From the NCBI GenBank assembly GCA_030640805.1, contig DAOWIS010000007.1, positions 1-46,211 of the forward strand: DNA of 46,211 nt, given 5' to 3'. The notes beneath the pieces are model-generated. The model was not told where the DNA came from. It made no database searches and saw only the letters and a program-made list of their open reading frames with translations. The stretch comes from a bacterium (GTDB lineage: Bacteria; Patescibacteriota; Minisyncoccia; Minisyncoccales; DAOWIS01). The position numbers were made by a program, and so were the translations under genes. How positions within the stretch are numbered: the first letter of the stretch is position 1; each line of letters begins with the position of its first letter. This document shows, one piece after another, positions 1 to 46,211 of the stretch.

Positions 1-286
1 AAAATCCAAAATCCAAAATCCAAAATTATTTAAAAGATTTCCGGAATTAAAAAAGTTCAAAAAAAAAGGGATGATACCAGCTGCTTATTTGATTGAAGAA
101 TGTGGCTTAAAAGGTAAAAGAGTAGGCGGAGTTATGGTTTCTGAAAAACATTCAAATTTTATTATTAATTGCGGAAAAGGAAGAGCCGAAGATGTAATAA
201 TTTTAATTAGTTTAATTAAACAAAAAGTAAGAAATAAATTCGGAATCCAATTAGAGGAAGAAATAGAATATTTGCCTTTTATTTGA
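1..286 (+). CDS. murB: UDP-N-acetylenolpyruvoylglucosamine reductase, C-terminal part (5'-truncated by window edge)
   Basis: PAAYLIEECGLKG...VSEKHSNFIIN.G...DV..LI..IKQKV..KFGI.LEEEI is the MurB C-terminal signature; the frame is open from nt 2 and begins with heptamer-derived KSKIQNPK. Confidence 0.93.
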   Translation, partial: KSKIQNPKLFKRFPELKKFKKKGMIPAAYLIEECGLKGKRVGGVMVSEKHSNFIINCGKGRAEDVIILISLIKQKVRNKFGIQLEEEIEYLPFI

Positions 287-287
287 T

Positions 288-482
288 GGGACCCCGCCCT
301 CTTAATTGCTTCGTAATTACAAAGAGTGAAGCGACTGGTTAGCATTTTACGAGATAGCACAATGGCGGTGCACTCCCTGTGGTCGGGGCTATTCGCCCAC
401 TGCACCGCGAAAGATAACATTCTTTATTTAACACTTACAGACTTTATCAAAGTTCAAGAGGGTAAAATAAAAGCGGGGTTCT
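288..482 (+). ncRNA. candidate rod-like structured RNA (6S-RNA-sized) or nested palindromic element
   Basis: GGGACCCCGC(288-297) pairs with GCGGGGTTCT(473-482), CCTCTT pairs with AAGAGG, and a central GC-rich hairpin GCGGTGCA...TGCACCGC lies at about 366-408; G-U pairs favour the + strand. Confidence 0.3.
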
Positions 483-523
483 CAATTTCTTAACTAAATC
501 AAAGATTTAGAAGAAATTGGAAG

Positions 524-532
524 TTATCCACA
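524..532 (+). promoter_or_regulatory. perfect DnaA box upstream of an extended -10 (TGtTAAAAT, 552-560)
   Basis: TTATCCACA. Confidence 0.5.
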
Positions 533-661
533 GTTTTTTTCTTTTTAAAAATGTTAAAATATAAAAAGAACCGCTCACTTCGTTCGCTGTAATTACTTTG
601 TAATTAAGAAGAGAATTTATTATTAACAAATACACCGTATTTCTTTCGAAGGAGTTACTAA

Positions 662-738
662 ACCCCCACACCAAACGAGGACAGGGCGTCAAGAGCGCCA
701 AAATTAATGAAGTCGGTCCTCATTATGGTAGTGGGGGT
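662..738 (+). repeat. branched stem-loop / palindromic element in the leader of the small basic ORF
   Basis: ACCCCCAC/GTGGGGGT, ACCA/TGGT, GAGGAC/GTCCTC and GGCG/CGCC stems. Confidence 0.6.
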
Positions 739-780
739 AAAGGTCGATTATTGATAAAACTCTAATTTCTAATAAAAAAA

Positions 781-873
781 ATGGTAAAAAGAAAAAAGAA
801 AACTACCAAGAAGAAAACTACCAAGAAGAGAACCACCAAGAAGAAAACCACCAAGAGAAAGAGAAGAAGATAA
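781..873 (+). CDS. 30-aa Lys/Arg/Thr-rich (histone H1/protamine-like) small protein
   Basis: ATG...TAA gives MVKRKKKTTKKKTTKKRTTKKKTTKRKRRR, built from a 15-nt repeat; AAAGGTCGA leader motif upstream and terminator-like stem downstream; too short for the ORF track. Confidence 0.65.
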   Translation: MVKRKKKTTKKKTTKKRTTKKKTTKRKRRR

Positions 874-886
874 GTTTTCTTAAGGT

Positions 887-1003
887 AGACAACCCCGCCC
901 TCTATACTGTATTGCGTTTACTCTTTAATTATCTAAGAGAGAGAAGATATTTGTCACTTTTTAATAAAAACAACTACTGCTTAGGGGGCGGGGTTGTTTT
1001 TTT
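887..1003 (+). terminator. 18-bp GC stem with 77-nt loop followed by a T run (terminator-like or structured RNA)
   Basis: AGACAACCCCGCCCTCTA(887-904) pairs with TAGGGGGCGGGGTTGTTT(982-999), followed by T tract. Confidence 0.55.
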
Positions 1004-1037
1004 AAGAAATTATTTATAATATAAAATTGAAAAGAAA

Positions 1038-1505
1038 ATGAAAATTACTATTAAATCAACTAATTTGAAATTAACTTCTGCTCTTCATGATTACATTGAG
1101 CAAAAAATTAATGGTTTAGAAAGGTTTATAAAAAAAGTTGGGATAAAAGACAGAAGCTTTGACCCTTCGACAAAACTCAGTATAAAAAAAGGAAAACCTC
1201 CTTTTGAGATTTGGTTAGAAGTAGGAAGAACTACTTTTCATCATAAAAAAGGAAATGTTTATAGGGCAGAGAGTCAAATTAGATTTTCCGGAAAAAGTAT
1301 AAGATCAGAAGTAGTTGGGCCGGATTTAAGGATAGTAATTAACGAAATAAAAGATGAACTCCAGCGAGAATTTAAAAAGTATCAAAAGAAACAGATGGCA
1401 ATATATAAAAGAGGAGCAAGAAAATTTAAAAAATCTCTTAAATTTGCTTCAGAGGCAAAATACAAACACAAAAAGGGAGCAAGAATAAGAGAAGAGGGAG
1501 CATGA
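1038..1505 (+). CDS. hpf: ribosome hibernation promoting factor / RaiA (S30AE) family protein
   Basis: MKITIK..N..LT..L..YIE.KI..L..F N-terminus and DL...I......L.R C-terminus; usual position upstream of secA. Confidence 0.85.
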   Translation: MKITIKSTNLKLTSALHDYIEQKINGLERFIKKVGIKDRSFDPSTKLSIKKGKPPFEIWLEVGRTTFHHKKGNVYRAESQIRFSGKSIRSEVVGPDLRIVINEIKDELQREFKKYQKKQMAIYKRGARKFKKSLKFASEAKYKHKKGARIREEGA

Positions 1506-2044
1506 CACCGACTAAGTTTTTTCTTACCAAAGGAGTGGGAATTCACAAAGAACGTCTTCGTTCTTTTGAGTTAGCTTTAAGAAATGCCGGGATTGCTCAA
1601 TTTAATTTAGTTTCGGTTTCCAGTATTTTGCCTCCCGGTTGTAAAAAAGTTTCCAGAGAAAAAGGTTTAACTTTTTTGAAAACCGGAGAAATAATTTTTG
1701 TAGTGATAGCTAAAAACGAGGCAAATGAACCAAATCGACTTATTGGCGCTTCAATCGGTTGCGCCCTTCCGGCTCAAAGTAATTCCTATGGTTATCTTTC
1801 CGAACATCGTTCTTTTGGAGAGACCGAAGAGAAAGCCAGCGATTACGTTGAGGATTTAGCTGCCTCAATGCTTGCCTCAACTTTGGGAATAAAATTTAAT
1901 CCTGATGATGCTTGGGATTCTCGACGCCAAGTTTTTAAAATGAGCGGGAAAATTGTTTATACTTCCAATGTTACCCAAACAGCCCGAGGACAAAAAGATG
2001 GTCTTTGGACATCGGTCTTATCTGTCGCTGTTTTTATACCATGA
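1502..2044 (+). CDS. pdaD: pyruvoyl-dependent arginine decarboxylase
   Basis: SFELALR.AGI..FNLV.VSSILPP self-cleavage motif; YGYLSEH. Confidence 0.9.
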   Translation: MTPTKFFLTKGVGIHKERLRSFELALRNAGIAQFNLVSVSSILPPGCKKVSREKGLTFLKTGEIIFVVIAKNEANEPNRLIGASIGCALPAQSNSYGYLSEHRSFGETEEKASDYVEDLAASMLASTLGIKFNPDDAWDSRRQVFKMSGKIVYTSNVTQTARGQKDGLWTSVLSVAVFIP

Positions 2045-2081
2045 AGAAATATTTAATGAGAGAAATTTTTTAAGCGAAGAT

Positions 2082-4925
2082 ATGTTTTTTATTCCTAAAA
2101 TTTTTGGCGATGCCAATAAAAAATACTTAAAGAAAACTCAGTCCTTAGTTGATAAGATTAATAACCTCGAATCAAAATTCGAGAGCCAAGCACATAAAGA
2201 TTTATATGCTTGGCTAAAAGAAAAAACTGCCGAACTCAAAGAACGATTAAAAAAAGGCGAAACTCTGGACGATATTCTTCCAGAAGCCTTTGCTTTATTA
2301 AGAGAATCAGCCAAAAGAACTTTAGGTCAGCGACCATTTGATGTTCAGTTGATCGGAGGGATTGTTTTACATCAGGGTAAGATTGCTGAAATGAAAACCG
2401 GTGAAGGAAAAACTTTAGCGGCTACTATGCCGGTTTACCTTAATGCCTTAGAAGGAAAAGGCGTTCATGTAGTCACAGTCAATGATTATTTAGCCAAAAG
2501 AGATACGGTCTGGATGGGACAAATCTATCACTTACTTGGGTTATCAGTGGGATGTATTGTTCATGAAGCTGCCTATTTGTATGATCCGAAATATCAAGGA
2601 GAAAATTCCAAATCACAAATTCCAAATTACAAACAAATTCCAAATTTCAAATCCCAAACTAATCCAAAATCCAAAATCCAAAATCCAAAATCCAAAAATG
2701 GAGAGAGAGATGAAAAAAGGGATTTAGTTGGAGGATTTAAGGTTATTGAGAGCTATCTGAGACCAGTTTCCAGAAAGGAGGCCTATTTGGCTGATATTAC
2801 CCATGGAACCAATAACGAATTTGGTTTTGATTATTTAAGAGACAATATGGCTTATGATCTGAACCAGATGGTTCAGAGGGGATTCAATTTTGTAATTGTT
2901 GACGAAGTGGATTCAATTTTAATAGATGAAGCTAGAACTCCTTTAATAATTTCTGCCCCAGATTTTGAAAGCACCAAAATGTATGGAGAATTCGCCACAA
3001 TTATTCCCCGGCTTAAGGGAAGTATTGATTATAATATTGATGAAAAAATGAAAGCCGCGACCTTAACCGATGAAGGAATTTCCAAGGTTGAAAAAATATT
3101 GGGAATAGAGAATATTTATCAAGAAAAAGGAATAAAAGAGGTTCATCATTTAGAACAAGCCCTAAGGGCTGAAGTTCTTTTTAAAAAAGACAGAGATTAT
3201 GTGGTTAAGCCTGCCCGCAATGCTTCGCATAGCGATGCAGGCGGGGATGATCAAGTAATTATCGTGGACGAATTTACTGGTCGATTGATGCCCGGTCGTC
3301 GTTATTCGGGAGGACTTCATCAAGCTCTTGAAGCAAAAGAAGGAGTTAAGGTTCAACAAGAATCTCGAACCTTGGCGACTATAACTTTTCAAAATTATTT
3401 TCGAATGTATAAAAAGTTAGCCGGAATGACCGGAACTGCTGCCACCAGCGCAGAAGAGTTTTATAAAGTTTATAAATTGGAAGTGATAATTATTCCTACT
3501 AATCGACCGATGATAAGAGAAGATTTTCCTGATTTAATTTATAAAACCGAAAGAGGAAAAATTAAAGCTATAATTAAAGAGATTAAAGAATCTTATCAGA
3601 GAGGACAACCCGTCTTAGTAGGAACGACTTCTATTGAAAAGAACGAAAAATTGGGAGCTTTTTTAGAAAGAGAAGGAATTCCTCATCAGATTTTAAATGC
3701 AAAACATCATGAAAAAGAAGGAGAAATTATTGCTCAAGCCGGCAGACTTAAAGCAGTGACGGTGGCTACTAATATGGCTGGTCGGGGAGTAGATATAATA
3801 TTAGGCGGTAACCCACCTGATTCTAAAGAAGCCGAAAAAGTAAAAAAACTGGGCGGACATTATGTCATTGGAACCGAGAGACACGAAGCCTGGAGAATTG
3901 ACAATCAGCTTCGAGGAAGAACTGGTCGTCAAGGGGATGCGGGTTGTTCCCGATTTTTTATTTCTTTAGAGGACGATTTAGCCAGAATTTTTGGTGGAGA
4001 TAAAGTAAAATTTTTAATGGAACGACTGATTCCCGAAGATCAACCCATTGAAACCAAAATGGTTTCTAAGGTTATTGAATCAGCTCAGGCCAGAATTGAA
4101 GGTTATAATTTTGATTTAAGAAAACATCTTTTGGACTACGATGATGTTTTAAACAAACAAAGAGAAATTATTTATAAGAAAAGGAAAAACGTATTAGAGA
4201 TAAAAGATAAAAGCCAAGAGGCAAGTTTGAGAGAAATAGTTTGGGAAATGATAGAAAAAGAGATTAGAAAAATTTGTGGTTTTCATTTTGCCTCTGATTA
4301 TTCTGAGGATTGGAATTGCGAAGAGGTTAGTGAAATTTTTAAAACAATTTTTCCTGTTCCAGAAAATTTACATAGAAACCTTTTAATTATTAAAGAGGAG
4401 AAAGAAAACCTAAATCTAAAGCGAGAGAAAATAGTGAACTACATTTTTAAGTTAGCTGAGACCGCTTTTTTTAAAAAAGGAGAGGAATGGGGAGAAAAGG
4501 CAGAGCAAATTCAGAAAATAGTTTTACTTAATAGTTTAGATGTTCTTTGGCAGGAGCATATAGATTTTATGGAATATTTAAGAGATAGCGTGAGATTAAG
4601 GGCTTATGGGCAGAGGGATCCTTTGGTGGAATATAAAAATGAAGGTCATCGTGCTTTCAAGAAATTATTGGAAAATTGGCAGAACAGGGTAGTGGGGACA
4701 ATATTTAAAGTATCGTTGCAACAGCCAGTCGCGACATCGCCAATTCAAACCGAGAAACCAACTGAACCTCGTCAATATAATCAGCGGCAATCAGCTAAAA
4801 TCAGCATTGATCAACGTGCCAAGCCTAAGCTTGGCAGAAATGACCCTTGCCCTTGCGGCAAAAAAGACCCCAAAACTGGCAAGCCGATGAAGTATAAAAA
4901 ATGCTGCTATCCGAAATTTGGATAA
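2082..4925 (+). CDS. secA: preprotein translocase ATPase SecA with C-terminal SEC-C motif and repeat-derived insertions
   Basis: AEMKTGEGKT, VDEVDSILIDEARTPLIIS, ATNMAGRG, DNQLRGR, GRNDPCPCG; start taken at ATG 2082 because the longer ORF overlaps pdaD. Confidence 0.98.
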   Translation: MFFIPKIFGDANKKYLKKTQSLVDKINNLESKFESQAHKDLYAWLKEKTAELKERLKKGETLDDILPEAFALLRESAKRTLGQRPFDVQLIGGIVLHQGKIAEMKTGEGKTLAATMPVYLNALEGKGVHVVTVNDYLAKRDTVWMGQIYHLLGLSVGCIVHEAAYLYDPKYQGENSKSQIPNYKQIPNFKSQTNPKSKIQNPKSKNGERDEKRDLVGGFKVIESYLRPVSRKEAYLADITHGTNNEFGFDYLRDNMAYDLNQMVQRGFNFVIVDEVDSILIDEARTPLIISAPDFESTKMYGEFATIIPRLKGSIDYNIDEKMKAATLTDEGISKVEKILGIENIYQEKGIKEVHHLEQALRAEVLFKKDRDYVVKPARNASHSDAGGDDQVIIVDEFTGRLMPGRRYSGGLHQALEAKEGVKVQQESRTLATITFQNYFRMYKKLAGMTGTAATSAEEFYKVYKLEVIIIPTNRPMIREDFPDLIYKTERGKIKAIIKEIKESYQRGQPVLVGTTSIEKNEKLGAFLEREGIPHQILNAKHHEKEGEIIAQAGRLKAVTVATNMAGRGVDIILGGNPPDSKEAEKVKKLGGHYVIGTERHEAWRIDNQLRGRTGRQGDAGCSRFFISLEDDLARIFGGDKVKFLMERLIPEDQPIETKMVSKVIESAQARIEGYNFDLRKHLLDYDDVLNKQREIIYKKRKNVLEIKDKSQEASLREIVWEMIEKEIRKICGFHFASDYSEDWNCEEVSEIFKTIFPVPENLHRNLLIIKEEKENLNLKREKIVNYIFKLAETAFFKKGEEWGEKAEQIQKIVLLNSLDVLWQEHIDFMEYLRDSVRLRAYGQRDPLVEYKNEGHRAFKKLLENWQNRVVGTIFKVSLQQPVATSPIQTEKPTEPRQYNQRQSAKISIDQRAKPKLGRNDPCPCGKKDPKTGKPMKYKKCCYPKFG
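2603..2695 (+). repeat. in-frame heptamer array in secA
   Basis: AAATTCC/AAATCAC/AAATTAC/AAATTTC/AAATCCC then (AATCCAA)x5, encoding NSKSQIPNYKQIPNFKSQTNPKSKIQNPKSK. Confidence 0.9.
3210..3245 (+). repeat. in-frame 36-nt palindromic insertion in secA (PARNASHSDAGG)
   Basis: CCTGC-CCGCAATGC-TTC-GCATAGCG-AT-GCAGG-CGGG interrupts the conserved YVVK-DG.VIIVDEFTGR motif. Confidence 0.85.
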
Positions 4926-4949
4926 ATATCACAAAATACCGTCTATGAG

Positions 4950-4995
4950 TTATCCACAAAAAAGACTTGACAGAAATTAACAGATAGAATAAGAT
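4950..4995 (+). promoter_or_regulatory. DnaA box plus sigma70 promoter
   Basis: TTATCCACA 4950-4958; TTGACA 4967-4972, 17 bp, TAAGAT 4990-4995. Confidence 0.6.
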
Positions 4996-5009
4996 ATAAT
5001 TACTAACTT

Positions 5010-5049
5010 CCCCGTCCCTAGCTTCGGCTAATGGCGGGTTTTTTATTTT
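5010..5049 (+). terminator. hairpin plus T tract upstream of the NYN gene
   Basis: CCCGTC-CCTAGC-TTCG-GCTAAT-GGCGGG-TTTTTT. Confidence 0.6.
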
Positions 5050-5065
5050 ACTAATTTTTGTTAAA

Positions 5066-5650
5066 ATGGAACTAATGACCAAACAGGTAAAAGATAAAAA
5101 CAAAGAACGAGTGATTATCTTTTTGGATGGTAGTAATTTCTATCACCGCCTTAAAGATCCAGAATTAGACCTTAGACAATTATTAGGATTTGATTATAAA
5201 AGATTTGCTCAATGGTTGGCCCATAGACGTCCAATTGTGGATTGTATTTACTATGTAGGTTTGGTAAGAAAAGAACCAGGCAATCCTAAAAGTGAGGAGT
5301 TAGTCAGAAATCAGCAAAGATTATTTGCTTTTCTCCAAAAACAAGATTGGAAAATAAAAACTGGCTATATGATGAAACACGATAAAGATTATAAAGAGAA
5401 AGGTGTAGATGTAAAATTAGCAGTAGATATTTTAGATATGGCTTATCAAGATAAATATAATACCGCTATCATTGTTAGTTCAGATACTGACTTAATACCA
5501 GGCATTATTAGGGCGAAAGAGTTAGGAAAGAAGATAGAATATATTGGTTTTTCACATAAACCAAGTTTTGCTATGCAACGTTACGCTAATTTAAGCCGTT
5601 TATTAAGTAAAATAGAATTAGAACAATTCTTGCCCAAAACACTTCTTTAA
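5066..5650 (+). CDS. NYN domain (LabA/DUF88, PIN-like) protein
   Basis: IFLDGSNFY, EKGVDVKLAVD, IVSSDTDLIP; real start may be ATG 5075 (leaderless). Confidence 0.92.
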   Translation: MELMTKQVKDKNKERVIIFLDGSNFYHRLKDPELDLRQLLGFDYKRFAQWLAHRRPIVDCIYYVGLVRKEPGNPKSEELVRNQQRLFAFLQKQDWKIKTGYMMKHDKDYKEKGVDVKLAVDILDMAYQDKYNTAIIVSSDTDLIPGIIRAKELGKKIEYIGFSHKPSFAMQRYANLSRLLSKIELEQFLPKTLL

Positions 5651-5733
5651 TCTAAAAATTTATTCGGGGATAACGCTCGATCGGACGGAATCCCCGAATA
5701 TATCTATTGATTTCAGAAATCAATAGATTGGAG

Positions 5734-5793
5734 AGTAAAAAAGATCCAGCCACTGGCAAACCAATTAAATACAAAAAGTGTTGTGGGAGATAA
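5734..5793 (+). pseudogene. orphan secA-type SEC-C tail remnant
   Basis: translates to SKKDPATGKPIKYKKCCGR*, versus SecA GKKDPKTGKPMKYKKCCYPKFG*. Confidence 0.75.
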
Positions 5794-5794
5794 G

Positions 5795-6502
5795 ATGAAA
5801 TTTGAACCAAAATTTTATGAAAATTGGAAAGATGGTAATCACTGTCTTCAAGTAGCTGTAATGATGGTGCTTAATACTTTAAATGGCCCTGTTGATTGGA
5901 AAGAAGTTAATAAGATAACTCAATATGAAGATGGTTTATATTCTTGGCCCCCCGCCGCTGTTATTAATCTTGCAGAAAGAATACCTGGTACAAGATTTAT
6001 TAGCACATTTGATTATAAAGACTTTTCAGAATGTGGTGAGGACTATGCTCGTGGATATATGAAGCCAAATTGGTTTAAAGACCAAAAACAACATGCATCG
6101 GAAAACTTTAAGAAAGAACAGACCGCGGCAAGAGGGCTTATGTCCAAGGGTTTGTTTAGAAAAATGAAGATAGGGAAGGGGGAAATTGAGAAATTTCTAT
6201 CCGATCACTTGCTTATTGCCTTAGTCGACGCTGGAAAAATGGCTGATAAAGATTGGATAGCAGGTCATTTTGTTCTTGTATATGGAGAAACTGATGATAA
6301 ATTTTTATTACATGATCCTGGATTACCCTGTCATTCAGCATGGGCAGTGGGCAAAGATCAATTTATGAAGGCATTTCAAGATGAATTAATTATAATTCCC
6401 AATAAGGGTATACGATTTGGGGTCGAGATTAGCAGAAACGATCCCTGTCCATGTGGCTCCAATAAGAAATACAAAAAATGCTGCTATCCGAAATTTGGAT
6501 AG
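5795..6502 (+). CDS. papain-fold peptidase C39-like protein with C-terminal SEC-C motif
   Basis: NHCLQVAVMM (Cys), GHFVLVYG (His), HDPG (Asp); ends RNDPCPCGS.KKYKKCC; ATG 5795 preferred over GTG 5783. Confidence 0.72.
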   Translation: MKFEPKFYENWKDGNHCLQVAVMMVLNTLNGPVDWKEVNKITQYEDGLYSWPPAAVINLAERIPGTRFISTFDYKDFSECGEDYARGYMKPNWFKDQKQHASENFKKEQTAARGLMSKGLFRKMKIGKGEIEKFLSDHLLIALVDAGKMADKDWIAGHFVLVYGETDDKFLLHDPGLPCHSAWAVGKDQFMKAFQDELIIIPNKGIRFGVEISRNDPCPCGSNKKYKKCCYPKFG

Positions 6503-6761
6503 TAGAATTAATAAAAAGTTTTTTTGTTGTAAATTTTTTTAAATTTTTTTTTAAAAAACCTTACCGTTACTATTTAAACCAATTAATTTACTGAACATTT
6601 TCAAGAGACGGTCGTCCCTTAAAAATGTTCGATGATATTTGGAAGTTCAACTTCCTTTTTTTGTTTCGTGTCAATTGTCAACCGTCAAATGTCAATTGTT
6701 TTATGTTCCGTTTCATGATTTATTGTTAAATGTTCAACAATTTGCTAAAATTTAATTAATT

Positions 6762-8114
6762 ATGTCTTCAAGGAATAAAATTAATACTTTTCTTTTTATT
6801 ATTATTGTTTTAGCCATTTTGGGTTTTGGCTTGAGTTATCCTCAAGGATGGAATAGAGGCGCAGATTGGATTAGTCAAAAAACTCATTTTAATCTTTTTC
6901 ATTTTCCCGAAAAACCCTTTAAGTTGGGTCTAGATCTTCAGGGAGGAGTTCATTTGGAATACCAGGCCGCCCTTTCTAATATTGAGCAGGGTGAGCGCTC
7001 TCGGGCAATGCAGGGATTAAGAGATGTCATTGAGAGAAGAGTTAATTTATTTGGCGTAAAAGAGCCGGTGGTTCAAGTGGAGGAAGGTCGTCATCGCTTA
7101 ATTGTGGAACTGGCTGGGATAGAAGATGTCAAACAAGCCATAGAGATGATTGGAAAAACTCCTTATTTGGAATTTAGAGAACAAAAAGAGAATTTTGAAA
7201 AGATTATAGAGTCCAACCAAGAGGCCTTTGAAAAAGGAGAAGCAATAGAGGATCCATTCCAGCCCACCAAATTAACCGGAAGGTATCTTGAAAAATCCCA
7301 ACTCCAATTTGATTCAACTACCCAGCAAGCTTTAGTAGGATTAGAGTTCAATAATGAGGGAGCAAAAATCTTTAAAGAAATTACTGAGAGAAATATCGGA
7401 AAAATTATCGCCATTTATATTGATGGCATTCCTATAAGTTCTCCAGTGGTCAGAGAAGTTATTCCTAATGGCAAAGCAGTGATTGAGGGCGATTTTAGTA
7501 TAGAAGAAGCCAAAGTTTTGTCTCGAAACCTTAATGCCGGAGCTTTACCTGTTCCTATTAATCTAATTTCTCAACAAATGATAGGAGCTTCTTTAGGAAA
7601 GCAATCTTTAGAGAAAAGTTTAAAAGCTGGAACAATTGGTTTGATAGCCGTAGCTCTTTTTATGTTTCTAATTTATAGATTTTCTGGACTTTTAGCAGTA
7701 ATAGCTTTGGGAATTTATATTCTCTTGGTTTTAACGATTTATAAATTAATACCAGTAACTCTTACCTTATCAGGAATAGCAGGTTTTGTTTTATCAATTG
7801 GAATGGCCGTCGATGCTAACATTTTGATTTTTGAGAGAATGAAAGAAGAGAAAAAAGAAGGAAAAGATTTTACCTGTATTATAGAAGAAGGATTTAGAAG
7901 AGCCTGGCCTTCTATTCGAGATGGAAATATTTCTACCTTAATTACTTGCTTTATTTTGTTTTTTATTGGTACGGGTTTTATTCAAGGATTTGCTCTTACT
8001 TTGGGAATTGGGGTTTTGGTTAGTATGTTTTCGGCTATGGTTATCACTAAGAATTTTTTGAAGTGGTTTGAAGGGAAGAAAATGACTAAGTGGAGATGGA
8101 TCTGGACAAGATAA
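6762..8114 (+). CDS. secD: protein translocase subunit SecD
   Basis: LGLDLQGG, IERRVN.FGV.EP, GALP, IGMAVDANILIFER. Confidence 0.97.
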   Translation: MSSRNKINTFLFIIIVLAILGFGLSYPQGWNRGADWISQKTHFNLFHFPEKPFKLGLDLQGGVHLEYQAALSNIEQGERSRAMQGLRDVIERRVNLFGVKEPVVQVEEGRHRLIVELAGIEDVKQAIEMIGKTPYLEFREQKENFEKIIESNQEAFEKGEAIEDPFQPTKLTGRYLEKSQLQFDSTTQQALVGLEFNNEGAKIFKEITERNIGKIIAIYIDGIPISSPVVREVIPNGKAVIEGDFSIEEAKVLSRNLNAGALPVPINLISQQMIGASLGKQSLEKSLKAGTIGLIAVALFMFLIYRFSGLLAVIALGIYILLVLTIYKLIPVTLTLSGIAGFVLSIGMAVDANILIFERMKEEKKEGKDFTCIIEEGFRRAWPSIRDGNISTLITCFILFFIGTGFIQGFALTLGIGVLVSMFSAMVITKNFLKWFEGKKMTKWRWIWTR

Positions 8115-8124
8115 CAAATATTTT

Positions 8125-9006
8125 ATGAATTTCATTAGATATTCCAAAGTTTATTACATCTTTTCAGGGCTGTTGATGATAGCCAGCATCCTGGCTCTTT
8201 CTCTTTGGGGACTTAATTTGGGAATTGATTTTTTGGGAGGAAGCTTGTTGGAAGTAGAATACAAAGAAGAAAGACCAGCCAATCAACTAATTCAAGAAAA
8301 ATTAGAATTTTTAGATTTAGGAGAAATCACTATCCAACCGGTCGGAGAAAAGGGGATAATTTTAAGATTAAAGGATATAGAGGAAAAAACCCATCAAGAA
8401 GTTTTAGCCGAGCTGGAAAACATAGGTCCCTTAGAAGAAAAAAGATTTGAATCTATTGGTCCTGTTATTGGCAGAGAGCTTCAGACCAAAACTATCAGAG
8501 CTATTATTTTGGTTTTTTTGGCTATAATTCTTTATATTGCCTGGGCCTTTAGAAAAATTTCTAGTCCTTTATCATCCTGGAAATATGGAATAGCGGCCTT
8601 AGTGGCTCTATTTCACGATGTCCTTATTACTTGCGGTATATTTGCAGTTCTGGGAAGATTTTTTGGGATAGAAATGGGAATTCCCTTCGTTGCTGCCCTT
8701 TTGACTATTTTAGGATATTCAGTAAATGATAGTATTGTAGTTTTTGATAGAGTTAGAGAAAATCTTATTAAATCTTTGGGAAAAAGTTTTGAAGAAGTAG
8801 TTAATAAAAGTCTAAATCAAACCCTAATTCGTTCTTTAAGTACTTCTTTTACTACTTTTTTAATCCTTATAATTGTCTATTTTTTAGGGGGAGAGACAAT
8901 AAGATATTTCGTTTTAACCCTTATTATAGGAATTATTTCCGGAACCTATTCCTCAATTTTTATTGCTTCGCCAATTCTGGTAACCTGGCTGAAACGAAAG
9001 GGTTGA
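8125..9006 (+). CDS. secF: protein translocase subunit SecF
   Basis: LNLGIDFLGG, ALFHDV, LTILGYSVNDSIVVFDRVREN. Confidence 0.97.
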   Translation: MNFIRYSKVYYIFSGLLMIASILALSLWGLNLGIDFLGGSLLEVEYKEERPANQLIQEKLEFLDLGEITIQPVGEKGIILRLKDIEEKTHQEVLAELENIGPLEEKRFESIGPVIGRELQTKTIRAIILVFLAIILYIAWAFRKISSPLSSWKYGIAALVALFHDVLITCGIFAVLGRFFGIEMGIPFVAALLTILGYSVNDSIVVFDRVRENLIKSLGKSFEEVVNKSLNQTLIRSLSTSFTTFLILIIVYFLGGETIRYFVLTLIIGIISGTYSSIFIASPILVTWLKRKG

Positions 9007-9044
9007 CATCGTTATTTAAGTGTTATATTATAGGTTAAGGTCGA
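9003..9044 (+). promoter_or_regulatory. sigma70 promoter with AAGGTCGA at about +1
   Basis: TTGACA 9003-9008 (contains secF stop), 17 bp, TATTAT 9026-9031, AAGGTCGA 9037-9044. Confidence 0.7.
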
Positions 9045-9118
9045 CTAAAATCTTATTGGAATTTATGTTTTCTTTTTATCTTTATTGATAAAATAGATAT
9101 AACTTAATTCCTCAAAAA

Positions 9119-10147
9119 ATGAAAAAAAATATTCCCAAATTTGATTACCGAAAGATTAATGAAAAGATTTTGGAAGATTTATCTCCTAAACAAAGAGAGG
9201 TCTTAAAGAGAAGATCTGGGATTTTAACTGGCCAAAAAGAAACATTAGAGGCAATTGGTCAAAAATTTGGCTTAACTCGGGAAAGAGTTCGCCAAATCGA
9301 AGAATATTCTTTTAATTCCTTAAGGAAGAGTAAAAAGATTTCTCTTTTAGATAAGTTAGGAGAGAAGATTTTTAGTTATTTTAATTTTTATGGAAAAGCC
9401 AGAAGAGAGGAGGATTTTCTCTCTGATTTTGGTCAGGAGAATAAACCTTATTTAACTTTGATTCTAAACCTTCACCCCAAATTTACTTATTTTCCCTACC
9501 ATCCTAAGTTATACCCTTTTTGGGTTTCCGAGAGAAAAGTTTTTCCAAAAGTAGAGAAATTTAACGATTTTTTAGTAAGAAGAATGAATAAGGTTTCCCA
9601 ACCTTTATCAGGGAAGGATCTAAAAGATGTCCATCAGAAGGAGGCCCCGAAAGTGTTAAAAGAGAAAATTTCTGAGAACACCTTTTTTTCTTATATTTCT
9701 ATTTCCCGAGAAATTTTAAAAGGGCCCTTGGGAAAATTTGGTCTAACCCATTGGCCGGAGATAAATCCTCGAGGAGTAAAAGACGAGGCCTATTTAGTCT
9801 TAAAAAAAGAAGGAACTTCGCTTCATTTTAGAGATATTACCAAAAAGATTTCCGAGATTCGAGAAAAAGAAACCAATCCCCAAACCGTTCATAATGAATT
9901 GATAAAAGATCCAAAATTTGTTTTAATAGGCAGAGGAATTTACGGAATTTCCGAATGGGGATTCAGGCCGGGAACAGTGAGAGATGTTATAAGAGATACC
10001 TTAAAAGAAAAACAACCCCTTAGCGAGAAAGAGATTATCCAGGAGGTTCTAAAGCAAAGATTAGTTAAAGAGAATACTATTTCATTGAATTTAAAAGATA
10101 AAAACTTTTTTTCCAGAAACAACAAAGGGAAATACATCTTGGCTTAA
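9119..10147 (+). CDS. sigma70 region-4-like HTH plus HARE-HTH (RNAP delta-like) protein
   Basis: LSPKQREVL.RR.G....ETLEAIG...GLTRERVRQIE; C-terminal LHF..I...I...QTVHNELIKD..FVLIGRGIYG..EWG. Confidence 0.75.
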   Translation: MKKNIPKFDYRKINEKILEDLSPKQREVLKRRSGILTGQKETLEAIGQKFGLTRERVRQIEEYSFNSLRKSKKISLLDKLGEKIFSYFNFYGKARREEDFLSDFGQENKPYLTLILNLHPKFTYFPYHPKLYPFWVSERKVFPKVEKFNDFLVRRMNKVSQPLSGKDLKDVHQKEAPKVLKEKISENTFFSYISISREILKGPLGKFGLTHWPEINPRGVKDEAYLVLKKEGTSLHFRDITKKISEIREKETNPQTVHNELIKDPKFVLIGRGIYGISEWGFRPGTVRDVIRDTLKEKQPLSEKEIIQEVLKQRLVKENTISLNLKDKNFFSRNNKGKYILA

Positions 10148-10150
10148 CTT

Positions 10151-11449
10151 ATGATTGATATATTGGAGATTTTTAATAATGAAGCCTTCTCCATTTTTTT
10201 TCTAAATTTTAAGAATTTCTTTATTAATTGGTGGTGGACTTTTACACCGGTCATCCTTTTTTTTATTTTGAATGAACTCTATCTTTATTGGAAACAAGAA
10301 AAATGGTGGCAGGGAATAAAATGGGTTACTCTAGAGGCTAAAATTCCCGAAGAGGTAGAAAAAACTCCCAAAGCCATGGAACAAGTTATCCATGGCTTTC
10401 ATGGTATTCATGACCCGCCTAATTTAAAAGAGAGATACATAGATGGGAAAGCTTTGTTTCATCTAAGTCTGGAAATAGTAGGGATAGGAGGCGATATTCA
10501 TTTTATTATTCGGGCGCCTGAACGTCACCGGAATTTAGTAGAGTCAAATATTTATGCTCAATACCCTGATGCTGAAATTAGAGAGGTGGATGACTATACT
10601 TTAAATGTTCCTCCTGATATTCCTAATAAAGATTATGAGCTTTGGGGAGCAGATTTTACTCTCACTAAGCCAGACCCTTATCCTATCCGCACTTATCCAT
10701 CTTTTGAAAGCGAAGCAACAAAGGAGGAAAAAAGAATTGATCCCATTTCTTCTCTTTGCGAATTAATGAGTTCTTTAAAAGAAGGAGAGCAATTGTGGGT
10801 TCAGATTTTGATTCGACCAATCATCGAAGAGAGAAAATGGGTGGAAGAGGGCCAAAAATTAGTAAATAAAATTTTAGGCAGGAAACTACCAAAGAAAGGC
10901 GGACTTTTATCCGGACCTCATGAATATGTAAGAGAAGGAACCAGAGTAGTAGTAATGGGAGAGCCGCCAATGTGGGATATAGGAGAAGGGGCACCAGGAG
11001 AGGAGCCCTTAATGTGGAAACTTACTCCCGGCGAAACAGAAGTAATTAAAGCCATTGAGGCCAATATTTCTAAGGTAGGATGCGAGACCAATCTGCGATT
11101 TATCTATTTAGCCAAATCAGATATTTTTTATAAACCAAATGCTTCCGCTGTATTTGGGGTTTTTAGACAATTTCACACTTTAAACCTTAATGGATTCAGA
11201 CCAGACAAGAAATCAATGACAAAGATTACTTATTTTTTGGTTAATAGGAGGCTTTATCTTAGAAAAAGAAAATTATTCCGTTATTATAAAGGACGAGATT
11301 TTCCTGCTCATCGTCTGCCTTACGTATTTAATACTGAAGAACTGGCCACGGTTTATCATTTTCCAGGGAGAATCGCTGTCCCGGCTGCGCCGGTTTCTCG
11401 AGTAGAAGCCAGAAAAGGCGCCCCACCACCAACCTTGCCTACAGAATAA
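10151..11449 (+). CDS. membrane protein homologous to the N-terminal half of the fused ATPase at 18588
   Basis: N-terminal TM; shared motifs YPIRTY/LPIKTY, EGE...VQ, NTEELATVYHFP/NSQEIASFWHFP, PPTLP/PSNLP. Confidence 0.75.
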   Translation: MIDILEIFNNEAFSIFFLNFKNFFINWWWTFTPVILFFILNELYLYWKQEKWWQGIKWVTLEAKIPEEVEKTPKAMEQVIHGFHGIHDPPNLKERYIDGKALFHLSLEIVGIGGDIHFIIRAPERHRNLVESNIYAQYPDAEIREVDDYTLNVPPDIPNKDYELWGADFTLTKPDPYPIRTYPSFESEATKEEKRIDPISSLCELMSSLKEGEQLWVQILIRPIIEERKWVEEGQKLVNKILGRKLPKKGGLLSGPHEYVREGTRVVVMGEPPMWDIGEGAPGEEPLMWKLTPGETEVIKAIEANISKVGCETNLRFIYLAKSDIFYKPNASAVFGVFRQFHTLNLNGFRPDKKSMTKITYFLVNRRLYLRKRKLFRYYKGRDFPAHRLPYVFNTEELATVYHFPGRIAVPAAPVSRVEARKGAPPPTLPTE

Positions 11450-11450
11450 T

Positions 11451-13100
11451 ATGAACATCGTTTATCTCGCTGAGACGAGTTTTCGAAATAAAAGGACAAA
11501 ATTTGGAATTAAGATAGATGACCGTCGACGTCATATTTATTTAGTAGGAAAAACTGGCATGGGGAAAACCGTAATGTTAGAAAATATGGCCATTCAGGAT
11601 ATTCAAGACGGAAAAGGAGTGGCAGTAGTTGATCCCCATGGAGAGTTTGCCGAAAGGATGCTTGATTTTGTTCCAAGAGAAAGAATGAATGATGTAATCT
11701 ATTTCAACCCGGCTGATTTAGAGTTTCCTATTGCTTTTAATGTCATTGAGAAAGTTGATCCAGAATATCGATATTTAATTGCTTCGGGGATCGTCGGGGT
11801 TTTTAAAAAAATCTGGCCAGATGTTTGGTCTCCCAGAATGGAATATATTTTGCATAATTCGGTTTTGGCTCTCTTGGAATATCCTGGCTCAACCTTATTG
11901 GGAATAAATAGAATGTGAGCTGATAAGGATTACCGAGAAAAGGTAGTCAATAAAGTTATTGACCCCGGAGTTAAATCTTTTTGGTTAAATGAATTTGCTA
12001 AATATCCTGATAGATTTCGGGAAGAAGCAGTAGCCCCAATTCAAAATAAAGTAGGGCAGTTTATCTCCTCTCCTTTAATTCGTAATGTTATTGGTCAGAC
12101 CCATTCTACTATTGATATTAGAGAGGTAATGGATCAAGGAAAAATTTTGATTTTAAATTTATCTAAAGGGAGAATTGGAGAAGATGCCAGTCATCTCTTG
12201 GGCGCTTTGCTCATCTCTAAAATTCAGTTAGCGGCAATGTCTCGAGTAGACATTCCCGAAGAGGAGCGGCAGGATTTTTATCTTTATGTAGATGAGTTTC
12301 AAAATTTCGCTACCGAATCCTTTGTTAACATTCTCTCCGAGGCCAGAAAGTACCATTTAGATTTAATTTTAGCCCATCAATACATAACCCAGATGGAAGA
12401 GACAGTAAGAGATGCAGTATTCGGAAATATCGGAACTTTAATCTGTTTCCGAGTAGGAGCCGAGGACGCCGAATTTTTAGAGAAAGAATTTATTCCTTAT
12501 TTCTCGGCGCGTGATTTAGTTAATTTAACTAAATATAATATCTATATAAAATTAATGATTGATGGGGTATCTTCTCATCCCTTCTCGGCCTTAACTCTGC
12601 CGCCATTTCCTAAACTAAAAGAGAATTATCGAGAAAAAATTATAAGCCAATCTCGAGAACGTTATGGAACTTCCCGGAGAATAGTTGAGGAAAAAATTGC
12701 TGAGTGGACTCAGATAATAACCGAAGAACAAAAAATAACTAATGGAAAATCTGTCTACGAAGCCAATTGTTGGAAGTGTGGGAAAAAAACCTGGGTTCCT
12801 TTTAAGCCCGATGGTTTAAGACCGATCTATTGTAAAAAATGTTTAAAAGATAGAGAATCGGAGGACAGTCCTCCGGAAAAAACGGAGGACAGTCCTCCGG
12901 AGAAAAAATCTTCCTTAGAGATTTCTTTAGAGGAAGCCTTCAAAAAATATCCTCCAAGAGAAAAGAAAAAGAGAATAAGAAAGGAAGTTAATATTGGAGA
13001 TTTACGGGAAACGCTTAAAGAAACTTTGGGAGGAGATAAAAAGAAAAGAAAACCAGTAAAAAAGGGGACCCTGAAACCCGGCCAAAAAGTCAAATTTTAA
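11451..13100 (+). pseudogene. VirD4/TraD-like (HerA/FtsK clade) ATPase with C-terminal CxxC-x17-CxxC domain, interrupted by in-frame TGA at 11916-11918
   Basis: DRRRHIYLVGKTGMGKT (Walker A), LYVDEFQNF, LSEARKY; frame stays open through GINRM*ADKDYREK into the 12129 ORF. Confidence 0.85.
12859..12899. repeat. tandem pair (24-nt period) of the palindrome CGGAGGAC-A-GTCCTCCG, in frame
   Basis: encodes EDSPPEKTEDSPPEK. Confidence 0.85.
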
Positions 13101-13108
13101 ATTTTAAT

Positions 13109-13594
13109 ATGTACAACTTTAATAGTCCTACCAAAGGAAAAATGGATTTTGAGATGATGATTTCTGAGATTATTAATTTTATAAGAGAGGATCCTCTTCG
13201 GCTTTATAAATTGGTTGTCGGCACCGATAGCGAAGGAAAGAGTCGTCCTACTTTTGTAATGGCAGTGGTTGTTCACCGTAAAGGCAGGGGAGGGAGATAT
13301 TTTTGGAGCAAAGTTCAAAAAAATAAGAGTTATACTCTACGAAACCGAATTTATGAGGAAACAATGCTTTCTTTAAATTTAGCCATAAAACTTCGCCAAA
13401 AATTAGAGGAAAGATTAGAAGAAATTTATCCTTTGAATTATGAGAATTTAGAGGTTCATACCGATATCGGAGAGAACGGAGAAACCAGAGACATGATAAA
13501 AGAAATTGTCGGGATGATTAAAGGCAACGGCTTTTTAGCTAAAATTAAACCAGAATCCTACGGAGCTTCCGTTGTCGCCGACAAATACACCTAA
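13109..13594 (+). CDS. ribonuclease H-like YkuK/DUF458 family protein
   Basis: VVGTDS, VVHR.G.GG.YF, RIY.ET..S, EVH.DIG..G.T..MI.EI.GM, IKP.SYGAS.VADK. Confidence 0.88.
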   Translation: MYNFNSPTKGKMDFEMMISEIINFIREDPLRLYKLVVGTDSEGKSRPTFVMAVVVHRKGRGGRYFWSKVQKNKSYTLRNRIYEETMLSLNLAIKLRQKLEERLEEIYPLNYENLEVHTDIGENGETRDMIKEIVGMIKGNGFLAKIKPESYGASVVADKYT

Positions 13595-13596
13595 TA

Positions 13597-13638
13597 AAAT
13601 GTCAAGTATCAAGTATCAAGTATCAAGTATCAAGTATT
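13597..13638 (+). repeat. heptamer array (AAGTATC)x4 plus degenerate units
   Basis: direct reading. Confidence 0.9.
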
Positions 13639-13655
13639 AATCGTTATAATTAATT

Positions 13656-14636
13656 ATGCCAGAAATATTAGAACCAGTTTCAGAACCCAAAAAACCCGAA
13701 GCAGAAACAAAAATTGGAGAAAAGCCAAATATTTTAGAAAAATACGAAAACAAGCCGGAATTTCAGGAGTTTTTAAAATTAGGAAAAGAAGCGCCTGAGC
13801 TTTTGGAAAACAGCGCCTCTGAATTTGACGATAAATTTATCAGAAACTATTTAGACCTTTATAAAAATGATCCCGAATTAGCTAAAAATGTTTTTCAAAC
13901 AACAAAAGAAATCTGGAACAATATTAATTCAGGTAAAGAGTTATTTAAAGAGGTTTCTGGATTAACAAAAAGCAAGGAAAGATTAGATAATGGATTTGCC
14001 CGATCATTTTTGTTTGCTAACGAGTTATTAATAAAAGAATTTAGTCAATTGAATGAAGTTAAAGAGAGGGGAAAGCGATTAAAACAACTTGATGGACTTA
14101 TCCGGGGGCAAAAAGATTTACTCTTGGCAAGTAGTTTGATAAATAAATTAAATAATAATGAATTATTTTTTAAAGAAAGCGATGAAGAATTTGATGAAAA
14201 AGGCGTCTGGCGTTATTTTTTTAAAGACGAAGGTCAAAATGAAATCTCTGTAATTATTAGACCCCTTGATACAACAAGAAAAGAAGAGATTCCCAGGTAT
14301 TTGAGAGGTGAGGCCTCTATTAGATTTAAAATAAACAAAGATATAAGTATCAGATTAGATCGGGAAAATTATGACAAGAAAGGAGTGGGAAGCATTGAGA
14401 ATCCAAAATTTAATATTGCCGCTGATATTTCTTCTAAACACCTAACAGGGTTCAGAGATTTATTAACTCATATGAGGGGGCATTTACCCGAGGAGTTAAT
14501 TGATAAAGATAATTTCAAAGAAGCAGCAGGCACTTTTCAGAAACAAATGGCTCTAAAAAAAGACTTGATGAAAACCCCAGCCTCAAAAGGATATATTAAA
14601 GAAGAATTAGGCAAAAAATTCTCCTTAAAAGAATAA
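13656..14636 (+). CDS. hypothetical protein
   Basis: 326-aa ORF with TATAAT 5 nt before the ATG; no motif recognised. Confidence 0.8.
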   Translation: MPEILEPVSEPKKPEAETKIGEKPNILEKYENKPEFQEFLKLGKEAPELLENSASEFDDKFIRNYLDLYKNDPELAKNVFQTTKEIWNNINSGKELFKEVSGLTKSKERLDNGFARSFLFANELLIKEFSQLNEVKERGKRLKQLDGLIRGQKDLLLASSLINKLNNNELFFKESDEEFDEKGVWRYFFKDEGQNEISVIIRPLDTTRKEEIPRYLRGEASIRFKINKDISIRLDRENYDKKGVGSIENPKFNIAADISSKHLTGFRDLLTHMRGHLPEELIDKDNFKEAAGTFQKQMALKKDLMKTPASKGYIKEELGKKFSLKE

Positions 14637-14666
14637 ACTTTACGAAGTTGAACTTCGTAAAGTTTA
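14634..14666. repeat. perfect palindrome with 16-bp arms, core GAAGTT-G-AACTTC
   Basis: TAAACTTTACGAAGTT G AACTTCGTAAAGTTTA; relatives at 6641, 43179 and 43236. Confidence 0.9.
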
Positions 14667-14709
14667 GACCTGGGACTTACCAAAACTTCAGGTTTTTTTA
14701 TCAATGGGG

Positions 14710-14818
14710 TTGACAGATGTAAATTTATTATGTTATACTTATAGAGAAATTTAAGGATTAGTTCTTTGAAAAAAACAAATAAAACTGAAAAGTTTTAACC
14801 CTGAAAACCGAAAGGAGG
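14710..14818 (+). promoter_or_regulatory. consensus promoter plus boxA-like motif plus SD
   Basis: TTGACA 14710, TGtTATACT 14731-14739, GTTCTTTGAA 14761, GAAAGGAGG 14810. Confidence 0.75.
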
Positions 14819-14826
14819 ATAGAAAA

Positions 14827-16443
14827 ATGAGAAAAAAATGGAAAATCTTATTATTGGCCTTGGGGATTATTATCGTTGCTTTGATAATATACCAACGATA
14901 TTATGCTCCTTCCTATCATAAAGAGATAGTTCGCACTAAATTATCTTCTACCTTGCGAGAAATGGGCTTCGATCAATCTCAAATAAAGAAAATGGAAAAT
15001 CTGTTTTCGAGCAAAGATGGTAAAAAACTCTTAGAGATAGCTACAGATATCTATGCTCTTATCCCAAGCAAACCAAAAGAGCTTAAGAAAGAAAGAGACA
15101 TTACCATAAAAGAGAGCCTTGTAATCTTAGCAGACTACACCTATCTATATTCCGCCCTGCATAGAAAGGAGTTAATCCGGATAGTATTGGGTGAAAGAGT
15201 ATCGAGATGGATTCATACCTATTTTCCAGAAGAAGAACATCAAAATAGATTAGAAAGAGTTTTAGCTCAATTCACCTGCGATCCTCTTCTGCTCTATTTA
15301 ATTCTGAGCTTACAGGAGGGTATAGAAGTCATCCCACTAGAGATATCAGAGGCAAAACCAAAGAAAGGAGCAGAGAAAGAAGATGAAATGCCTATTATGC
15401 CCCCCGGAACATCTATTTTCACCCAATTCGTTTCTTTCGTGCCTTATATAGTAGATTTATCCAATTTGGTCATTGTTGATGTTTTTAGTAAGAAAGAGAT
15501 TTATTTCGTGGACTACGGTATAAACTATTACCCTTTAGCTCCTTGTCTGGTTGGTCCTTTCTCTCATAGTAACTATCTGATTGTAGATTCTACCCATCTG
15601 GAATTAGTTGGAGATTTAGACTCATTAATGCCTTCACATTGCATATACGTGCCTATAAAAGTTCGGATCTTAAATAACTCTAGCATGAGTGGAATAATTT
15701 GGAACAACATCAGTGGTTGTTATTACTGGTTTGAGCTTGTTTTTAAAGAAGATTTTAAAGAGATTGTAACAACCGAAGATATAAACATCGCTGGAAAACT
15801 GAAACTCGAAAGCTTGGAAAAGGCAGTAAAAAAGGACTCTAATTCAGCTTTTATTCTCGGCAATCTTGGGAGTGTCTATGCTGATGCCAGGGAAAATGAA
15901 AAAGCTATTGCTGTTCTGAAGAGAGCGATCCAACTCGATTCCACTTCTTCCTCATTTTCCCCATTGGCTTATTACAACTTAGCCTTAGTTATGACAAGAC
16001 AAGCAAGCCACCACGCAGTTCAACAGGATTATTATCTCGAAATAGAAAAATACCTACAAAGAGCTATTACAATAGATTCTTTATATGCTAACGCCTATAG
16101 CTTGCTTGGGAACTCTTATCTTATAGATGTAGGAAAATTTGAACCTCTTCCTCACACCGGATTTGAAGATAAGATAAATAAAGCAGTCACTGCCTTTAAT
16201 AAAGCAATTCAACTAACAGACTCATTAGACGCCTGTCCATATTTTGGATTAGCTGAAATTTACAGGGTAAGGCGTGAATTGCAAAAAGCCGAAGAGCTTA
16301 TAAAAAAGGCATTAGAGATTAGTCCTGATGAGGAACTCTACATTGAGAAACTTAAAAAGATTAAAGAGAATAAAGAAATGCTAAAGGAGCGGCTTCAAAA
16401 ATTGGAAGGAGGTCTTGACAAACCTAAAGTAATTATGGTATAA
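14827..16443 (+). CDS. membrane-anchored tetratricopeptide repeat protein
   Basis: N-terminal TM; C-terminal TPRs (LGSVY...KAI..LKRAIQLD, YFGLAEIY...AEELIKKALEISP). Confidence 0.85.
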   Translation: MRKKWKILLLALGIIIVALIIYQRYYAPSYHKEIVRTKLSSTLREMGFDQSQIKKMENLFSSKDGKKLLEIATDIYALIPSKPKELKKERDITIKESLVILADYTYLYSALHRKELIRIVLGERVSRWIHTYFPEEEHQNRLERVLAQFTCDPLLLYLILSLQEGIEVIPLEISEAKPKKGAEKEDEMPIMPPGTSIFTQFVSFVPYIVDLSNLVIVDVFSKKEIYFVDYGINYYPLAPCLVGPFSHSNYLIVDSTHLELVGDLDSLMPSHCIYVPIKVRILNNSSMSGIIWNNISGCYYWFELVFKEDFKEIVTTEDINIAGKLKLESLEKAVKKDSNSAFILGNLGSVYADARENEKAIAVLKRAIQLDSTSSSFSPLAYYNLALVMTRQASHHAVQQDYYLEIEKYLQRAITIDSLYANAYSLLGNSYLIDVGKFEPLPHTGFEDKINKAVTAFNKAIQLTDSLDACPYFGLAEIYRVRRELQKAEELIKKALEISPDEELYIEKLKKIKENKEMLKERLQKLEGGLDKPKVIMV

Positions 16444-16539
16444 TAGAGGTAGAAAGTGATGAGTTCTTTGGAGGTCAAATAAGGAATGAAAAGAAGTTAA
16501 AGAATAAACCCTTAAATCTTTTAATCTAAGAAAGGAGGA
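16414..16539 (+). promoter_or_regulatory. promoter module nearly identical to 42213-42268
   Basis: CTTGACAAAC-N10-TATGGTATAATAGAGGTAGAAA-N-TGATGAGTTCTTT, then GAAAGGAGG. Confidence 0.8.
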
Positions 16540-16544
16540 AAGCC

Positions 16545-16952
16545 ATGAAAAAGTGGTTTTCCATAGTCGGATTAGTGGGGGTAGTTATCCTGGCTTTATC
16601 TCTTTTTGTTAACCCAATTCTGGATTACAAAAAGGGAACTGAAGCGAGTGAAGTGCTGGTATATAACCAGCCATCTCCTCTGGATGAAGAGGTTTCTCCT
16701 GCTCTATTTGAGGAACTAAGAAAGCAAATAGGAATCTTTTTAGCTGAGCAAGAAGAAGCCCGGAAAAAAGGATTGCAAAAAGAAGAAGTGATCAGGGAAG
16801 AGGTTTCTCCCGGCCAATTTACAGCTGAGCAGATTAAATCGATGGAAGAGCAGATTGAGAAATTACAAAGGGAACAAAAAGAGTTCTGGGAGAGATTGAT
16901 AAGAGAGAATGAAGCCAGAAGGATAGAGATTGCAAAGTCATGGGAGCAATAA
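16545..16952 (+). CDS. hypothetical membrane-anchored coiled-coil protein
   Basis: signal/TM segment, SD; shares about 80 aa with the next gene. Confidence 0.82.
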   Translation: MKKWFSIVGLVGVVILALSLFVNPILDYKKGTEASEVLVYNQPSPLDEEVSPALFEELRKQIGIFLAEQEEARKKGLQKEEVIREEVSPGQFTAEQIKSMEEQIEKLQREQKEFWERLIRENEARRIEIAKSWEQ

Positions 16953-16995
16953 CCCAATAAAGAGTCTTGAACACTTAAAAGGTTTAAGATTCTGA

Positions 16996-17025
16996 GGGGT
17001 AGAAATAATATTTCTACCCTTTTTT
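16996..17025 (+). terminator. intrinsic terminator
   Basis: GGGTAGAAAT-AAT-ATTTCTACCC-TTTTTT. Confidence 0.75.
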
Positions 17026-17153
17026 AATTTAAGTAAGTTTATTTTTTCATTGTGGGTTATGTCGAATATGAACTTGACTTATTTTATACGGATGTGATAC
17101 AATGGAAAAACCTAAAGGTCGATAAGAAAGTAAATTTAAGAGAAAATAAAAAT

Positions 17154-17819
17154 ATGGAAGAGATGCCCTTTGAAAAACAACCAACAAAAGAGCGGAAGGA
17201 TATAAAAAATTTTTTTAGAAAGAATAAAGAAATTATTACTTTTCTTACTGTTTTAGGTATAACTATTGGAGGCTATCATTTAATGAAAAAATCAGGAGTA
17301 GAGATTGGTAGTCCATCTGAGGCAGTCTTTGGAAAAGATAAACCTCAAATGGAAGCTAAAGCTGTACCTGGGCCGGTAAAAGAAAAGATGCCACCAAAGG
17401 AAGCAAAAAAAGAAGTTTCCGAAGAAGAGATTTCTCCTGCTCCATTTGGAGAGCTAAGAAAGCAAATAGACATCTTTCTATCTGAGCAAGAAGAAGCCCG
17501 GAAAAAAGGATTATCAAGAGAAGAAGTAATCGTAGAAGAAGGCGGACAATTTACACCTGAGCAGATTAAACAGATGGAGGAACAGATAGAAAAATTACGA
17601 CAGGAAAATGAAGAAGCATGGTTAAGTATAGTGAGAGAAAATAGAGCCAGAGAAATAGAGATTGTAGAATCTAGAGAGCCAGTAGAGATAGATTTTTCGA
17701 CAATAAGTGATGAAAAGTTTGGAGATTTAATTAAGGAGAAACTTAGTCAAGAAGAGAAACAGTTACCATCTTTACCAGAAGAGCATGAGGAAAAGCTAAC
17801 TGGTGGAATTCCATTATGA
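17154..17819 (+). CDS. hypothetical membrane-anchored protein, partial paralog of 16545-16952
   Basis: promoter TTGACT 17074 / TGaTACAAT 17095-17103 places the start at ATG 17154; TM segment; shared EQEEARKKGL...GQFT.EQIK.MEEQIEKL. Confidence 0.8.
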   Translation: MEEMPFEKQPTKERKDIKNFFRKNKEIITFLTVLGITIGGYHLMKKSGVEIGSPSEAVFGKDKPQMEAKAVPGPVKEKMPPKEAKKEVSEEEISPAPFGELRKQIDIFLSEQEEARKKGLSREEVIVEEGGQFTPEQIKQMEEQIEKLRQENEEAWLSIVRENRAREIEIVESREPVEIDFSTISDEKFGDLIKEKLSQEEKQLPSLPEEHEEKLTGGIPL

Positions 17820-18094
17820 CTAATCTTGAAAAAATCAAAAATATCATCCAGGATTCTAAATTAAAGAAAGAGAAAAAAAAAGAATTTATTGAGGCCTTAA
17901 TTTTAGTTGATGATAAATATTTAAAAGAATTTGTTGATTTTCTTGGAAAAGAACCAAAATGGCTGCCTGTTTTCTATTATAATTTCAAGGCTAAGAAATC
18001 GGCTGCTATAATTAACGACCCTAAACTCTGGGATAAGATTTTTCAATTAGAAAAAGAGATGCTTGCTAAATTAGGAGAGACACTTAAGGCCTAA
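17816..18094 (+). CDS. small helical hypothetical protein
   Basis: ATGA overlap with upstream gene; 92 aa. Confidence 0.75.
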   Translation: MTNLEKIKNIIQDSKLKKEKKKEFIEALILVDDKYLKEFVDFLGKEPKWLPVFYYNFKAKKSAAIINDPKLWDKIFQLEKEMLAKLGETLKA

Positions 18095-18175
18095 TTTCAG
18101 AAGGGATTTTTAAAATTAAATTTCTATTTTTGTAAGCAAAATCATTTGCTGGATTTTGTTTATTTATAAAGATTT

Positions 18176-18598
18176 ATGGAGAAGGATAAATTTAATAATT
18201 TGGAGCAGGAAGTCCAGGTTTTAGAGAAGACCTTAGAAGAGAAGAAAGAAAAACTAAAAGAGATGGCTCCCGAGGAGAAAGAAGAGATGGTCAGAGAATA
18301 TACCAGGAAACGTCTGGAGAAATTAACCCCAAAACCAAAAAAAACAGAAATTCCGCCATCTCGGCCTACGACTATTCCTTCCCCGCCAGCCAAAAAAGTT
18401 TTGCCTTCTTATTTGGATACCCAGGACGAAGACACTAAAAAAATAGTTAAGGATTTGGTTAAACTTAGCGAAGAAAAGGGTCTGAAAACTGCTTTGAATA
18501 AAATTCAGAAAACCAACCAGCCCTTTCTTTTGGATGCCTTTCACGACGCTTTAACCTTTAAATTTCTTCAGGAATTAAGAAAAAAAGATGTTATCTGA
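18176..18598 (+). CDS. hypothetical protein coupled to the downstream ATPase
   Basis: 140 aa, overlaps the next start; C-terminal PFLLDAFHDAL. Confidence 0.8.
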   Translation: MEKDKFNNLEQEVQVLEKTLEEKKEKLKEMAPEEKEEMVREYTRKRLEKLTPKPKKTEIPPSRPTTIPSPPAKKVLPSYLDTQDEDTKKIVKDLVKLSEEKGLKTALNKIQKTNQPFLLDAFHDALTFKFLQELRKKDVI

Positions 18599-20942
18599 TT
18601 TTTTATTTTTTTTATTAATAGTAGGAGGAATTGTCTTTTTTGTATTTTTGATTAGAAAGTTGGTTAAACCTTCTGGTTTGAATCTTGATTATCTTTTGCT
18701 TTTGGTTAAATTGCCAAAACCCACAAAAGAAAAGCCTCAAGAAGCAGATTTTAAAAATGAAATTGCTTTTTTTGAGCAGTTTTTATCTAATGTTGCTCAA
18801 GAGAAAAAACCAATCATTTTTGAATCAGCTGTTCATCATATCGGAGAAGAAATTCATTTTTATTTGGCTGTTCCTAAAGAGTTATTCGATTTTATTAAAA
18901 AACAAATTCAGGGATTTTGGTCTGGAGCCCAGGTTGAGCCGATAGAAGATTATAATATTTTTAATCCTCAGGGAAAAGCCCAGGGGGCTTATTTAAAACT
19001 TTTCGAAAATTATTGCCTTCCTATTAAAACTTACGATAATTTTAGCAAAGATACTTTTGAGCCAATTCTTGGTAATTTAGCCAAACTGGAAAAGGAAGGA
19101 GAAGGAGCAGTAATTCAGGTAGTTGTAAAAAAAGCTCCCAAAAGCAATAAAGATAGAATTCTTAAAGCCTTAGAATCTCTTCGCAAAGGAAATTCCCTGA
19201 AAGAAGCGCTGGGAGGTTTAAGTTTTAGCACTAAAGAGATTTTGAAGGCCTTAAATCCCCCCAAGAAAGAAGAAGAAAAGGAGCCGCTTTTTATTGATGA
19301 ATTCAATGTTAAATTACTGGAAAGCAAAATTGAGAAGCCCTTATTTTTAGTCAATGTCCGGTTGTTGGCTTCGGCATCAACTATAGAGCGGGCTGAATCT
19401 ATTGTAAGAAGTTTAACTGGTTCCTTTGAACAGTTCGCTGCTCCTCAAAGGAATAATTTAAGGATTGTTTCTCCAAAAAATCAGCAAAAATTATTTTTTA
19501 ATTTTTCTTTTCGGAAATTTAATCCCTCTCAGACAATAGTCTTAAATAGTCAGGAAATTGCCTCTTTTTGGCATTTTCCTCTTTCCATTACCGAGGTTCC
19601 CCGGCTGAAATGGTTAAAATTTCGAGAACTTGTTCCGCCTTCTAATCTTCCTGAAGAGGGTTTAGTTTTAGGGATGAATATTTATCGAGGCGAAGAAAGA
19701 ATGATTCGGCTCAAAGAAGATGACCGTCGTCGTCATCTTTATATTGTTGGCCAAACCGGTACCGGAAAATCAACTTTTATTACTGAAATGGCACGACAGG
19801 ACATAAAAAACAACAAAGGTTTAGCCGTAATTGATCCTCATGGAGATTTAATTGAGACCCTTCTTGGTTTTATTCCTGAGGAGCGTTTTGGAGATGTTAT
19901 TTTATTTGATCCTTCTGATGTAGAGCGACCCGTAGGTCTAAATATGATTGAATACAATCCTGAACGACCGGAGGAGAAAACATTTATTGTTAATGAAATT
20001 CAAGGGATTTTTAACAAATTATTTATAGCTGAACATATGGGCCCAATGTTTGAGCAGTATATGAGAAATTCTTTGTTGCTTTTAATGGAGGACTTCGGAC
20101 ATCCTTCTACCCTGATGGAAGTGCCCAGAGTTTTTACTGATGAAAATTGGCGAAAACAGAAGCTCTCAAGAATTACCAATCCAACAATAATTGACTTTTG
20201 GGAGAAAGAGGCGGTAAAAGCGGGCGGAGAGGCATCATTGGCTAATATGACACCTTATATTACCTCCAAATTCGCTAATTTCTTAACCAATGATTATGTT
20301 CGGCCAATTATTGCTCAAGTTAGATCCTCTTTTAATTTTCGAGAAGTAATGGATGAAGGGAAGATTTTACTGGTTAATCTTTCTAAAGGAAAGATAGGAG
20401 AAATTAATGCCGGACTTTTAGGAATGATTGTAGTTGGTAAAATTTTAATGGCTGCTCTTTCTCGGGTAGATATTCCTCAAGAACAACGTCGGGATTTTAA
20501 TTTATACATTGATGAGTTTCAAAACTTCACTACTCCCTCTATTGTGACCATTTTGTCCGAGGCAAGAAAATACTGCCTTAATTTAATAATTGCCCATCAA
20601 TTTATCGCTCAATTAAAAGAAGAAATAAAAGATGCGGTTTTTGGCAATGTTGGTTCTAAAGTAGTTTTTCGAGTTGGCGCTCCTGATTCCCAGGAGTTGA
20701 TTAGAGAATTCGAGCCGGAATTGACCGATAATGACCTTATTAACATTGATAATTTCCACGCCTATCTTAAACTTTTAATCAATGGCGAACCCAGTCCGTC
20801 TTTTAATTTAAGAACCATAAAACCGAAAGAATCTGATCCCGAAATTAAAGAGAAAATCAAAAAACAATCTCGCTTGACTTATGGTCGTCCTAGAGAAGAA
20901 ATAGAAAAAGAAATTCTCCAACGCCTCCGCAGCGAGGAATAG
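18588..20942 (+). CDS. VirD4/TraD-like ATPase, fused form (TM plus N-domain plus ATPase)
   Basis: DDRRRHLYIVGQTGTGKS, IDPHGD, LYIDEFQNF, LSEARKY, AVFGNVG. Confidence 0.9.
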   Translation: MLSDFLFFLLIVGGIVFFVFLIRKLVKPSGLNLDYLLLLVKLPKPTKEKPQEADFKNEIAFFEQFLSNVAQEKKPIIFESAVHHIGEEIHFYLAVPKELFDFIKKQIQGFWSGAQVEPIEDYNIFNPQGKAQGAYLKLFENYCLPIKTYDNFSKDTFEPILGNLAKLEKEGEGAVIQVVVKKAPKSNKDRILKALESLRKGNSLKEALGGLSFSTKEILKALNPPKKEEEKEPLFIDEFNVKLLESKIEKPLFLVNVRLLASASTIERAESIVRSLTGSFEQFAAPQRNNLRIVSPKNQQKLFFNFSFRKFNPSQTIVLNSQEIASFWHFPLSITEVPRLKWLKFRELVPPSNLPEEGLVLGMNIYRGEERMIRLKEDDRRRHLYIVGQTGTGKSTFITEMARQDIKNNKGLAVIDPHGDLIETLLGFIPEERFGDVILFDPSDVERPVGLNMIEYNPERPEEKTFIVNEIQGIFNKLFIAEHMGPMFEQYMRNSLLLLMEDFGHPSTLMEVPRVFTDENWRKQKLSRITNPTIIDFWEKEAVKAGGEASLANMTPYITSKFANFLTNDYVRPIIAQVRSSFNFREVMDEGKILLVNLSKGKIGEINAGLLGMIVVGKILMAALSRVDIPQEQRRDFNLYIDEFQNFTTPSIVTILSEARKYCLNLIIAHQFIAQLKEEIKDAVFGNVGSKVVFRVGAPDSQELIREFEPELTDNDLINIDNFHAYLKLLINGEPSPSFNLRTIKPKESDPEIKEKIKKQSRLTYGRPREEIEKEILQRLRSEE

Positions 20943-20971
20943 TTTTTTAATATATTATAAACTAATACAAA

Positions 20972-21017
20972 TTGACGAATAAATTTTATTCTGCTAAACT
21001 AAAATAAGAAAGGTCAA
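20972..21017 (+). promoter_or_regulatory. sigma70 promoter with AAAGGTCAA leader motif
   Basis: TTGACG 20972, 17 bp, TGcTAAACT 20992-21000, AAAGGTCAA 21009. Confidence 0.7.
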
Positions 21018-21057
21018 ATAATCTGATAATTATTTAATAATTAATCTAAAGAAAAAT

Positions 21058-21552
21058 ATGGTAAAAGGAATAGAAAAGGAGCCAACTTCTAAAAGTCCTG
21101 AAGAAATTAGATTAGAAGAATTAAGTGAACTTTCTGGAGTTTCTCCTGAAGAAATAAAAAAGTTTGAGGAAACAGGAGATAAATATGGATTTTGGAGAGA
21201 GGGAAAGCGTCGTTTCTTCTATGAGCCGGGATCCGAAGAAGCAGAAAAAGCAAAAGTAGAAAAAGTAGAAAAAGAAGCTTTTAAGAAATTATCAGAAGAA
21301 GAAAAAAACAGGGTACTTCAAGAATACGTAAAGACTCGAAACCAAATTACAGACAAAATGAAAAAGATGCAAAAAGAATTAACCGGCTACGAGAGTTTAA
21401 TGGAGCAAACATTCGGTAGTTTATCAAAAGAAGAGATGGAAAAAGCAGAAGAGAAACAAAAGGAATGGAATGATTTCTCACAAGAAGAAAAGCAAGAAAA
21501 GTTAGAACCACTGCAAAAATTAGAAAAGTTATTAAAACCTGAAGAAGAATAG
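21058..21552 (+). CDS. Glu/Lys-rich hypothetical protein
   Basis: 164-aa ORF with its own promoter. Confidence 0.8.
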   Translation: MVKGIEKEPTSKSPEEIRLEELSELSGVSPEEIKKFEETGDKYGFWREGKRRFFYEPGSEEAEKAKVEKVEKEAFKKLSEEEKNRVLQEYVKTRNQITDKMKKMQKELTGYESLMEQTFGSLSKEEMEKAEEKQKEWNDFSQEEKQEKLEPLQKLEKLLKPEEE

Positions 21553-21568
21553 AAATTTACTTTAGATA

Positions 21569-21597
21569 AAATCAACGAGACCCGGTCTCGTTGATTT
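21569..21597. repeat. perfect palindrome with 14-bp arms, core GAGACC-C-GGTCTC
   Basis: AAATCAACGAGACC C GGTCTCGTTGATTT; degenerate copy at 21962-21990. Confidence 0.88.
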
Positions 21598-21640
21598 ATT
21601 ATATTTGTAAGTTTTGTTAGATAGATGTATAATAAAGTAT

Positions 21641-21940
21641 ATGAATGATCAATTAGAAAAAAGTTTAACTGAAGCCAGTCGGCACTTTTCTGAACTTACC
21701 AGAAAAGTTGAAGAGGGAAAAAAGAAAAAGCAAAGAACTGAAAAAGAAATTCGAGAAACCGAAGAAGTGATTAAAAAAATGGAGAAAGAAATTGCTCAGA
21801 AAAAGCAAGAGATCTTCACCAAAAAAAAGCAGTTAACCACGCTTTCTTTTGAATTGAGGCGCTTAGATAACGAACGAAATACAGCCCAGAAGCAAATTGG
21901 TGAATTTAAAAGAGAAATAGAAAGATTAGAAAGAAGATAA
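21641..21940 (+). CDS. coiled-coil hypothetical protein
   Basis: TATAAT 21628-21633 lies 7 nt before ATG 21641; heptad-rich. Confidence 0.78.
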   Translation: MNDQLEKSLTEASRHFSELTRKVEEGKKKKQRTEKEIRETEEVIKKMEKEIAQKKQEIFTKKKQLTTLSFELRRLDNERNTAQKQIGEFKREIERLERR

Positions 21941-22029
21941 AGGGCTTTGTCTAAATTGAAAAAATCAAGGAGAGCGGGTCTCCTTAAATTTATTTGACCT
22001 TATTTTTCTTTTTGTTAAAATAAAAATAT

Positions 22030-22215
22030 ATGGCTAATCAAACTATTACTAAAAAAAGAATAGAAATTCCATTAGTGGAGTACAACCTTTTACGGGAAGT
22101 TTATAGACAATTTAAAAAACAGGCCTTACTTTTAAGAATAGTTGAAGCCGAAGAAAATCTCAAAAGAAAGCGAGTTAAAGAGATAGATATTGATAAGTTT
22201 ATAAAAAATATTTAA
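22030..22215 (+). CDS. putative type II antitoxin
   Basis: 61 aa directly upstream of a RelE-type toxin; promoter TTGACC/TGtTAAAAT. Confidence 0.7.
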   Translation: MANQTITKKRIEIPLVEYNLLREVYRQFKKQALLLRIVEAEENLKRKRVKEIDIDKFIKNI

Positions 22216-22218
22216 TTT

Positions 22219-22503
22219 ATGTCTTTTAAGATTAAGAAGATTGTTTTTGATGCATCTTTTGAGAGGAAATTTAAAAATTATAAGAAAAAATTGTCCAAAA
22301 AAGAATTAAATAGACTTAAAGAAAGATTAATAATTTTTAAAAATAATCCTTTTAATCCAAAACTAAAAACTCATAAACTAAAAGGTAGCCTGAAAGAATA
22401 TTGGGTTTTCTCAATTAGTTATTCTGATCGAATAATACTCCGTTTTTTAAATAAAGAAAAAGTATTTTTTATTGATGTTGGCGATCATAGTATTTATAAA
22501 TAG
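22219..22503 (+). CDS. RelE/YafQ-family mRNA interferase toxin
   Basis: F..NPF.PKLKTHKLKG.L..YW.FSI...DRII.RF......FIDVG.H..Y. Confidence 0.88.
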   Translation: MSFKIKKIVFDASFERKFKNYKKKLSKKELNRLKERLIIFKNNPFNPKLKTHKLKGSLKEYWVFSISYSDRIILRFLNKEKVFFIDVGDHSIYK

Positions 22504-22543
22504 AACCTAATAATAGTTTTAGGTTTTTATTTTGATTGATAAG

Positions 22544-24415
22544 ATGACAGATTTATCTTCTCAACAAATTCGAGGGCAATTTTTAGATTTTTTTGAAAAG
22601 AAGGGGCATAAAATTGTACCTTCTTTTTCTCTTATTCCTCTTGACCCCTCGGTTCTTTTAACTTCGGCTGGAATGCAACAGTTTGTTTTGTATTTAGAAG
22701 GGAAAAAAGATCCTCTCAAAGATTTTGGAACTTGGTATTTGACTTCTTGCCAGAAGTGTTTTAGAACTGCTGATATTAATGAAGTGGGCGACGATATTCA
22801 CCATACTTTTTTTGAGATGCTTGGCAATTGGTCAATAGGTGAAGATTCCAATAAAGGTTATTTTAAAGAGGAAGCAATTGATTTGGCTTTAGAATTTTTG
22901 GTTGATACTTTAGAACTGGACAAAGACAAATTTTGGATAACTGTATTCAAAGGAGGAAATAATATTCCCAAAGATGAGGAATCAATAAAAATTTGGCAGG
23001 AGAAAGGAATTCCCAAAGAAAGAATAAAAGAATTTGGAATGGAAGATAATTTTTGGGGTCCGATTGGCGAAGTGGGAGTTTGTGGACCCTGTTCAGAAAT
23101 TCATTATGATAGAGGAAAAGAATTTGGCTGCCAGAAGCCGGATTGCAGACCAAATTGTAAAAAATGTAATAGATTTATAGAAATCTGGAATTTGGTTTTT
23201 ATGGAATACAATAAAAATGCCAAATGCCAAATGCCAAATGCCAAATGTTATAATTATACTCTTTTGCCGCAGAGGAATGTGGATACGGGGATGGGGATAG
23301 AGAGATTAACTGCAGTTCTCCAGAATAAACCCTCCGGCTATGAGACCGATCTTTTTTGGCCAATAATTAAGAATATCCAAAAGATTTCTTCGAAAAAATA
23401 CAAGGAAGAAAAAAGAATTTTTAGGATTTTGGCTGACCATCTACGAGGATCAGTTTTTTTAATTGGCGATGGAATTTTACCTTCTAATTTAGATAGGGGA
23501 TATATTTTAAGGAGAATTCTTAGAAGAACTATCCGTTATGCCAAAGTTTTAAATTTACCAGAAAATTGGTATGTTAGTTCTATAAAGAAACTTTCAGAGA
23601 TTTATGGCTCTACTTATTTTGAATTAAGAACAAAAGAAACAGAAATTATTACCGTTTTTCAAAATGAAGAAGAGAAATTTGGAAGGGCCTTAGATAAAGG
23701 ACTGTCGCAATTTGATAAGTTGCTTAAGCGGAAAAGGAAAAGCGGAAAACGAAAGATTATAAGCGGATTAGAAGGATTTAGTCTCTATTCAAGTTTTTCA
23801 GTTCCGATTGATTTAATTCAGGAATTAGCCAAGGAAAGAGGTTTCGAAATTGATATAAAAGGATTTGAAAAAGCCCTTAAGGAACATCAAAAGATTTCTC
23901 GGGCTGGAGCCGAGAAAAAATTTGGGGGATTGGGATTAGAAAAGGTAAAAGATAAAAGGCAAAAGGTAAAAGTTATTAAATTGCACACTGCTACTCATTT
24001 GCTTCAACAAGCCCTAAGAGATGTTTTAGGAGACCAAGTAAAACAGATGGGAAGCGATATTAATGAAGAGAGATTAAGATTTGATTTTTCTTATGATAAA
24101 AAATTAACCCCCGAGCAAATTAAAAAAGTGGAAGAAATTGTTAATCAAAAAATTAAAGAAAATCTACCAGTTAAAAAAAATGAAATGGATTATCAACAAG
24201 CCCTAAAATCCGGCGCCCTGGCTTTTTTCAAAGAAAGATACCCAGAAAAAGTAACTGTTTATTTTATTGGCGATTCTTTAGAGAAATCTTATTCCAAAGA
24301 AATCTGTGCTGGTCATCATATTAATCGGACCGGAGAGCTCGGCCAATTCAAAATCGTCAAAGAAGAATCCTCTGGCGCAGGCGTAAGAAGAATAAAAGCC
24401 ACATTAGAATCTTAA
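22544..24415 (+). CDS. alaS: alanine--tRNA ligase, short form without C-Ala
   Basis: SAGMQQF, HHTFFEMLGNWS, IEIWNLVFM, DTGMGIER, HTATHLL, SSGAGVRRI. Confidence 0.97.
   Translation: MTDLSSQQIRGQFLDFFEKKGHKIVPSFSLIPLDPSVLLTSAGMQQFVLYLEGKKDPLKDFGTWYLTSCQKCFRTADINEVGDDIHHTFFEMLGNWSIGEDSNKGYFKEEAIDLALEFLVDTLELDKDKFWITVFKGGNNIPKDEESIKIWQEKGIPKERIKEFGMEDNFWGPIGEVGVCGPCSEIHYDRGKEFGCQKPDCRPNCKKCNRFIEIWNLVFMEYNKNAKCQMPNAKCYNYTLLPQRNVDTGMGIERLTAVLQNKPSGYETDLFWPIIKNIQKISSKKYKEEKRIFRILADHLRGSVFLIGDGILPSNLDRGYILRRILRRTIRYAKVLNLPENWYVSSIKKLSEIYGSTYFELRTKETEIITVFQNEEEKFGRALDKGLSQFDKLLKRKRKSGKRKIISGLEGFSLYSSFSVPIDLIQELAKERGFEIDIKGFEKALKEHQKISRAGAEKKFGGLGLEKVKDKRQKVKVIKLHTATHLLQQALRDVLGDQVKQMGSDINEERLRFDFSYDKKLTPEQIKKVEEIVNQKIKENLPVKKNEMDYQQALKSGALAFFKERYPEKVTVYFIGDSLEKSYSKEICAGHHINRTGELGQFKIVKEESSGAGVRRIKATLES
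23215..23249 (+). repeat. in-frame heptamer array (AAATGCC)x4 in alaS
   Basis: encodes NAKCQMPNAKC between EIWNLVFMEYN and LPQRNVDTGMG. Confidence 0.92.
23940..23974 (+). repeat. in-frame heptamer array AAAAG(GT/AT/GC/GT/TT) in alaS
   Basis: encodes KVKDKRQKVKV just before HTATH. Confidence 0.8.
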
Positions 24416-24456
24416 TTATCTTTTAATCTTAAAATTTATTGTGCTATAATAAACCA

Positions 24457-25662
24457 ATGTCTTCTTTTTCTAAAAAAGATGAAATGAACTTAGCAATAGA
24501 TATTGGGACAAGAACAGTTAAAGCAGTTTTATTTAAAAAAGAAAATAAAGGAATAAAAATTTTAAATTATGGAAAAGTAGATTATCCTTTTGAGAAAAAC
24601 TCAAAAAAAAATGATTTAAAACAAACAATAAAAGAAACAATTTCAGAGGTTCGAGGGTTTAAACGGGGGAGAAAAATAATAGTTGGATTAGGGGAGATAT
24701 CTGGTCCTAATAAAATGATAATGACTAAGGGAATAACCAAGAAATATATTTTTCAAAGAAAATCTCCTCTTAAAAAAATCAGCCAGAAAGAATTCAAAAA
24801 GATTATTACTGTTGCCCAAGAGAGATCGAAAAGGAGTGTAGCTAAAAACTTTTCTTTAAAAAAAGCAAAAAATCTAAAAATACTTAAAGCCAGTATCGAA
24901 GAAATTAAAATTAATGGACATCAAGTATCGAATCCTCTTGGTTTTTCCGGAAAAGAACTAAAATTTAGTATTTTTAACAGTTATATTTTAAAAGAAGATT
25001 TAGAGTTTCTGAAAAGAATTTTCAAAAGTTTAAATTTGAATTTAGTGAATGTTTTATACGAACCCTATACTCTTTTCTCTTTATTAGAATCCTTTCATTC
25101 CTTTCAAAATCACAATGCCGCATTTTTAGATATAGGCGGGGATTTCACCCAAGTTTCTTTTATAAAAAAAGGAATGCTTATGGAAACCAAACCTTTTAGT
25201 ATTGGTGGTCAAGAATTTAGCGCTCATTTAGCGAAATGGGCTAAAATAAAAGAAGAAAAAGCAGAAAAGATTAAGATTGCTTATAGCAGAGGTTTAATTC
25301 AGTCTTCATTAGCATTTAAGATTCATAATCTCTTGGAGAAAGATTTCAAAAATTGGTTGGAGAAGGTAGAGATAATTCTTAATAGATTTTTTCCCAGTGA
25401 TTCTTTTCCTTCCTTTGTTTATATTTTAGGAGGTGGGAGTCAGCTTTTAGAGGTAAAATCTCTTTTATACGAGAGTAAAGAAATGGATAAGATTTGGAAG
25501 AAAAAAAATTTTCTTCCTCCAAAGATTGAATTTTTAAAACCAAAACATTTTATAAATATTGAAGATAACTCTAAGCTTCAAGATACCCAAGGGATAATTC
25601 CTTTAAGTCTTTGTAAAGAGTTTTCTCTAAATTTTCAAGCAGGAAATGCGCAGAAAATTTAG
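24457..25662 (+). CDS. FtsA/PilM-like actin-fold protein
   Basis: LAIDIGT..VKA, FLDIGG..T, IGG..F, ILGGGS. Confidence 0.8.
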   Translation: MSSFSKKDEMNLAIDIGTRTVKAVLFKKENKGIKILNYGKVDYPFEKNSKKNDLKQTIKETISEVRGFKRGRKIIVGLGEISGPNKMIMTKGITKKYIFQRKSPLKKISQKEFKKIITVAQERSKRSVAKNFSLKKAKNLKILKASIEEIKINGHQVSNPLGFSGKELKFSIFNSYILKEDLEFLKRIFKSLNLNLVNVLYEPYTLFSLLESFHSFQNHNAAFLDIGGDFTQVSFIKKGMLMETKPFSIGGQEFSAHLAKWAKIKEEKAEKIKIAYSRGLIQSSLAFKIHNLLEKDFKNWLEKVEIILNRFFPSDSFPSFVYILGGGSQLLEVKSLLYESKEMDKIWKKKNFLPPKIEFLKPKHFINIEDNSKLQDTQGIIPLSLCKEFSLNFQAGNAQKI

Positions 25663-25675
25663 TTAGAAAACCTTT

Positions 25676-25756
25676 ACCGAGCACATAAAGTATTATGTGC
25701 TCGGTGCGCAATTATTCTAACAGCTCAGCTGCACCCTTCGGGCTTGCTTCGCTGAG
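25676..25756. repeat. two intergenic hairpins
   Basis: ACCGAGCACATAA-AGTA-TTATGTGCTCGGT (25676-25705); CTCAGC...CCC-TTC-GGG...GCTGAG (25724-25756). Confidence 0.8.
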
Positions 25757-25765
25757 AAAATTGGC

Positions 25766-27364
25766 ATGAAAAAAATAATTCAGATTCAGCCCAATGAGGA
25801 ATTAATTTCCATTATAGATAAGATAATAAAATCTCAGGCTCAAGAAATATTTTTGGTGGTTCCATCGGAAAATAAAATTTTAATTAGTTCTGGCAATTTA
25901 AAACTTTTAAAAAGAGAATCGGAAGCGATTCGAAAAAAAATTATTATTGTTAGTTCTGACCCTAAATATAAAAAATTAGCCAAAAAATTAAAAATAGAAG
26001 CAAAAACCAAAGTCCCTATTTTAAAAGAAGAAGAATTAATTCAAGAAGTAGAGACATTACCACGTCAAATTAAAAAAGTATTAGATATTATTCCCCGAAC
26101 TAAAAAAGAAAGAGCAATCCTTAAAGAACCCAAATTAAGTATTTTTTCCAAAAAGAAGAAAAAAGTAGAAGTTTCCTTATCTAAATCCAAAGATAAAAGT
26201 TGGCTTTCGATTTCTTCTTCAAATTGGCTTTATATACTTTTAGGAGTATTTATAATAATAGTAGGAATATTAAGTTTTTTATTTCTTCCAAAAGTAGAAA
26301 TTAAAATTATTCCTAAAATAGAAAAATTAGAATTTTCTTTAGATCTAAAAGTCAAAGAGGAAGCTTCTCAAGTTGATTTTACAAATAGCGAAGTTCCCGG
26401 TCAGTATTTTTTGGTAGAAAGAGAGAAATCTAAAGAATTTCTTACTACTGGAGAAGAAGAAAGAGAATCTAAGGCAAAAGGGTTAGTTTCTCTTTATAAT
26501 GCTTACAGTTCTCAATCTCAAACACTAGTAGCCAATACTCGTTTTATTTCTAGCTCGGGAAAATTATTTAGAATTCCTAAAAGCGTGGTAATTCCAGGAG
26601 CAACAGTCAAAGAAAGTAAGATTATTCCCAACAGCACTGAAGTAGAAGTGGTAGCTGACCAGCCGGGGGAGGAATATAATATTGGCCCAACTACTTTTTC
26701 TATCCCTGGGTTTAAGGGCACTCCAAAATATACTGGTTTTTATGCTAAATCTTTTCAAGCAATGGAAGGAGGATATTTGGGCGAAGTTAAGATAGTTATA
26801 GAAGAAGATCTCGAGGCAGCTAAAGATTCCTTGAGTTCAGAATTATTTCAAGATTTAGAGACCGAATTAAAAAGTAAAATTCCTTCCGATTTGAAATTAA
26901 TAGAAGGTGTCCTCTCGGGGAAAGTTTCCCAAGTTTTTTTTAATAAGAAAGAAGGAGATGTAGGAGAGAGTTTTACTCTAAAAATAAAAGGACTTATTCG
27001 GGTTTTAGTTTTTAAAGAAGAGGATGTTAAAAAAATAGTTGAAAGCTCCGTTAATTTAAAAATAACAGATAACAAAATTTCTCTTCCTTCCACTTTACAC
27101 CTTAATTATTCTTTAGATAAAATTGATTTTGATGAAAAAACAATGGATTTGAGATTAATTGTAGAAGAAAAAATTGCTTGGCAGATTAATTCCGAAGAAA
27201 TTAAAAAAAATATTATTACTAAAAACGAAGAGGGAATTCGGATTTATTTTTCTAGCTATCCTGGGATAGAAAAAGCTGAAGTTAAACTTTGGCCATTTTG
27301 GGTGAAAAAAGCCCCGAATAATAAAAATAAAATAAAAGTAAAAGTTGTCTATCCTGGGGGTTGA
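25766..27364 (+). CDS. single-TM protein with baseplate J/gp47-like extracellular domain
   Basis: KAKG.V..YN......LVANTRF....GK.FR, V.ADQPG.EYNI, GG; ends WPFW...P....I; follows the FtsA-like gene. Confidence 0.7.
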
Positions 27365-27399
27365 CTCCCAAAAATTATTTTGTTAGATTAATAGCGTCA

Positions 27400-27618
27400 A
27401 TGAAGAAAAATAACATTGAAAGAAAAGAGGGGATAGTAATTGAAACCTTACCTAATACTAATTTTAAAGTTCGATTAGAAAACGGAAGGGAGATATTGGC
27501 TCATCTTTCAGGTAAAATGCGTCTTCATTTTATAAGGATTTTAGTGGGAGATAAAGTAATAATAGAGTTGGGACAGGATAGTCCAGAAAGAGGAAGAATA
27601 GTTTATCGGAATAAATAA
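27400..27618 (+). CDS. infA: translation initiation factor IF-1
   Basis: [35 protein letters not shown]; promoter TTGACT 27361 / TAGATT 27384. Confidence 0.97.
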
Positions 27619-27620
27619 GC

Positions 27621-27734
27621 ATGAAGGTACGTTCATCGGTAAAAAAAATTTGTAAAAAATGTAAGATAGTTCGGCGGAAAGGCCGTATTTTTGTCATTTG
27701 TTCGAATCCAAAACATAAACAGAGACAGGGCTAA
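27621..27734 (+). CDS. rpmJ: 50S ribosomal protein L36
   Basis: [37 protein letters not shown]; not in ORF track. Confidence 0.98.
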
Positions 27735-27893
27735 GCGATTGCCTTCGGCAATCTAAATTAAAAATTCAAAGTGAAAAGTTAAAAATTACAATTTACAATT
27801 CAAAATTAATTAAATTTAAATATTTTTAAATTTCGTTTCGTCATTTTGCACTTTACATTTTGCATTTTGCATTTGACTGAGCGAAGCGAGGGA
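27735..27893. repeat. capped inverted heptamer element (rpmJ-rpsM spacer)
   Basis: GATTGCC-TTC-GGCAATC cap, A-rich 7-mers, inverted (CATTTTG)n, GACTGAGCGAAGCGAGGGA cap. Confidence 0.8.
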
Positions 27894-27895
27894 AC

Positions 27896-28285
27896 GTGCC
27901 ACGAATTGCCGGGGTAAATATCCCAGAAAATAAACAAATAGAGATTGCTTTAACCTATGTTTATGGAATAGGACGGTTTTTAAGTAATAAAATTTTGTCT
28001 CAAGCTAAAATTGAACCCGGTAGGCCTGCTTCTAAATTAACTTCAGAGGATTTAAGTAAACTTCGAGAAATTATTGAAAGAAATTATAGAATTGAAGGTG
28101 AACTCCGAAGGGAAAAAATGATGAATATTAAACGGTTAAAGGAAATAGGGTGTTATCGAGGAGGTCGTCACATAAGGGGTTTGCCGGTAAGGGGACAGCG
28201 AACGCAAACTAACACCAGAACTATTAGAGGTAATGTCAGACGAACAGTAGGTAGCGGAAGAAGAAAAGCCGCCGAAAAAACCTAA
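27896..28285 (+). CDS. rpsM: 30S ribosomal protein S13
   Basis: RIAGVNIP, IALTY.YGIG, YRG.RH..GLPVRGQRT.TN. Confidence 0.98.
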   Translation: MPRIAGVNIPENKQIEIALTYVYGIGRFLSNKILSQAKIEPGRPASKLTSEDLSKLREIIERNYRIEGELRREKMMNIKRLKEIGCYRGGRHIRGLPVRGQRTQTNTRTIRGNVRRTVGSGRRKAAEKT

Positions 28286-28420
28286 GCGCTTCGCCAAATG
28301 CCAAATGACAAATGGCAAATTCAAAATTACAATTCAAAATTTGAAATTTTTAATTTTACATTGTAATTTTGCATTTTTCACTTTGAATTTTTAATTTGAC
28401 CGAGACCGAAGGTCGAGGAA
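28286..28420. repeat. capped inverted heptamer element (rpsM-rpsK spacer)
   Basis: GCGCTTCGC, CAAATGC/CAAATGA/CAAATGG..., inverted T-rich units, GACCGAGACCGAAGGTCGAGGAA. Confidence 0.82.
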
Positions 28421-28422
28421 AC

Positions 28423-28878
28423 ATGGGGAAAAAGAGAATCATTAAAAAAACCGAAGAAGAGATTTTAAAAGAGAAAGAAAAATTAGAATCTGCTTTTAAG
28501 AAAGGAGGAGAGTTAAAAAAAATCTCTAGATCTATCTATAAAGGGAGAATTTATATTAAAGCAAGCTATAATAATATTATCATAACTCTTACTGATCAAA
28601 AGGGTGATGTTTTGTCTTGGAGTAGCGCAGGAAGTATTGGTTTTAAAGGGACCAAAAAATCTACTCCTTTTGCTGCTGGTCGGGTGGCAGCAATCTTAGC
28701 CGAGAAAGCAAAAAAGATAGGCGTTCGAGAAGTCCAGATTTTTATAAAGGGGATAGGAAGCGGGAGAGATTCGGCTGTTCGATCTTTAGCTAATTCAGGA
28801 ATTAATATAATTTCTATTAAAGACATAACCCCTATTCCACATGGGGGGTGTAGACCTCCAAAAGTCCGACGAGTGTAA
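28423..28878 (+). CDS. rpsK: 30S ribosomal protein S11
   Basis: ASYNN.IIT.TD..G, GFKG.KKSTPFAA, DITPIPH.GCRPPK.RRV. Confidence 0.98.
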   Translation: MGKKRIIKKTEEEILKEKEKLESAFKKGGELKKISRSIYKGRIYIKASYNNIIITLTDQKGDVLSWSSAGSIGFKGTKKSTPFAAGRVAAILAEKAKKIGVREVQIFIKGIGSGRDSAVRSLANSGINIISIKDITPIPHGGCRPPKVRRV

Positions 28879-28986
28879 TAAGAACCTCTCGCTTCGCTCA
28901 AGAACCTCCTTAATTTGCGAAGCAAATTACAGTGAGCAGAGCGAACGGTTCCGATTCGCTAAGGAATAATTATTTAATCTTGAATT

Positions 28987-29622
28987 ATGAAAGAAGATAA
29001 ATGTAAAATTTGCAGAAGGGTTGGTCAAAAACTTTTTTTAAAAGGAGAAAAATGTTTTTCTCCTAAGTGTATTATGATAAGGAAAAATTATCCCCCTGGT
29101 GCTAAAGGTAAACGTCGAAAAAGAGAAATTTCTGAATATGGGAAGGGGCTTAAAGAGAAACAAAAACTTAAAAAGTCATTCGGAATCTCAGAGAAACAAC
29201 TTAGACGTTATGTAAGAGAAATGCTATTAGAAAAAAAGAGAAAAAAAATTGATTCTATTAATCTTTTAATTCAGAAATTAGAAACTAGATTAGACAATAC
29301 CGTTTTCCGATTAGGCTTTGCTTTTTCTCGAAGCATAGCTAGGCAATTAGTATCTCACGGTCATTTTATGGTAAATAACCGAAAAGTAAATATTCCTTCT
29401 TTCCAAGTTAAAAAGGGTGATATTATTTCTATAAAAGAAAGTAGCAAAAAGAAAGGTTTTTTTTCTGACTTAGATTTATTCTTAAAAAAACATCAACCAC
29501 CTAGTTGGTTATCTTTGGATAAGGCAAAACAAGAAGGAAAAGTAGTAGGATTACTCGATACTGAAGAGGTAACCTCCCAAGGAATAAATATCCCTTTAAT
29601 TTTAGAATCTTATAATAGGTAA
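28987..29622 (+). CDS. rpsD: 30S ribosomal protein S4 (zinc-binding type)
   Basis: CKICRR.G.KLFLKGEKC..PKC, LETRLDN.VFRLG, ARQLVSHGH. Confidence 0.98.
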   Translation: MKEDKCKICRRVGQKLFLKGEKCFSPKCIMIRKNYPPGAKGKRRKREISEYGKGLKEKQKLKKSFGISEKQLRRYVREMLLEKKRKKIDSINLLIQKLETRLDNTVFRLGFAFSRSIARQLVSHGHFMVNNRKVNIPSFQVKKGDIISIKESSKKKGFFSDLDLFLKKHQPPSWLSLDKAKQEGKVVGLLDTEEVTSQGINIPLILESYNR

Positions 29623-29630
29623 ACTAAAAA

Positions 29631-29710
29631 AATTTTCAATTTTCAATTCCCAATTTTAAAATTAAATCATTAAAAATTCATTAGAAATTAGAAATTGGAA
29701 ATTAGAAATT
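29631..29710. repeat. inverted heptamer element (rpsD-rpoA spacer)
   Basis: (AATTTTC)n ... (AGAAATT)x4, one unit GGAAATT. Confidence 0.88.
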
Positions 29711-29719
29711 TAAGCAAGT

Positions 29720-30520
29720 ATGATTTCTCTTCCCACTAAACCAAAATTAGTTCAGAAAGGAAATAATCGAGCAAAATTTAAAATAGAAGGTCTCTATCCG
29801 GGTTATGGGATTACTGTTGGAAACTCTCTTCGTCGGGTTCTTTTGTCTTCTTTACCCGGGGCAGCAATTACCAAAGTGAAAATAAAAGGAGTGGCTCATG
29901 AATTTTCTACTATTCCCGGAGTTTTAGAAGATGTACTTCAAATTCTTTTAAATTTAAAGCAGGCGAGGCTTAGAATGGAAGGGGGCCAGCCCTTACCAAT
30001 TACTCTTAAAATAAAAGGATTAGAAAAAGGTAAAAAGGAAAGAAATATTAAGGGCTCGGATATAAAATGTCCCTCTCAATTAGAAGTAGTTAATAAAGAT
30101 CTTCACTTAGCCACTATCACTTCTTCAAAAGGAGAATTAAATATGGAAATGGAGGTAGAGAAAGGATTGGGATACTTATCAGTTGGACAGAGAAAAAAAG
30201 AAAAAGTAGAAATAGGAACCATTATTTTAGATGCTTTTTTTACTCCTGTTCGGCGAGTAAATTTTGAAGTTGAAAATATGATAGTAGGAAAAAGAACCGA
30301 TTATAATCGTCTTTTTTTAGACATTAAAACTGATGGAACTATAAAACCAGAAGATGCTTTATACCAAGCCCTAAAGATTTTAGTGGATCATTTTAAAATT
30401 TGGTTAGAGGAATTAGAGAAATCTCCCAAAAAATCCGTTAAGAAAACTACCAAAAAAACTACCAAGAAAGCCATAAAGAAAACCGTTAAGGAATCTTTAA
30501 CTAAGAAAAAGAAGAAATAA
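29720..30520 (+). CDS. rpoA: RNA polymerase alpha subunit lacking alpha-CTD, with Lys-rich tail
   Basis: GYG.T.GNSLRRVLLSSLPGAA, HEFSTIPGV.EDV, D..FTPV.RV, TDG.I.PEDAL; ends KKTTKKTTKKAIKK...KKKKK. Confidence 0.97.
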   Translation: MISLPTKPKLVQKGNNRAKFKIEGLYPGYGITVGNSLRRVLLSSLPGAAITKVKIKGVAHEFSTIPGVLEDVLQILLNLKQARLRMEGGQPLPITLKIKGLEKGKKERNIKGSDIKCPSQLEVVNKDLHLATITSSKGELNMEMEVEKGLGYLSVGQRKKEKVEIGTIILDAFFTPVRRVNFEVENMIVGKRTDYNRLFLDIKTDGTIKPEDALYQALKILVDHFKIWLEELEKSPKKSVKKTTKKTTKKAIKKTVKESLTKKKKK

Positions 30521-30870
30521 TGAAGCATTTAAAAAAAGGAAGAAAATTACATAGAAAGAAAGATCAAAGAAGGGCTCTTTTGAAAAATTTAGCCCGAACT
30601 TTATTTTTACAAGAAAAAGTTACTATTACTAAAGCCAAAGCTAAAGAACTATCCTCTTTTTCTGAAAAATGCATAACCCGAGCAAAAAAAGGAGATCTTT
30701 CTTCAAGAAGAATTCTGCTGAAATATTATTCCCCGGATTTAGTTAAAAAATTAATTGAAGAAATTACTCCTCGTTATAAAGAAAGAGCAGGAGGATATAC
30801 AAGGATTATAAGATTAGGACCAAGATCGGGAGATGGAGCAGAAATGGCAGTAATTGAATTAGTGAAATAA
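30520..30870 (+). CDS. rplQ: 50S ribosomal protein L17
   Basis: MKH.KKGRKL.R...QR.ALLKNL, R.GGYTRI..LG.R.GD.AEMA.IEL. Confidence 0.98.
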   Translation: MKHLKKGRKLHRKKDQRRALLKNLARTLFLQEKVTITKAKAKELSSFSEKCITRAKKGDLSSRRILLKYYSPDLVKKLIEEITPRYKERAGGYTRIIRLGPRSGDGAEMAVIELVK

Positions 30871-30873
30871 TAA

Positions 30874-30972
30874 AATTTTCAATTCTCAATTTTCAATCAA
30901 TTTTTAATTTTTAAATTTTAAAATTAAGTCATTGAAAATTCATTAGAAATTAGAAATTAGAAATTAGAAATT
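30874..30972. repeat. inverted heptamer element (rplQ-rplM spacer)
   Basis: (AATTYTC)x3 ... (AGAAATT)x4; same core as 29631-29710. Confidence 0.88.
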
Positions 30973-30981
30973 ATTAGTTCT

Positions 30982-31341
30982 ATGGAGCATAAAACTCACA
31001 CAATTGATGCTTCCGGAAAGATTTTAGGAAAATTAGCAGTAGAAGTGGCTATATTATTAAGGGGGAAACATAAACCTGATTTTTCTCCTAATAAAGACAT
31101 AGGAGACTTTGTTGAAATAATTAACATAGAGAAGATTAAATTTAGTGGAAAAAAGTTTGAGCAAAAAGTTTATTGGCATCATACTGGATATCCGGGCGGA
31201 ATAAAATCCCAGACTCTTAAAGAATTATTTGAAAAGAATCCCCAAAAAGTTTTTATAAAAGCAGTAAAAGGAATGTTGCCAAAAAATAAATTAGCAGCAA
31301 AACAAATTAAGAGATTAAGAATCATGAATCATGAATCATGA
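30982..31341 (+). CDS. rplM: 50S ribosomal protein L13, short form
   Basis: IDA.GK.LG.LA..VA..LRGKHKP.F.P..D.GD.V, Y.HHTGYPGG.K, AVKGMLPKNKL. Confidence 0.97.
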   Translation: MEHKTHTIDASGKILGKLAVEVAILLRGKHKPDFSPNKDIGDFVEIINIEKIKFSGKKFEQKVYWHHTGYPGGIKSQTLKELFEKNPQKVFIKAVKGMLPKNKLAAKQIKRLRIMNHES

Positions 31342-31360
31342 AATATGGAACATGAAACAG
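31319..31360 (+). repeat. heptamer array spanning the rplM stop and rpsI start
   Basis: GAATCATx3, GAAATAT, GGAACAT, GAAACAG. Confidence 0.88.
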
Positions 31361-31894
31361 AAAACTAAGAAAACTATTACAAAGAAAAAAATTACTAAGA
31401 AAAAAGTGGTAAAAGTAGTAAAGAAGAAGAAAGTTGTTGCCAAGAAGCCCAAAAAGAAAGCTCCTTTAAAGAAGCCCAAAGTTAAAGTTTTAAAGAAAAA
31501 GCCGGACCGGTATTTTGAGGCGGTTGGCAGAAGAAAAACTAGCATAGCCAGAGTTCGGCTTTTTACCCGGGGAGAAAAAATATTTTTGGTTAACGATAAA
31601 AATTTAAAAGAATATTTTCCTGTCTTTGAACTTCAGCAAATTGTCGTTGCTTCTTTAAGAAAAATGAAAAGTTTGGAGAAGTTTAGAGTTTCGATTAAGG
31701 TAAAAGGAGGAGGAATAAGAGCTCAAGCTGAAGCCATCCGTCATGCTACAGCCAGGGCTTTAGTAAAATTTAACCCTAATTTTAAAAAGAGATTAAAAAA
31801 AGCCGGCTATCTAACTCGGGATTCCCGAATGAAAGAAAGAAAAAAATTCGGTCTCAAAAAAGCCCGCCGTGCCCCCCAGTGGCAGAAAAGATAA
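31352..31894 (+). CDS. rpsI: 30S ribosomal protein S9 with Lys-rich N-terminal extension
   Basis: AVGRRKTS.ARVRL, GGG...QAEAIRH, LTRD.RMKERKKFGL.KARRAPQW.KR; start could also be 31331. Confidence 0.97.
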   Translation: MKQKTKKTITKKKITKKKVVKVVKKKKVVAKKPKKKAPLKKPKVKVLKKKPDRYFEAVGRRKTSIARVRLFTRGEKIFLVNDKNLKEYFPVFELQQIVVASLRKMKSLEKFRVSIKVKGGGIRAQAEAIRHATARALVKFNPNFKKRLKKAGYLTRDSRMKERKKFGLKKARRAPQWQKR

Positions 31895-31908
31895 ATCTTT
31901 AAATTAAC

Positions 31909-32598
31909 ATGTTAAAAGAACTAATTGATAAATTTTATTTGGATCAACAAAGAGATGGACAGCAATTCCATTTCTATATCACTGATGCCGGGAAATGTCC
32001 CCGAACAGTCTTTTTTAAATTCAAAAACGCTCCCAGAGCAAAAATGGATGCTCGGATTTTGAGGATATTTGAACGTGGAGAATATCTTCACAGAAATATT
32101 TTCAACATTCTATACCGTCTTAGAATCGGAGTAACAACAGAAGTTTCTATTCCTGCCCAGGAAATAATTAGCGGAAGAGCTGACGCCATAATTTCTATAA
32201 ATAATGAGAATTATATTTTAGATATAAAGAGTATGAATAGTATGATTTTCAGGAATTTAACAGCTCCAAAACAGGAAAACATTTACCAAATTCAACTTTA
32301 TCTTCATTATTTCAACATTAAAAAAGGAATACTGTTTTATATAGATAAAGACAAGCAGGATATTAAAGAATTTATTATTAATTATAATTCCCAGCTTGTT
32401 CAATCTCTTTTGAAAGATTTCGAAGAGCTAAAAAAGAAAATTGATGCTGATGTTGTCCCTCCTGTTCTTCCCGACTATCCTGATAACTGGCAATGTAGTT
32501 ATTGCCAGTTTAGAGAAATTTGTGATCTTTGCGGAGGAAAAGAGATTAGTTGGCAAGAATTCAAAAAGAAGATAGAATCCCAAGAAACAAAGATGTAG
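31909..32598 (+). CDS. solo Cas4-like / AddB-like PD-(D/E)xK nuclease with four Cys (Fe-S)
   Basis: GKCPR, G..LH, GRAD, DIKS, Q.QLY, CSYCQFREIC. Confidence 0.85.
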   Translation: MLKELIDKFYLDQQRDGQQFHFYITDAGKCPRTVFFKFKNAPRAKMDARILRIFERGEYLHRNIFNILYRLRIGVTTEVSIPAQEIISGRADAIISINNENYILDIKSMNSMIFRNLTAPKQENIYQIQLYLHYFNIKKGILFYIDKDKQDIKEFIINYNSQLVQSLLKDFEELKKKIDADVVPPVLPDYPDNWQCSYCQFREICDLCGGKEISWQEFKKKIESQETKM

Positions 32599-32675
32599 AA
32601 ATAGTATTTACAAAAATTCTTGGGGGGGGGCATTATAAAACAAAGGTCAAAAGATATATAAAAAAATAAAATAAT

Positions 32676-33764
32676 ATGAATAATCAAAGCAATCCTTTAT
32701 TTTTTCATCGTTGGATTCCAACTGTTATTGGAGTTATCATTGTTGTCCTTATTGGTGGAGGAGTAATTGCCTACAATTACCTCTGGACCCCTCAACCAGT
32801 AGAATTACCAACCGCCGGAGAGAAAAAGGAACCAGACCAAACCGTTGGCTGGAAGACGTATAAAAATGAGGAGTATGGATATGAGATGAAATATCCTAAA
32901 AATTGGTCAGCTAAACATGAGTCAGGATATAATGAGGTTCTTGAAAGATATTACGAAAAAAATATTTTTAAAGATCCTACTGGAAAATATATTTTGTATT
33001 TTGGTATTGTACCTGAAGATAGCAACATAAGAACACCTAATCTTAAAACAGGAGTTGGGTTTACTCAGGTTGGAACAGACCAAACTATAAATATTGGCGG
33101 TAGAGCAGTGAAGATTTCTAATCTTATTTATGAGCCAAAGGGAACAGTTCAGGAAGTATGGTTTGGGCCTTTTGAAATCAATGATTTTAAGGGAAAGGCT
33201 GAGTTTGGCTATTTAACAGATGACTTCAATTATAATGAGTGGTTTGATATGGCTGGTAAGCCAGAATTAGAGATAGCAAAGAAAATCCTTTCTACTTTCA
33301 GATTTATCGAAACTGACCAAACCGCTGATTGGAAGACGTATCGGAATGAGGAATACGGATTTGAAATAGTTCTTTCAGAAGGATATGAAGGGTTTTGGAC
33401 TAAGGAGAGGACTATTAGAAAAGAAAGAGAAATGGATTCTCCATTTGTTGTATTTTATCTTGATGCTTCCGGTAGTTATTGGCCAAACCAAGAGTTTGAT
33501 GTATTTGGTGTTATAATTTATCCATTGGAAAAATGGAATAGTAATGCAGAGATAGATGAAAATAATATGGCTTGGATAATGGGGGAAGAAGATAGTCCTT
33601 CTTCTTTTCTAGGTTTTTATTTAGGAAAGAATAATAAGCATGCTTTTACTTGGTCAAAAGGTCATGATTGTCCGTATTATACTTCTGGTCAGCCTACTCC
33701 ACTTTGCAAACTTTATGAAGAAGTTTCCAGTTTAATGAAAACTTTTTCTGTTTTTGATATATAG
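32676..33764 (+). CDS. membrane-anchored protein with two PsbP-like WKTY.NEEYG modules
   Basis: TM; DQTVGWKTYKNEEYGYEMKYP and DQTADWKTYRNEEYGFEI; ILSTFRF. Confidence 0.8.
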   Translation: MNNQSNPLFFHRWIPTVIGVIIVVLIGGGVIAYNYLWTPQPVELPTAGEKKEPDQTVGWKTYKNEEYGYEMKYPKNWSAKHESGYNEVLERYYEKNIFKDPTGKYILYFGIVPEDSNIRTPNLKTGVGFTQVGTDQTINIGGRAVKISNLIYEPKGTVQEVWFGPFEINDFKGKAEFGYLTDDFNYNEWFDMAGKPELEIAKKILSTFRFIETDQTADWKTYRNEEYGFEIVLSEGYEGFWTKERTIRKEREMDSPFVVFYLDASGSYWPNQEFDVFGVIIYPLEKWNSNAEIDENNMAWIMGEEDSPSSFLGFYLGKNNKHAFTWSKGHDCPYYTSGQPTPLCKLYEEVSSLMKTFSVFDI

Positions 33765-33922
33765 AATATTTTCAAAAGTTAGCTTTTTTGGACTAATTTT
33801 TGGGAAAAAGAGGTTATTTAATTTTGATTATTTATTCTAATCTAAAATTCTCTATGGAAGGACTCTGTTATCAAATTATTTTAAGAGGTTTGATAATAAG
33901 ATCCTCCAAGGATTTATAAAAT

Positions 33923-36157
33923 ATGTCTAAAATAATGATGAAAAATAAAATTTTAATAAGTTTAATAATAACTAGTTTAGTTTTTCTGCCGACCATAAAT
34001 AGCATTAGCGCCCGAATAGTTCTTCCTCCTGATTCGGTTAATAGTACAAGTATTAGAGTTATTTCTCCTAATGGTGGAGAGAAATGGGAAATAGGAAAGA
34101 CCTACACTATTAAATGGACTGGATCAACAGATATTAAGGCCTATACCATAATGCTTCTACGGGCTGATGGATATCGAGGGTGGGGTCTTAATGCAACTTT
34201 GTTAGGCCCTGATACTAGAGAATATCAATGGAAGGCTGGGTCTATGGAAGAGTGCACCGGTTCTTGTACATTACCTCCTTCTGGAGATTACTATATTGTA
34301 GTTTATGGTCAACGATTTGATGATCCAGAAGGGAAATTTTCTGTTTCTGATCGAAGCGATGAAGTGTTTATTCTTAATAATAGTAATATGCCGAGTATTA
34401 ATGTTCTTTCTCCTAATGGAGGCGAACAGATACCAACGGGTCCTAATAACTTTCAGATAACCTATCGGATAGCTAATTTTAAGCAATTAACCTCGCCCAC
34501 AATCCGGATAGATTTATTTAAAAATGATATTATTTTAGGGAATCGTTGTAAAACTCCTCCTTGCTCTGTATCACCAAATTCAGAATATTGGAATTTTAGC
34601 TGGGAGGTAGGGTCGTATGTGGATAGTGCAGGAAATTATCGCAAAGCAGGACCTGGTACGGATTATAAAATTAGAATTATTTTATTTGATAGCGGAAAAG
34701 AGATTGCAGCTGATGGAGGCGATAATTATTTTAGTATTATCTCACCCACCCCTGAATTTATTCCTTGTCTTGATAAACCAAGTGGTTGGATGCCAAGCAG
34801 ATATTCTTATCCCGAGTATTATAATAGGACAAATCCTATCCATCAGGCAGTAATTCTTTATAGGACCAGTAAATACTGTGGCACTAATGAAGTAATAAAA
34901 AAAGAAGTAATTCAACTCCATACACCTGAACGAGATTACTGTAATTATATTTGTAGAAATAGACAATATGAGCAGTGTATTTTAGATGGCAGTTTCGATA
35001 CCTATTACGACGAATGGTGCGAGGATGCTAATGGTAATAGGATAATCCCCAAGGCAGCAACCGAGACAAAAAAGATTCTGCCAATTGAGCCAACTCCGAT
35101 ACCTCAACCTTCTGCAACACCTTCAAAAATTATTTTGCATCGAGTTCATCGTAATTGTCCCGATGACTCGCCATACGAACCAGCCATGAAGGGAAAAGCC
35201 GAGCAGGTTTTTGAAGTTGGAGCAAGCACCGGCTACTGGAATTTTAGATGTGCCAATCGGAAACAAGAGCAATGCTATGATGATGGCAGTTTCGATACTT
35301 ATTATGATGAATGGTGTGAAGATGAAAACGGCAAGAGAATAACTCCTTCCTATAATATAAGCAGTAACTTAATGAAAAAATATGATGAGATAGTAAAAGA
35401 GAAAGAAATAGATTTAAAAAGTAAGATGGAATTAAAGGAACTGAACAGAGAAACCGAGATTTTCAAAAGAGAGATTAAACCAGCAATTTCGCCCGCTGAA
35501 ATAGAAGTCAGAATACCTATTGAACCTAAGAAACCTTCTGTCGCTGAATCCGGAGATGAAATAACCCATTACTATAAAAAGGAAATTGAAAGGATAAGTT
35601 CTTCTGAAAACATAGAAGAACAGATAACTAAGCTTAAATCTTTAAGAACAGAGATAAATGGAATGATTAGCCAACTTATAAGAAAGAAAAAGGAAATATC
35701 TTCAGTTGAGTTAAAGGATTTAGTCTCTGAGATAAAAATAACACCGGGTGCAATTAAAGCTGATCAAGTAGTAATACAAACAACTAATAAGAAAGTGATA
35801 ACCAATATCAGCGATGAACAAGTTTCTATAGAACCAAAAGAAAACGAGGTTGTTATTAAAGATAAAAATATTGAAGTAAAAACACTAGGAGTTTCAATAG
35901 TAAATCAGGTTCTAAAAGTAGGAACTCAAGAAGTGAAGATAACGCCCAGCGAAGTTGTCCAGAAAGCTAAGGTTAAAGTAAAATCTATTGAACTCAAAGA
36001 AGAGGCAAATAAGCCAGTATACTTTGTCCAAGGTACAAAGAAAGCCAGAATCCTTTTTGCTATACCTATAACAATGAGTATAAAGACAAAAGTTGACGCT
36101 GGCACTGGAGAAGTAATTTCCGTAAAGAAACCCTGGTGGAGTTTCTTAGCTTTTTAG
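33923..36157 (+). CDS. secreted mosaic surface protein (two SPNGGE Ig-like domains, two Cys-rich repeats, PWW C-terminus)
   Basis: signal peptide; V.SPNGGE x2; DGSFDTYYDEWCED.NG.RI x2; VDAGTGEV..VKKPWWSFLAF. Confidence 0.85.
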   Translation: MSKIMMKNKILISLIITSLVFLPTINSISARIVLPPDSVNSTSIRVISPNGGEKWEIGKTYTIKWTGSTDIKAYTIMLLRADGYRGWGLNATLLGPDTREYQWKAGSMEECTGSCTLPPSGDYYIVVYGQRFDDPEGKFSVSDRSDEVFILNNSNMPSINVLSPNGGEQIPTGPNNFQITYRIANFKQLTSPTIRIDLFKNDIILGNRCKTPPCSVSPNSEYWNFSWEVGSYVDSAGNYRKAGPGTDYKIRIILFDSGKEIAADGGDNYFSIISPTPEFIPCLDKPSGWMPSRYSYPEYYNRTNPIHQAVILYRTSKYCGTNEVIKKEVIQLHTPERDYCNYICRNRQYEQCILDGSFDTYYDEWCEDANGNRIIPKAATETKKILPIEPTPIPQPSATPSKIILHRVHRNCPDDSPYEPAMKGKAEQVFEVGASTGYWNFRCANRKQEQCYDDGSFDTYYDEWCEDENGKRITPSYNISSNLMKKYDEIVKEKEIDLKSKMELKELNRETEIFKREIKPAISPAEIEVRIPIEPKKPSVAESGDEITHYYKKEIERISSSENIEEQITKLKSLRTEINGMISQLIRKKKEISSVELKDLVSEIKITPGAIKADQVVIQTTNKKVITNISDEQVSIEPKENEVVIKDKNIEVKTLGVSIVNQVLKVGTQEVKITPSEVVQKAKVKVKSIELKEEANKPVYFVQGTKKARILFAIPITMSIKTKVDAGTGEVISVKKPWWSFLAF

Positions 36158-36238
36158 GTTTTTAAATTTTGTAAAAGAAAGGTAAAAAAAGGAGAGAATT
36201 TTTGGACTAATTTAGGATAGGAAAATTATAGAACATCT

Positions 36239-36266
36239 AAAACGGCTTGCTTTCACAAGCCGTTTT
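36239..36266. terminator. bidirectional terminator between convergent genes
   Basis: AAAACGGCTTG-CTTTCA-CAAGCCGTTTT. Confidence 0.75.
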
Positions 36267-36330
36267 GATTTATCTATTATTGAAGTTATGAGCAATCTGG
36301 TTTTATTTTAATGAGTTTAATGAACGGTGA

Positions 36331-36358
36331 CCTTGTACACGCATATGCGTGCACAAGG
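36331..36358. repeat. 28-bp palindrome, copy 1
   Basis: CCTTGTACACGCATATGCGTGCACAAGG; one mismatch to 44675-44702. Confidence 0.9.
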
Positions 36359-36403
36359 AACAGAGAGATGCGAGGGAAGGATGAAGGAGTTTTAGAAAAT
36401 TTT

Positions 36404-37816
36404 TTACTCTTTGGGGAATTTTATTTGGATGAGAGAATTTTTAGCTAGAATATAAAGATTTTTATATTTTGAGTTATAATAGAAATCGAAATTACCAATA
36501 GAATTATATTCTAAAAAATCAACAATATTTCTGGGATCACGGGAATCTAATTCCGTGATTTTTATTTTAATAGAATTATCATCTTCAATAGTAAAAAGAA
36601 TGTGTTCGCCGTCCGGGTACCAAATTGCCTGACCGATATTTTTAGAGAAACGAGTGATAAATTCTTTATCGTCCTTATAATGATATGGCTGGATTAAAAT
36701 GTCATCTAACCAATAGACCCAGATTTCTTTTTCTGAAAAAAGAAGAATTTTTTTCTCATCTCCAGAGATTTTGGCATCTTTCACCGGCTGATGGATTTCT
36801 TTTAAAAGATTGTTTTCGGAATCAAAAAGATAAAAATTATTCTCTTGAAAGATTTCTGTTTTATTTAAAATTCCAAAACCATCATTAAAAAAAATAAATT
36901 TAATATTTTTTTCTCTTAAACTTAGCGGAGAATAGGTAAGCTGTTTTTTAGTACCCTGACCGTTGATTTTAAAAATTAAATCAGTATTTTCTTCCAACCA
37001 ATATATTTCACTACCCTCAATATCATAAAAATCTAAGTTAGAAATTAAAGTTGAAGTAATAGTGCTATTTTCTAAATTAAATTCTACCAATTTTTTACTG
37101 CCTTTAGTTTTTTCAGAGAGAAAAATTATTTTTTCTTTTTCTTGAGGGTGCCAATTAAGATTAGTTGCTAAAGATGGAATGTTTTTTAAAGCGGTTATTT
37201 TAAGAGATCCCTCTTTCAAATTCACCAGTTGCCATTTTTTATCAGCCCAAAAAAGTAATTTTTGAGAATCTGGAGACCATTTTATTTCGGAAATTTCTGA
37301 AAAATTGTCAGCAATTTGTTTTTCTTTATTAGAATTTATATCTAAAACAGATATTTTTTTACCGTCTTCAGTATTGATTACTAAAGCTATTTTTGCTTCA
37401 TTTGGAGAAAATTTAAATTTTTCTATATTTTTAAATAATATATTTTTTTGAGGATTTTTGGGAACCAGTAAAATATTTTTAGCTTCACTGACCATTTCTT
37501 CTTCTACTCTTAAATTCTTAATCCAAGAATGATAATTTTCTTTTTTGAGCTCCACATCATAGGTTTTAGGAATTAGGTTTTGGATAAGAACTCGATGAAA
37601 AAGGGGAGTGATTTTTTTCTTTATTTTTTTGCCATTTAAAAAAACCTCTGCTTCTAAAGATTGAGAGGTTTTTAGAAAAATTCCTCCGGTTTTTACCATT
37701 TCTTTCTTTTGGAAATCAAAACGATACCCTTGAGAATAAAAAATCAAAGGAATAATTATCAAGAAAAATAAAACCACAAAAAAAGAAAAGAGAATGAGTC
37801 GGGTTTTGTAAGTCAT
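36404..37816 (-). CDS. PEGA-domain plus beta-propeller (TolB/WD40-like) membrane protein
   Basis: MTYKTR start, TM, YSQGYRFD....VKTGG, L.PK.Y.V.LKKENY..W.K.L.V, FSP/WSPD repeats; the ORF-track extension to 37972 is MITE-derived. Confidence 0.85.
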   Translation of the reverse strand: MTYKTRLILFSFFVVLFFLIIIPLIFYSQGYRFDFQKKEMVKTGGIFLKTSQSLEAEVFLNGKKIKKKITPLFHRVLIQNLIPKTYDVELKKENYHSWIKNLRVEEEMVSEAKNILLVPKNPQKNILFKNIEKFKFSPNEAKIALVINTEDGKKISVLDINSNKEKQIADNFSEISEIKWSPDSQKLLFWADKKWQLVNLKEGSLKITALKNIPSLATNLNWHPQEKEKIIFLSEKTKGSKKLVEFNLENSTITSTLISNLDFYDIEGSEIYWLEENTDLIFKINGQGTKKQLTYSPLSLREKNIKFIFFNDGFGILNKTEIFQENNFYLFDSENNLLKEIHQPVKDAKISGDEKKILLFSEKEIWVYWLDDILIQPYHYKDDKEFITRFSKNIGQAIWYPDGEHILFTIEDDNSIKIKITELDSRDPRNIVDFLEYNSIGNFDFYYNSKYKNLYILAKNSLIQIKFPKE

Positions 37817-37818
37817 AA

Positions 37819-37978
37819 GACCTTTTGCAAAATAATTTTTCGTCAGGAAATTTGAAGATTTTGAGCGAAAATCGTGAAGAACGAGGAAGGTGTATACAGA
37901 GTATACATCGACGAGTTCTGAACGATTTGCAGCCAAAATATTCAAATTGCAGTAGGAAGGATTGTTTTGCAAAGGGTC
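37819..37978. mobile_element. 160-bp MITE-like palindromic element with TAA target duplication
   Basis: TIR GACCTTTTGCAAAATAAT / ATTGTTTTGCAAAGGGTC; TAA at 37816-37818 and 37979-37981; central GTGTATAC-AGA-GTATACAT hairpin. Confidence 0.85.
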
Positions 37979-38023
37979 TAAATATATTTTACCTTATTCT
38001 CAATCCTTAGAAAAGAATTTTTG

Positions 38024-38072
38024 AAAAATAAAAAGGACGGCGGAGAAACTATGTTTCTTACCGTCGTCCCTT
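38024..38072 (-). terminator. intrinsic terminator for the 38105-38383 gene
   Basis: minus strand GGGACGACGG-TAAGAAAC-ATA-GTTTCT-CCGCCGTCC-TTTTT. Confidence 0.7.
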
Positions 38073-38104
38073 AGCTAATCTCTGGCTTATAAATCGAGAG
38101 AAGA

Positions 38105-38383
38105 TTAATTCTCTATGAAGACGATTTCTCTTATGATCTTTTCTTTGTCCTTATCGAAGATTTTAGACTTAAGCAAATTCGTAGCTTTTTCTTCGAGAGC
38201 AGGATCATATACCCAATTGATAATACAACGAAGATCTGGTTCAGTTGGGCTTTGCTTCAGGAGTTCCTCTGCAGCCATTTTTTTGACCTTGAGAGATCTA
38301 CTCCATGCAAGGATACGTGTGAAATCGTCGTTATCTGGGTTCTTCTTTAAGAATCTTCTCCATAATTTTTCTAATCTATCCAT
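38105..38383 (-). CDS. small helical-repeat hypothetical protein
   Basis: GAAAGGAG SD before ATG 38383; own promoter and terminator; internal repeat L.KNP...D...I / L.QSP...DL..I. Confidence 0.78.
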   Translation of the reverse strand: MDRLEKLWRRFLKKNPDNDDFTRILAWSRSLKVKKMAAEELLKQSPTEPDLRCIINWVYDPALEEKATNLLKSKIFDKDKEKIIREIVFIEN

Positions 38384-38454
38384 TCTTAATTCTCCTTTCA
38401 AGGTTAAATAAATTCTTATTTCTTTCCTTATTCAATTCTCAAGTTTCTGCTTCT

Positions 38455-38538
38455 ATTATAGCATACTGTAATAATTTGTCAAGGGTAGAAAGGTGAGGGT
38501 TGGGAAAATTTGCCAAGATGGAAAATTTTATTTATACT
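38455..38538. promoter_or_regulatory. divergent promoters
   Basis: minus strand: TTGACA(38482-38477), TGcTATAAT(38463-38455); plus strand: TTGCCA 38510, 17 bp, TATACT 38533. Confidence 0.7.
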
Positions 38539-38544
38539 AAAAAG

Positions 38545-39810
38545 ATGAACGAGAGATTTGTAATTGAAGGGGGGAGACCATTAGAAGGCACAGTTGAGAT
38601 AAGCGGCTATAAGAACGCGGCTGGGCCGATTCTGGCTGCCACCTTACTTACTAACCAAAAGTGTATTATTGATAATTTGCCTCAAGTTGAAGATGTTTTT
38701 AACTGTCTGAAGGTCTTAAAGGGTATAGGAGTAAAGATAAATCAATTAGAAAAGAGAAAATTTGAAATTGAAGCCGGCGCTGAAGTCGATCCATCTAAAA
38801 TGAATCCTGATTTAATCGGCAGGACCAGAATGTCGGTTTTATTAATGGGTGCTTTACTTCCCCGGTTTAAAGATTTTAAAATTTCCCGACCCGGGGGAGA
38901 TAAAATCGGTCTGCGACCTATTACTACTCATCTTAACGCCTTAGAAAAATTAGGAGCCAAAATTAAAGAAGAAGGAGATTTTTATCATTTTAACTGCGCA
39001 AATTTAAAAGGAAGAGAGATTGTTTTAAAAGAATTTAGCGTAACAGCTACTGAGAATTTAATGTTGGCCTCAGTCTTAGCCCAGGGAAAAACTATTATTA
39101 AAGGAGCAGCGGCCGAGCCTCAAGTTCAAGATTTAGGTGGTATTTTAAAAGAAATGGGAGCAATAATAGAAGGAGTAGGCACTCATACTGTTGTTATAGA
39201 AGGAATTGAAGAACTGCAGGGAGTAGAGCATAAAGTTATTTCTGATCCTTTAGAGGCCGGTACATTTATAGTGGCTAGCGCGATTACTCCTGGCCAGGTA
39301 GAAATAAAAAATATTATTTTTGAACACTTAGATTTATTTTTAGATAAATTAGAAGAAATGGGAGTTGATTTCAAAAAAAAATCTGATTCTCTACTAGTTA
39401 GATTTTCTCCTAAACTAAAAGCCGTTCATGTTCAAGCTCTTCCTTACCCTGGTTTTCCTACTGATTTAGTGCCAATAATTGTTCCAGCCTTAACCCAGGC
39501 CGAGGGTCGAAGCTTAATCCACGATCCTTTATACGAAAATAGATTTAATTATGTTCAAGAATTAAGAAAGATGGGAGGAGACATAGAGATAGTGGATCCT
39601 CACCGAGTTTTTGTCTTTGGCAAAACTCCTCTTTTTGGAAGAGCTATCGAGAGTTGGGATATTAGAGCCGGGGCTTCCTTAATTATCGCTGGGCTCATAG
39701 CCAGAGGCAAAACAGTAATTAATAATGTCTATCAGATTGATAGGGGATATGAAAGAATTGAAGAAAAATTACAGAACCTTGGCGCAAGCATAGAGAGAAT
39801 AAAATCCTAA
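38545..39810 (+). CDS. murA: UDP-N-acetylglucosamine 1-carboxyvinyltransferase (Asp variant)
   Basis: ISG.KNAA, PGGDKIG.RP, SVTATEN, PYPGFPTD, DIRAG, IDRGYE. Confidence 0.97.
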   Translation: MNERFVIEGGRPLEGTVEISGYKNAAGPILAATLLTNQKCIIDNLPQVEDVFNCLKVLKGIGVKINQLEKRKFEIEAGAEVDPSKMNPDLIGRTRMSVLLMGALLPRFKDFKISRPGGDKIGLRPITTHLNALEKLGAKIKEEGDFYHFNCANLKGREIVLKEFSVTATENLMLASVLAQGKTIIKGAAAEPQVQDLGGILKEMGAIIEGVGTHTVVIEGIEELQGVEHKVISDPLEAGTFIVASAITPGQVEIKNIIFEHLDLFLDKLEEMGVDFKKKSDSLLVRFSPKLKAVHVQALPYPGFPTDLVPIIVPALTQAEGRSLIHDPLYENRFNYVQELRKMGGDIEIVDPHRVFVFGKTPLFGRAIESWDIRAGASLIIAGLIARGKTVINNVYQIDRGYERIEEKLQNLGASIERIKS

Positions 39811-39974
39811 ATCCTAATTTCTAATAAAATTCCCAATGACAAAATCCCAATGTCAAATGAATGATTAAATATCAAATGACAAAATAATAATTTAATCATT
39901 TAGTCATTGGTCATTGATTTGACATTTGTCATTAGACATTTGTCATTTTGCTAGGCATTAGACATTAGGATTTA
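39802..39974. repeat. long inverted heptamer element (murA-mreB spacer)
   Basis: AAATCCT/AATGACA/AATGTCA units on the left; TGACATT/TGTCATT/AGGATTT on the right. Confidence 0.88.
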
Positions 39975-39985
39975 GAAGATATTTT

Positions 39986-40984
39986 ATGAAAATTGGTATT
40001 GATCTTGGTACTTGTAATTCCTTAGTTTTTATCCCTAAAAAGGGGGTGGTTTTAAATGAACCCTCGGTAGTAGCTGTTTCTGTTCCGGAAAATAAAATAT
40101 TGGCAGTGGGAGATGAAGCAAAAGAAATGATTGGGAGGACTCCAGAGACCATTATTGCCTACCGTCCCTTAAAAGATGGAGTAATTGCTGATTTTCGAGT
40201 AACCGAAGCAATGATTCGTTATTTTCTAAACAAAGTTCAAGGAAGGTTGAGATTTTTTCGACCAGAAGTATTAATTGGCATTCCGGCCGGAGTTACTTCC
40301 ACTGAGCGCCGGGCGGTAATTGAGGCGGCAATGCAAGCTGGCGCTAAATCGGCTTATGTAGCCAAAGAGCCGGTTTTAGCGGCGATTGGAGCAGGAATTC
40401 CCATTAATTCCTCTTCAGGTAATATGATTATAGATATTGGAGGAGGAACATCAGAAGTAGCAGTTATCTCGCTTGGTGGAATAGTTGCTTGTGCTTCTTC
40501 TCGAGTGGGGGGGGATAAAATGGATGAAGCAATCTCCATCTTTATAAAAGAGAAATACAATTTAGCTATAGGCGAACAAACTGCCGAAGAAATAAAGATA
40601 AAAATTGGCTTTGCTCTGCCTCAAAAAAAAGAGGAGGTAATGGAAATTAAAGGAAGAGATCTTTTAGAGGGTCTACCAAAAAGTATTTTGATTTCTTCAA
40701 ATGAGATAACTGAAGCGATGTCTAACCAACTTCAAGAAATTATTACTGTCATAAAAACTGTTCTTAGAGATACTCCCCCTGAACTCTCAGCTGATATTAT
40801 AAACAAAGGGATGGTTCTTTCAGGTGGGGGAGCTCTGTTGCGAAAAATTGATGAACTTTTTACCAAAGTTACCGGGGTTCCCTGTTATATTGCTGATGAG
40901 CCAATGCTTTGTGTGGCTAAAGGAACAGGTGCAGTTCTTGAACATTTAGAAGTTTATAAAAGAAGTCTAATGACCCAAAAGTAA
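39986..40984 (+). CDS. mreB: rod shape-determining protein MreB
   Basis: IGIDLGT, NEPSVVA, RPLKDGVIADF, DIGGGT, TPPELSADI, LSGGGALL. Confidence 0.96.
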   Translation: MKIGIDLGTCNSLVFIPKKGVVLNEPSVVAVSVPENKILAVGDEAKEMIGRTPETIIAYRPLKDGVIADFRVTEAMIRYFLNKVQGRLRFFRPEVLIGIPAGVTSTERRAVIEAAMQAGAKSAYVAKEPVLAAIGAGIPINSSSGNMIIDIGGGTSEVAVISLGGIVACASSRVGGDKMDEAISIFIKEKYNLAIGEQTAEEIKIKIGFALPQKKEEVMEIKGRDLLEGLPKSILISSNEITEAMSNQLQEIITVIKTVLRDTPPELSADIINKGMVLSGGGALLRKIDELFTKVTGVPCYIADEPMLCVAKGTGAVLEHLEVYKRSLMTQK

Positions 40985-40987
40985 ACC

Positions 40988-42217
40988 ATGATTATAGGCA
41001 TAAATGCTTCACCAGCTTTTAAATTTCCCAGAACCGGCGTAGAAGAATATACTTATCAGTTAATAAATCATTTAACTAAATTAAAAGAAGCCGAATCTCA
41101 TCGGTTTTTTTTGTATATTGATGTTCGCGAGGCAACCAAACTTCAAAGTACCGGCTGTCCAAATCCCAGCGAGATTTGGCAGCCTACGTTCTCGGCCTGT
41201 CGCCCCCGACTAAAGTCGGGAGACCATGCCGACAGGCCTGCGAAAGTTACTTTGAAAGTTTGTTGCCTCGCTTTAGATCTCCCGTCGAATTTCATTCTTA
41301 AACCCCTATCAGCTCCCTTTTTTTGGACTCAAGGCAGATTGGCTTGGCAGTTGAGAAAAGATAAACCTGATGTTTTTTTTAGTCCTGGCCATGTTCTTCC
41401 CAGATTTCATCCAGAAAATTCAGTAGTTACTATTCACGGTTTAGAGTTTGAGAGATGTCCTCAGTTTTATCCATCTTTTCATAGATTTTATCTTAAAAAA
41501 GTAACAAAATATGCAGTTTCTCGGGCCAAAAAAATTATTGCTGTCTCAAATAACACCAAAAAAGATTTAGTAGAATTATATAAAGTCCCGCCTAATAAAA
41601 TTATGGTAATTTACCACGGTTTAAATAAAGAAAGAAATGTTTCAGGTTTCAGGTTTCATGTTTCATGTTTCAAGAAGTATATTCTCTTTTTGGGGACTAA
41701 AGAAAAAAAGAAAAATATCTCAAATTTAATTAAGGCCTTTGAAATTTTAAAAGATAGATACAAAATCCCTCATAGATTAATTTTAGCAGGGAGAGAACCC
41801 AATAAAAGATTTTACAAGCCCGAGAAAATAGAAGATATTTTAAAGAAATCAAGATATAAAAAAGATATTATTAATTTAGATTTTGTTTCCGAAGATAAAA
41901 AGAAAGAACTCTTTCAAAAAGCCGCTCTTTTTATTTATCCTTCTTTTTATGAGGGCTTTGGAATGCCGATTTTAGAAGCTCAAATAGCTGGTACACCAGT
42001 AATTACCTCCAATATTTCTGCTTTGCCGGAAATAGCCGGCGACGGAGCAATGAAAATAACCCCTCATAATATTGAAGAAATAGCCCAAGCAATGTATAAA
42101 ATTATAAGCGACAAAAACACTGCCCAAAATTTAATAAACAAGGGCTACCAAAACATAAAAAAATTCTCCTGGCAAACCTGCGCCCAAGAAACCCTTAGCG
42201 TTTTACTGACACCTTGA
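40988..42217 (+). CDS. glycosyltransferase family 4 with two in-frame repeat insertions
   Basis: TGVEEY, VVTIHGL, IIAVS..TKKD, YPS.YEGFGMPILEA...G.PVITS. Confidence 0.93.
   Translation: MIIGINASPAFKFPRTGVEEYTYQLINHLTKLKEAESHRFFLYIDVREATKLQSTGCPNPSEIWQPTFSACRPRLKSGDHADRPAKVTLKVCCLALDLPSNFILKPLSAPFFWTQGRLAWQLRKDKPDVFFSPGHVLPRFHPENSVVTIHGLEFERCPQFYPSFHRFYLKKVTKYAVSRAKKIIAVSNNTKKDLVELYKVPPNKIMVIYHGLNKERNVSGFRFHVSCFKKYILFLGTKEKKKNISNLIKAFEILKDRYKIPHRLILAGREPNKRFYKPEKIEDILKKSRYKKDIINLDFVSEDKKKELFQKAALFIYPSFYEGFGMPILEAQIAGTPVITSNISALPEIAGDGAMKITPHNIEEIAQAMYKIISDKNTAQNLINKGYQNIKKFSWQTCAQETLSVLLTP
41127..41271. repeat. 145-nt multi-stem palindromic in-frame insertion
   Basis: GCGAGGCAAC/GTTGCCTCGC, TTCAAAGTA/TACTTTGAA, CCAAATC/GATTTGG, GGCCTGTCG/CGACAGGCC, CCCGACT/AGTCGGG. 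Confidence 0.88.
41637..41671 (+). repeat. in-frame heptamer array A(T/G)GTTTC x5
   Basis: encodes NVSGFRFHVSCFK. Confidence 0.9.
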
Positions 42218-42296
42218 CAAACATAGACCCGATATGGTATAATAGAGGTAGAAAATGATGAGTTCTTTTAAAACCTATTAACCAAAAGAAAGGAGA
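42213..42296 (+). promoter_or_regulatory. promoter module nearly identical to 16414-16469, plus SD
   Basis: TTGACA 42214 (contains GT stop), TATAAT 42238, GTTCTTT, GAAAGGAG. Confidence 0.8.
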
Positions 42297-42303
42297 AATT
42301 AAG

Positions 42304-43092
42304 ATGGAAATTCTTCTTGTTTACCGCGAGAATGACTTATTTCAGGAGTATATCCCTGAAGTTATAGAAACTCTAACTTCTTTAGGCCATCAAGTAAAAA
42401 CTCATAGTTTCCCATTAGGAACCGATAAAGTTGAGATAAGAAAATGGGCCCAAGAGCATAAGAATGAATTTAAAAATCGAGCTGTAATGGTAGATGGAAC
42501 GTTTCGCCGGGCAATTTCCTATGAATTACAAGAAGAACTAGATGTGAACTCTCTAGATGAGTTTTTCGACAAGGCTACTGAGATGGTAGTATTAGGGACG
42601 GACTATAAGGAACTATTGGCTGAGATGGGTTCTTCTGACATGGAAACAACGGGGAAAGCTTATTATGCTTTAATTCAGCGCATCCTTGAAAGTAAGGAAA
42701 ATCTTCCGGAAAAGGTGTATGTTCGCGGATATCACATCCTTGATCACAATCCATTCTACTCATTAATACAGTCGTTAAAAGACGATATAAAAAAGGCAGA
42801 AGCAGTAGCAGTGGAAACATTAAAGAAGTGGTTAGTTGAGGGAGGAATTCCGGCTGGTAGTATTTTATTCTATGAAGGAGAGAAAGGAGAGGTAGAAATA
42901 GGTGCAGGAGACTGGATTATTGCAGATAGGCATATAATAGAATGGGTTTATAAGGGGCACCCCACCATAATTTTGGAGATGCCGTTCTCAAACTTCTACC
43001 GTAGTGCCCAAAAGCAAGGCTTGATTAAATTAAGACCGAGGGAGATCGAAAAAAACCTAAGGAAGTTATTGAGAGAAAAATTTAGCACATAA
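42304..43092 (+). CDS. hypothetical protein
   Basis: 262-aa ORF with promoter, SD and terminator. Confidence 0.82.
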   Translation: MEILLVYRENDLFQEYIPEVIETLTSLGHQVKTHSFPLGTDKVEIRKWAQEHKNEFKNRAVMVDGTFRRAISYELQEELDVNSLDEFFDKATEMVVLGTDYKELLAEMGSSDMETTGKAYYALIQRILESKENLPEKVYVRGYHILDHNPFYSLIQSLKDDIKKAEAVAVETLKKWLVEGGIPAGSILFYEGEKGEVEIGAGDWIIADRHIIEWVYKGHPTIILEMPFSNFYRSAQKQGLIKLRPREIEKNLRKLLREKFST

Positions 43093-43132
43093 GAGAATAA
43101 AGAGAGCAAGCTAAATCATTCTCCAAAAATTC

Positions 43133-43169
43133 AAAAAACCTGTCTTTTAAAAAAAAGACAGGTTTTTTT
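43133..43169 (+). terminator. intrinsic terminator
   Basis: AAAAAACCTGTCTTTT...AAAAGACAGGTTTTTTT. Confidence 0.8.
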
Positions 43170-43178
43170 ATCCCAACT

Positions 43179-43347
43179 AATCTTACGAAGTTAAACTTCG
43201 TAAGATTTGGAAGAAAATTATGGAGGTTTGTAGAAAATTATGGAGGTTCAACCTCCATAATTAATTTGAACCTCCATAATTACTTTAAAATAGAAGAATG
43301 CGAAAAAGGTTCAAATCCCAGCGATCGCCGCAATTTGAACCTTTTTT
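43179..43347. repeat. cluster of palindromes
   Basis: AATCTTACGAAGTT-A-AACTTCGTAAGATT; AATTATGGAGGTT-C-AACCTCCATAATT with extra half copies; AAAAAGGTTCAAAT...ATTTGAACCTTTTT. Confidence 0.88.
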
Positions 43348-43516
43348 ATTTTGCTGTTTATTTTGCTGTCCTATTAAAATTAAAATTGCAATTATTTTTT
43401 TAATCCGATAAGATAACTATAAGATGATTACTGGAAAATTTTGAATTTTAACTCATTAAACGTATCTTTTTTATCTTTTTCGTATATTCGTAAAAGATTC
43501 GTAATTTCGTAGGAGT

Positions 43517-44638
43517 ATGAAAATTGCTTTGGTTCATGATTTTTTAGTGAGATTTGGAGGAGCAGAAAGAGTTCTGCTTTCTTTGCATAAACTTTTTCCC
43601 GAAGCTCCTATCTATACCTTACTCTACGAGCCATCAAAAATGGAGCCCTATTTTTCTGATGCCGAAGTTAGAACTTCTTTTTTAGATAAATACCCAGGAT
43701 TTTTAAAAAGAAAATATAGATATCTTTTACCTTTATTTCCGACAGCCATAGAATCTTTTAATCTTCGGGATTTTGATTTAGTAATTTCTTCTTCAGATGC
43801 TTTTTCTAAAGGGATTATAGTCAGACCTAAAACCCTTCATATTGCTTATCTTCATAGTCCAATGAGATTTGCCTGGGATTGGAATCAAGAATATTTAGGA
43901 GAGCAAAGAAAAGGAAAGATTTTAACCGGCATTATGAAAATTTTAGTTCATTATTTAAGAATTTGGGATAGAAATGCCGCCCAGAGACCCGATTTTCTGA
44001 TTGCCAATTCTCAATATACGGCCCAGCGAATCAAAAAATACTATCAAAGAGAAGCGAAGATAATCTACCCTCCGGTAAAAACCTCAGGCGCATCGCTAAG
44101 AAAAGCGTTTCACAGCGATATGCCTGAAGTAAAAGACAATTATTTCCTTATTATTTCTCATCTTTCTCCTTATAAAAAAATCGATATCGCCATAGAGGCC
44201 TTTAATAAATTAGAATTCCCTTTGATAATTATTGGCGAAGGCCCAGAAAGAAAACGACTTCAAAAAATCGCTAAATCCAATATTAAATTTTTGGGCTGGC
44301 AATCAGAAGAGATAAAAAATCAGTATTTAAAAAATTGCTTGGCTTTAATTTTTCCCGGAGAGGATGATTTTGGAATAACTATGGTAGAGGCAGCCAGTTT
44401 TGGTAAGCCAGTTTTGGCTTTAAGACAGGGAGGGGCTAATGAAATAATAATAGAAGGAGAAACTGGAGAGTTTTTTGATGAACCGGATGTAGTAGTTTTG
44501 GCTGATGGTGTAAGGAGATTAAAAGAAAATCTCAAAAAATACAATCCCAAAAAAATAAAACTCCAAGCCCAAAAATTCAGCCAAGAGAGATTTGAAAAAG
44601 AAATAAAACAATTTATAGATTCTAAATTTTCGTTTTAA
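43517..44638 (+). CDS. glycosyltransferase family 4
   Basis: MKIALVHD.L...GGAERVL, YLHSPMRFAWD, IANS, EDDFGITMVEA...GKPV. Confidence 0.94.
   Translation: MKIALVHDFLVRFGGAERVLLSLHKLFPEAPIYTLLYEPSKMEPYFSDAEVRTSFLDKYPGFLKRKYRYLLPLFPTAIESFNLRDFDLVISSSDAFSKGIIVRPKTLHIAYLHSPMRFAWDWNQEYLGEQRKGKILTGIMKILVHYLRIWDRNAAQRPDFLIANSQYTAQRIKKYYQREAKIIYPPVKTSGASLRKAFHSDMPEVKDNYFLIISHLSPYKKIDIAIEAFNKLEFPLIIIGEGPERKRLQKIAKSNIKFLGWQSEEIKNQYLKNCLALIFPGEDDFGITMVEAASFGKPVLALRQGGANEIIIEGETGEFFDEPDVVVLADGVRRLKENLKKYNPKKIKLQAQKFSQERFEKEIKQFIDSKFSF
44081..44130. repeat. in-frame palindromic insertion in GT4
   Basis: ACCTCAGGCGCATCGCT...AGCGATATGCCTGAAGT, encoding TSGASLRKAFHSDMPEV. Confidence 0.75.
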
Positions 44639-44674
44639 TTTTCCTTTAGTTTCCCGAGAAGTTCCTTATACACT

Positions 44675-44702
44675 CCTTGTACACGCATATGCGTGTACAA
44701 GG
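44675..44702. repeat. 28-bp perfect palindrome, copy 2
   Basis: CCTTGTACACGCAT/ATGCGTGTACAAGG. Confidence 0.92.
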
Positions 44703-44771
44703 GATATCTTCTTGGATATAGGAGCCGTTTTGGATTGCGACAAAACTCCAGATTTGTTATTATTTAATAAT

Positions 44772-45734
44772 ATGATTATTGGGCATCAGTCAATTTTGAG
44801 GATTTTGGAAAGAAGCATTAAGAAAGATAGTTTTTCTCATGCTTATTTATTTGCTGGTCCAGAAAAAGTAGGCAAGAGAACTATAGCCAAAGAATTTGCT
44901 AAATTGCTTTTAGCCAGTCATTCCTCAACCAAAATCGGCAAGGAATGCCATTGTCGTTCCTGCCAGGATATTGAAAAGGGGATTCATCCAGATTTTTTAG
45001 AAATAAAGGCCAAAGAAAAAGAAATTGGCATTAAGCAAATAAGAGATCTTAGGCGCTATCTTTCTTTATCTTGTCATCATGGTCGGGCTAAAGTATCTGT
45101 AATTGATAAGGCAGAAAAAATGACCAAAGAGGCTTCCAATGCTTTATTAAAAACCTTAGAAGAGCCAAAAGGAAGAACAGTTTTAATTTTGGTAACCTCT
45201 TTGCCTAATTTTCTTTTAGCGACCATTGTTTCTCGTTGCCAAATTATAAAATTTTTGGGAGTTTCTTCTTTTTTAATAGAGGAATCTCTTTTAAAATTAG
45301 GAGCCGAGAAAAAATTAGCCAGAGAAATTTCTAAAATTTCTCAAGGCAAGCCGGGAAAAGCCCTTGAATTTTTTAGCAATCCAGAAAAATTAAAAGAAGA
45401 AAAAAAACAAATGGAAGAAATAATATCTCTTTCCCAAAGAGATTTAGTGAAGCGGTTTGAAGTGGTAGAAAAAATTAGTCAAAATCCCAGCCAGATTAAA
45501 AATTTCCTTTCTTTGTGGAAAATTTGGTTTCGAGATTTATTTTTAGTAAAGCTGGGAATAGAAGAATTAACTTATTCTAATCTTGAAATAAACAAAGATA
45601 AAATTTTAAGACAATTTTCCTTATTTGATTTGATGCGGATAATCAAATTAACTGAAGATATAGATTATTTTATTTCTTTTACTAATGTTAATCCCAGGTT
45701 GGCATTAGAAGTACTTATGCTAAATGCCAAATGA
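44772..45734 (+). CDS. holB: DNA polymerase III subunit delta'
   Basis: IIGH, HAYLF.GP..VGK, C.C.SC....G.HPD, ASNALLKTLEEP, TIVSRCQ. Confidence 0.93.
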   Translation: MIIGHQSILRILERSIKKDSFSHAYLFAGPEKVGKRTIAKEFAKLLLASHSSTKIGKECHCRSCQDIEKGIHPDFLEIKAKEKEIGIKQIRDLRRYLSLSCHHGRAKVSVIDKAEKMTKEASNALLKTLEEPKGRTVLILVTSLPNFLLATIVSRCQIIKFLGVSSFLIEESLLKLGAEKKLAREISKISQGKPGKALEFFSNPEKLKEEKKQMEEIISLSQRDLVKRFEVVEKISQNPSQIKNFLSLWKIWFRDLFLVKLGIEELTYSNLEINKDKILRQFSLFDLMRIIKLTEDIDYFISFTNVNPRLALEVLMLNAK

Positions 45735-45823
45735 AAAATGACAAATGCCAAATTACAGTTCAAAATTTAAAATTTTTAATTTAACTGAGCCCGAGCGAAG
45801 CGAAGCGAGCGAGGGCGAAGGAA
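45722..45823. repeat. capped heptamer element spanning the holB stop
   Basis: AAATGCC AAATGAA AAATGAC AAATGCC AAATTAC...; AACTGAGCCCGAGCGAAGCGAAGCGAGCGAGGGCGAAGGAA. Confidence 0.82.
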
Positions 45824-45824
45824 T

Positions 45825-46211
45825 ATGGCAGACATTAAAACCGCTTTTAGTCTTTTTTTGATTATTGTCTTGGTAGTGGCTGGCTACGTTCTTTTTCGTT
45901 ATGTATTTTTACCTTTAGCCGGAGAGGATCTTGGGTTTTTTGGGAAAAAAGGAGGAGGGGGAATTTTTAAATCTCAAGATGGAGGAGAAAATTGGAGACC
46001 AATGATAGAAGTAGAAGGAGAAGAAAAAGCAAATATTGGAAAGGTATTTGTCTCTGATTTAGTTTTTGGTCCCCAAAATTCCAATATTTTATATTTAGCT
46101 GCTGGCAAAGACGGATTATTTAGAAGTGAAAATAGAGCTGAAACATGGCAAAAGATTGGAGAAGGGCTAAAGAAAGGAACTCTAATTTCTAAAAGAGCCA
46201 TTGATCCGCAG
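45825..46211 (+). CDS. membrane-anchored BNR/Asp-box (Ycf48/sortilin-like) repeat protein, 3'-truncated by window edge
   Basis: MADIKTAFSLFLIIVLVVAG... GGIFKSQDGGENW, GLFRSENRAETW; open to the end of the window. Confidence 0.8.
   Translation, partial: MADIKTAFSLFLIIVLVVAGYVLFRYVFLPLAGEDLGFFGKKGGGGIFKSQDGGENWRPMIEVEGEEKANIGKVFVSDLVFGPQNSNILYLAAGKDGLFRSENRAETWQKIGEGLKKGTLISKRAIDPQ

Follow-up and report, generated by a model that had tools for sequence, protein, structure and literature searches.

Heptanucleotide arrays within and between the genes of a small Patescibacteria genome, with arms of dispersed palindromic elements among them

Results

The window, i.e. the whole stretch of 46,211 nt analysed here, belongs to a CPR/Patescibacteria MAG of 720,921 nt (49 contigs, 97%-complete) whose nearest named relatives are Paceibacteria/Parcubacteria. 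Arrays in the window were located by TRF, and genes were assigned from ORF calls and Pfam matches, which yields the following features (coordinates, strand, description, basis):

1..26, no strand: AAAATCC, 3.7 copies, perfect; the window begins inside this array, at the contig edge (TRF)
2603..2697, + strand: AAATTCC/AATCCAA composite inside secA (TRF, Pfam SecA domains)
6669..6699, no strand: TGTCAAT, 4.4 copies, 79% matches, intergenic, upstream of secD (TRF, ORFs, Pfam)
13602..13637, no strand: TCAAGTA, 5.1 copies, perfect, filling a 61-nt spacer between two + strand ORFs (TRF, ORFs)
23215..23247, + strand: AAATGCC, 4.7 copies, perfect, inside alaS (TRF, Pfam)
23940..23972, + strand: AAAAGGT, 4.7 copies, 84% matches, in a length-variable loop of alaS (TRF, alignment)
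27755..27874, no strand: element E2, spacer before rpsM (S13) (TRF, sequence, Pfam)
28293..28397, no strand: element E4, rpsM-rpsK spacer (TRF, sequence)
29631..29710, no strand: element E3, first copy, rpsD-rpoA spacer (TRF, sequence)
30873..30973, no strand: element E3, second copy, rplQ-rplM spacer (TRF, sequence)
31319..31363, + strand: GAATCAT/GAAACAT, 6.6 copies, from the end of rplM to the start of rpsI (TRF, Pfam L13 and S9)
39795..39985 (TRF 39802-39948), no strand: element E1, between an EPSP_synthase-family gene and mreB (sequence)
41639..41672, + strand: GTTTCAG, 4.9 copies, in frame in a family-4 glycosyltransferase gene (TRF, Pfam)
45717..45784, no strand: ATGCCAA, 5.3 copies, plus AAAATTT, 3.3 copies, at the 3' end of the DNA polymerase III delta' gene (TRF, Pfam)

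An earlier reading made from the sequence only had listed at least 14 arrays of period 7 in the window, and TRF confirms all 14 to within a few bases, with period-7 rows accounting for 29 of the 105 TRF rows obtained. Translated in frame, the secA array gives the low-complexity peptide NSKSQIPNYKQIPNFKSQTNPKSKIQNPKSK, and it falls within a segment absent from most solved SecA sequences (PDB alignment). The array at the rplM/rpsI junction provides rplM with its stop and rpsI with ATG codons, and the array in the DNA polymerase III delta' gene is an E4-like copy exhibiting 90% identity to E4 over 61 nt.

The excess of the 7-nt period is genome-wide and far above chance, in agreement with the earlier proposal of a single conserved period. 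When runs of exact periodicity covering no fewer than 14 matched positions are counted for periods 2 to 15 over the 720,921 nt, period 7 yields 72 runs and period 14 yields 13, versus 0–5 for each other period and a mean of at most 0.1 runs per period in 10 simulations of an order-3 Markov null. TRF likewise identifies 148 arrays of period 7 (non-redundant, score ≥40), along with 77 of period 14 and 31 of period 21, the next best period being 12 with 56 arrays. Two alternating related heptamers make up 46 of 67 period-14 arrays, versus 1 of 47, 0 of 29 and 0 of 18 arrays with alternating halves in the controls of period 12, 15 and 18, respectively. According to both TRF and exact runs, copies of a 7-nt unit are arranged head-to-tail, as in heptanucleotide simple-sequence repeats. 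Unrelated metagenome contigs of relatives, 598,661 nt in total, show period 7 in the lead as well (17, with 10 for period 14 and at most 5 for any other). By crude ORF calls, 83 of the 148 arrays (56%) are located fully inside ORFs, and intergenic DNA, which constitutes ∼13% of the genome, holds 59 (40%), so that the per-base density is higher there than in genes.

The earlier reading regarded the units as unrelated. They are not, as their repertoire is limited: the 148 arrays share 62 unit classes between them, where 2000 draws from the heptamer frequencies of the host genome itself give a mean of 126 and a minimum of 111. An A3-A4 tract is found at the start of 60% of the units, compared with 34% of random genomic heptamers. 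Signs of copying are seen as well: (i) the four AAGTTAA arrays share a common phase and a common TAA-to-TCA/TCT change, (ii) the non-periodic word TCACAAATCACAAACAAA occurs six times, and the peptide ITNHKQ which it encodes is found in ValRS, RpoC and PNPase, and (iii) irregular cassettes of identical sequence turn up in different genes. A restricted repertoire and common irregular cassettes are not what one expects of local slippage on arbitrary sequence. The length of perfect arrays, taken modulo 7, is 3–5 in 42 of 69 cases (chi-square p=0.03); this boundary statistic, like the frame statistic on copy number given below, reaches only p ∼0.03 and is based on crude ORF calls.

ORFs bearing arrays are mostly core ones (aminoacyl-tRNA synthetases, RpoB/C, enolase, SecA), where the arrays, translated in frame, insert 7 or 14 residues into variable loops; since the unit length is not a multiple of three, the three reading phases of a heptamer are read in turn. 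The alaS array at 23215..23247 encodes NAKCQMPNAKC with a net insert of 7 residues, and exactly 7 residues are missing at that position in 5 of 5 full-length AlaRS orthologues aligned. LepA exceeds its commonest length class by 14 residues, and enolase exceeds two solved enolases by 6 to 9. The genic arrays display a filter imposed by the reading frame: the sense-strand consensus unit is devoid of a stop in 66 of 82 genic arrays, compared with 37% per strand for intergenic units, and 4 or 7 copies are present in 30 of 51 perfect genic arrays versus 5 of 18 intergenic ones (Fisher p=0.03). In ArgRS and LepA, the corresponding loops carry arrays in further families of the order as well, with units that are related but different. 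The ArgRS array is identical at 29 of 30 nt between two families, for which third codon positions elsewhere in the gene (identical residues) exhibit only 55% identity; such conservation of the array suggests constraint or re-writing at the level of DNA or RNA.

Rickettsia palindromic elements are found as in-frame insertions in protein genes. Like these, the genic arrays represent in-frame repeats tolerated in conserved genes, to which they add low-complexity or disordered peptide segments. Unlike them, the genic arrays are only ∼21–60 nt long and not palindromic: though the inserts are in frame, a reverse-complement partner is present for just 2 of 83. In Borgs, tandem repeats within ORFs reportedly have units that are multiples of three, unlike the heptamers of the host. 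Tolerance in conserved genes and the addition of low-complexity or disordered segments are shared with Borg repeats as described in PMC9879509.

Between genes, a reverse-complement array lies within 150 nt of 18 of 59 arrays, versus 10.6% in the control. Intergenic arrays are in several cases not independent but copied along with dispersed elements, and many are arms of palindromic, dispersed and apparently copied elements. E1 consists of a palindromic core of ∼125 nt (39822-39952) with heptamer-structured arms, flanked on the outside by symmetric AAATCCT / AGGATTT arrays. Its long copies number ∼14 in the host genome (79–99% identity; 12 copies aligned), and none was found in 30 relatives. 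The predicted fold (−46.9 kcal/mol; z −6.35) was equalled by 0 of 200 shuffles. Many dispersed copies with inverted arms constitute a MITE-type trait, and the alignment of the 12 copies with flanks reveals no evident target-site duplication. E2 is composed of an A-rich heptamer left arm, a loop and a CATTTTG-type right arm, with partial copies at 10 or more other genomic sites and a fold that is not significant (z −1.2). In E3 an AATTTTC array is followed by a loop and an ATTAGAA array (near reverse complement); dispersed copies exist, and the two in the window are 95% identical over 59 nt, the first having a fold z of −2.31 and the second one of −0.68, which is not significant. In E4, a GCCAAAT-type array precedes an imperfect palindrome; this element is likewise present in dispersed copies, and folds with z −2.26 (7 of 200 shuffles as good). 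As to whether orthologous spacers are filled or empty, both states are encountered: spacers of the ribosomal-protein operons measure ∼100–110 nt in the host versus 1–31 nt in most relatives, and the orthologous rpsD-rpoA spacer is 12–29 nt long in the nearest ones.

Among the families searched, no dedicated writing enzyme was identified. A link of the arrays to four-helix-bundle genes (TIGR02436) and co-occurrence with reverse transcriptases had been suggested at the outset. Arrays do adjoin both TIGR02436 genes of the host genome, but they occur in 106 of 451 spacers overall, and array density in 20 relatives is not associated with TIGR02436 presence (p=0.15); the link is thus not borne out. 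Nor is that to reverse transcriptases, as PF00078 has no match in this 97%-complete genome. Family searches of the host genome likewise gave no match for DDE, rve or TnpB-type genes, and none of the 31 genomes searched for MutS_V had a match. Three Y1_Tnp ORFs are present in the 0.72-Mb genome (PF01797 above the Pfam cut-off), and their best NCBIfam match is the REP-associated tyrosine transposase NF047646, at 35–41 bits versus a cut-off of 80. A 25-nt GC-containing palindrome flanks one of these genes, on contig C18, and the surroundings of this gene are devoid of heptamer arrays and of E1–E4; in the same scan, no flanking palindrome pairs were detected for the other two. For Y1 transposase genes, too, the 20 relatives show no association with array density (p=0.36), and the relatives G007 and G015 have no Y1 match at high array densities of 2.06 and 1.94 per 10 kb.

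REP/REPIN sequences with their RAYTs, as well as MITE-type elements, are short dispersed palindromes residing in intergenic operon spacers. E1, with its ∼14 copies of 79–99% identity and its strongly stable hairpin, resembles both, and the RAYT-like Y1 genes of the host, below the family cut-off and one of them flanked by its own palindromes, may add to the likeness with REP/REPIN-RAYT. E1–E4 differ from both, however, in being AT-rich, longer (60–165 nt) and 7-nt periodic inside. Unlike REP/REPIN-RAYT, they were not found flanking Y1 genes, and Y1 is not associated with array density; a terminal inverted repeat with target-site duplication, as in MITEs, was not defined for them.

Discussion

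The 7-base bias is already known from other bacteria. According to the accounts of Mrazek et al. 2007 given in PMC4692102 and PMC4679880, heptanucleotides outnumber every other class of long simple-sequence repeat in many bacterial genomes, an excess that was attributed to polymerase slippage, as a hypothesis and not a measurement. These accounts contradict the argument of the sequence-only reading that ordinary slippage should show no preference for a single period. Insofar as that survey (Mrazek, Guo & Shah 2007, including the cyanobacteria Calothrix and Nostoc) is represented there, the likeness is considerable: 7 is favoured over neighbouring periods with many units per genome, the arrays are short with few copies, enriched between genes and sometimes arranged in inverted pairs, and slippage is the proposed cause. 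Unlike the repeats so described, the present arrays (i) belong to a tiny CPR/Patescibacteria genome at very high density (148 in 0.72 Mb), (ii) are genic in 56% of cases, as insertions of three units that keep essential proteins in frame, where coding regions of the 2007 survey are stated to favour units of multiples of three (via PMC4679880), (iii) are retained in different families at orthologous loops of proteins, and (iv) in many intergenic cases form the arms of dispersed palindromic elements.

The same two sources describe intergenic TAACTGA heptamer repeats in marine Beggiatoaceae and GGGAATC / GGGGAYT repeats in Xanthomonas and Nostoc. As portrayed there, these too are intergenic tandem heptamers of 2–6 or more copies, sometimes mixed and sometimes in inverted pairs, with shorter, repeat-free spacers in neighbouring relatives. 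One unit family dominates in each, however, either TAACTGA or G-rich and quadruplex-forming, whereas the host uses 62 classes which are A/T-rich with A3-4 tracts and free of G-runs, and makes heavy coding use of them.

The reading we favour, with odds that we place only somewhat above even, is that replication slippage biased to 7 nt acts together with copying of arrays between sites, the outcome being filtered by the reading frame. Arrays would originate from strand slippage in DNA synthesis with a preference for a 7-nt register, the lineage being one in which no MutS was found; slippage would expand short A3-4NNN(N) units followed by a partial copy of 3–5 nt, and would hold each array homogeneous by concerted evolution. 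Arrays and composite cassettes would then spread to new sites, a step for which part of the evidence is in hand: intergenic copies make up the arms of the dispersed palindromic E1–E4, filling otherwise tiny operon spacers, and genic copies recur as the same irregular cassettes in different proteins. The copying may be due to ectopic template switching or conversion among arrays, or to an enzyme acting on hairpins. Within genes, changes would survive only if they are stop-free, comprise three units (21 nt, 7 residues) and fall into permissive surface loops, and therefore appear as 7- or 14-residue low-complexity inserts in essential proteins. Against this reading, it offers no reason why the register should be 7. 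Moreover, as gains of 7 or 14 nt shift the frame, an array arising in frame in an essential gene must start with three units added together, which is not predicted by simple stepwise slippage. The restricted repertoire, the shared irregular cassettes and the ArgRS identity likewise count against it, the boundary and frame statistics reach only p ∼0.03, and for E1 neither a target-site duplication nor a donor was defined.

Alternatively, a dedicated enzyme, for example a hairpin- and ssDNA-acting HUH/Y1 protein (such as RAYT-like) or one of templated synthesis, might insert pre-formed cassettes between and within genes, which we regard as unlikely. The three Y1_Tnp ORFs with a REP-associated tyrosine transposase as best match, the dispersed and partly palindromic E1–E4, the cassettes with identical irregularities shared by several genes, the restricted repertoire and the ArgRS array kept at the nucleotide level all speak in its favour. 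However, the Y1 ORFs remain below the 80-bit family cut-off, the Y1 gene examined is flanked by its own palindrome and not by heptamer arrays, G007 and G015 are array-dense without Y1 (with no overall association), RT, DDE, rve and TnpB-type matches are absent, genic arrays are not palindromic, and net inserts are multiples of 7 residues as unit-wise expansion predicts. The interpretation put forward by the sequence-only reading, i.e. that a dedicated mechanism writes, binds or mobilises heptamers, is partly supported: a small mobile cassette fits the dispersed, apparently copied elements, but a writing enzyme was not identified.

Selection of the 7-nt period for a function, with slippage merely providing the raw material, appears to us rather improbable. 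Phased A-tracts or 7-nt sites might be bound by a nucleoid protein or by OB-fold or cold-shock-type domains, one to each heptamer; alternatively, paired arrays might form intercistronic RNA hairpins which set mRNA processing or stability. The frequent A3-A4 start, the intergenic reverse-complement pairing, the fold of E1, the precise placement of elements in operon spacers and the conserved ArgRS nucleotides would all be accommodated, and binding of one heptamer per CspB protein is among the topics discussed in PMC4679880. On the other hand, most relatives manage without the elements at those places, 3 of 5 window elements fold no better or marginally better than shuffles, the units differ widely, arrays in protein loops have no obvious nucleic-acid role, and no binding protein was identified.

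Finally, an artefactual origin of the arrays in the assembly, amplification or binning of a 49-contig MAG, as the start of the window within an array might hint, is highly improbable, since contig ends are not enriched overall (8 of 98), period 7 also leads in the relatives' metagenome contigs, reading frames stay open in full-length conserved genes, and independently assembled relatives have arrays at orthologous loops.

Results

At each of the 14 places listed in the sequence-only reading of the window, TRF finds an array (a tandem run of heptamers), period 7 accounting for 29 of its 105 rows. The window is an entire contig (C45) of a genome of 720,921 nt in 49 contigs (34% G+C, rated 97% complete). 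In a genome-wide count of exact periodic runs, with periods of 2–15 and a minimum of 14 matched positions, period 7 yields 72 runs and period 14 yields 13, as compared with 0–5 for any other period; ten order-3 Markov simulations average no more than 0.1 per period. The arrays claimed by that reading are thus real and period 7 is strongly enriched; the lack of enrichment that would have told against the claim was not what was found. Among non-redundant TRF arrays with a score of at least 40, 148 have period 7, 77 period 14 and 31 period 21, the best other period being 12 with 56 arrays. Two alternating related heptamers make up 46 of 67 period-14 arrays. An origin from heptamers was considered for the period-21 arrays and rejected for most of them: only 7 of 21 are such derivatives, and some are protein-level Glu/Lys-rich repeats. 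One ORF of 325 residues (contig C12, 9180–10154), in which 19.4 copies of a 21-nt repeat encode a Glu/Lys/Arg-rich heptad-like peptide, is likewise repetitive at the protein level and not heptamer-derived.

The genes of the window are ordinary bacterial housekeeping genes (SecA, SecD, AlaRS, ribosomal proteins, RpoA, MreB), and the nearest named relatives are MAGs labelled Candidatus Pacebacteria/Paceibacterota, Parcubacteria, Minisyncoccales or Patescibacteria group; the host is a CPR/Patescibacteria bacterium. Metagenome and genome collections yielded no relative above ~63% RpoA identity, and the thirty relatives compared here are of the same order, all of different families, with genomes of 0.3–0.9 Mb. 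Array density is 3.55 per 10 kb in this genome and 0–2.7 in relatives for which the sample covers at least 24 kb. Metagenome contigs of relatives (598,661 nt) contain 17 runs of period 7, 10 of period 14 and at most 5 of any other period, and in more distant named genomes (600,253 nt) the predominance is weak, with 5 runs of period 7, 8 of period 14 and also 5 of period 8. Arrays are not enriched at contig ends (8 of 98 ends). A search of the window for Rfam families and tRNAs gave no match. Among sequencing runs, the DNA is represented in two DNA data sets of one study (X1, share 0.95; X2, share 0.37) and in no RNA data set. A 784-residue ORF at 18588–20942, in surroundings that are otherwise housekeeping, weakly matches type IV secretion coupling-protein and TraG-type ATPase domains.

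The units had been described from the sequence alone as unrelated, a description that does not hold. With rotations and both strands merged, the 148 arrays fall into 62 unit classes, and 2000 draws from the genome's own heptamer frequencies yield a mean of 126 (minimum 111). AAACATG, AAATCAC, AAACCTG and AATCAGG are among units found 25–50 times above expectation, and a tract of three or four A opens 60% of units versus 34% of random genomic heptamers.

According to crude gene calls (ORFs of at least 70 residues; 741 ORFs, 87% coding), 83 of the 148 arrays are genic, that is, fully within ORFs, and 59 are mostly intergenic, the density per base being several-fold higher between genes; 106 of the 451 spacers carry an array. 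When periods 7, 14 and 21 are taken together, 87 of the 741 ORFs host 130 arrays, and the hosts, named by reading translations and in the window by Pfam, are core genes (ValRS, IleRS, ArgRS, AlaRS, SerRS, LeuRS, PheT, RpoB, RpoC, enolase, LigA, LepA, RecG, PNPase, MurC, SecA). Genic arrays are read in frame through three phases of one heptamer and hence encode a 7-residue peptide, for example KSQITNH, KFQIPNS, KCQMPNA, KFQVSGF or NQESGIR. Comparison with other proteins indicates that (i) relative to all five full-length orthologues, AlaRS gains exactly 7 residues net from its array (6 of the 11 relatives' loci being left out), (ii) LepA is 14 residues longer than the commonest length class of 25 orthologues, (iii) enolase exceeds two solved enolases by 6–9 residues, and (iv) the SecA array falls in a segment absent from most solved SecA sequences. 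Of the perfect genic arrays that reach 21 nt, 30 of 51 have 4 or 7 copies (1+3n), versus 5 of 18 perfect intergenic arrays (Fisher p=0.03). Of 82 genic arrays, 66 have a consensus unit without stop codons when read along the sense strand; for intergenic units the proportion is 37% per strand.

In relatives of other families, arrays of related but different heptamer units occupy these same loops, as seen for ArgRS in 22 sequences and for LepA in 26.

Heptamer units at the ArgRS and LepA loops
AATTTCC: relative G013, as in this genome
AAAATCC: relative G002
AAATGTC: relative G028
AAATCTC: relative G015
AAGTTTC: relative G001

Loop lengths vary roughly by steps of 7 residues, and since units are uniform inside a genome and different between genomes, concerted evolution is indicated. 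The array in the ArgRS gene of this genome (gene at contig C3, 9587–11227), AATTTCC in four copies, is identical at 29 of 30 nt to that of G013 (locus L102), which belongs to another family, and at identical residues outside the array only 55% of third codon positions are identical between the two; constraint, convergence or re-writing could account for this.

A reverse-complement array lies within 150 nt of 18 of the 59 intergenic arrays (10.6% in a control with other arrays' units) and of 2 of the 83 genic ones. The large intergenic blocks of the window are copies of dispersed elements with heptamer arms, of which E1 aligns in 12 copies with a palindromic core of ~125 nt, and E2, E3 and E4 are each present in at least 10 partial copies. 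Across 31 genomes searched, long E1 copies number ~14 in this genome (79–99% identity) and none in the 30 relatives, where matches do not exceed 86 nt and are mostly of 25–60 nt. Of the window elements folded, E1 alone forms a clearly significant hairpin.

Folding of dispersed elements in the window (shuffles folding as well in brackets)
39795–39985, E1: -46.9 kcal/mol, z -6.35 (0/200)
27755–27874, E2: z -1.21 (18/200)
28293–28397, E4: z -2.26 (7/200)
29631–29710, E3, first copy: z -2.31 (7/200)
30873–30973, E3, second copy: z -0.68 (56/200)

Spacers overall fold more stably than their mononucleotide-shuffled versions (mean -8.9 kcal/mol), an advantage which is not specific to arrays because tRNAs and terminators are included. 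The spacers of the ribosomal-protein operon that hold elements measure 97–111 nt here, as compared with 1–31 nt in most of 25 relatives' loci, so that orthologous spacers are indeed seen in filled and empty states; one relative (L051) has a palindrome of its own, made of different heptamers, in the rpsD–rpoA spacer. The high lag-7 value of another sequence (L168) was discarded as a masked-N artefact. An all-against-all blastn comparison of intergenic regions joins 251 of the 451 spacers, a network that is not usable as proof of a single family because AT-rich periodic DNA cross-matches.

Other short palindromes that are not heptamer arrays are also dispersed genome-wide, with window sites at 12852–12907 and 43210–43286: CACGCATATGCGTGTACAAGG (15–19 copies), CTATTGAAGTCSGACTTCAATAG (9), ACGGAGAACSGTTCTCCG (9), CAAATCGCTGCGATCGCAGCGATTTG (8–9) and GGAGGTTSAACCTCCATA (7), where a central S denotes that both orientations are present.

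The genome has no match to reverse transcriptase, DDE, rve or TnpB-type genes. It encodes three paralogous Y1_Tnp ORFs (Y1, or HUH, transposase-like) of 192–241 residues, for which the best NCBIfam match, below cut-off, is REP-associated tyrosine transposase.

Y1_Tnp ORFs
C18, 9016–9741, plus strand: L198
C18, 2–580, plus strand: L199, cut by the contig end
C4, 3754–4458, minus strand: L200

One of the C18 ORFs is flanked by 25-nt GC-containing palindromes TCTATTGATTTCSGAAATCAATAGA, two upstream and one downstream, and this palindrome is itself dispersed in 13 copies. The ORFs and palindromes resemble a REP/RAYT-like system of their own, here in a CPR bacterium; a Y1_Tnp match is present in 18 of the 31 genomes of the order. 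Array density and Y1 genes show no association among 20 relatives (p=0.36). The proposed link to the four-helix-bundle, bAvd-like family TIGR02436 is not supported, since arrays beside both TIGR02436 genes of the genome are unremarkable when 24% of spacers carry arrays, and density shows no association with the family across 20 relatives (p=0.15). MutS_V (PF00488) was detected in none of the 31 genomes of the order and in 11 of 14 control genomes.

Discussion

The idea of a dedicated mechanism or mobile cassette survives in part: dispersed, copied elements agree with the cassette, and neither the searches for RT, DDE, rve and TnpB-type genes nor the comparison of density with Y1 genes gave backing to a dedicated writer. 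Local slippage is favoured by the perfection of arrays, by insert steps of 7 residues, by units evolving in concert, and by array lengths: of 69 perfect arrays, 42 leave a remainder of 3–5 on division by 7 (p=0.03), the mark left when a unit is trailed by a short, incomplete copy of itself. Copying from site to site is favoured by the restricted repertoire, by the amplification of E1 in this lineage only, and by two further observations. Four AAGTTAA arrays in different genes have a common start and frame, with the in-frame TAA changed to TCA or TCT. A non-periodic word at array junctions, TCACAAATCACAAACAAA, is present in 6 copies, and its peptide ITNHKQ is found in ValRS, RpoC and PNPase. 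We conclude that slippage and copying both act. Because intermediates of +7 or +14 nt would be frameshifts, the birth of an array in an essential gene would need three units at once or a ready-made cassette.

It is tempting to go further, although we regard the following as improbable: Paceibacteria-like CPR bacteria might actively copy short heptamer cassettes between sites, including surface loops of essential enzymes, maybe via template switching among arrays or a hairpin-acting HUH enzyme, and keep them homogeneous, even conserved in nucleotide sequence, over family-level divergence. The arrays would then constitute a lineage-specific writing system for DNA- or RNA-level signals and new peptide loops, and not passive microsatellites.

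The core phenomenon is already known. As described in PMC4692102 and PMC4679880, heptanucleotides were reported by Mrazek et al. [quoted passage not shown] The authors proposed that slippage would be favoured because 7 nt matches the stretch of DNA that the polymerase holds, and saw units of a multiple of three favoured in coding regions; specific heptamer systems are known from Calothrix/Nostoc, Xanthomonas and Beggiatoaceae (same sources). Our literature search for heptamer or simple-sequence repeats in CPR/Patescibacteria returned nothing relevant, and we did not find described the combination of a CPR lineage, extreme density in 0.72 Mb, essential genes that systematically bear in-frame inserts of three units, maintained at orthologous loops, and dispersed palindromes with heptamer-built arms.

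To our knowledge, the bias of bacterial microsatellites to 7 nt, noted since 2007, has never been explained mechanistically. With ~150 clear arrays in 0.72 Mb and a lineage without detectable MutS, the genome thus provides a compact natural system for testing this bias. Unusually, a unit whose length is not divisible by three nevertheless enters essential genes, in steps of three units; aminoacyl-tRNA synthetases, RNA polymerase, enolase and SecA thereby gain inserts of 7 or 14 residues, which show concerted evolution at the same loops in different families. For the annotation of CPR genomes, the arrays account for odd low-complexity loops, long spacers of the ribosomal-protein operon and a set of dispersed palindromic elements.

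As called, with uncertain start codons, the rpsI/S9 (31331–31894) and rpsK/S11 (28396–28878) ORFs of the window extend N-terminally beyond the Pfam domain by ~65 and ~49 residues, respectively; the S9 extension is Lys-rich and begins within a heptamer array.

Follow-up and report, generated by a model that had tools for sequence, protein, structure and literature searches.

The 1577-bp block between secA and secD in the window (the whole stretch of DNA analyzed, 46,211 nucleotides) would be the fossil of at least two nested insertions, all of whose junctions fall in the ~60-nt SEC-C coding end of secA. On balance, the insertions were probably made by site-specific tyrosine integrases that target the secA tail, the window holding a remnant that lacks the integrase. 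The first-pass annotation had proposed that foreign DNA from the secA 3′ region of a relative entered by recombination inside SEC-C coding sequence and left secA intact, and these points are supported by the analysis described here. The features of the region are collected in Table 1.

TABLE 1. Features of the secA to secF region of the window.
Feature	Position	Strand	Evidence or detail
secA	1953..4925	+	Pfam SecA_DEAD, P-loop_SecA, SecA_PP_bind, SecA_SW
Tail copy 1, distal SEC-C tail of secA	4860..4925	+	Sequence and repeat comparison; insertion type 4860-4907, 29-mer 4896-4924, stop TAA 4923-4925
Spacer 1	4926..5065	+	Promoter-like site TTGACA-17-TAAGAT 4967-4995; hairpin and T run ~5010-5046
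Cargo gene 1, NYN-domain (PIN-like nuclease fold), 194 aa	5066..5650	+	PF01936, 80 bits
Hairpin 5662-5699, then palindrome CTATTGATTTCAGAAATCAATAGA 5704-5727	5662..5727	.	Repeat scan
Tail copy 2, orphan	5737..5793	+	secA-type insertion tail KKDPATGKPIKYKKCC, then GGGAGATAA (GR*)
Cargo gene 2, stand-alone C39-like (papain-fold) cysteine peptidase (predicted), 235 aa	5795..6502	+	Pfam SEC-C 36.9 bits, Peptidase_C39 25.1 bits
Tail copy 3	6473..6501	+	29-mer identical to 4896-4924; peptidase end KKCCYPKFG*
Spacer 2	6503..6761	+	Terminator-like hairpin GGAAGTTCAACTTCC and T run, 6641-6662
secD (6762-8114) and secF (8125-9006)	6762..9006	+	Pfam

Structure of the secA-secD Block

The secA reading frame is open from 1953, and its real start probably lies ~130 nt downstream of this position. 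Eight inserted residues interrupt the SEC-C tail at the end of the protein (GRNDPCPCG-KKDPKTGKPM-KYKKCCYPKFG*), and its two halves scored 14 and 11.4 bits against PF02810, below the Pfam cut-off for SEC-C of 20.4 bits. The same insertion-type secA tail was found in 10 relatives of the order, all of them (10/10) ending in CC[YW]PK[YF]G*.

An exact direct repeat of 29 nt, AAAAAATGCTGCTATCCGAAATTTGGATA, ends both secA and the C39-like peptidase gene with a spacing of 1577 nt, as the first-pass annotation had reported, and lengthens to 36 nt if two mismatches are allowed (family D2). The insert is bounded by the two copies, of which the proximal one supplies the end of secA; the identity between the copies ends exactly at the stop codon, and the flanks beyond it are unrelated. 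Given the same peptide and the codon usage of the genome, the probability of finding the same nine codons by chance is 0.0026. When the 29-mer was compared with the corresponding end of secA in 20 relatives of the order, 2–10 differences were counted (median 6.5) and none of the 20 was identical. Exact local direct repeats of at least 20 nt within 6 kb number 58 genome-wide, ~20 of these being at least 29 nt long; such repeats are non-random in this genome, yet not confined to the secA locus.

The hairpin of spacer 1 was read by eye and was not called by the hairpin scan. The 24-nt palindrome downstream of the NYN gene is present in 14 copies in the genome, and the hairpin motif of spacer 2 also recurs elsewhere in it.

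An Orphan secA Tail of Foreign Origin

Between the two exact copies lies an orphan tail, translated as KKDPATGKPIKYKKCCGR*. It had been described as a diverged secA tail whose stop is 1 nt before the peptidase ATG, and this is the case (stop 5791-5793, single base 5794, ATG at 5795), but its real start is 5737, the earlier value of 5734 taking in one Ser codon too many. The orphan lacks the CPC half and matched PF02810 with an E value of 0.078 (39-aa frame), and its last codons are the ribosome-binding site of the peptidase gene. In the 48 nt neighboring the 29-mer, 13 sites separate the orphan from the present secA tail, and third codon positions account for 11 of them (9 synonymous versus 2 non-synonymous codons, P = 2e-4), indicating that the orphan diverged as part of a functional tail in a different lineage. 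The longest run of identity between the two is 8 nt. Unlike the insertion-type secA tails with their CC[YW]PK[YF]G* ends, the orphan ends in GR*; it is a chimera of the secA tail of another lineage and the GR-stop end of the integrase-side boxes described below.

The 29-nt identity of the outer pair, set against the 13 differences in the neighboring 48 nt, requires an extra event, either a conversion or a second hit.

The Cargo Genes

The NYN protein of the window and those of two genomes with a recombinase of the type described below (L036 and G126) are only distantly related (34% identity over 41 aa, and 21%). Among the IMG/VR viral contigs, neither close relatives of the NYN protein nor members of the peptidase family were found.

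The peptidase is a stand-alone protein and no transporter adjoins its gene, typical C39 peptidases being fused or paired with ABC exporters and acting on double-glycine leaders. Its PF03412 match (cut-off 22 bits) covers part of the profile only. Cys17, His158, and Asp174 are invariant in 11 aligned sequences, and a structure model (pLDDT 80) gave Foldseek matches to PeiR and to the PCAT1/ComA peptidase domains (E 4e-5 to 3e-3, TM about 0.4–0.65). These catalytic residues and the papain-like fold of the model point to a C39-like peptidase of clan CA. The C-terminal SEC-C motif (6434-6490) contains the CxC...C[CH] pattern, and the tail reached 36.9–41.2 bits against PF02810.

SEC-C tails with ends of their own were also present in 12 homologous peptidase sequences (39–59% identity), and the [YW]PK[YF]G end of the window's peptidase was observed in none of the 12 (0/12). 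The tail of the window's peptidase is a chimera with the secA-type end YPKFG. The idea that the insertion grafted a SEC-C tail onto the passenger therefore holds for the last residues but not for the whole tail, as the family already had one. Moreover, a tail fragment was found directly 5′ of the peptidase gene in three further lineages, with the sequences ..EKYKKCHGM* (L036), KKCRGK* (L025, with two more boxes around an inserted gene), and KKCHVK* (L051), the expected count of tail motifs in shuffled sequence being 0.15 per 214 kb.

Variable Cargo Behind secA in Related Genomes

The first-pass annotation had pointed to the secA-secD interval as a space for variable cargo bounded by SEC-C tails, and this was borne out in the relatives. 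In 31/39 order relatives, secD follows secA at a distance of up to 5 kb; the gap is empty (170 nt or less) in 11 of the 39, six have a DUF1614 gene and the rest contain diverse cargo. This adjacency indicates that the secA-secD arrangement is ancestral, and secDF are, as judged from gene order, the ancestral downstream neighbors of secA within the order. The empty sites come from order and class relatives, with no close relative of the window genome among them; at the class level an empty locus (L150) is paired with an occupied one (L159), and the orphan aligns to the true secA end.

Copies of the secA tail were then counted over 3.3 kb downstream of secA in 43 genomes of the class, used in the order in which they were listed. 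Same-strand copies (at least 16/18 matching the last 45 nt) were detected in 10 of the 43, while the controls gave 2 on the opposite strand and 0 with shuffled queries; tail duplication is rare behind recA (1/38). Clean cases are a toxin-antitoxin pair flanked by a perfect 67-nt tail repeat (G080) and five genes flanked by a 294-nt repeat of 98% identity (G073); a second toxin-antitoxin pair lies between tail repeats in G117. In one genome (L094), secA acquired an end of unrelated sequence from the insert, and its tail was not restored.

Integrases at the Same Site

The repeats of the window enclose the NYN and peptidase genes alone, and no integrase was found inside or beside the insert; the sole PF00589 match (tyrosine recombinase) of the genome sits on another contig (C22). 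Likewise, the new class loci contained 56 ORFs of 230–480 aa in the 3.3 kb behind secA, and no integrase match at E ≤1e-10 was obtained with any of them.

By contrast, secA on an IMG/VR contig (G451) is followed by the tyrosine integrase and S24 repressor genes of a prophage. A 49-nt copy of the tail (92%, same strand) is located 37.2 kb downstream, so that the prophage is flanked by the tail repeat. The secA of this contig is only 42% identical to that of the window, and its host is therefore probably from another group.

Additionally, a recombinase of the L036 type and its three closest homologs in the class (G169, G197, and G126) share one layout in 4/4 cases: the integrase, a SEC-C-like box 0.3–0.9 kb downstream, and then cargo. 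The chance expectation of such boxes is 0.18 per 31 kb. A small ORF between integrase and box was read as HTH, with no Pfam hit, in L036 and G126, and the cargo directly after the box is the peptidase in the former and an NYN gene in the latter. The integrase-side box ends in GGGAG[AG]TAA, which matches the end of the window's orphan. In G169, the integrase and its box lie 57 kb from secA, and no box was detected within 1.5 kb of eight more distant homologs of the recombinase. The same site is thus used by integrase-bearing elements, both in G451 and in the four closest L036-type cases, and the view of an integrase-free hotspot taken in the first-pass annotation is doubtful.

Proposed Events and Alternative Explanations

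According to the proposed mechanism, the secA tail would serve as an attachment site. Incoming DNA would bring its own distal copy of the tail, so that secA stays whole, and the older tail end would be displaced downstream as an orphan box. The outer layer in the window would correspond to the perfect 29-nt pair, which brackets a spacer, the NYN gene, the orphan box and the peptidase gene. The inner layer would be the orphan box, an older junction where a foreign secA tail was joined to a GR-stop end, typical of the boxes beside the tyrosine recombinase family of the same class. The peptidase would have been cargo already provided with a SEC-C tail, which may have gained the last five residues of secA because it was joined in the recombination. 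We infer that an enzyme of this kind acted in the window, and in this order of events.

A less likely but serious alternative is that no dedicated recombinase took part and that DNA of relatives entered by RecA recombination at the conserved SEC-C stretch, through Campbell-type small circles or cassette exchange between tail and orphan. The genome encodes RecA, ComEC, and DprA, and the SEC-C ends of relatives across families, only 2–10 nt away from the 29-mer, would make a good anchor. Regarding the homology available, the outer pair shares 29 nt, about the lower limit for RecA-dependent exchange, whereas the identity runs of the inner pair are shorter than RecA would need to exchange the orphan with the present tail. 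Homology-facilitated illegitimate recombination, in turn, replaces DNA with a linear fragment homologous at one end and does not duplicate it. The absence of integrases from the small inserts examined agrees with RecA, as do repeat lengths from 29 to 294 nt and a NUDIX cassette with tail and orphan, 87% identical between two families and with sharp edges at tail and orphan. Such varied repeat lengths, and junctions at differing places in the tail, would not be expected of one constant att core. The integrase-bearing elements that use the same site and carry the same type of box argue against it.

A broader reading, which we hold to be rather unlikely, is that ultra-small bacteria of this class have an integron-like but unrelated cassette platform. 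A dedicated recombinase would act on boxes resembling the final codons of the SecA zinc finger, cassettes would accumulate beside the recombinase and behind secA, and the secA tail would be the chromosomal docking site. At least two of the four recombinases would be accompanied by a small helper ORF, and the cargo would comprise toxin-antitoxin pairs, NUDIX, NYN, peptidase, and others. As the docking site is coding, the process could add whole or partial SEC-C tails to cargo proteins, which would be a tangible way for SEC-C motifs to spread patchily.

It is improbable that secA and the SEC-C-tailed peptidase are old vertical partners in a conserved operon, with the 29-nt identity due to local gene conversion, the NYN gene an unrelated arrival and no hotspot at all. 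The peptidase gene does lie just downstream of secA in three lineages (window, L025, and L051), and tail-bearing peptidase genes adjoin secA in 3/5 lineages with context, compared with 0/9 of the tail-less ones. This family is, however, rare (6/401 class genomes and 0/60 order relatives), the genes between secA and the peptidase differ per lineage, each beside an orphan box, and the orphan of the window is a foreign secA allele. Unrelated cargo is flanked by tail duplications in many peptidase-free genomes, and conversion alone leaves unexplained why the identity stops at the stop codon with unrelated flanks. According to a preprint, the zinc-finger domain of SecA binds ribosomes and SecB (bioRxiv 10.1101/613315), which makes a shared docking function conceivable.

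An assembly artefact joining unrelated pieces at the repeat, conceivable in a metagenome-assembled genome of 49 contigs, can practically be dismissed, since 29 nt is shorter than the usual assembly words, a second assembler produced, from run X1 (which may be the source sample), a Logan contig of 3492 nt that matches 4258-7749 with 0 differences, and contigs 4874-5112 and 6391-6767 of sample X2, from the same study, span both outer junctions with 0 differences, all of these being contigs and not raw reads. Among the assembled contigs of three runs, neither an excised circle nor a restored empty site was seen at the 29-mer, and the odd joints found there belonged to tails of other organisms or to a repeat on C26.

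If integrases do target the secA tail, the zinc-finger tail of an essential gene would be one of the main gateways by which accessory genes reach genomes of ~0.7 Mb that are poor in classical mobile elements, and this would help to explain the variation of such reduced genomes. It would also offer a testable mechanism for the exchange of metal-binding tails between unrelated proteins. The secA tail and the orphan boxes are easy markers of strain-variable cargo in metagenome-assembled genomes; toxin-antitoxin and nucleotide-metabolism genes make up much of this cargo.

Comparison With Known Systems

The block resembles the prophages and islands that tyrosine integrases insert at 3′ ends (tRNA, tmRNA, or protein-coding genes, with attL/attR) in its flanking direct repeats, in a replacement 3′ end that keeps the target intact while the displaced end becomes an orphan, and in the tandem accretion that leads to arrays; G451 is the secA example with an integrase. 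Unlike these elements, the insert lacks an integrase and measures only 1.6 kb, the repeat is part of the sequence that encodes a zinc-finger motif, a cargo protein has one of the repeat copies as its functional C-terminus, and the lengths of secA-tail repeats vary widely between genomes. In a literature search, no paper was found that names the secA 3′ end as an attachment site, the two candidates being unrelated.

The block also resembles integrase-less remnants or cis-mobilizable elements (att-flanked islets), which likewise consist of a little cargo enclosed by att-like repeats and encode no recombinase themselves, and in which toxin-antitoxin pairs are frequent cargo, as in G080 and G117. 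A likeness to integrons is seen in L036, G169, G197, and G126, with their tyrosine recombinase, conserved box and short cargo units, some with a second box. Unlike in integrons, the boxes derive from a protein-coding tail and a promoter-like site precedes the NYN gene, and the window itself has no integrase, the marks of integrons being an IntI integrase, an attI next to it, and promoterless cassettes bounded by attC. Finally, in CDI/Rhs toxin genes new 3′ ends and linked genes enter a conserved coding motif and displace the older ends, which results in a row of orphans, each with a short remnant of the main gene, as proposed for the secA locus. By contrast with these toxin genes, secA is an essential housekeeping gene, and its swapped end would be functionally the same rather than a variable toxin.

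Organization of the secA–secD interval

The sequence shared by the ends of secA and of the C39-like peptidase gene is a real recombination scar, located at a recurrent insertion site within the SEC-C coding end of secA. The features of this interval, and those of elements found in other loci of the class, are collected in the table. The window's genome is 97% complete (721 kb in 49 contigs).

Positions of the secA–secD features in the window and of decayed-tail-like elements and hairpins in compared loci
Feature	Locus	Position	Strand	Remarks
secA	window	1953–4925		ORF
Spacer behind secA	window			140 nt
NYN-domain gene	window	5066–5650
Two hairpins	window			between the NYN gene and the orphan secA-tail fragment
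Orphan secA-tail fragment	window	5737–5793		one base separates it from the peptidase gene
C39-like cysteine peptidase gene	window	5795–6502		235 aa; SEC-C zinc-finger motif at the C-terminus
Spacer behind the peptidase gene	window			260 nt
secD, then secF	window			downstream of the 260-nt spacer
G117-type element	L125	3215–3305	-
G117-type element	L127	3670–3733, 4104–4167
G117-type element	L129	about 1380–1440
Hairpin GAGATGTCAC-N5-GTGACATCTC	L125	1331–1360, 1665–1694, 2027–2056
Hairpin GAGATGTCAC-N5-GTGACATCTC	L133	1420
Hairpin GAGATGTCAC-N5-GTGACATCTC	L150	712
Hairpin GAGATGTCAC-N5-GTGACATCTC	L172	1993

The 3' end of a pyruvoyl-dependent arginine decarboxylase gene (1502–2044) lies within the open frame of the secA ORF, and the true start of secA is therefore downstream of 1953. 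A heptamer run, AAAATCC(n), opens the contig (1–26) and was found again inside secA (2661–2698), where it produces a low-complexity insertion at about residues 216–250 that is missing from another SecA. An 8-residue insertion (KKDPKTGKPM) interrupts the SEC-C motif of secA (4836–4913), which scores below the Pfam cut-off; this subtype is common to ten order relatives, and a second subtype, AxHPDGRP[IM], was observed in loci L025, L093 and L132.

Additionally, a perfect 24-nt palindrome, CTATTGATTTC[CGA]GAAATCAATAGA, is present in 14 copies in the genome, one at 5704–5727, 9 nt upstream of the orphan tail, and 13 others on contigs C4, C5, C10, C18 (with four), C26, C32, C42 and C44. These copies are mostly intergenic, and the palindrome resembles either a global regulator's binding site (operator) or a REP-like element. 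No Rfam family was matched by the window region or by eight related loci, and no clear foreign signal was obtained by composition analysis.

The 29-nt repeat and the exchanged tails

The exact 29-nt repeat ending both genes was confirmed at 4896–4924 and 6473–6501. The presence of an orphan tail between them, also described in the first-pass annotation, was verified as well, its start having been placed three bases too early. Misassembly of the repeat had been raised as a concern, and independent contigs agreed with both outer junctions: a 3492-nt Logan contig of run X1, possibly the source sample, spans 4258–7749 with 0 differences, and contigs of a second sample (X2) span both outer junctions, again with 0 differences. 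Excised or empty-site joints were sought and none was seen, a search of contigs only that is uninformative on true absence. Three candidate excision joints were discarded: 4860>6464 and 6456>5767 correspond to canonical SEC-C tails of other organisms, and 5729>6638 to a repeat copy on contig C26.

The identical codon choice for the shared KKCCYPKFG has a probability of 0.0026, given the peptide and the codon usage of the genome, and the corresponding stretch of secA in 20 order relatives has 2–10 mismatches to the 29-mer (median 6.5). Exact local repeats of at least 20 nt within 6 kb are by no means rare, with 58 counted in the genome, so the 29-nt repeat is meaningful yet one of several.

In 60 order relatives no peptidase domain was detected, every match being a secA tail, and true matches to the family profile occurred in 6 of 401 class genomes, the window's genome included. 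Metagenome and genome scans with this profile recovered homologues of at most 59% identity. It had been suggested that a SEC-C tail could have been grafted onto a passenger peptidase, which does not hold for the tail as a whole: 12 homologues (39–59% identity) already bear tails with their own ends, C[CH]G[KRGD]* or similar (the asterisk marks the stop) and never YPKFG. The peptidase family has long had a SEC-C tail, and whole-tail grafting did not therefore take place here.

The ends of the tails are crossed in the window: the peptidase ends in KKCCYPKFG* and the orphan, a secA-type insertion tail, in GR*. Among the secA tails of the order, 20 of 38 end in CC[YW]PK[YFW][GDE]*, as do all ten order relatives of the window's insertion type, KxxPxTGxP[MI]KYKKCC. 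Over 48 aligned nt, the orphan and the present secA tail show 13 differences, 11 of them in third codon positions (9 codons changed synonymously and 2 non-synonymously, P = 2e-4). Therefore, the two evolved apart as functional secA tails in separate lineages. One of the two secA-type tails, the orphan or the present one, entered from outside. secA and the peptidase gene agree at all 29 nt adjoining this diverged stretch, and thus at least two events of unequal age are preserved in the three copies. One extra step is added to these, either a conversion or a second hit.

Of the five lineages whose gene context could be used, three (the window, L025 and L051) have a tail-bearing peptidase gene close behind secA; tail-less peptidase genes are so placed in none of nine. 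As in the window, a fragment of the distal half of SEC-C lies directly 5' of the peptidase start in L036, L025 and L051; in L025 a different gene is inserted between secA and the peptidase, and two SEC-C fragments bracket it. The insertion type of tail, elsewhere encountered only in SecA, is present on the homologue in L036. The peptidase has a predicted papain-like fold with conserved Cys, His and Asp. The zinc-finger tail of SecA is described in a preprint as binding to ribosomes and SecB (bioRxiv 10.1101/613315), and by analogy the tail of the peptidase might serve in docking.

Recurrence of insertions behind secA

The nearest relatives compared were those of the same order. Variable cargo between secA and secD, a comparison proposed in the first-pass annotation, was indeed found when 39 order relatives possessing a secA tail were compared. 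In 31 of them secD lies within 5 kb downstream of secA; the gap is only 10–166 nt in 11 of those 31, a DUF1614 gene occupies it in six order relatives, and the remainder carry unrelated genes (NUDIX, HD, CYTH, Y-family polymerase, IS200-like gene, Fic, GNAT and others). A NUDIX gene and an orphan are present in L159, whereas in L150 secA is directly followed by the same downstream gene, and the orphan of L159 aligns to the true secA end of L150. Two families share the block of tail, NUDIX gene and orphan at 87% identity, and the similarity stops sharply at both ends.

A class-level SEC-C search of 151 genomes detected second copies in short frames behind secA. A perfect 67-nt repeat comprising the whole motif and the stop surrounds an AbiE-like toxin–antitoxin pair in G080 (805 nt apart), a 294-nt repeat of 98% identity surrounds five nucleotide-metabolism genes in G073, and a 115-nt repeat has a spacing of only 163 nt in G075. 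At least six boxes (tail-like fragments) were found within 2.4 kb in G117, together with a HicAB pair and an ORF of 65 aa ending in a full SEC-C motif. In G049 (locus L094) the tail is split by a GNAT gene, and KKCRYSKYG* and the secA terminator remain downstream. ORFs of 62–65 aa containing little beyond a complete SEC-C motif separate secA from the next gene in L093 (2385–2573; genome G027) and L125 (about 2530–2730; G117), and may represent novel mini-proteins derived from tail duplications.

Moreover, an unbiased sample of 46 class genomes taken in listing order (43 analysable) was screened for matches of at least 16/18 to the last 45 nt of secA, up to 3.3 kb downstream. Such matches occurred on the same strand in 10 of 43 genomes, compared with 2 on the opposite strand, 0 with shuffled queries and 1 of 38 behind recA. 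In the window's own order no DNA-level match was found (0/37); orphans were detected there only at the protein level (L087, L093 and L094). Contig ends fell near secA tails in 7 of about 59 cases, a rough count too weak to use.

Some boxes may have another nature. G117 contains a 91-nt orphan-like element, which 38 of the 401 class genomes conserve, frequently 0.4–0.9 kb behind secA. It resembles a decayed SEC-C tail (roughly 65–91 nt, 81–98% identity across families) and sits upstream of promoters, within the promoter regions, of small opposite-strand genes; some of these boxes may therefore be operator half-sites and not scars. The element is absent from the window's genome and order and was kept out of the main argument. 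The hairpin GAGATGTCAC-N5-GTGACATCTC, repeated within and between genomes, adjoins a TTGACT promoter-like box ahead of small ORFs, and its half-site resembles the tail box AAGTGTCATGG.

Origin of the insertions

The insertions probably arose by an integrase-type route, the integrase having been lost afterwards. On the IMG/VR viral contig G451, secA is followed after 140 nt by a tyrosine integrase and further by an S24 repressor. The distal tail recurs there as a 49-nt copy at 92%, located 37.2 kb downstream on the same strand. The secA of G451 shares only 42% identity with that of the window. The tyrosine recombinase adjoining the peptidase in L036 has homologues in 12 of 401 class genomes, and in L036 and its three closest homologues (G169, G197 and G126) the integrase is followed by a SEC-C-like box 0.3–0.9 kb downstream and then by cargo, against a chance expectation of 0.18 boxes per 31 kb. 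This box terminates in GGGAG[AG]TAA, an unusual ending that the orphan of the window shares, and the gene directly behind it is the peptidase in L036 and an NYN gene in G126. A small ORF between integrase and box in L036 and G126 was read as HTH, without a Pfam hit. In G169 a hairpin-flanked IS200-like gene and then a second box follow the first. Within L316 (7761–8500, from G169), the hairpin GGCTATGCGATAGCC and two SEC-C-like boxes flank this gene of the Y1 transposase family just behind the tyrosine recombinase; similar Y1 genes were observed in the secA–secD gap of L084 and close to the recombinase of G197.

Nine of the viral SEC-C loci returned were inspected, with Pfam run on 25 of their ORFs. 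One, L287, has secA and an adjoining integrase, and the remaining ones appear, by frame length, to be tails of ordinary phage proteins of 200–400 aa. The viral contigs yielded neither the degenerate 29-mer pattern nor the peptidase family, nor close relatives of the NYN protein or of the L036 integrase.

An integrase-free, homology-driven route is feasible, since RecA, ComEC and DprA are encoded in the genome. Neither the window nor a set of 56 ORFs of intermediate size, located behind secA in the new class loci, yielded an integrase, and the variable repeat lengths between genomes, the only distant relationship of the NYN genes and the failure to find the cargo genes in viral contigs count against an integrase. 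Weighed with the arrangements in G451 and around the L036-type recombinases, the integrase-free route appears the less likely one. Plain conversion within a conserved operon is a very doubtful explanation.

No paper naming the secA 3' end as an attachment site was found in the literature search. Homology-facilitated illegitimate recombination, an established term, replaces DNA without duplicating it, and was therefore rejected as the sole cause of the duplicated tails.

Follow-up and report, generated by a model that had tools for sequence, protein, structure and literature searches.

Several long spacers of a ribosomal protein operon in GCA_030640805.1, a 721-kb Patescibacteria assembly, are probably dispersed palindromic elements that carry no gene: selfish hairpins of the IVS type, tolerated between the operon's genes. 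(IVS are the intervening sequences of rRNA: their ends pair in a long stem, and in some of them the loop contains a small gene that encodes a four-helix bundle, PF05635.) The assembly is in contigs, which we label C4, C8, C22, and so on. The stretch of DNA that we analyzed, or the window, is 46,211 nt long.

Inverted arrays in the operon's spacers

We used Pfam to identify the genes in the operon region: infA (27361-27618), rpmJ (27621-27734), rpsM (27896-28285, with a GTG start), rpsK (ending at 28878), rpsD (28987-29622), rpoA (29720-30520), rplQ (30520-30870), rplM (30982-31341), rpsI (31331-31894), murA (38500-39810), and mreB (39986-40984). Inverted arrays or hairpins occupy five long spacers of rpmJ-rpsM-rpsK-rpsD-rpoA-rplQ-rplM, as well as the murA-mreB spacer. 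The first-pass annotation held that such spacers are normally short, and they are: across 29 genomes from the same order, just 26 of the 167 operon junctions that we measured were at least 57 nt.

It had also described three designs of heptamer palindrome, and we see all three (features are on the + strand of the window, and arrays are from Tandem Repeats Finder). The first design, A-rich 7-mers followed by their T-rich complements, is found in two members of a family that we call F1. The rpmJ-rpsM spacer (27735..27895) begins with a small G+C hairpin (27737-27753), continues with an A-rich heptamer arm (27755-27809) and a T-rich arm (27812-27874), and ends with the tail GAGCGAAGCGAGGGAAC, which abuts the GTG start of rpsM. 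Its period-7 arrays are at 27755-27809 and 27842-27874, its palindrome is 63 nt (73%), and its best copy is C8:27502-27644 (87% over 143 nt). The rpsM-rpsK spacer (28286..28422) has arrays at 28293-28320 and 28345-28397, and its palindromic body is inverted relative to that of the rpmJ-rpsM spacer. We also noticed, as the first-pass annotation did not, that the left arm of the rpmJ-rpsM spacer has a better partner in the next spacer than in its own: positions 27755-27807 are 89% complementary (53 nt) to the rpsM-rpsK right arm, 28345-28397, versus 73% for its own partner. A further F1-like element, at 45717..45824, has an ATGCCAA array and a T-rich arm, with the tail GAGCGAAGCGAAG ahead of the next start codon; it is 88% identical to the rpsM-rpsK spacer over 67 nt.

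The second design is family F2. In the rpsD-rpoA spacer (29623..29719), an (AATTTTC)n array (29631-29657) is followed by a conserved core (29658-29682, an exact match) and an (ATTAGAA)n array (29680-29710). The rplQ-rplM spacer (30871..30981) has arrays across 30874-30922 (30874-30897 in Tandem Repeats Finder), the core at about 30920-30944, and 4.6 copies of ATTAGAA at 30942-30973 (100% matches); its palindrome is 49 nt (73%), and a copy on C11 is 91% identical over 99 nt. The two spacers are 89% identical over 71 nt (alignment z = 17.8, a score that none of 500 dinucleotide shuffles attained; such shuffles are a partial control because AT-rich low-complexity sequence inflates similarity scores). 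In the third design, the murA-mreB spacer (39802..39985), an F3 element (39827-39950, with a period-7 array at 39917-39948) is nested within outer AAATCCT / AGGATTT arms. A copy on C21 is 99% identical over 123 nt.

The rpsK-rpsD spacer (28879..28986), which the first-pass annotation had passed over, is different: its repeat is a G+C-rich hairpin that is not heptameric (28881-28960, family F4, fold z = -3.57). The hairpin carries the motif GAGCGAAGCGA on the minus strand, and the 34-nt stretch 3' of it is found again ahead of other genes. F4 copies are on C32 (93% over 85 nt) and C22 (84% over 108 nt).

We compared the arms of the five heptamer palindromes with 500 shuffles that preserve each arm's dinucleotides. 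The arms had been expected to be more complementary than shuffles, and in four of the five they are: rpsM-rpsK (z = 5.5, 0/500 shuffles), murA-mreB (z = 5.2, 0/500), rpmJ-rpsM (z = 4.2, equaled by 1/500), and rpsD-rpoA (z = 3.9, 2/500). The rplQ-rplM spacer is marginal (z = 2.0, 25/500). Similarly, the idea that the spacers fold as hairpins fits murA-mreB and rpsM-rpsK, which are strong by fold energy (z = -6.35 and -3.04), and rpmJ-rpsM and rpsD-rpoA, which are moderate (z = -1.96 and -2.31), but the rplQ-rplM copy folds no better than shuffles do (z = -0.68). Its predicted ensemble is very diffuse (MFE frequency 0.0066, with an unstructured centroid), which would be compatible with sliding in 7-nt register.

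Families and period-7 arrays across the genome

All of these spacers belong to multi-copy families. With nhmmer, we found 18 loci for F1, 22 for F2, 18 for F3, and 6 for F4 in the whole genome, and none in a block-shuffled genome. Copies are 85-99% identical and have unrelated flanks, and what they share, at unlinked loci, is non-repetitive cores and whole elements of 100-170 nt. This supports the earlier suggestion of non-autonomous elements. The accompanying suggestion, that they target highly transcribed operons, holds weakly. Ribosomal protein genes adjoin 14 of the 64 family loci, rRNA genes hold 2, and the rpoB/rpoC gap holds 1, while about three quarters adjoin cell-wall, pilus, tRNA-synthetase, or other genes. 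(Our rough guess at the expected share is 8-10%, and the 14 loci would be perhaps two to three times that.) At rpsM, rpsL, and rpsU, an F1 right half, a tail, and a GTG start are held in common, and this shared right half and tail could be a selected leader.

More broadly, the genome has 254 period-7 arrays, versus 22 in a block-shuffled genome; period 6 (43 vs. 12) and period 8 (87 vs. 39) show smaller excesses. By a crude gene map from longest-ORF calling, 97 of 377 spacers of at least 60 nt have an array, and these include 85 of 289 co-directional gaps, 5 of 40 convergent gaps, and 7 of 48 divergent gaps. On the same map, 164 of 361 arrays of period 7, 14, or 21 are in the cores of ORFs and 147 are outside ORFs. 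The STRR of heterocystous cyanobacteria are comparable heptamer repeats. As in STRR-like repeats, units of 7 nt are in excess, but the arrays are not essentially intergenic.

Within ORFs, high-identity arrays have 2, 3, 4, 5, or 7 copies in 37, 8, 31, 6, and 1 cases, which reflects a reading-frame filter; outside ORFs, they have 2, 3, 4, or 5 copies in 22, 16, 8, and 3 cases. For example, AAATTCC/AATCCAA arrays at 2603..2697 lie in frame within secA and encode an insert of 31 residues, and 4 of 11 relatives have related inserts of differing lengths in this SecA loop. Another array (31319..31363, 6.6 copies of AATCATG/GAAACAT) spans the stop codon of rplM and the start codon of rpsI; the L13 domain extends to residue 115 of 119 and the S9 domain begins at residue 66 of 187.

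Junction by junction, the elements are not conserved in same-order relatives. Most of these have short spacers or carry unrelated elements between other genes of the operon, and some have other heptamer palindromes at the same junctions. The spread of F2 across Patescibacteria is patchy: outside this genome, its 25-nt core has at least 119 further loci with the same arms, mostly in genomes named as Patescibacteria (one of these loci is within a 16S gene), and it is in only 3 of 401 sampled genomes from the phylum. A reversed-pattern control had no matches.

Copies in rRNA genes and hairpins with a PF05635 gene

Two members of F2 are insertions in rRNA genes. In the 23S gene, about 140 nt are inserted (F2 member at C13:19923-20037, nhmmer E = 2.8e-9) in the hairpin just 5' of the conserved GGUAGGGGAGC, at model position 1218; going by the E. 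coli sequence, we take this hairpin to be helix 45. The insertion in the 16S gene is 155 nt long and falls at model positions 452-465 (C27:1518-1624, E = 1.6e-9). The two insertions are 86% identical over 174 nt and have predicted folds of -63 (23S) and -58 (16S) kcal/mol, and at the base of each is a G+C stem of about 28 bp. Like IVS, which in 23S rRNA occupy helix 25 or 45, the rRNA copies of F2 are in the loop of an rRNA helix and have a long stem of terminal repeats. They could be retained as expansion segments. Because the window's copies are in mRNA spacers, we consider them relatives of IVS; strictly, they are not IVS themselves.

Another hairpin family, distinct from F1-F4, exists with and without a gene. 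A PF05635 gene (C22:8915-9292) is flanked by arms that adjoin each other directly at C43:11039-11142 (88% over 48 nt and 91% over 57 nt), so in this family the PF05635 ORF within the stem is optional, as it is in IVS. None of this genome's F1-F4 copies contains a PF05635 gene. Across the order, PF05635 is found in 79 of 151 genomes, with up to 7 copies. Inverted repeats (z of at least 4) flank 13 of the 28 PF05635 genes that could be tested, versus 10 of 217 control genes, and these flanks consist of heptamer arrays with a wide variety of units.

Origin and fate of the elements

It is very unlikely that the spacers arose one by one where they are now, from short heptamer seeds that expanded by replication slippage and without copying between loci. 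Period-7 arrays of many units are everywhere, including in genes, the copy numbers within ORFs match stepwise slippage, and the SecA inserts vary in length. But slippage does not lead to the same non-repetitive cores and whole elements at unlinked loci, or to the same F2 core in distant genomes, and for the four families it is already contradicted. It accounts for changes in the arrays and not for the families' origin. It is highly improbable that these are REP-type elements mobilized by the RAYT-like Y1 transposases, even though this 0.72-Mb genome has three such genes (PF01797) and Y1 transposases of the RAYT type act on DNA hairpins. Heptamer arrays flank none of the three, and the complete genes, on C18 and C4, are flanked by their own short and differing palindromes (CTATTGATTTCCGAAATCAATAG at one gene and CTATTGAAGTCGGAYTTCAATAG at the other), each of which recurs at more than 10 scattered loci. 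In sequence, this genome's genuine REP-RAYT systems are separate from the heptamer elements. REP/BIME, ERIC, Correia, and Rickettsia palindromic elements are all dispersed non-autonomous intergenic palindromes, and the Rickettsia elements also insert in frame into genes; we know of no heptamer periodicity in any of them. Finally, we think there is next to no chance that the spacers are terminators, attenuators, or promoters of the operon. Promoter-like matches are in excess (23 vs. 12.1 ± 3.2 in shuffles, and some are within elements), but such matches say little in AT-rich repeats. The stems are rich in A and U, few convergent gaps have arrays, and none of the five spacers has a G+C-rich stem with a T run or another terminator-like site (there are 2 such sites in the whole region, vs. 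2.7 in shuffles). Rfam had no matches at the gathering score across the window, and so no known r-protein leader.

Alternatively, the hairpins might be selected RNA signals: RNase III punctuation of the r-protein transcripts, or protection of mRNA ends, with rpsM freed as 16S and 23S are. We consider this unlikely, but several observations point towards it. If 27735-28423 is folded as one RNA, then 82 pairs connect the spacers on either side of rpsM, and the duplexes between spacers (-38.6 and -24.9 kcal/mol) score beyond the local hairpins (-15.9 and -20.4). The inverted repeat that brackets rpsM (z = 29.4) is the strongest among 217 genes tested. The genome encodes RNase III, arrays are commonest in co-directional gaps, and there is a modest excess of family loci beside r-protein genes. 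Also, because F2 makes up the 23S and 16S insertions, the first-pass idea of RNA processing or stability signals gains an indirect argument. It fares worse in other respects: the sense strand is no more stable than the antisense strand (27 vs. 26 of 54 loci, Wilcoxon P = 0.57), F2 lies both ways relative to the flanking ORFs, in this genome and in others, the same families adjoin many weakly related classes of genes, and relatives mostly lack these elements at these junctions. A long-range stem around rpsM would also be disfavored by co-transcriptional folding and by translating ribosomes.

We therefore return to selfish hairpins whose arms are degenerate tandem heptamers, and which would be the same kind of element as rRNA IVS. 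They may spread at the DNA level into sites where a transcribed hairpin is harmless. Such sites would mostly lie between co-directional genes, in loops of rRNA helices, or, if the frame is kept, in surface loops of proteins. Arrays would then lengthen or shorten by slippage in 7-nt steps. Copies in operons would be transcribed through as AU-rich hairpins, and RNase III probably cuts them as a side effect and not as evolved control. The elements may be neutral. A MITE would have terminal inverted repeats, a target-site duplication, and a related autonomous IS; of these, we see inverted arms, and a quick inspection of the flanks in one alignment of copies showed no evident duplication. Neither a transposase nor an empty site turned up, and we infer mobility from how the elements are distributed. 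A broader conjecture, which we offer tentatively, is that heptamer palindromes are the general form of rRNA IVS: horizontally spreading selfish hairpins, with or without PF05635, that can insert into any transcript, since RNase III would either remove or tolerate them. R-protein operons would then be cut into separate messages, and rpsM would be freed from its 130-nt bracket stem much as rRNAs are from their precursor.

Relation to known repeats

To our knowledge, intergenic heptamer repeats (STRR, Xanthomonas, TAACTGA) and rRNA IVS have each gone unexplained for decades and have been treated separately. Here, one family (F2) is both a spacer element in essential operons and an insertion in 16S and 23S rRNA, and a sister hairpin is known with and without the "IVS protein" gene from the same genome. 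One testable account then covers where the elements came from (a selfish cassette), how they have spread (patchily across Patescibacteria), and what probably becomes of them in RNA (RNase III). There are practical effects as well. Contigs of this genome begin or end in the elements, which break assemblies, and the elements lengthen rRNA genes and add low-complexity peptides to core proteins, which has an effect when candidate-phyla genomes are annotated or placed in phylogenies.

The helix-45 IVS of Coxiella burnetii, as described in PMC4990558, has tandem heptamers of variable copy number, with the 5' RNase III site at the first repeat. It is like our elements in its long stem of terminal inverted repeats, its site (that of the 23S copy of F2), the optional PF05635 ("S23p") gene in its loop, its variable-number heptamers, and its sporadic distribution. 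In contrast, the window's copies are in mRNA spacers, have no gene, and have arms that are almost wholly heptamer arrays, and one genome has about 20 copies per family. RNase III excision was shown for the Coxiella IVS and others (PMC4990558), while here we infer it. In CPR bacteria, 23S genes have many short (<200 bp) uncharacterized insertions at known IVS sites, and PF05635 ORFs were reported in 16S and 23S insertions (PMC11270868). Our two rRNA insertions match the short ORF-less ones. The main text of that paper does not use the word "repeat" and reports neither a heptamer build nor copies between genes.

Inverted intergenic heptamers of unknown function are strongly over-represented in Xanthomonas (GGGAATC) and Nostoc (GGGGAYT), and Xanthomonas has 70-75 convergent pairs of arrays that could form stem-loops (PMC4692102, which also mentions Calothrix heptanucleotides). 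Those units are G-rich and quadruplex-forming, whereas ours are AT-rich, and that paper's account of the repeats describes no conserved non-repeat core, rRNA copies, or gene-bearing form. Like our arrays, the TAACTGA repeats in Beggiatoaceae, Cyanobacteria, and Bacteroidetes are just 5' of start codons (PMC4679880). They are in excess ahead of translation genes and at internal sites of r-protein operons, and horizontal spread is suspected, but as described there they are direct repeats of one unit (with one inverted case) instead of multi-unit palindromes. The solved PF05635 structure that is closest to this genome's protein is XCC0516 from Xanthomonas (2gsc, E = 1.2e-21), which we regard as a lead.

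Heptamer arrays in the operon spacers

Using Pfam, we found the gene order infA-rpmJ-rpsM-rpsK-rpsD-rpoA-rplQ-rplM-rpsI and, separately, murA-mreB. The first-pass annotation had described inverted heptamer elements in the spacers between these genes, and they are real, as judged by the arrays themselves, by comparison to shuffled sequences, and by related copies elsewhere in the genome (721 kb, 49 contigs, 97% complete). From infA to rpsI, five of the eight junctions are 97-161 nt long. Tandem Repeats Finder identified period-7 arrays in four of these five, as well as between murA and mreB, where the annotation had put them. The fifth long junction, rpsK-rpsD, contains a G+C-rich, non-heptameric hairpin.

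We compared the complementarity of the left and right arms to a control in which each arm was shuffled separately (500 shuffles) and its dinucleotides were kept, which preserves the A-rich or T-rich bias. No shuffle reached the actual score for rpsM-rpsK (28286-28422) or murA-mreB; 1 did for rpmJ-rpsM (27735-27895), 2 for rpsD-rpoA, and 25 for rplQ-rplM. Across these five spacers, the folding energies agree with the arm shuffles (z = -3.04, -6.35, -1.96, -2.31, and -0.68, in the same order). Taken alone, rplQ-rplM has a weak hairpin with a diffuse ensemble (an MFE frequency of 0.0066 and an unstructured centroid). The rpsD-rpoA and rplQ-rplM spacers, which had been proposed to share a design, align at 89% identity over 71 nt, with a score 17.8 standard deviations above dinucleotide shuffles (0 of 500 reached it). 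In other words, the arms are more complementary than shuffles and the two spacers do align, which are the points on which the annotation could have failed.

Scans of the whole window found no Rfam matches at gathering thresholds and no tRNA, and no terminator was predicted in the spacers. At the overlap of rplM and rpsI, a heptamer array provides both the stop codon of rplM and the first codons of rpsI, and rpsI has a lysine-rich N-terminal extension of 65 residues (31331-31528) ahead of its S9 domain. A short ORF precedes a small ORF for a YafQ/RelE-like toxin at 22219-22503 (Pfam E = 6.6e-7, at the cut-off), and the two may be a toxin-antitoxin pair.

Similar arrays are found throughout the genome. 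There are 254 arrays of period 7, 76 of period 14, and 31 of period 21 (versus 22, 12, and 3 in a shuffled control). Given a crude map of genes from the longest ORFs, on which these counts of gaps and locations depend, 97 of 377 gaps of at least 60 nt contain a period-7 array, with co-directional gaps favoured (85/289, versus 5/40 for convergent and 7/48 for divergent gaps), and 164 of the 361 arrays of period 7, 14, or 21 lie deep inside long ORFs. For example, arrays within secA (2603-2697) encode 31 residues (SKSQIPNYKQIPNFKSQTNPKSKIQNPKSKN) between two conserved blocks. Among 11 orthologues from the same order, 7 have just 0-3 residues at this site and the other 4 have inserts that are shorter but similar in character.

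High-identity period-7 arrays with two copies of the unit number 37 inside ORFs and 22 outside; the corresponding numbers are 8 and 16 for three copies, 31 and 8 for four copies, 6 and 3 for five copies, and 1 and 0 for seven copies. That three copies are scarce and four are abundant within ORFs is the pattern expected if arrays grow in steps of 7 nt and the reading frame is kept only by gains of three units (21 nt). This implies that a mutational process with 7-nt steps is active throughout the genome, independent of any role for the RNA. High-identity heptamer arrays are also found within the ORFs for alaS (23215-23247 and 23940-23972) and a glycosyltransferase (41639-41672).

Dispersed families and their neighbours

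We compared the six spacers to the genome with BLAST and then with a two-round nhmmer search, which gave four families: F1 (from rpmJ-rpsM and rpsM-rpsK) has 18 loci, F2 (from rpsD-rpoA and rplQ-rplM) has 22, F3 (from murA-mreB) has 18, and F4 (from rpsK-rpsD) has 6. The models had no matches in the genome after it was shuffled in 200-nt blocks. The most similar copies are 99% identical for F3 (contig C21), 91% for F2 (C11), and 87% for F1 (C8). When flanking sequence is included in the alignments, the ends of the elements are sharp and the neighbouring DNA is unrelated. The suggestion that the spacers contain non-autonomous elements is thus borne out: they are members of multi-copy families with unrelated flanks. 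Contig ends fall inside such elements on C21 and C25 and at the start of the window (C45).

RNAalifold found a consensus of just 11 pairs for 16 copies of F3, owing to gaps in the alignment, so we relied on single-copy folds, which have z ≤ -2.8 in 14 of the 16 copies. The most divergent copies keep the full-length hairpin with other heptamers, and alignment columns 27 and 103 form a U-A pair in 11 copies and a C-G pair in 3.

We also annotated the flanking genes of all 64 family loci with Pfam. Genes for ribosomal proteins adjoin 14 of the 64, including S19|L2, L14|S17, L18|L6, and SecY|L15 in the S10-spc region (contigs C35 and C43). Another 2 loci are within rRNA genes and 1 is in the rpoB-rpoC gap; the remaining loci adjoin ftsZ, dnaK/dnaJ, tRNA synthetases, Mur ligases, pilus genes, gyrB, topA, and others. 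For random spacers we would expect 8-10% to adjoin ribosomal protein genes, which is a rough estimate from there being about 50-55 such genes rather than a calculation, so the excess is modest. The proposal that ribosomal operons are targeted is weakly supported by this excess, but most loci are beside other classes of genes.

rRNA insertions and gene-bearing forms

Both of the loci in rRNA genes are members of F2. In the 23S gene on contig C13, about 140 nt are inserted at model position 1218, in the loop of the hairpin ahead of the conserved GGUAGGGGAGC; we take this to be helix 45 in E. coli numbering. In the 16S gene, on the minus strand of C27, the insertion is 155 nt long and lies at model positions 452-465. 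These insertions are 86% identical over 174 nt, and in each, the F2 heptamer palindrome sits atop a basal stem of about 28 bp that is rich in G+C (folding energies of -63 and -58 kcal/mol). Separately, in the 3' part of the 23S gene (C9:363-1518), a stretch of about 1.15 kb separates model positions 2522 and 2655, which is probably an intron or another insertion.

The genome encodes two members of the family PF05635 (“23S rRNA intervening sequence protein”). One of these genes (C22:8915-9292) lies between two arms that adjoin each other at C43:11039-11142 with no gene between them (88% identity across 48 nt and 91% across 57 nt). Across the order (Minisyncoccales), PF05635 is present in 79 of 151 genomes, with up to 7 copies each. 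The flanks form an inverted repeat with z ≥ 4 for 13 of 28 testable loci (among the 29 best), versus 10 of 217 similarly sized control genes from our genome. These flanks are heptamer arrays with many different units. A PDDEXK_3 nuclease gene (PF13366; C12:8719-9141, within the region C12:8690-9180) has the same architecture: it lies between two genes and is bracketed by ACGCTGA/TCAGCGT arrays.

A survey of CPR rRNA genes describes many short insertions without ORFs at known sites of rRNA intervening sequences (IVSs), as well as insertions in 16S and 23S genes with PF05635 ORFs; the word “repeat” is absent from its main text (PMC11270868). The Coxiella IVS in helix 45 is described as being excised by RNase III and as having two or three tandem heptamers, which vary among strains; the first of these is where the 5' cut falls (PMC4990558). 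Inverted heptamer arrays have been published from Xanthomonas (PMC4692102), and heptamer arrays at internal sites of ribosomal protein operons from Beggiatoaceae (PMC4679880). This class of element is known but unexplained. Among the papers listed by our literature search, we found no reports on palindromic, MITE, or repeat elements from CPR, and in that literature we found no report that elements in operon spacers are the same in kind as 16S and 23S insertions or that the F2 core is conserved across the phylum.

Spread among relatives and possible roles

This genome is the sole member of its family in our collection, and its nearest relatives are at the level of the order. As the annotation had assumed, these spacers are normally short: in 29 genomes from the order, most junctions of the operon are short, and 26 of 167 measured junctions (in 17 genomes) are at least 57 nt. 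Eight of the relatives' long spacers, from 7 genomes, have a period-7 self-match of at least 0.48. Several of the eight plainly consist of inverted heptamer arrays, built from unrelated units (for example, ACAGATA/TGTTAAC or GTTCAAA), which suggests that these are permissive sites that were colonised repeatedly by different elements. Such repeated colonisation counts against a conserved regulatory device.

The conserved 25 nt between the arms of F2 (AAAATTWARTCATTDAAAATTSATT) are found in at least 119 stretches in a collection of species-representative genomes, where we would expect less than one match by chance (a back-of-the-envelope estimate reasoned from composition). We read 80 of these loci: they share the design of an AATTTTC-type left arm, the core, and a GAAAATT-type right arm, and most bear Patescibacteria names. 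One (Azambacteria, L157) is inside a 16S gene, and at least one, from Kaistella, seems to match by chance. When 401 genomes were sampled evenly across the phylum, just 3 had the core, including our genome with 10 matches, and the reversed pattern had no matches. F2 elements face either way with respect to the neighbouring reading frames (right flank + at 20 loci and - at 18). Such a patchy, multi-copy, and orientation-free distribution is characteristic of DNA elements that spread. In five F2 elements from other Patescibacteria (L148, L150, L177, L196, and L203), the core is separated from the right arm by a nested G+C-rich hairpin, so elements insert into one another.

The firm part of our results is that the elements form families with members in rRNA genes and with gene-bearing and gene-less forms, that they change in 7-nt steps, and that their spread is patchy. 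Our best explanation is that they are probably selfish hairpin cassettes of the IVS type, which would persist where the transcribed stem does no harm. The hairpins would probably be cut by RNase III, whose gene we found in the genome. We think it rather unlikely that the hairpins are RNA processing signals, although rpsM keeps this explanation alive. When rpsM and the spacers on either side are folded as one RNA of 689 nt, 82 pairs join the two spacers, and the duplexes between them (-38.6 and -24.9 kcal/mol) are more stable than the local hairpins (-15.9 and -20.4 kcal/mol). This is the strongest inverted repeat to bracket any of the 217 genes tested (z = 29.4). Furthermore, rpsM, rpsL, and rpsU have in common the right half of F1, a tail of GAGCGAAGCGA, and a GTG start codon. 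The two strands count against a tuned function for the RNA: across 54 loci, the sense transcript was more stable than the antisense in 27 cases and less stable in 26 (P = 0.57). The GAGCGAAGCGA motif is found at 24 places in the genome, at the ends of several types of elements and directly before start codons; in the window, it is at 27876-27892, 28887-28899 (minus strand), and 45793-45805. Both rRNA insertions carry a variant of it, GAGCGGTAGCGA.

As to how selfish cassettes might move, a brief inspection of the flank alignment revealed no evident target-site duplication. Reverse transcriptase (PF00078) was not found in this 97%-complete genome, so a retroelement route is not supported. We also considered three REP-associated (RAYT-like) genes, which encode Y1-transposase-like proteins of about 235-240 amino acids with HUH and YIHxNP motifs, and rejected them: none are flanked by heptamer arrays, and the complete copies on contigs C18 and C4 are flanked by short REPs of their own. 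This 0.72-Mb genome has two classical REP-RAYT systems, each with its cognate palindrome dispersed at over 10 loci. The palindromes are at C18:8860-9015 and 9745-9795, and at C4:3650-3750 and 4480-4510, and one copy is in the window, at 5702-5730.
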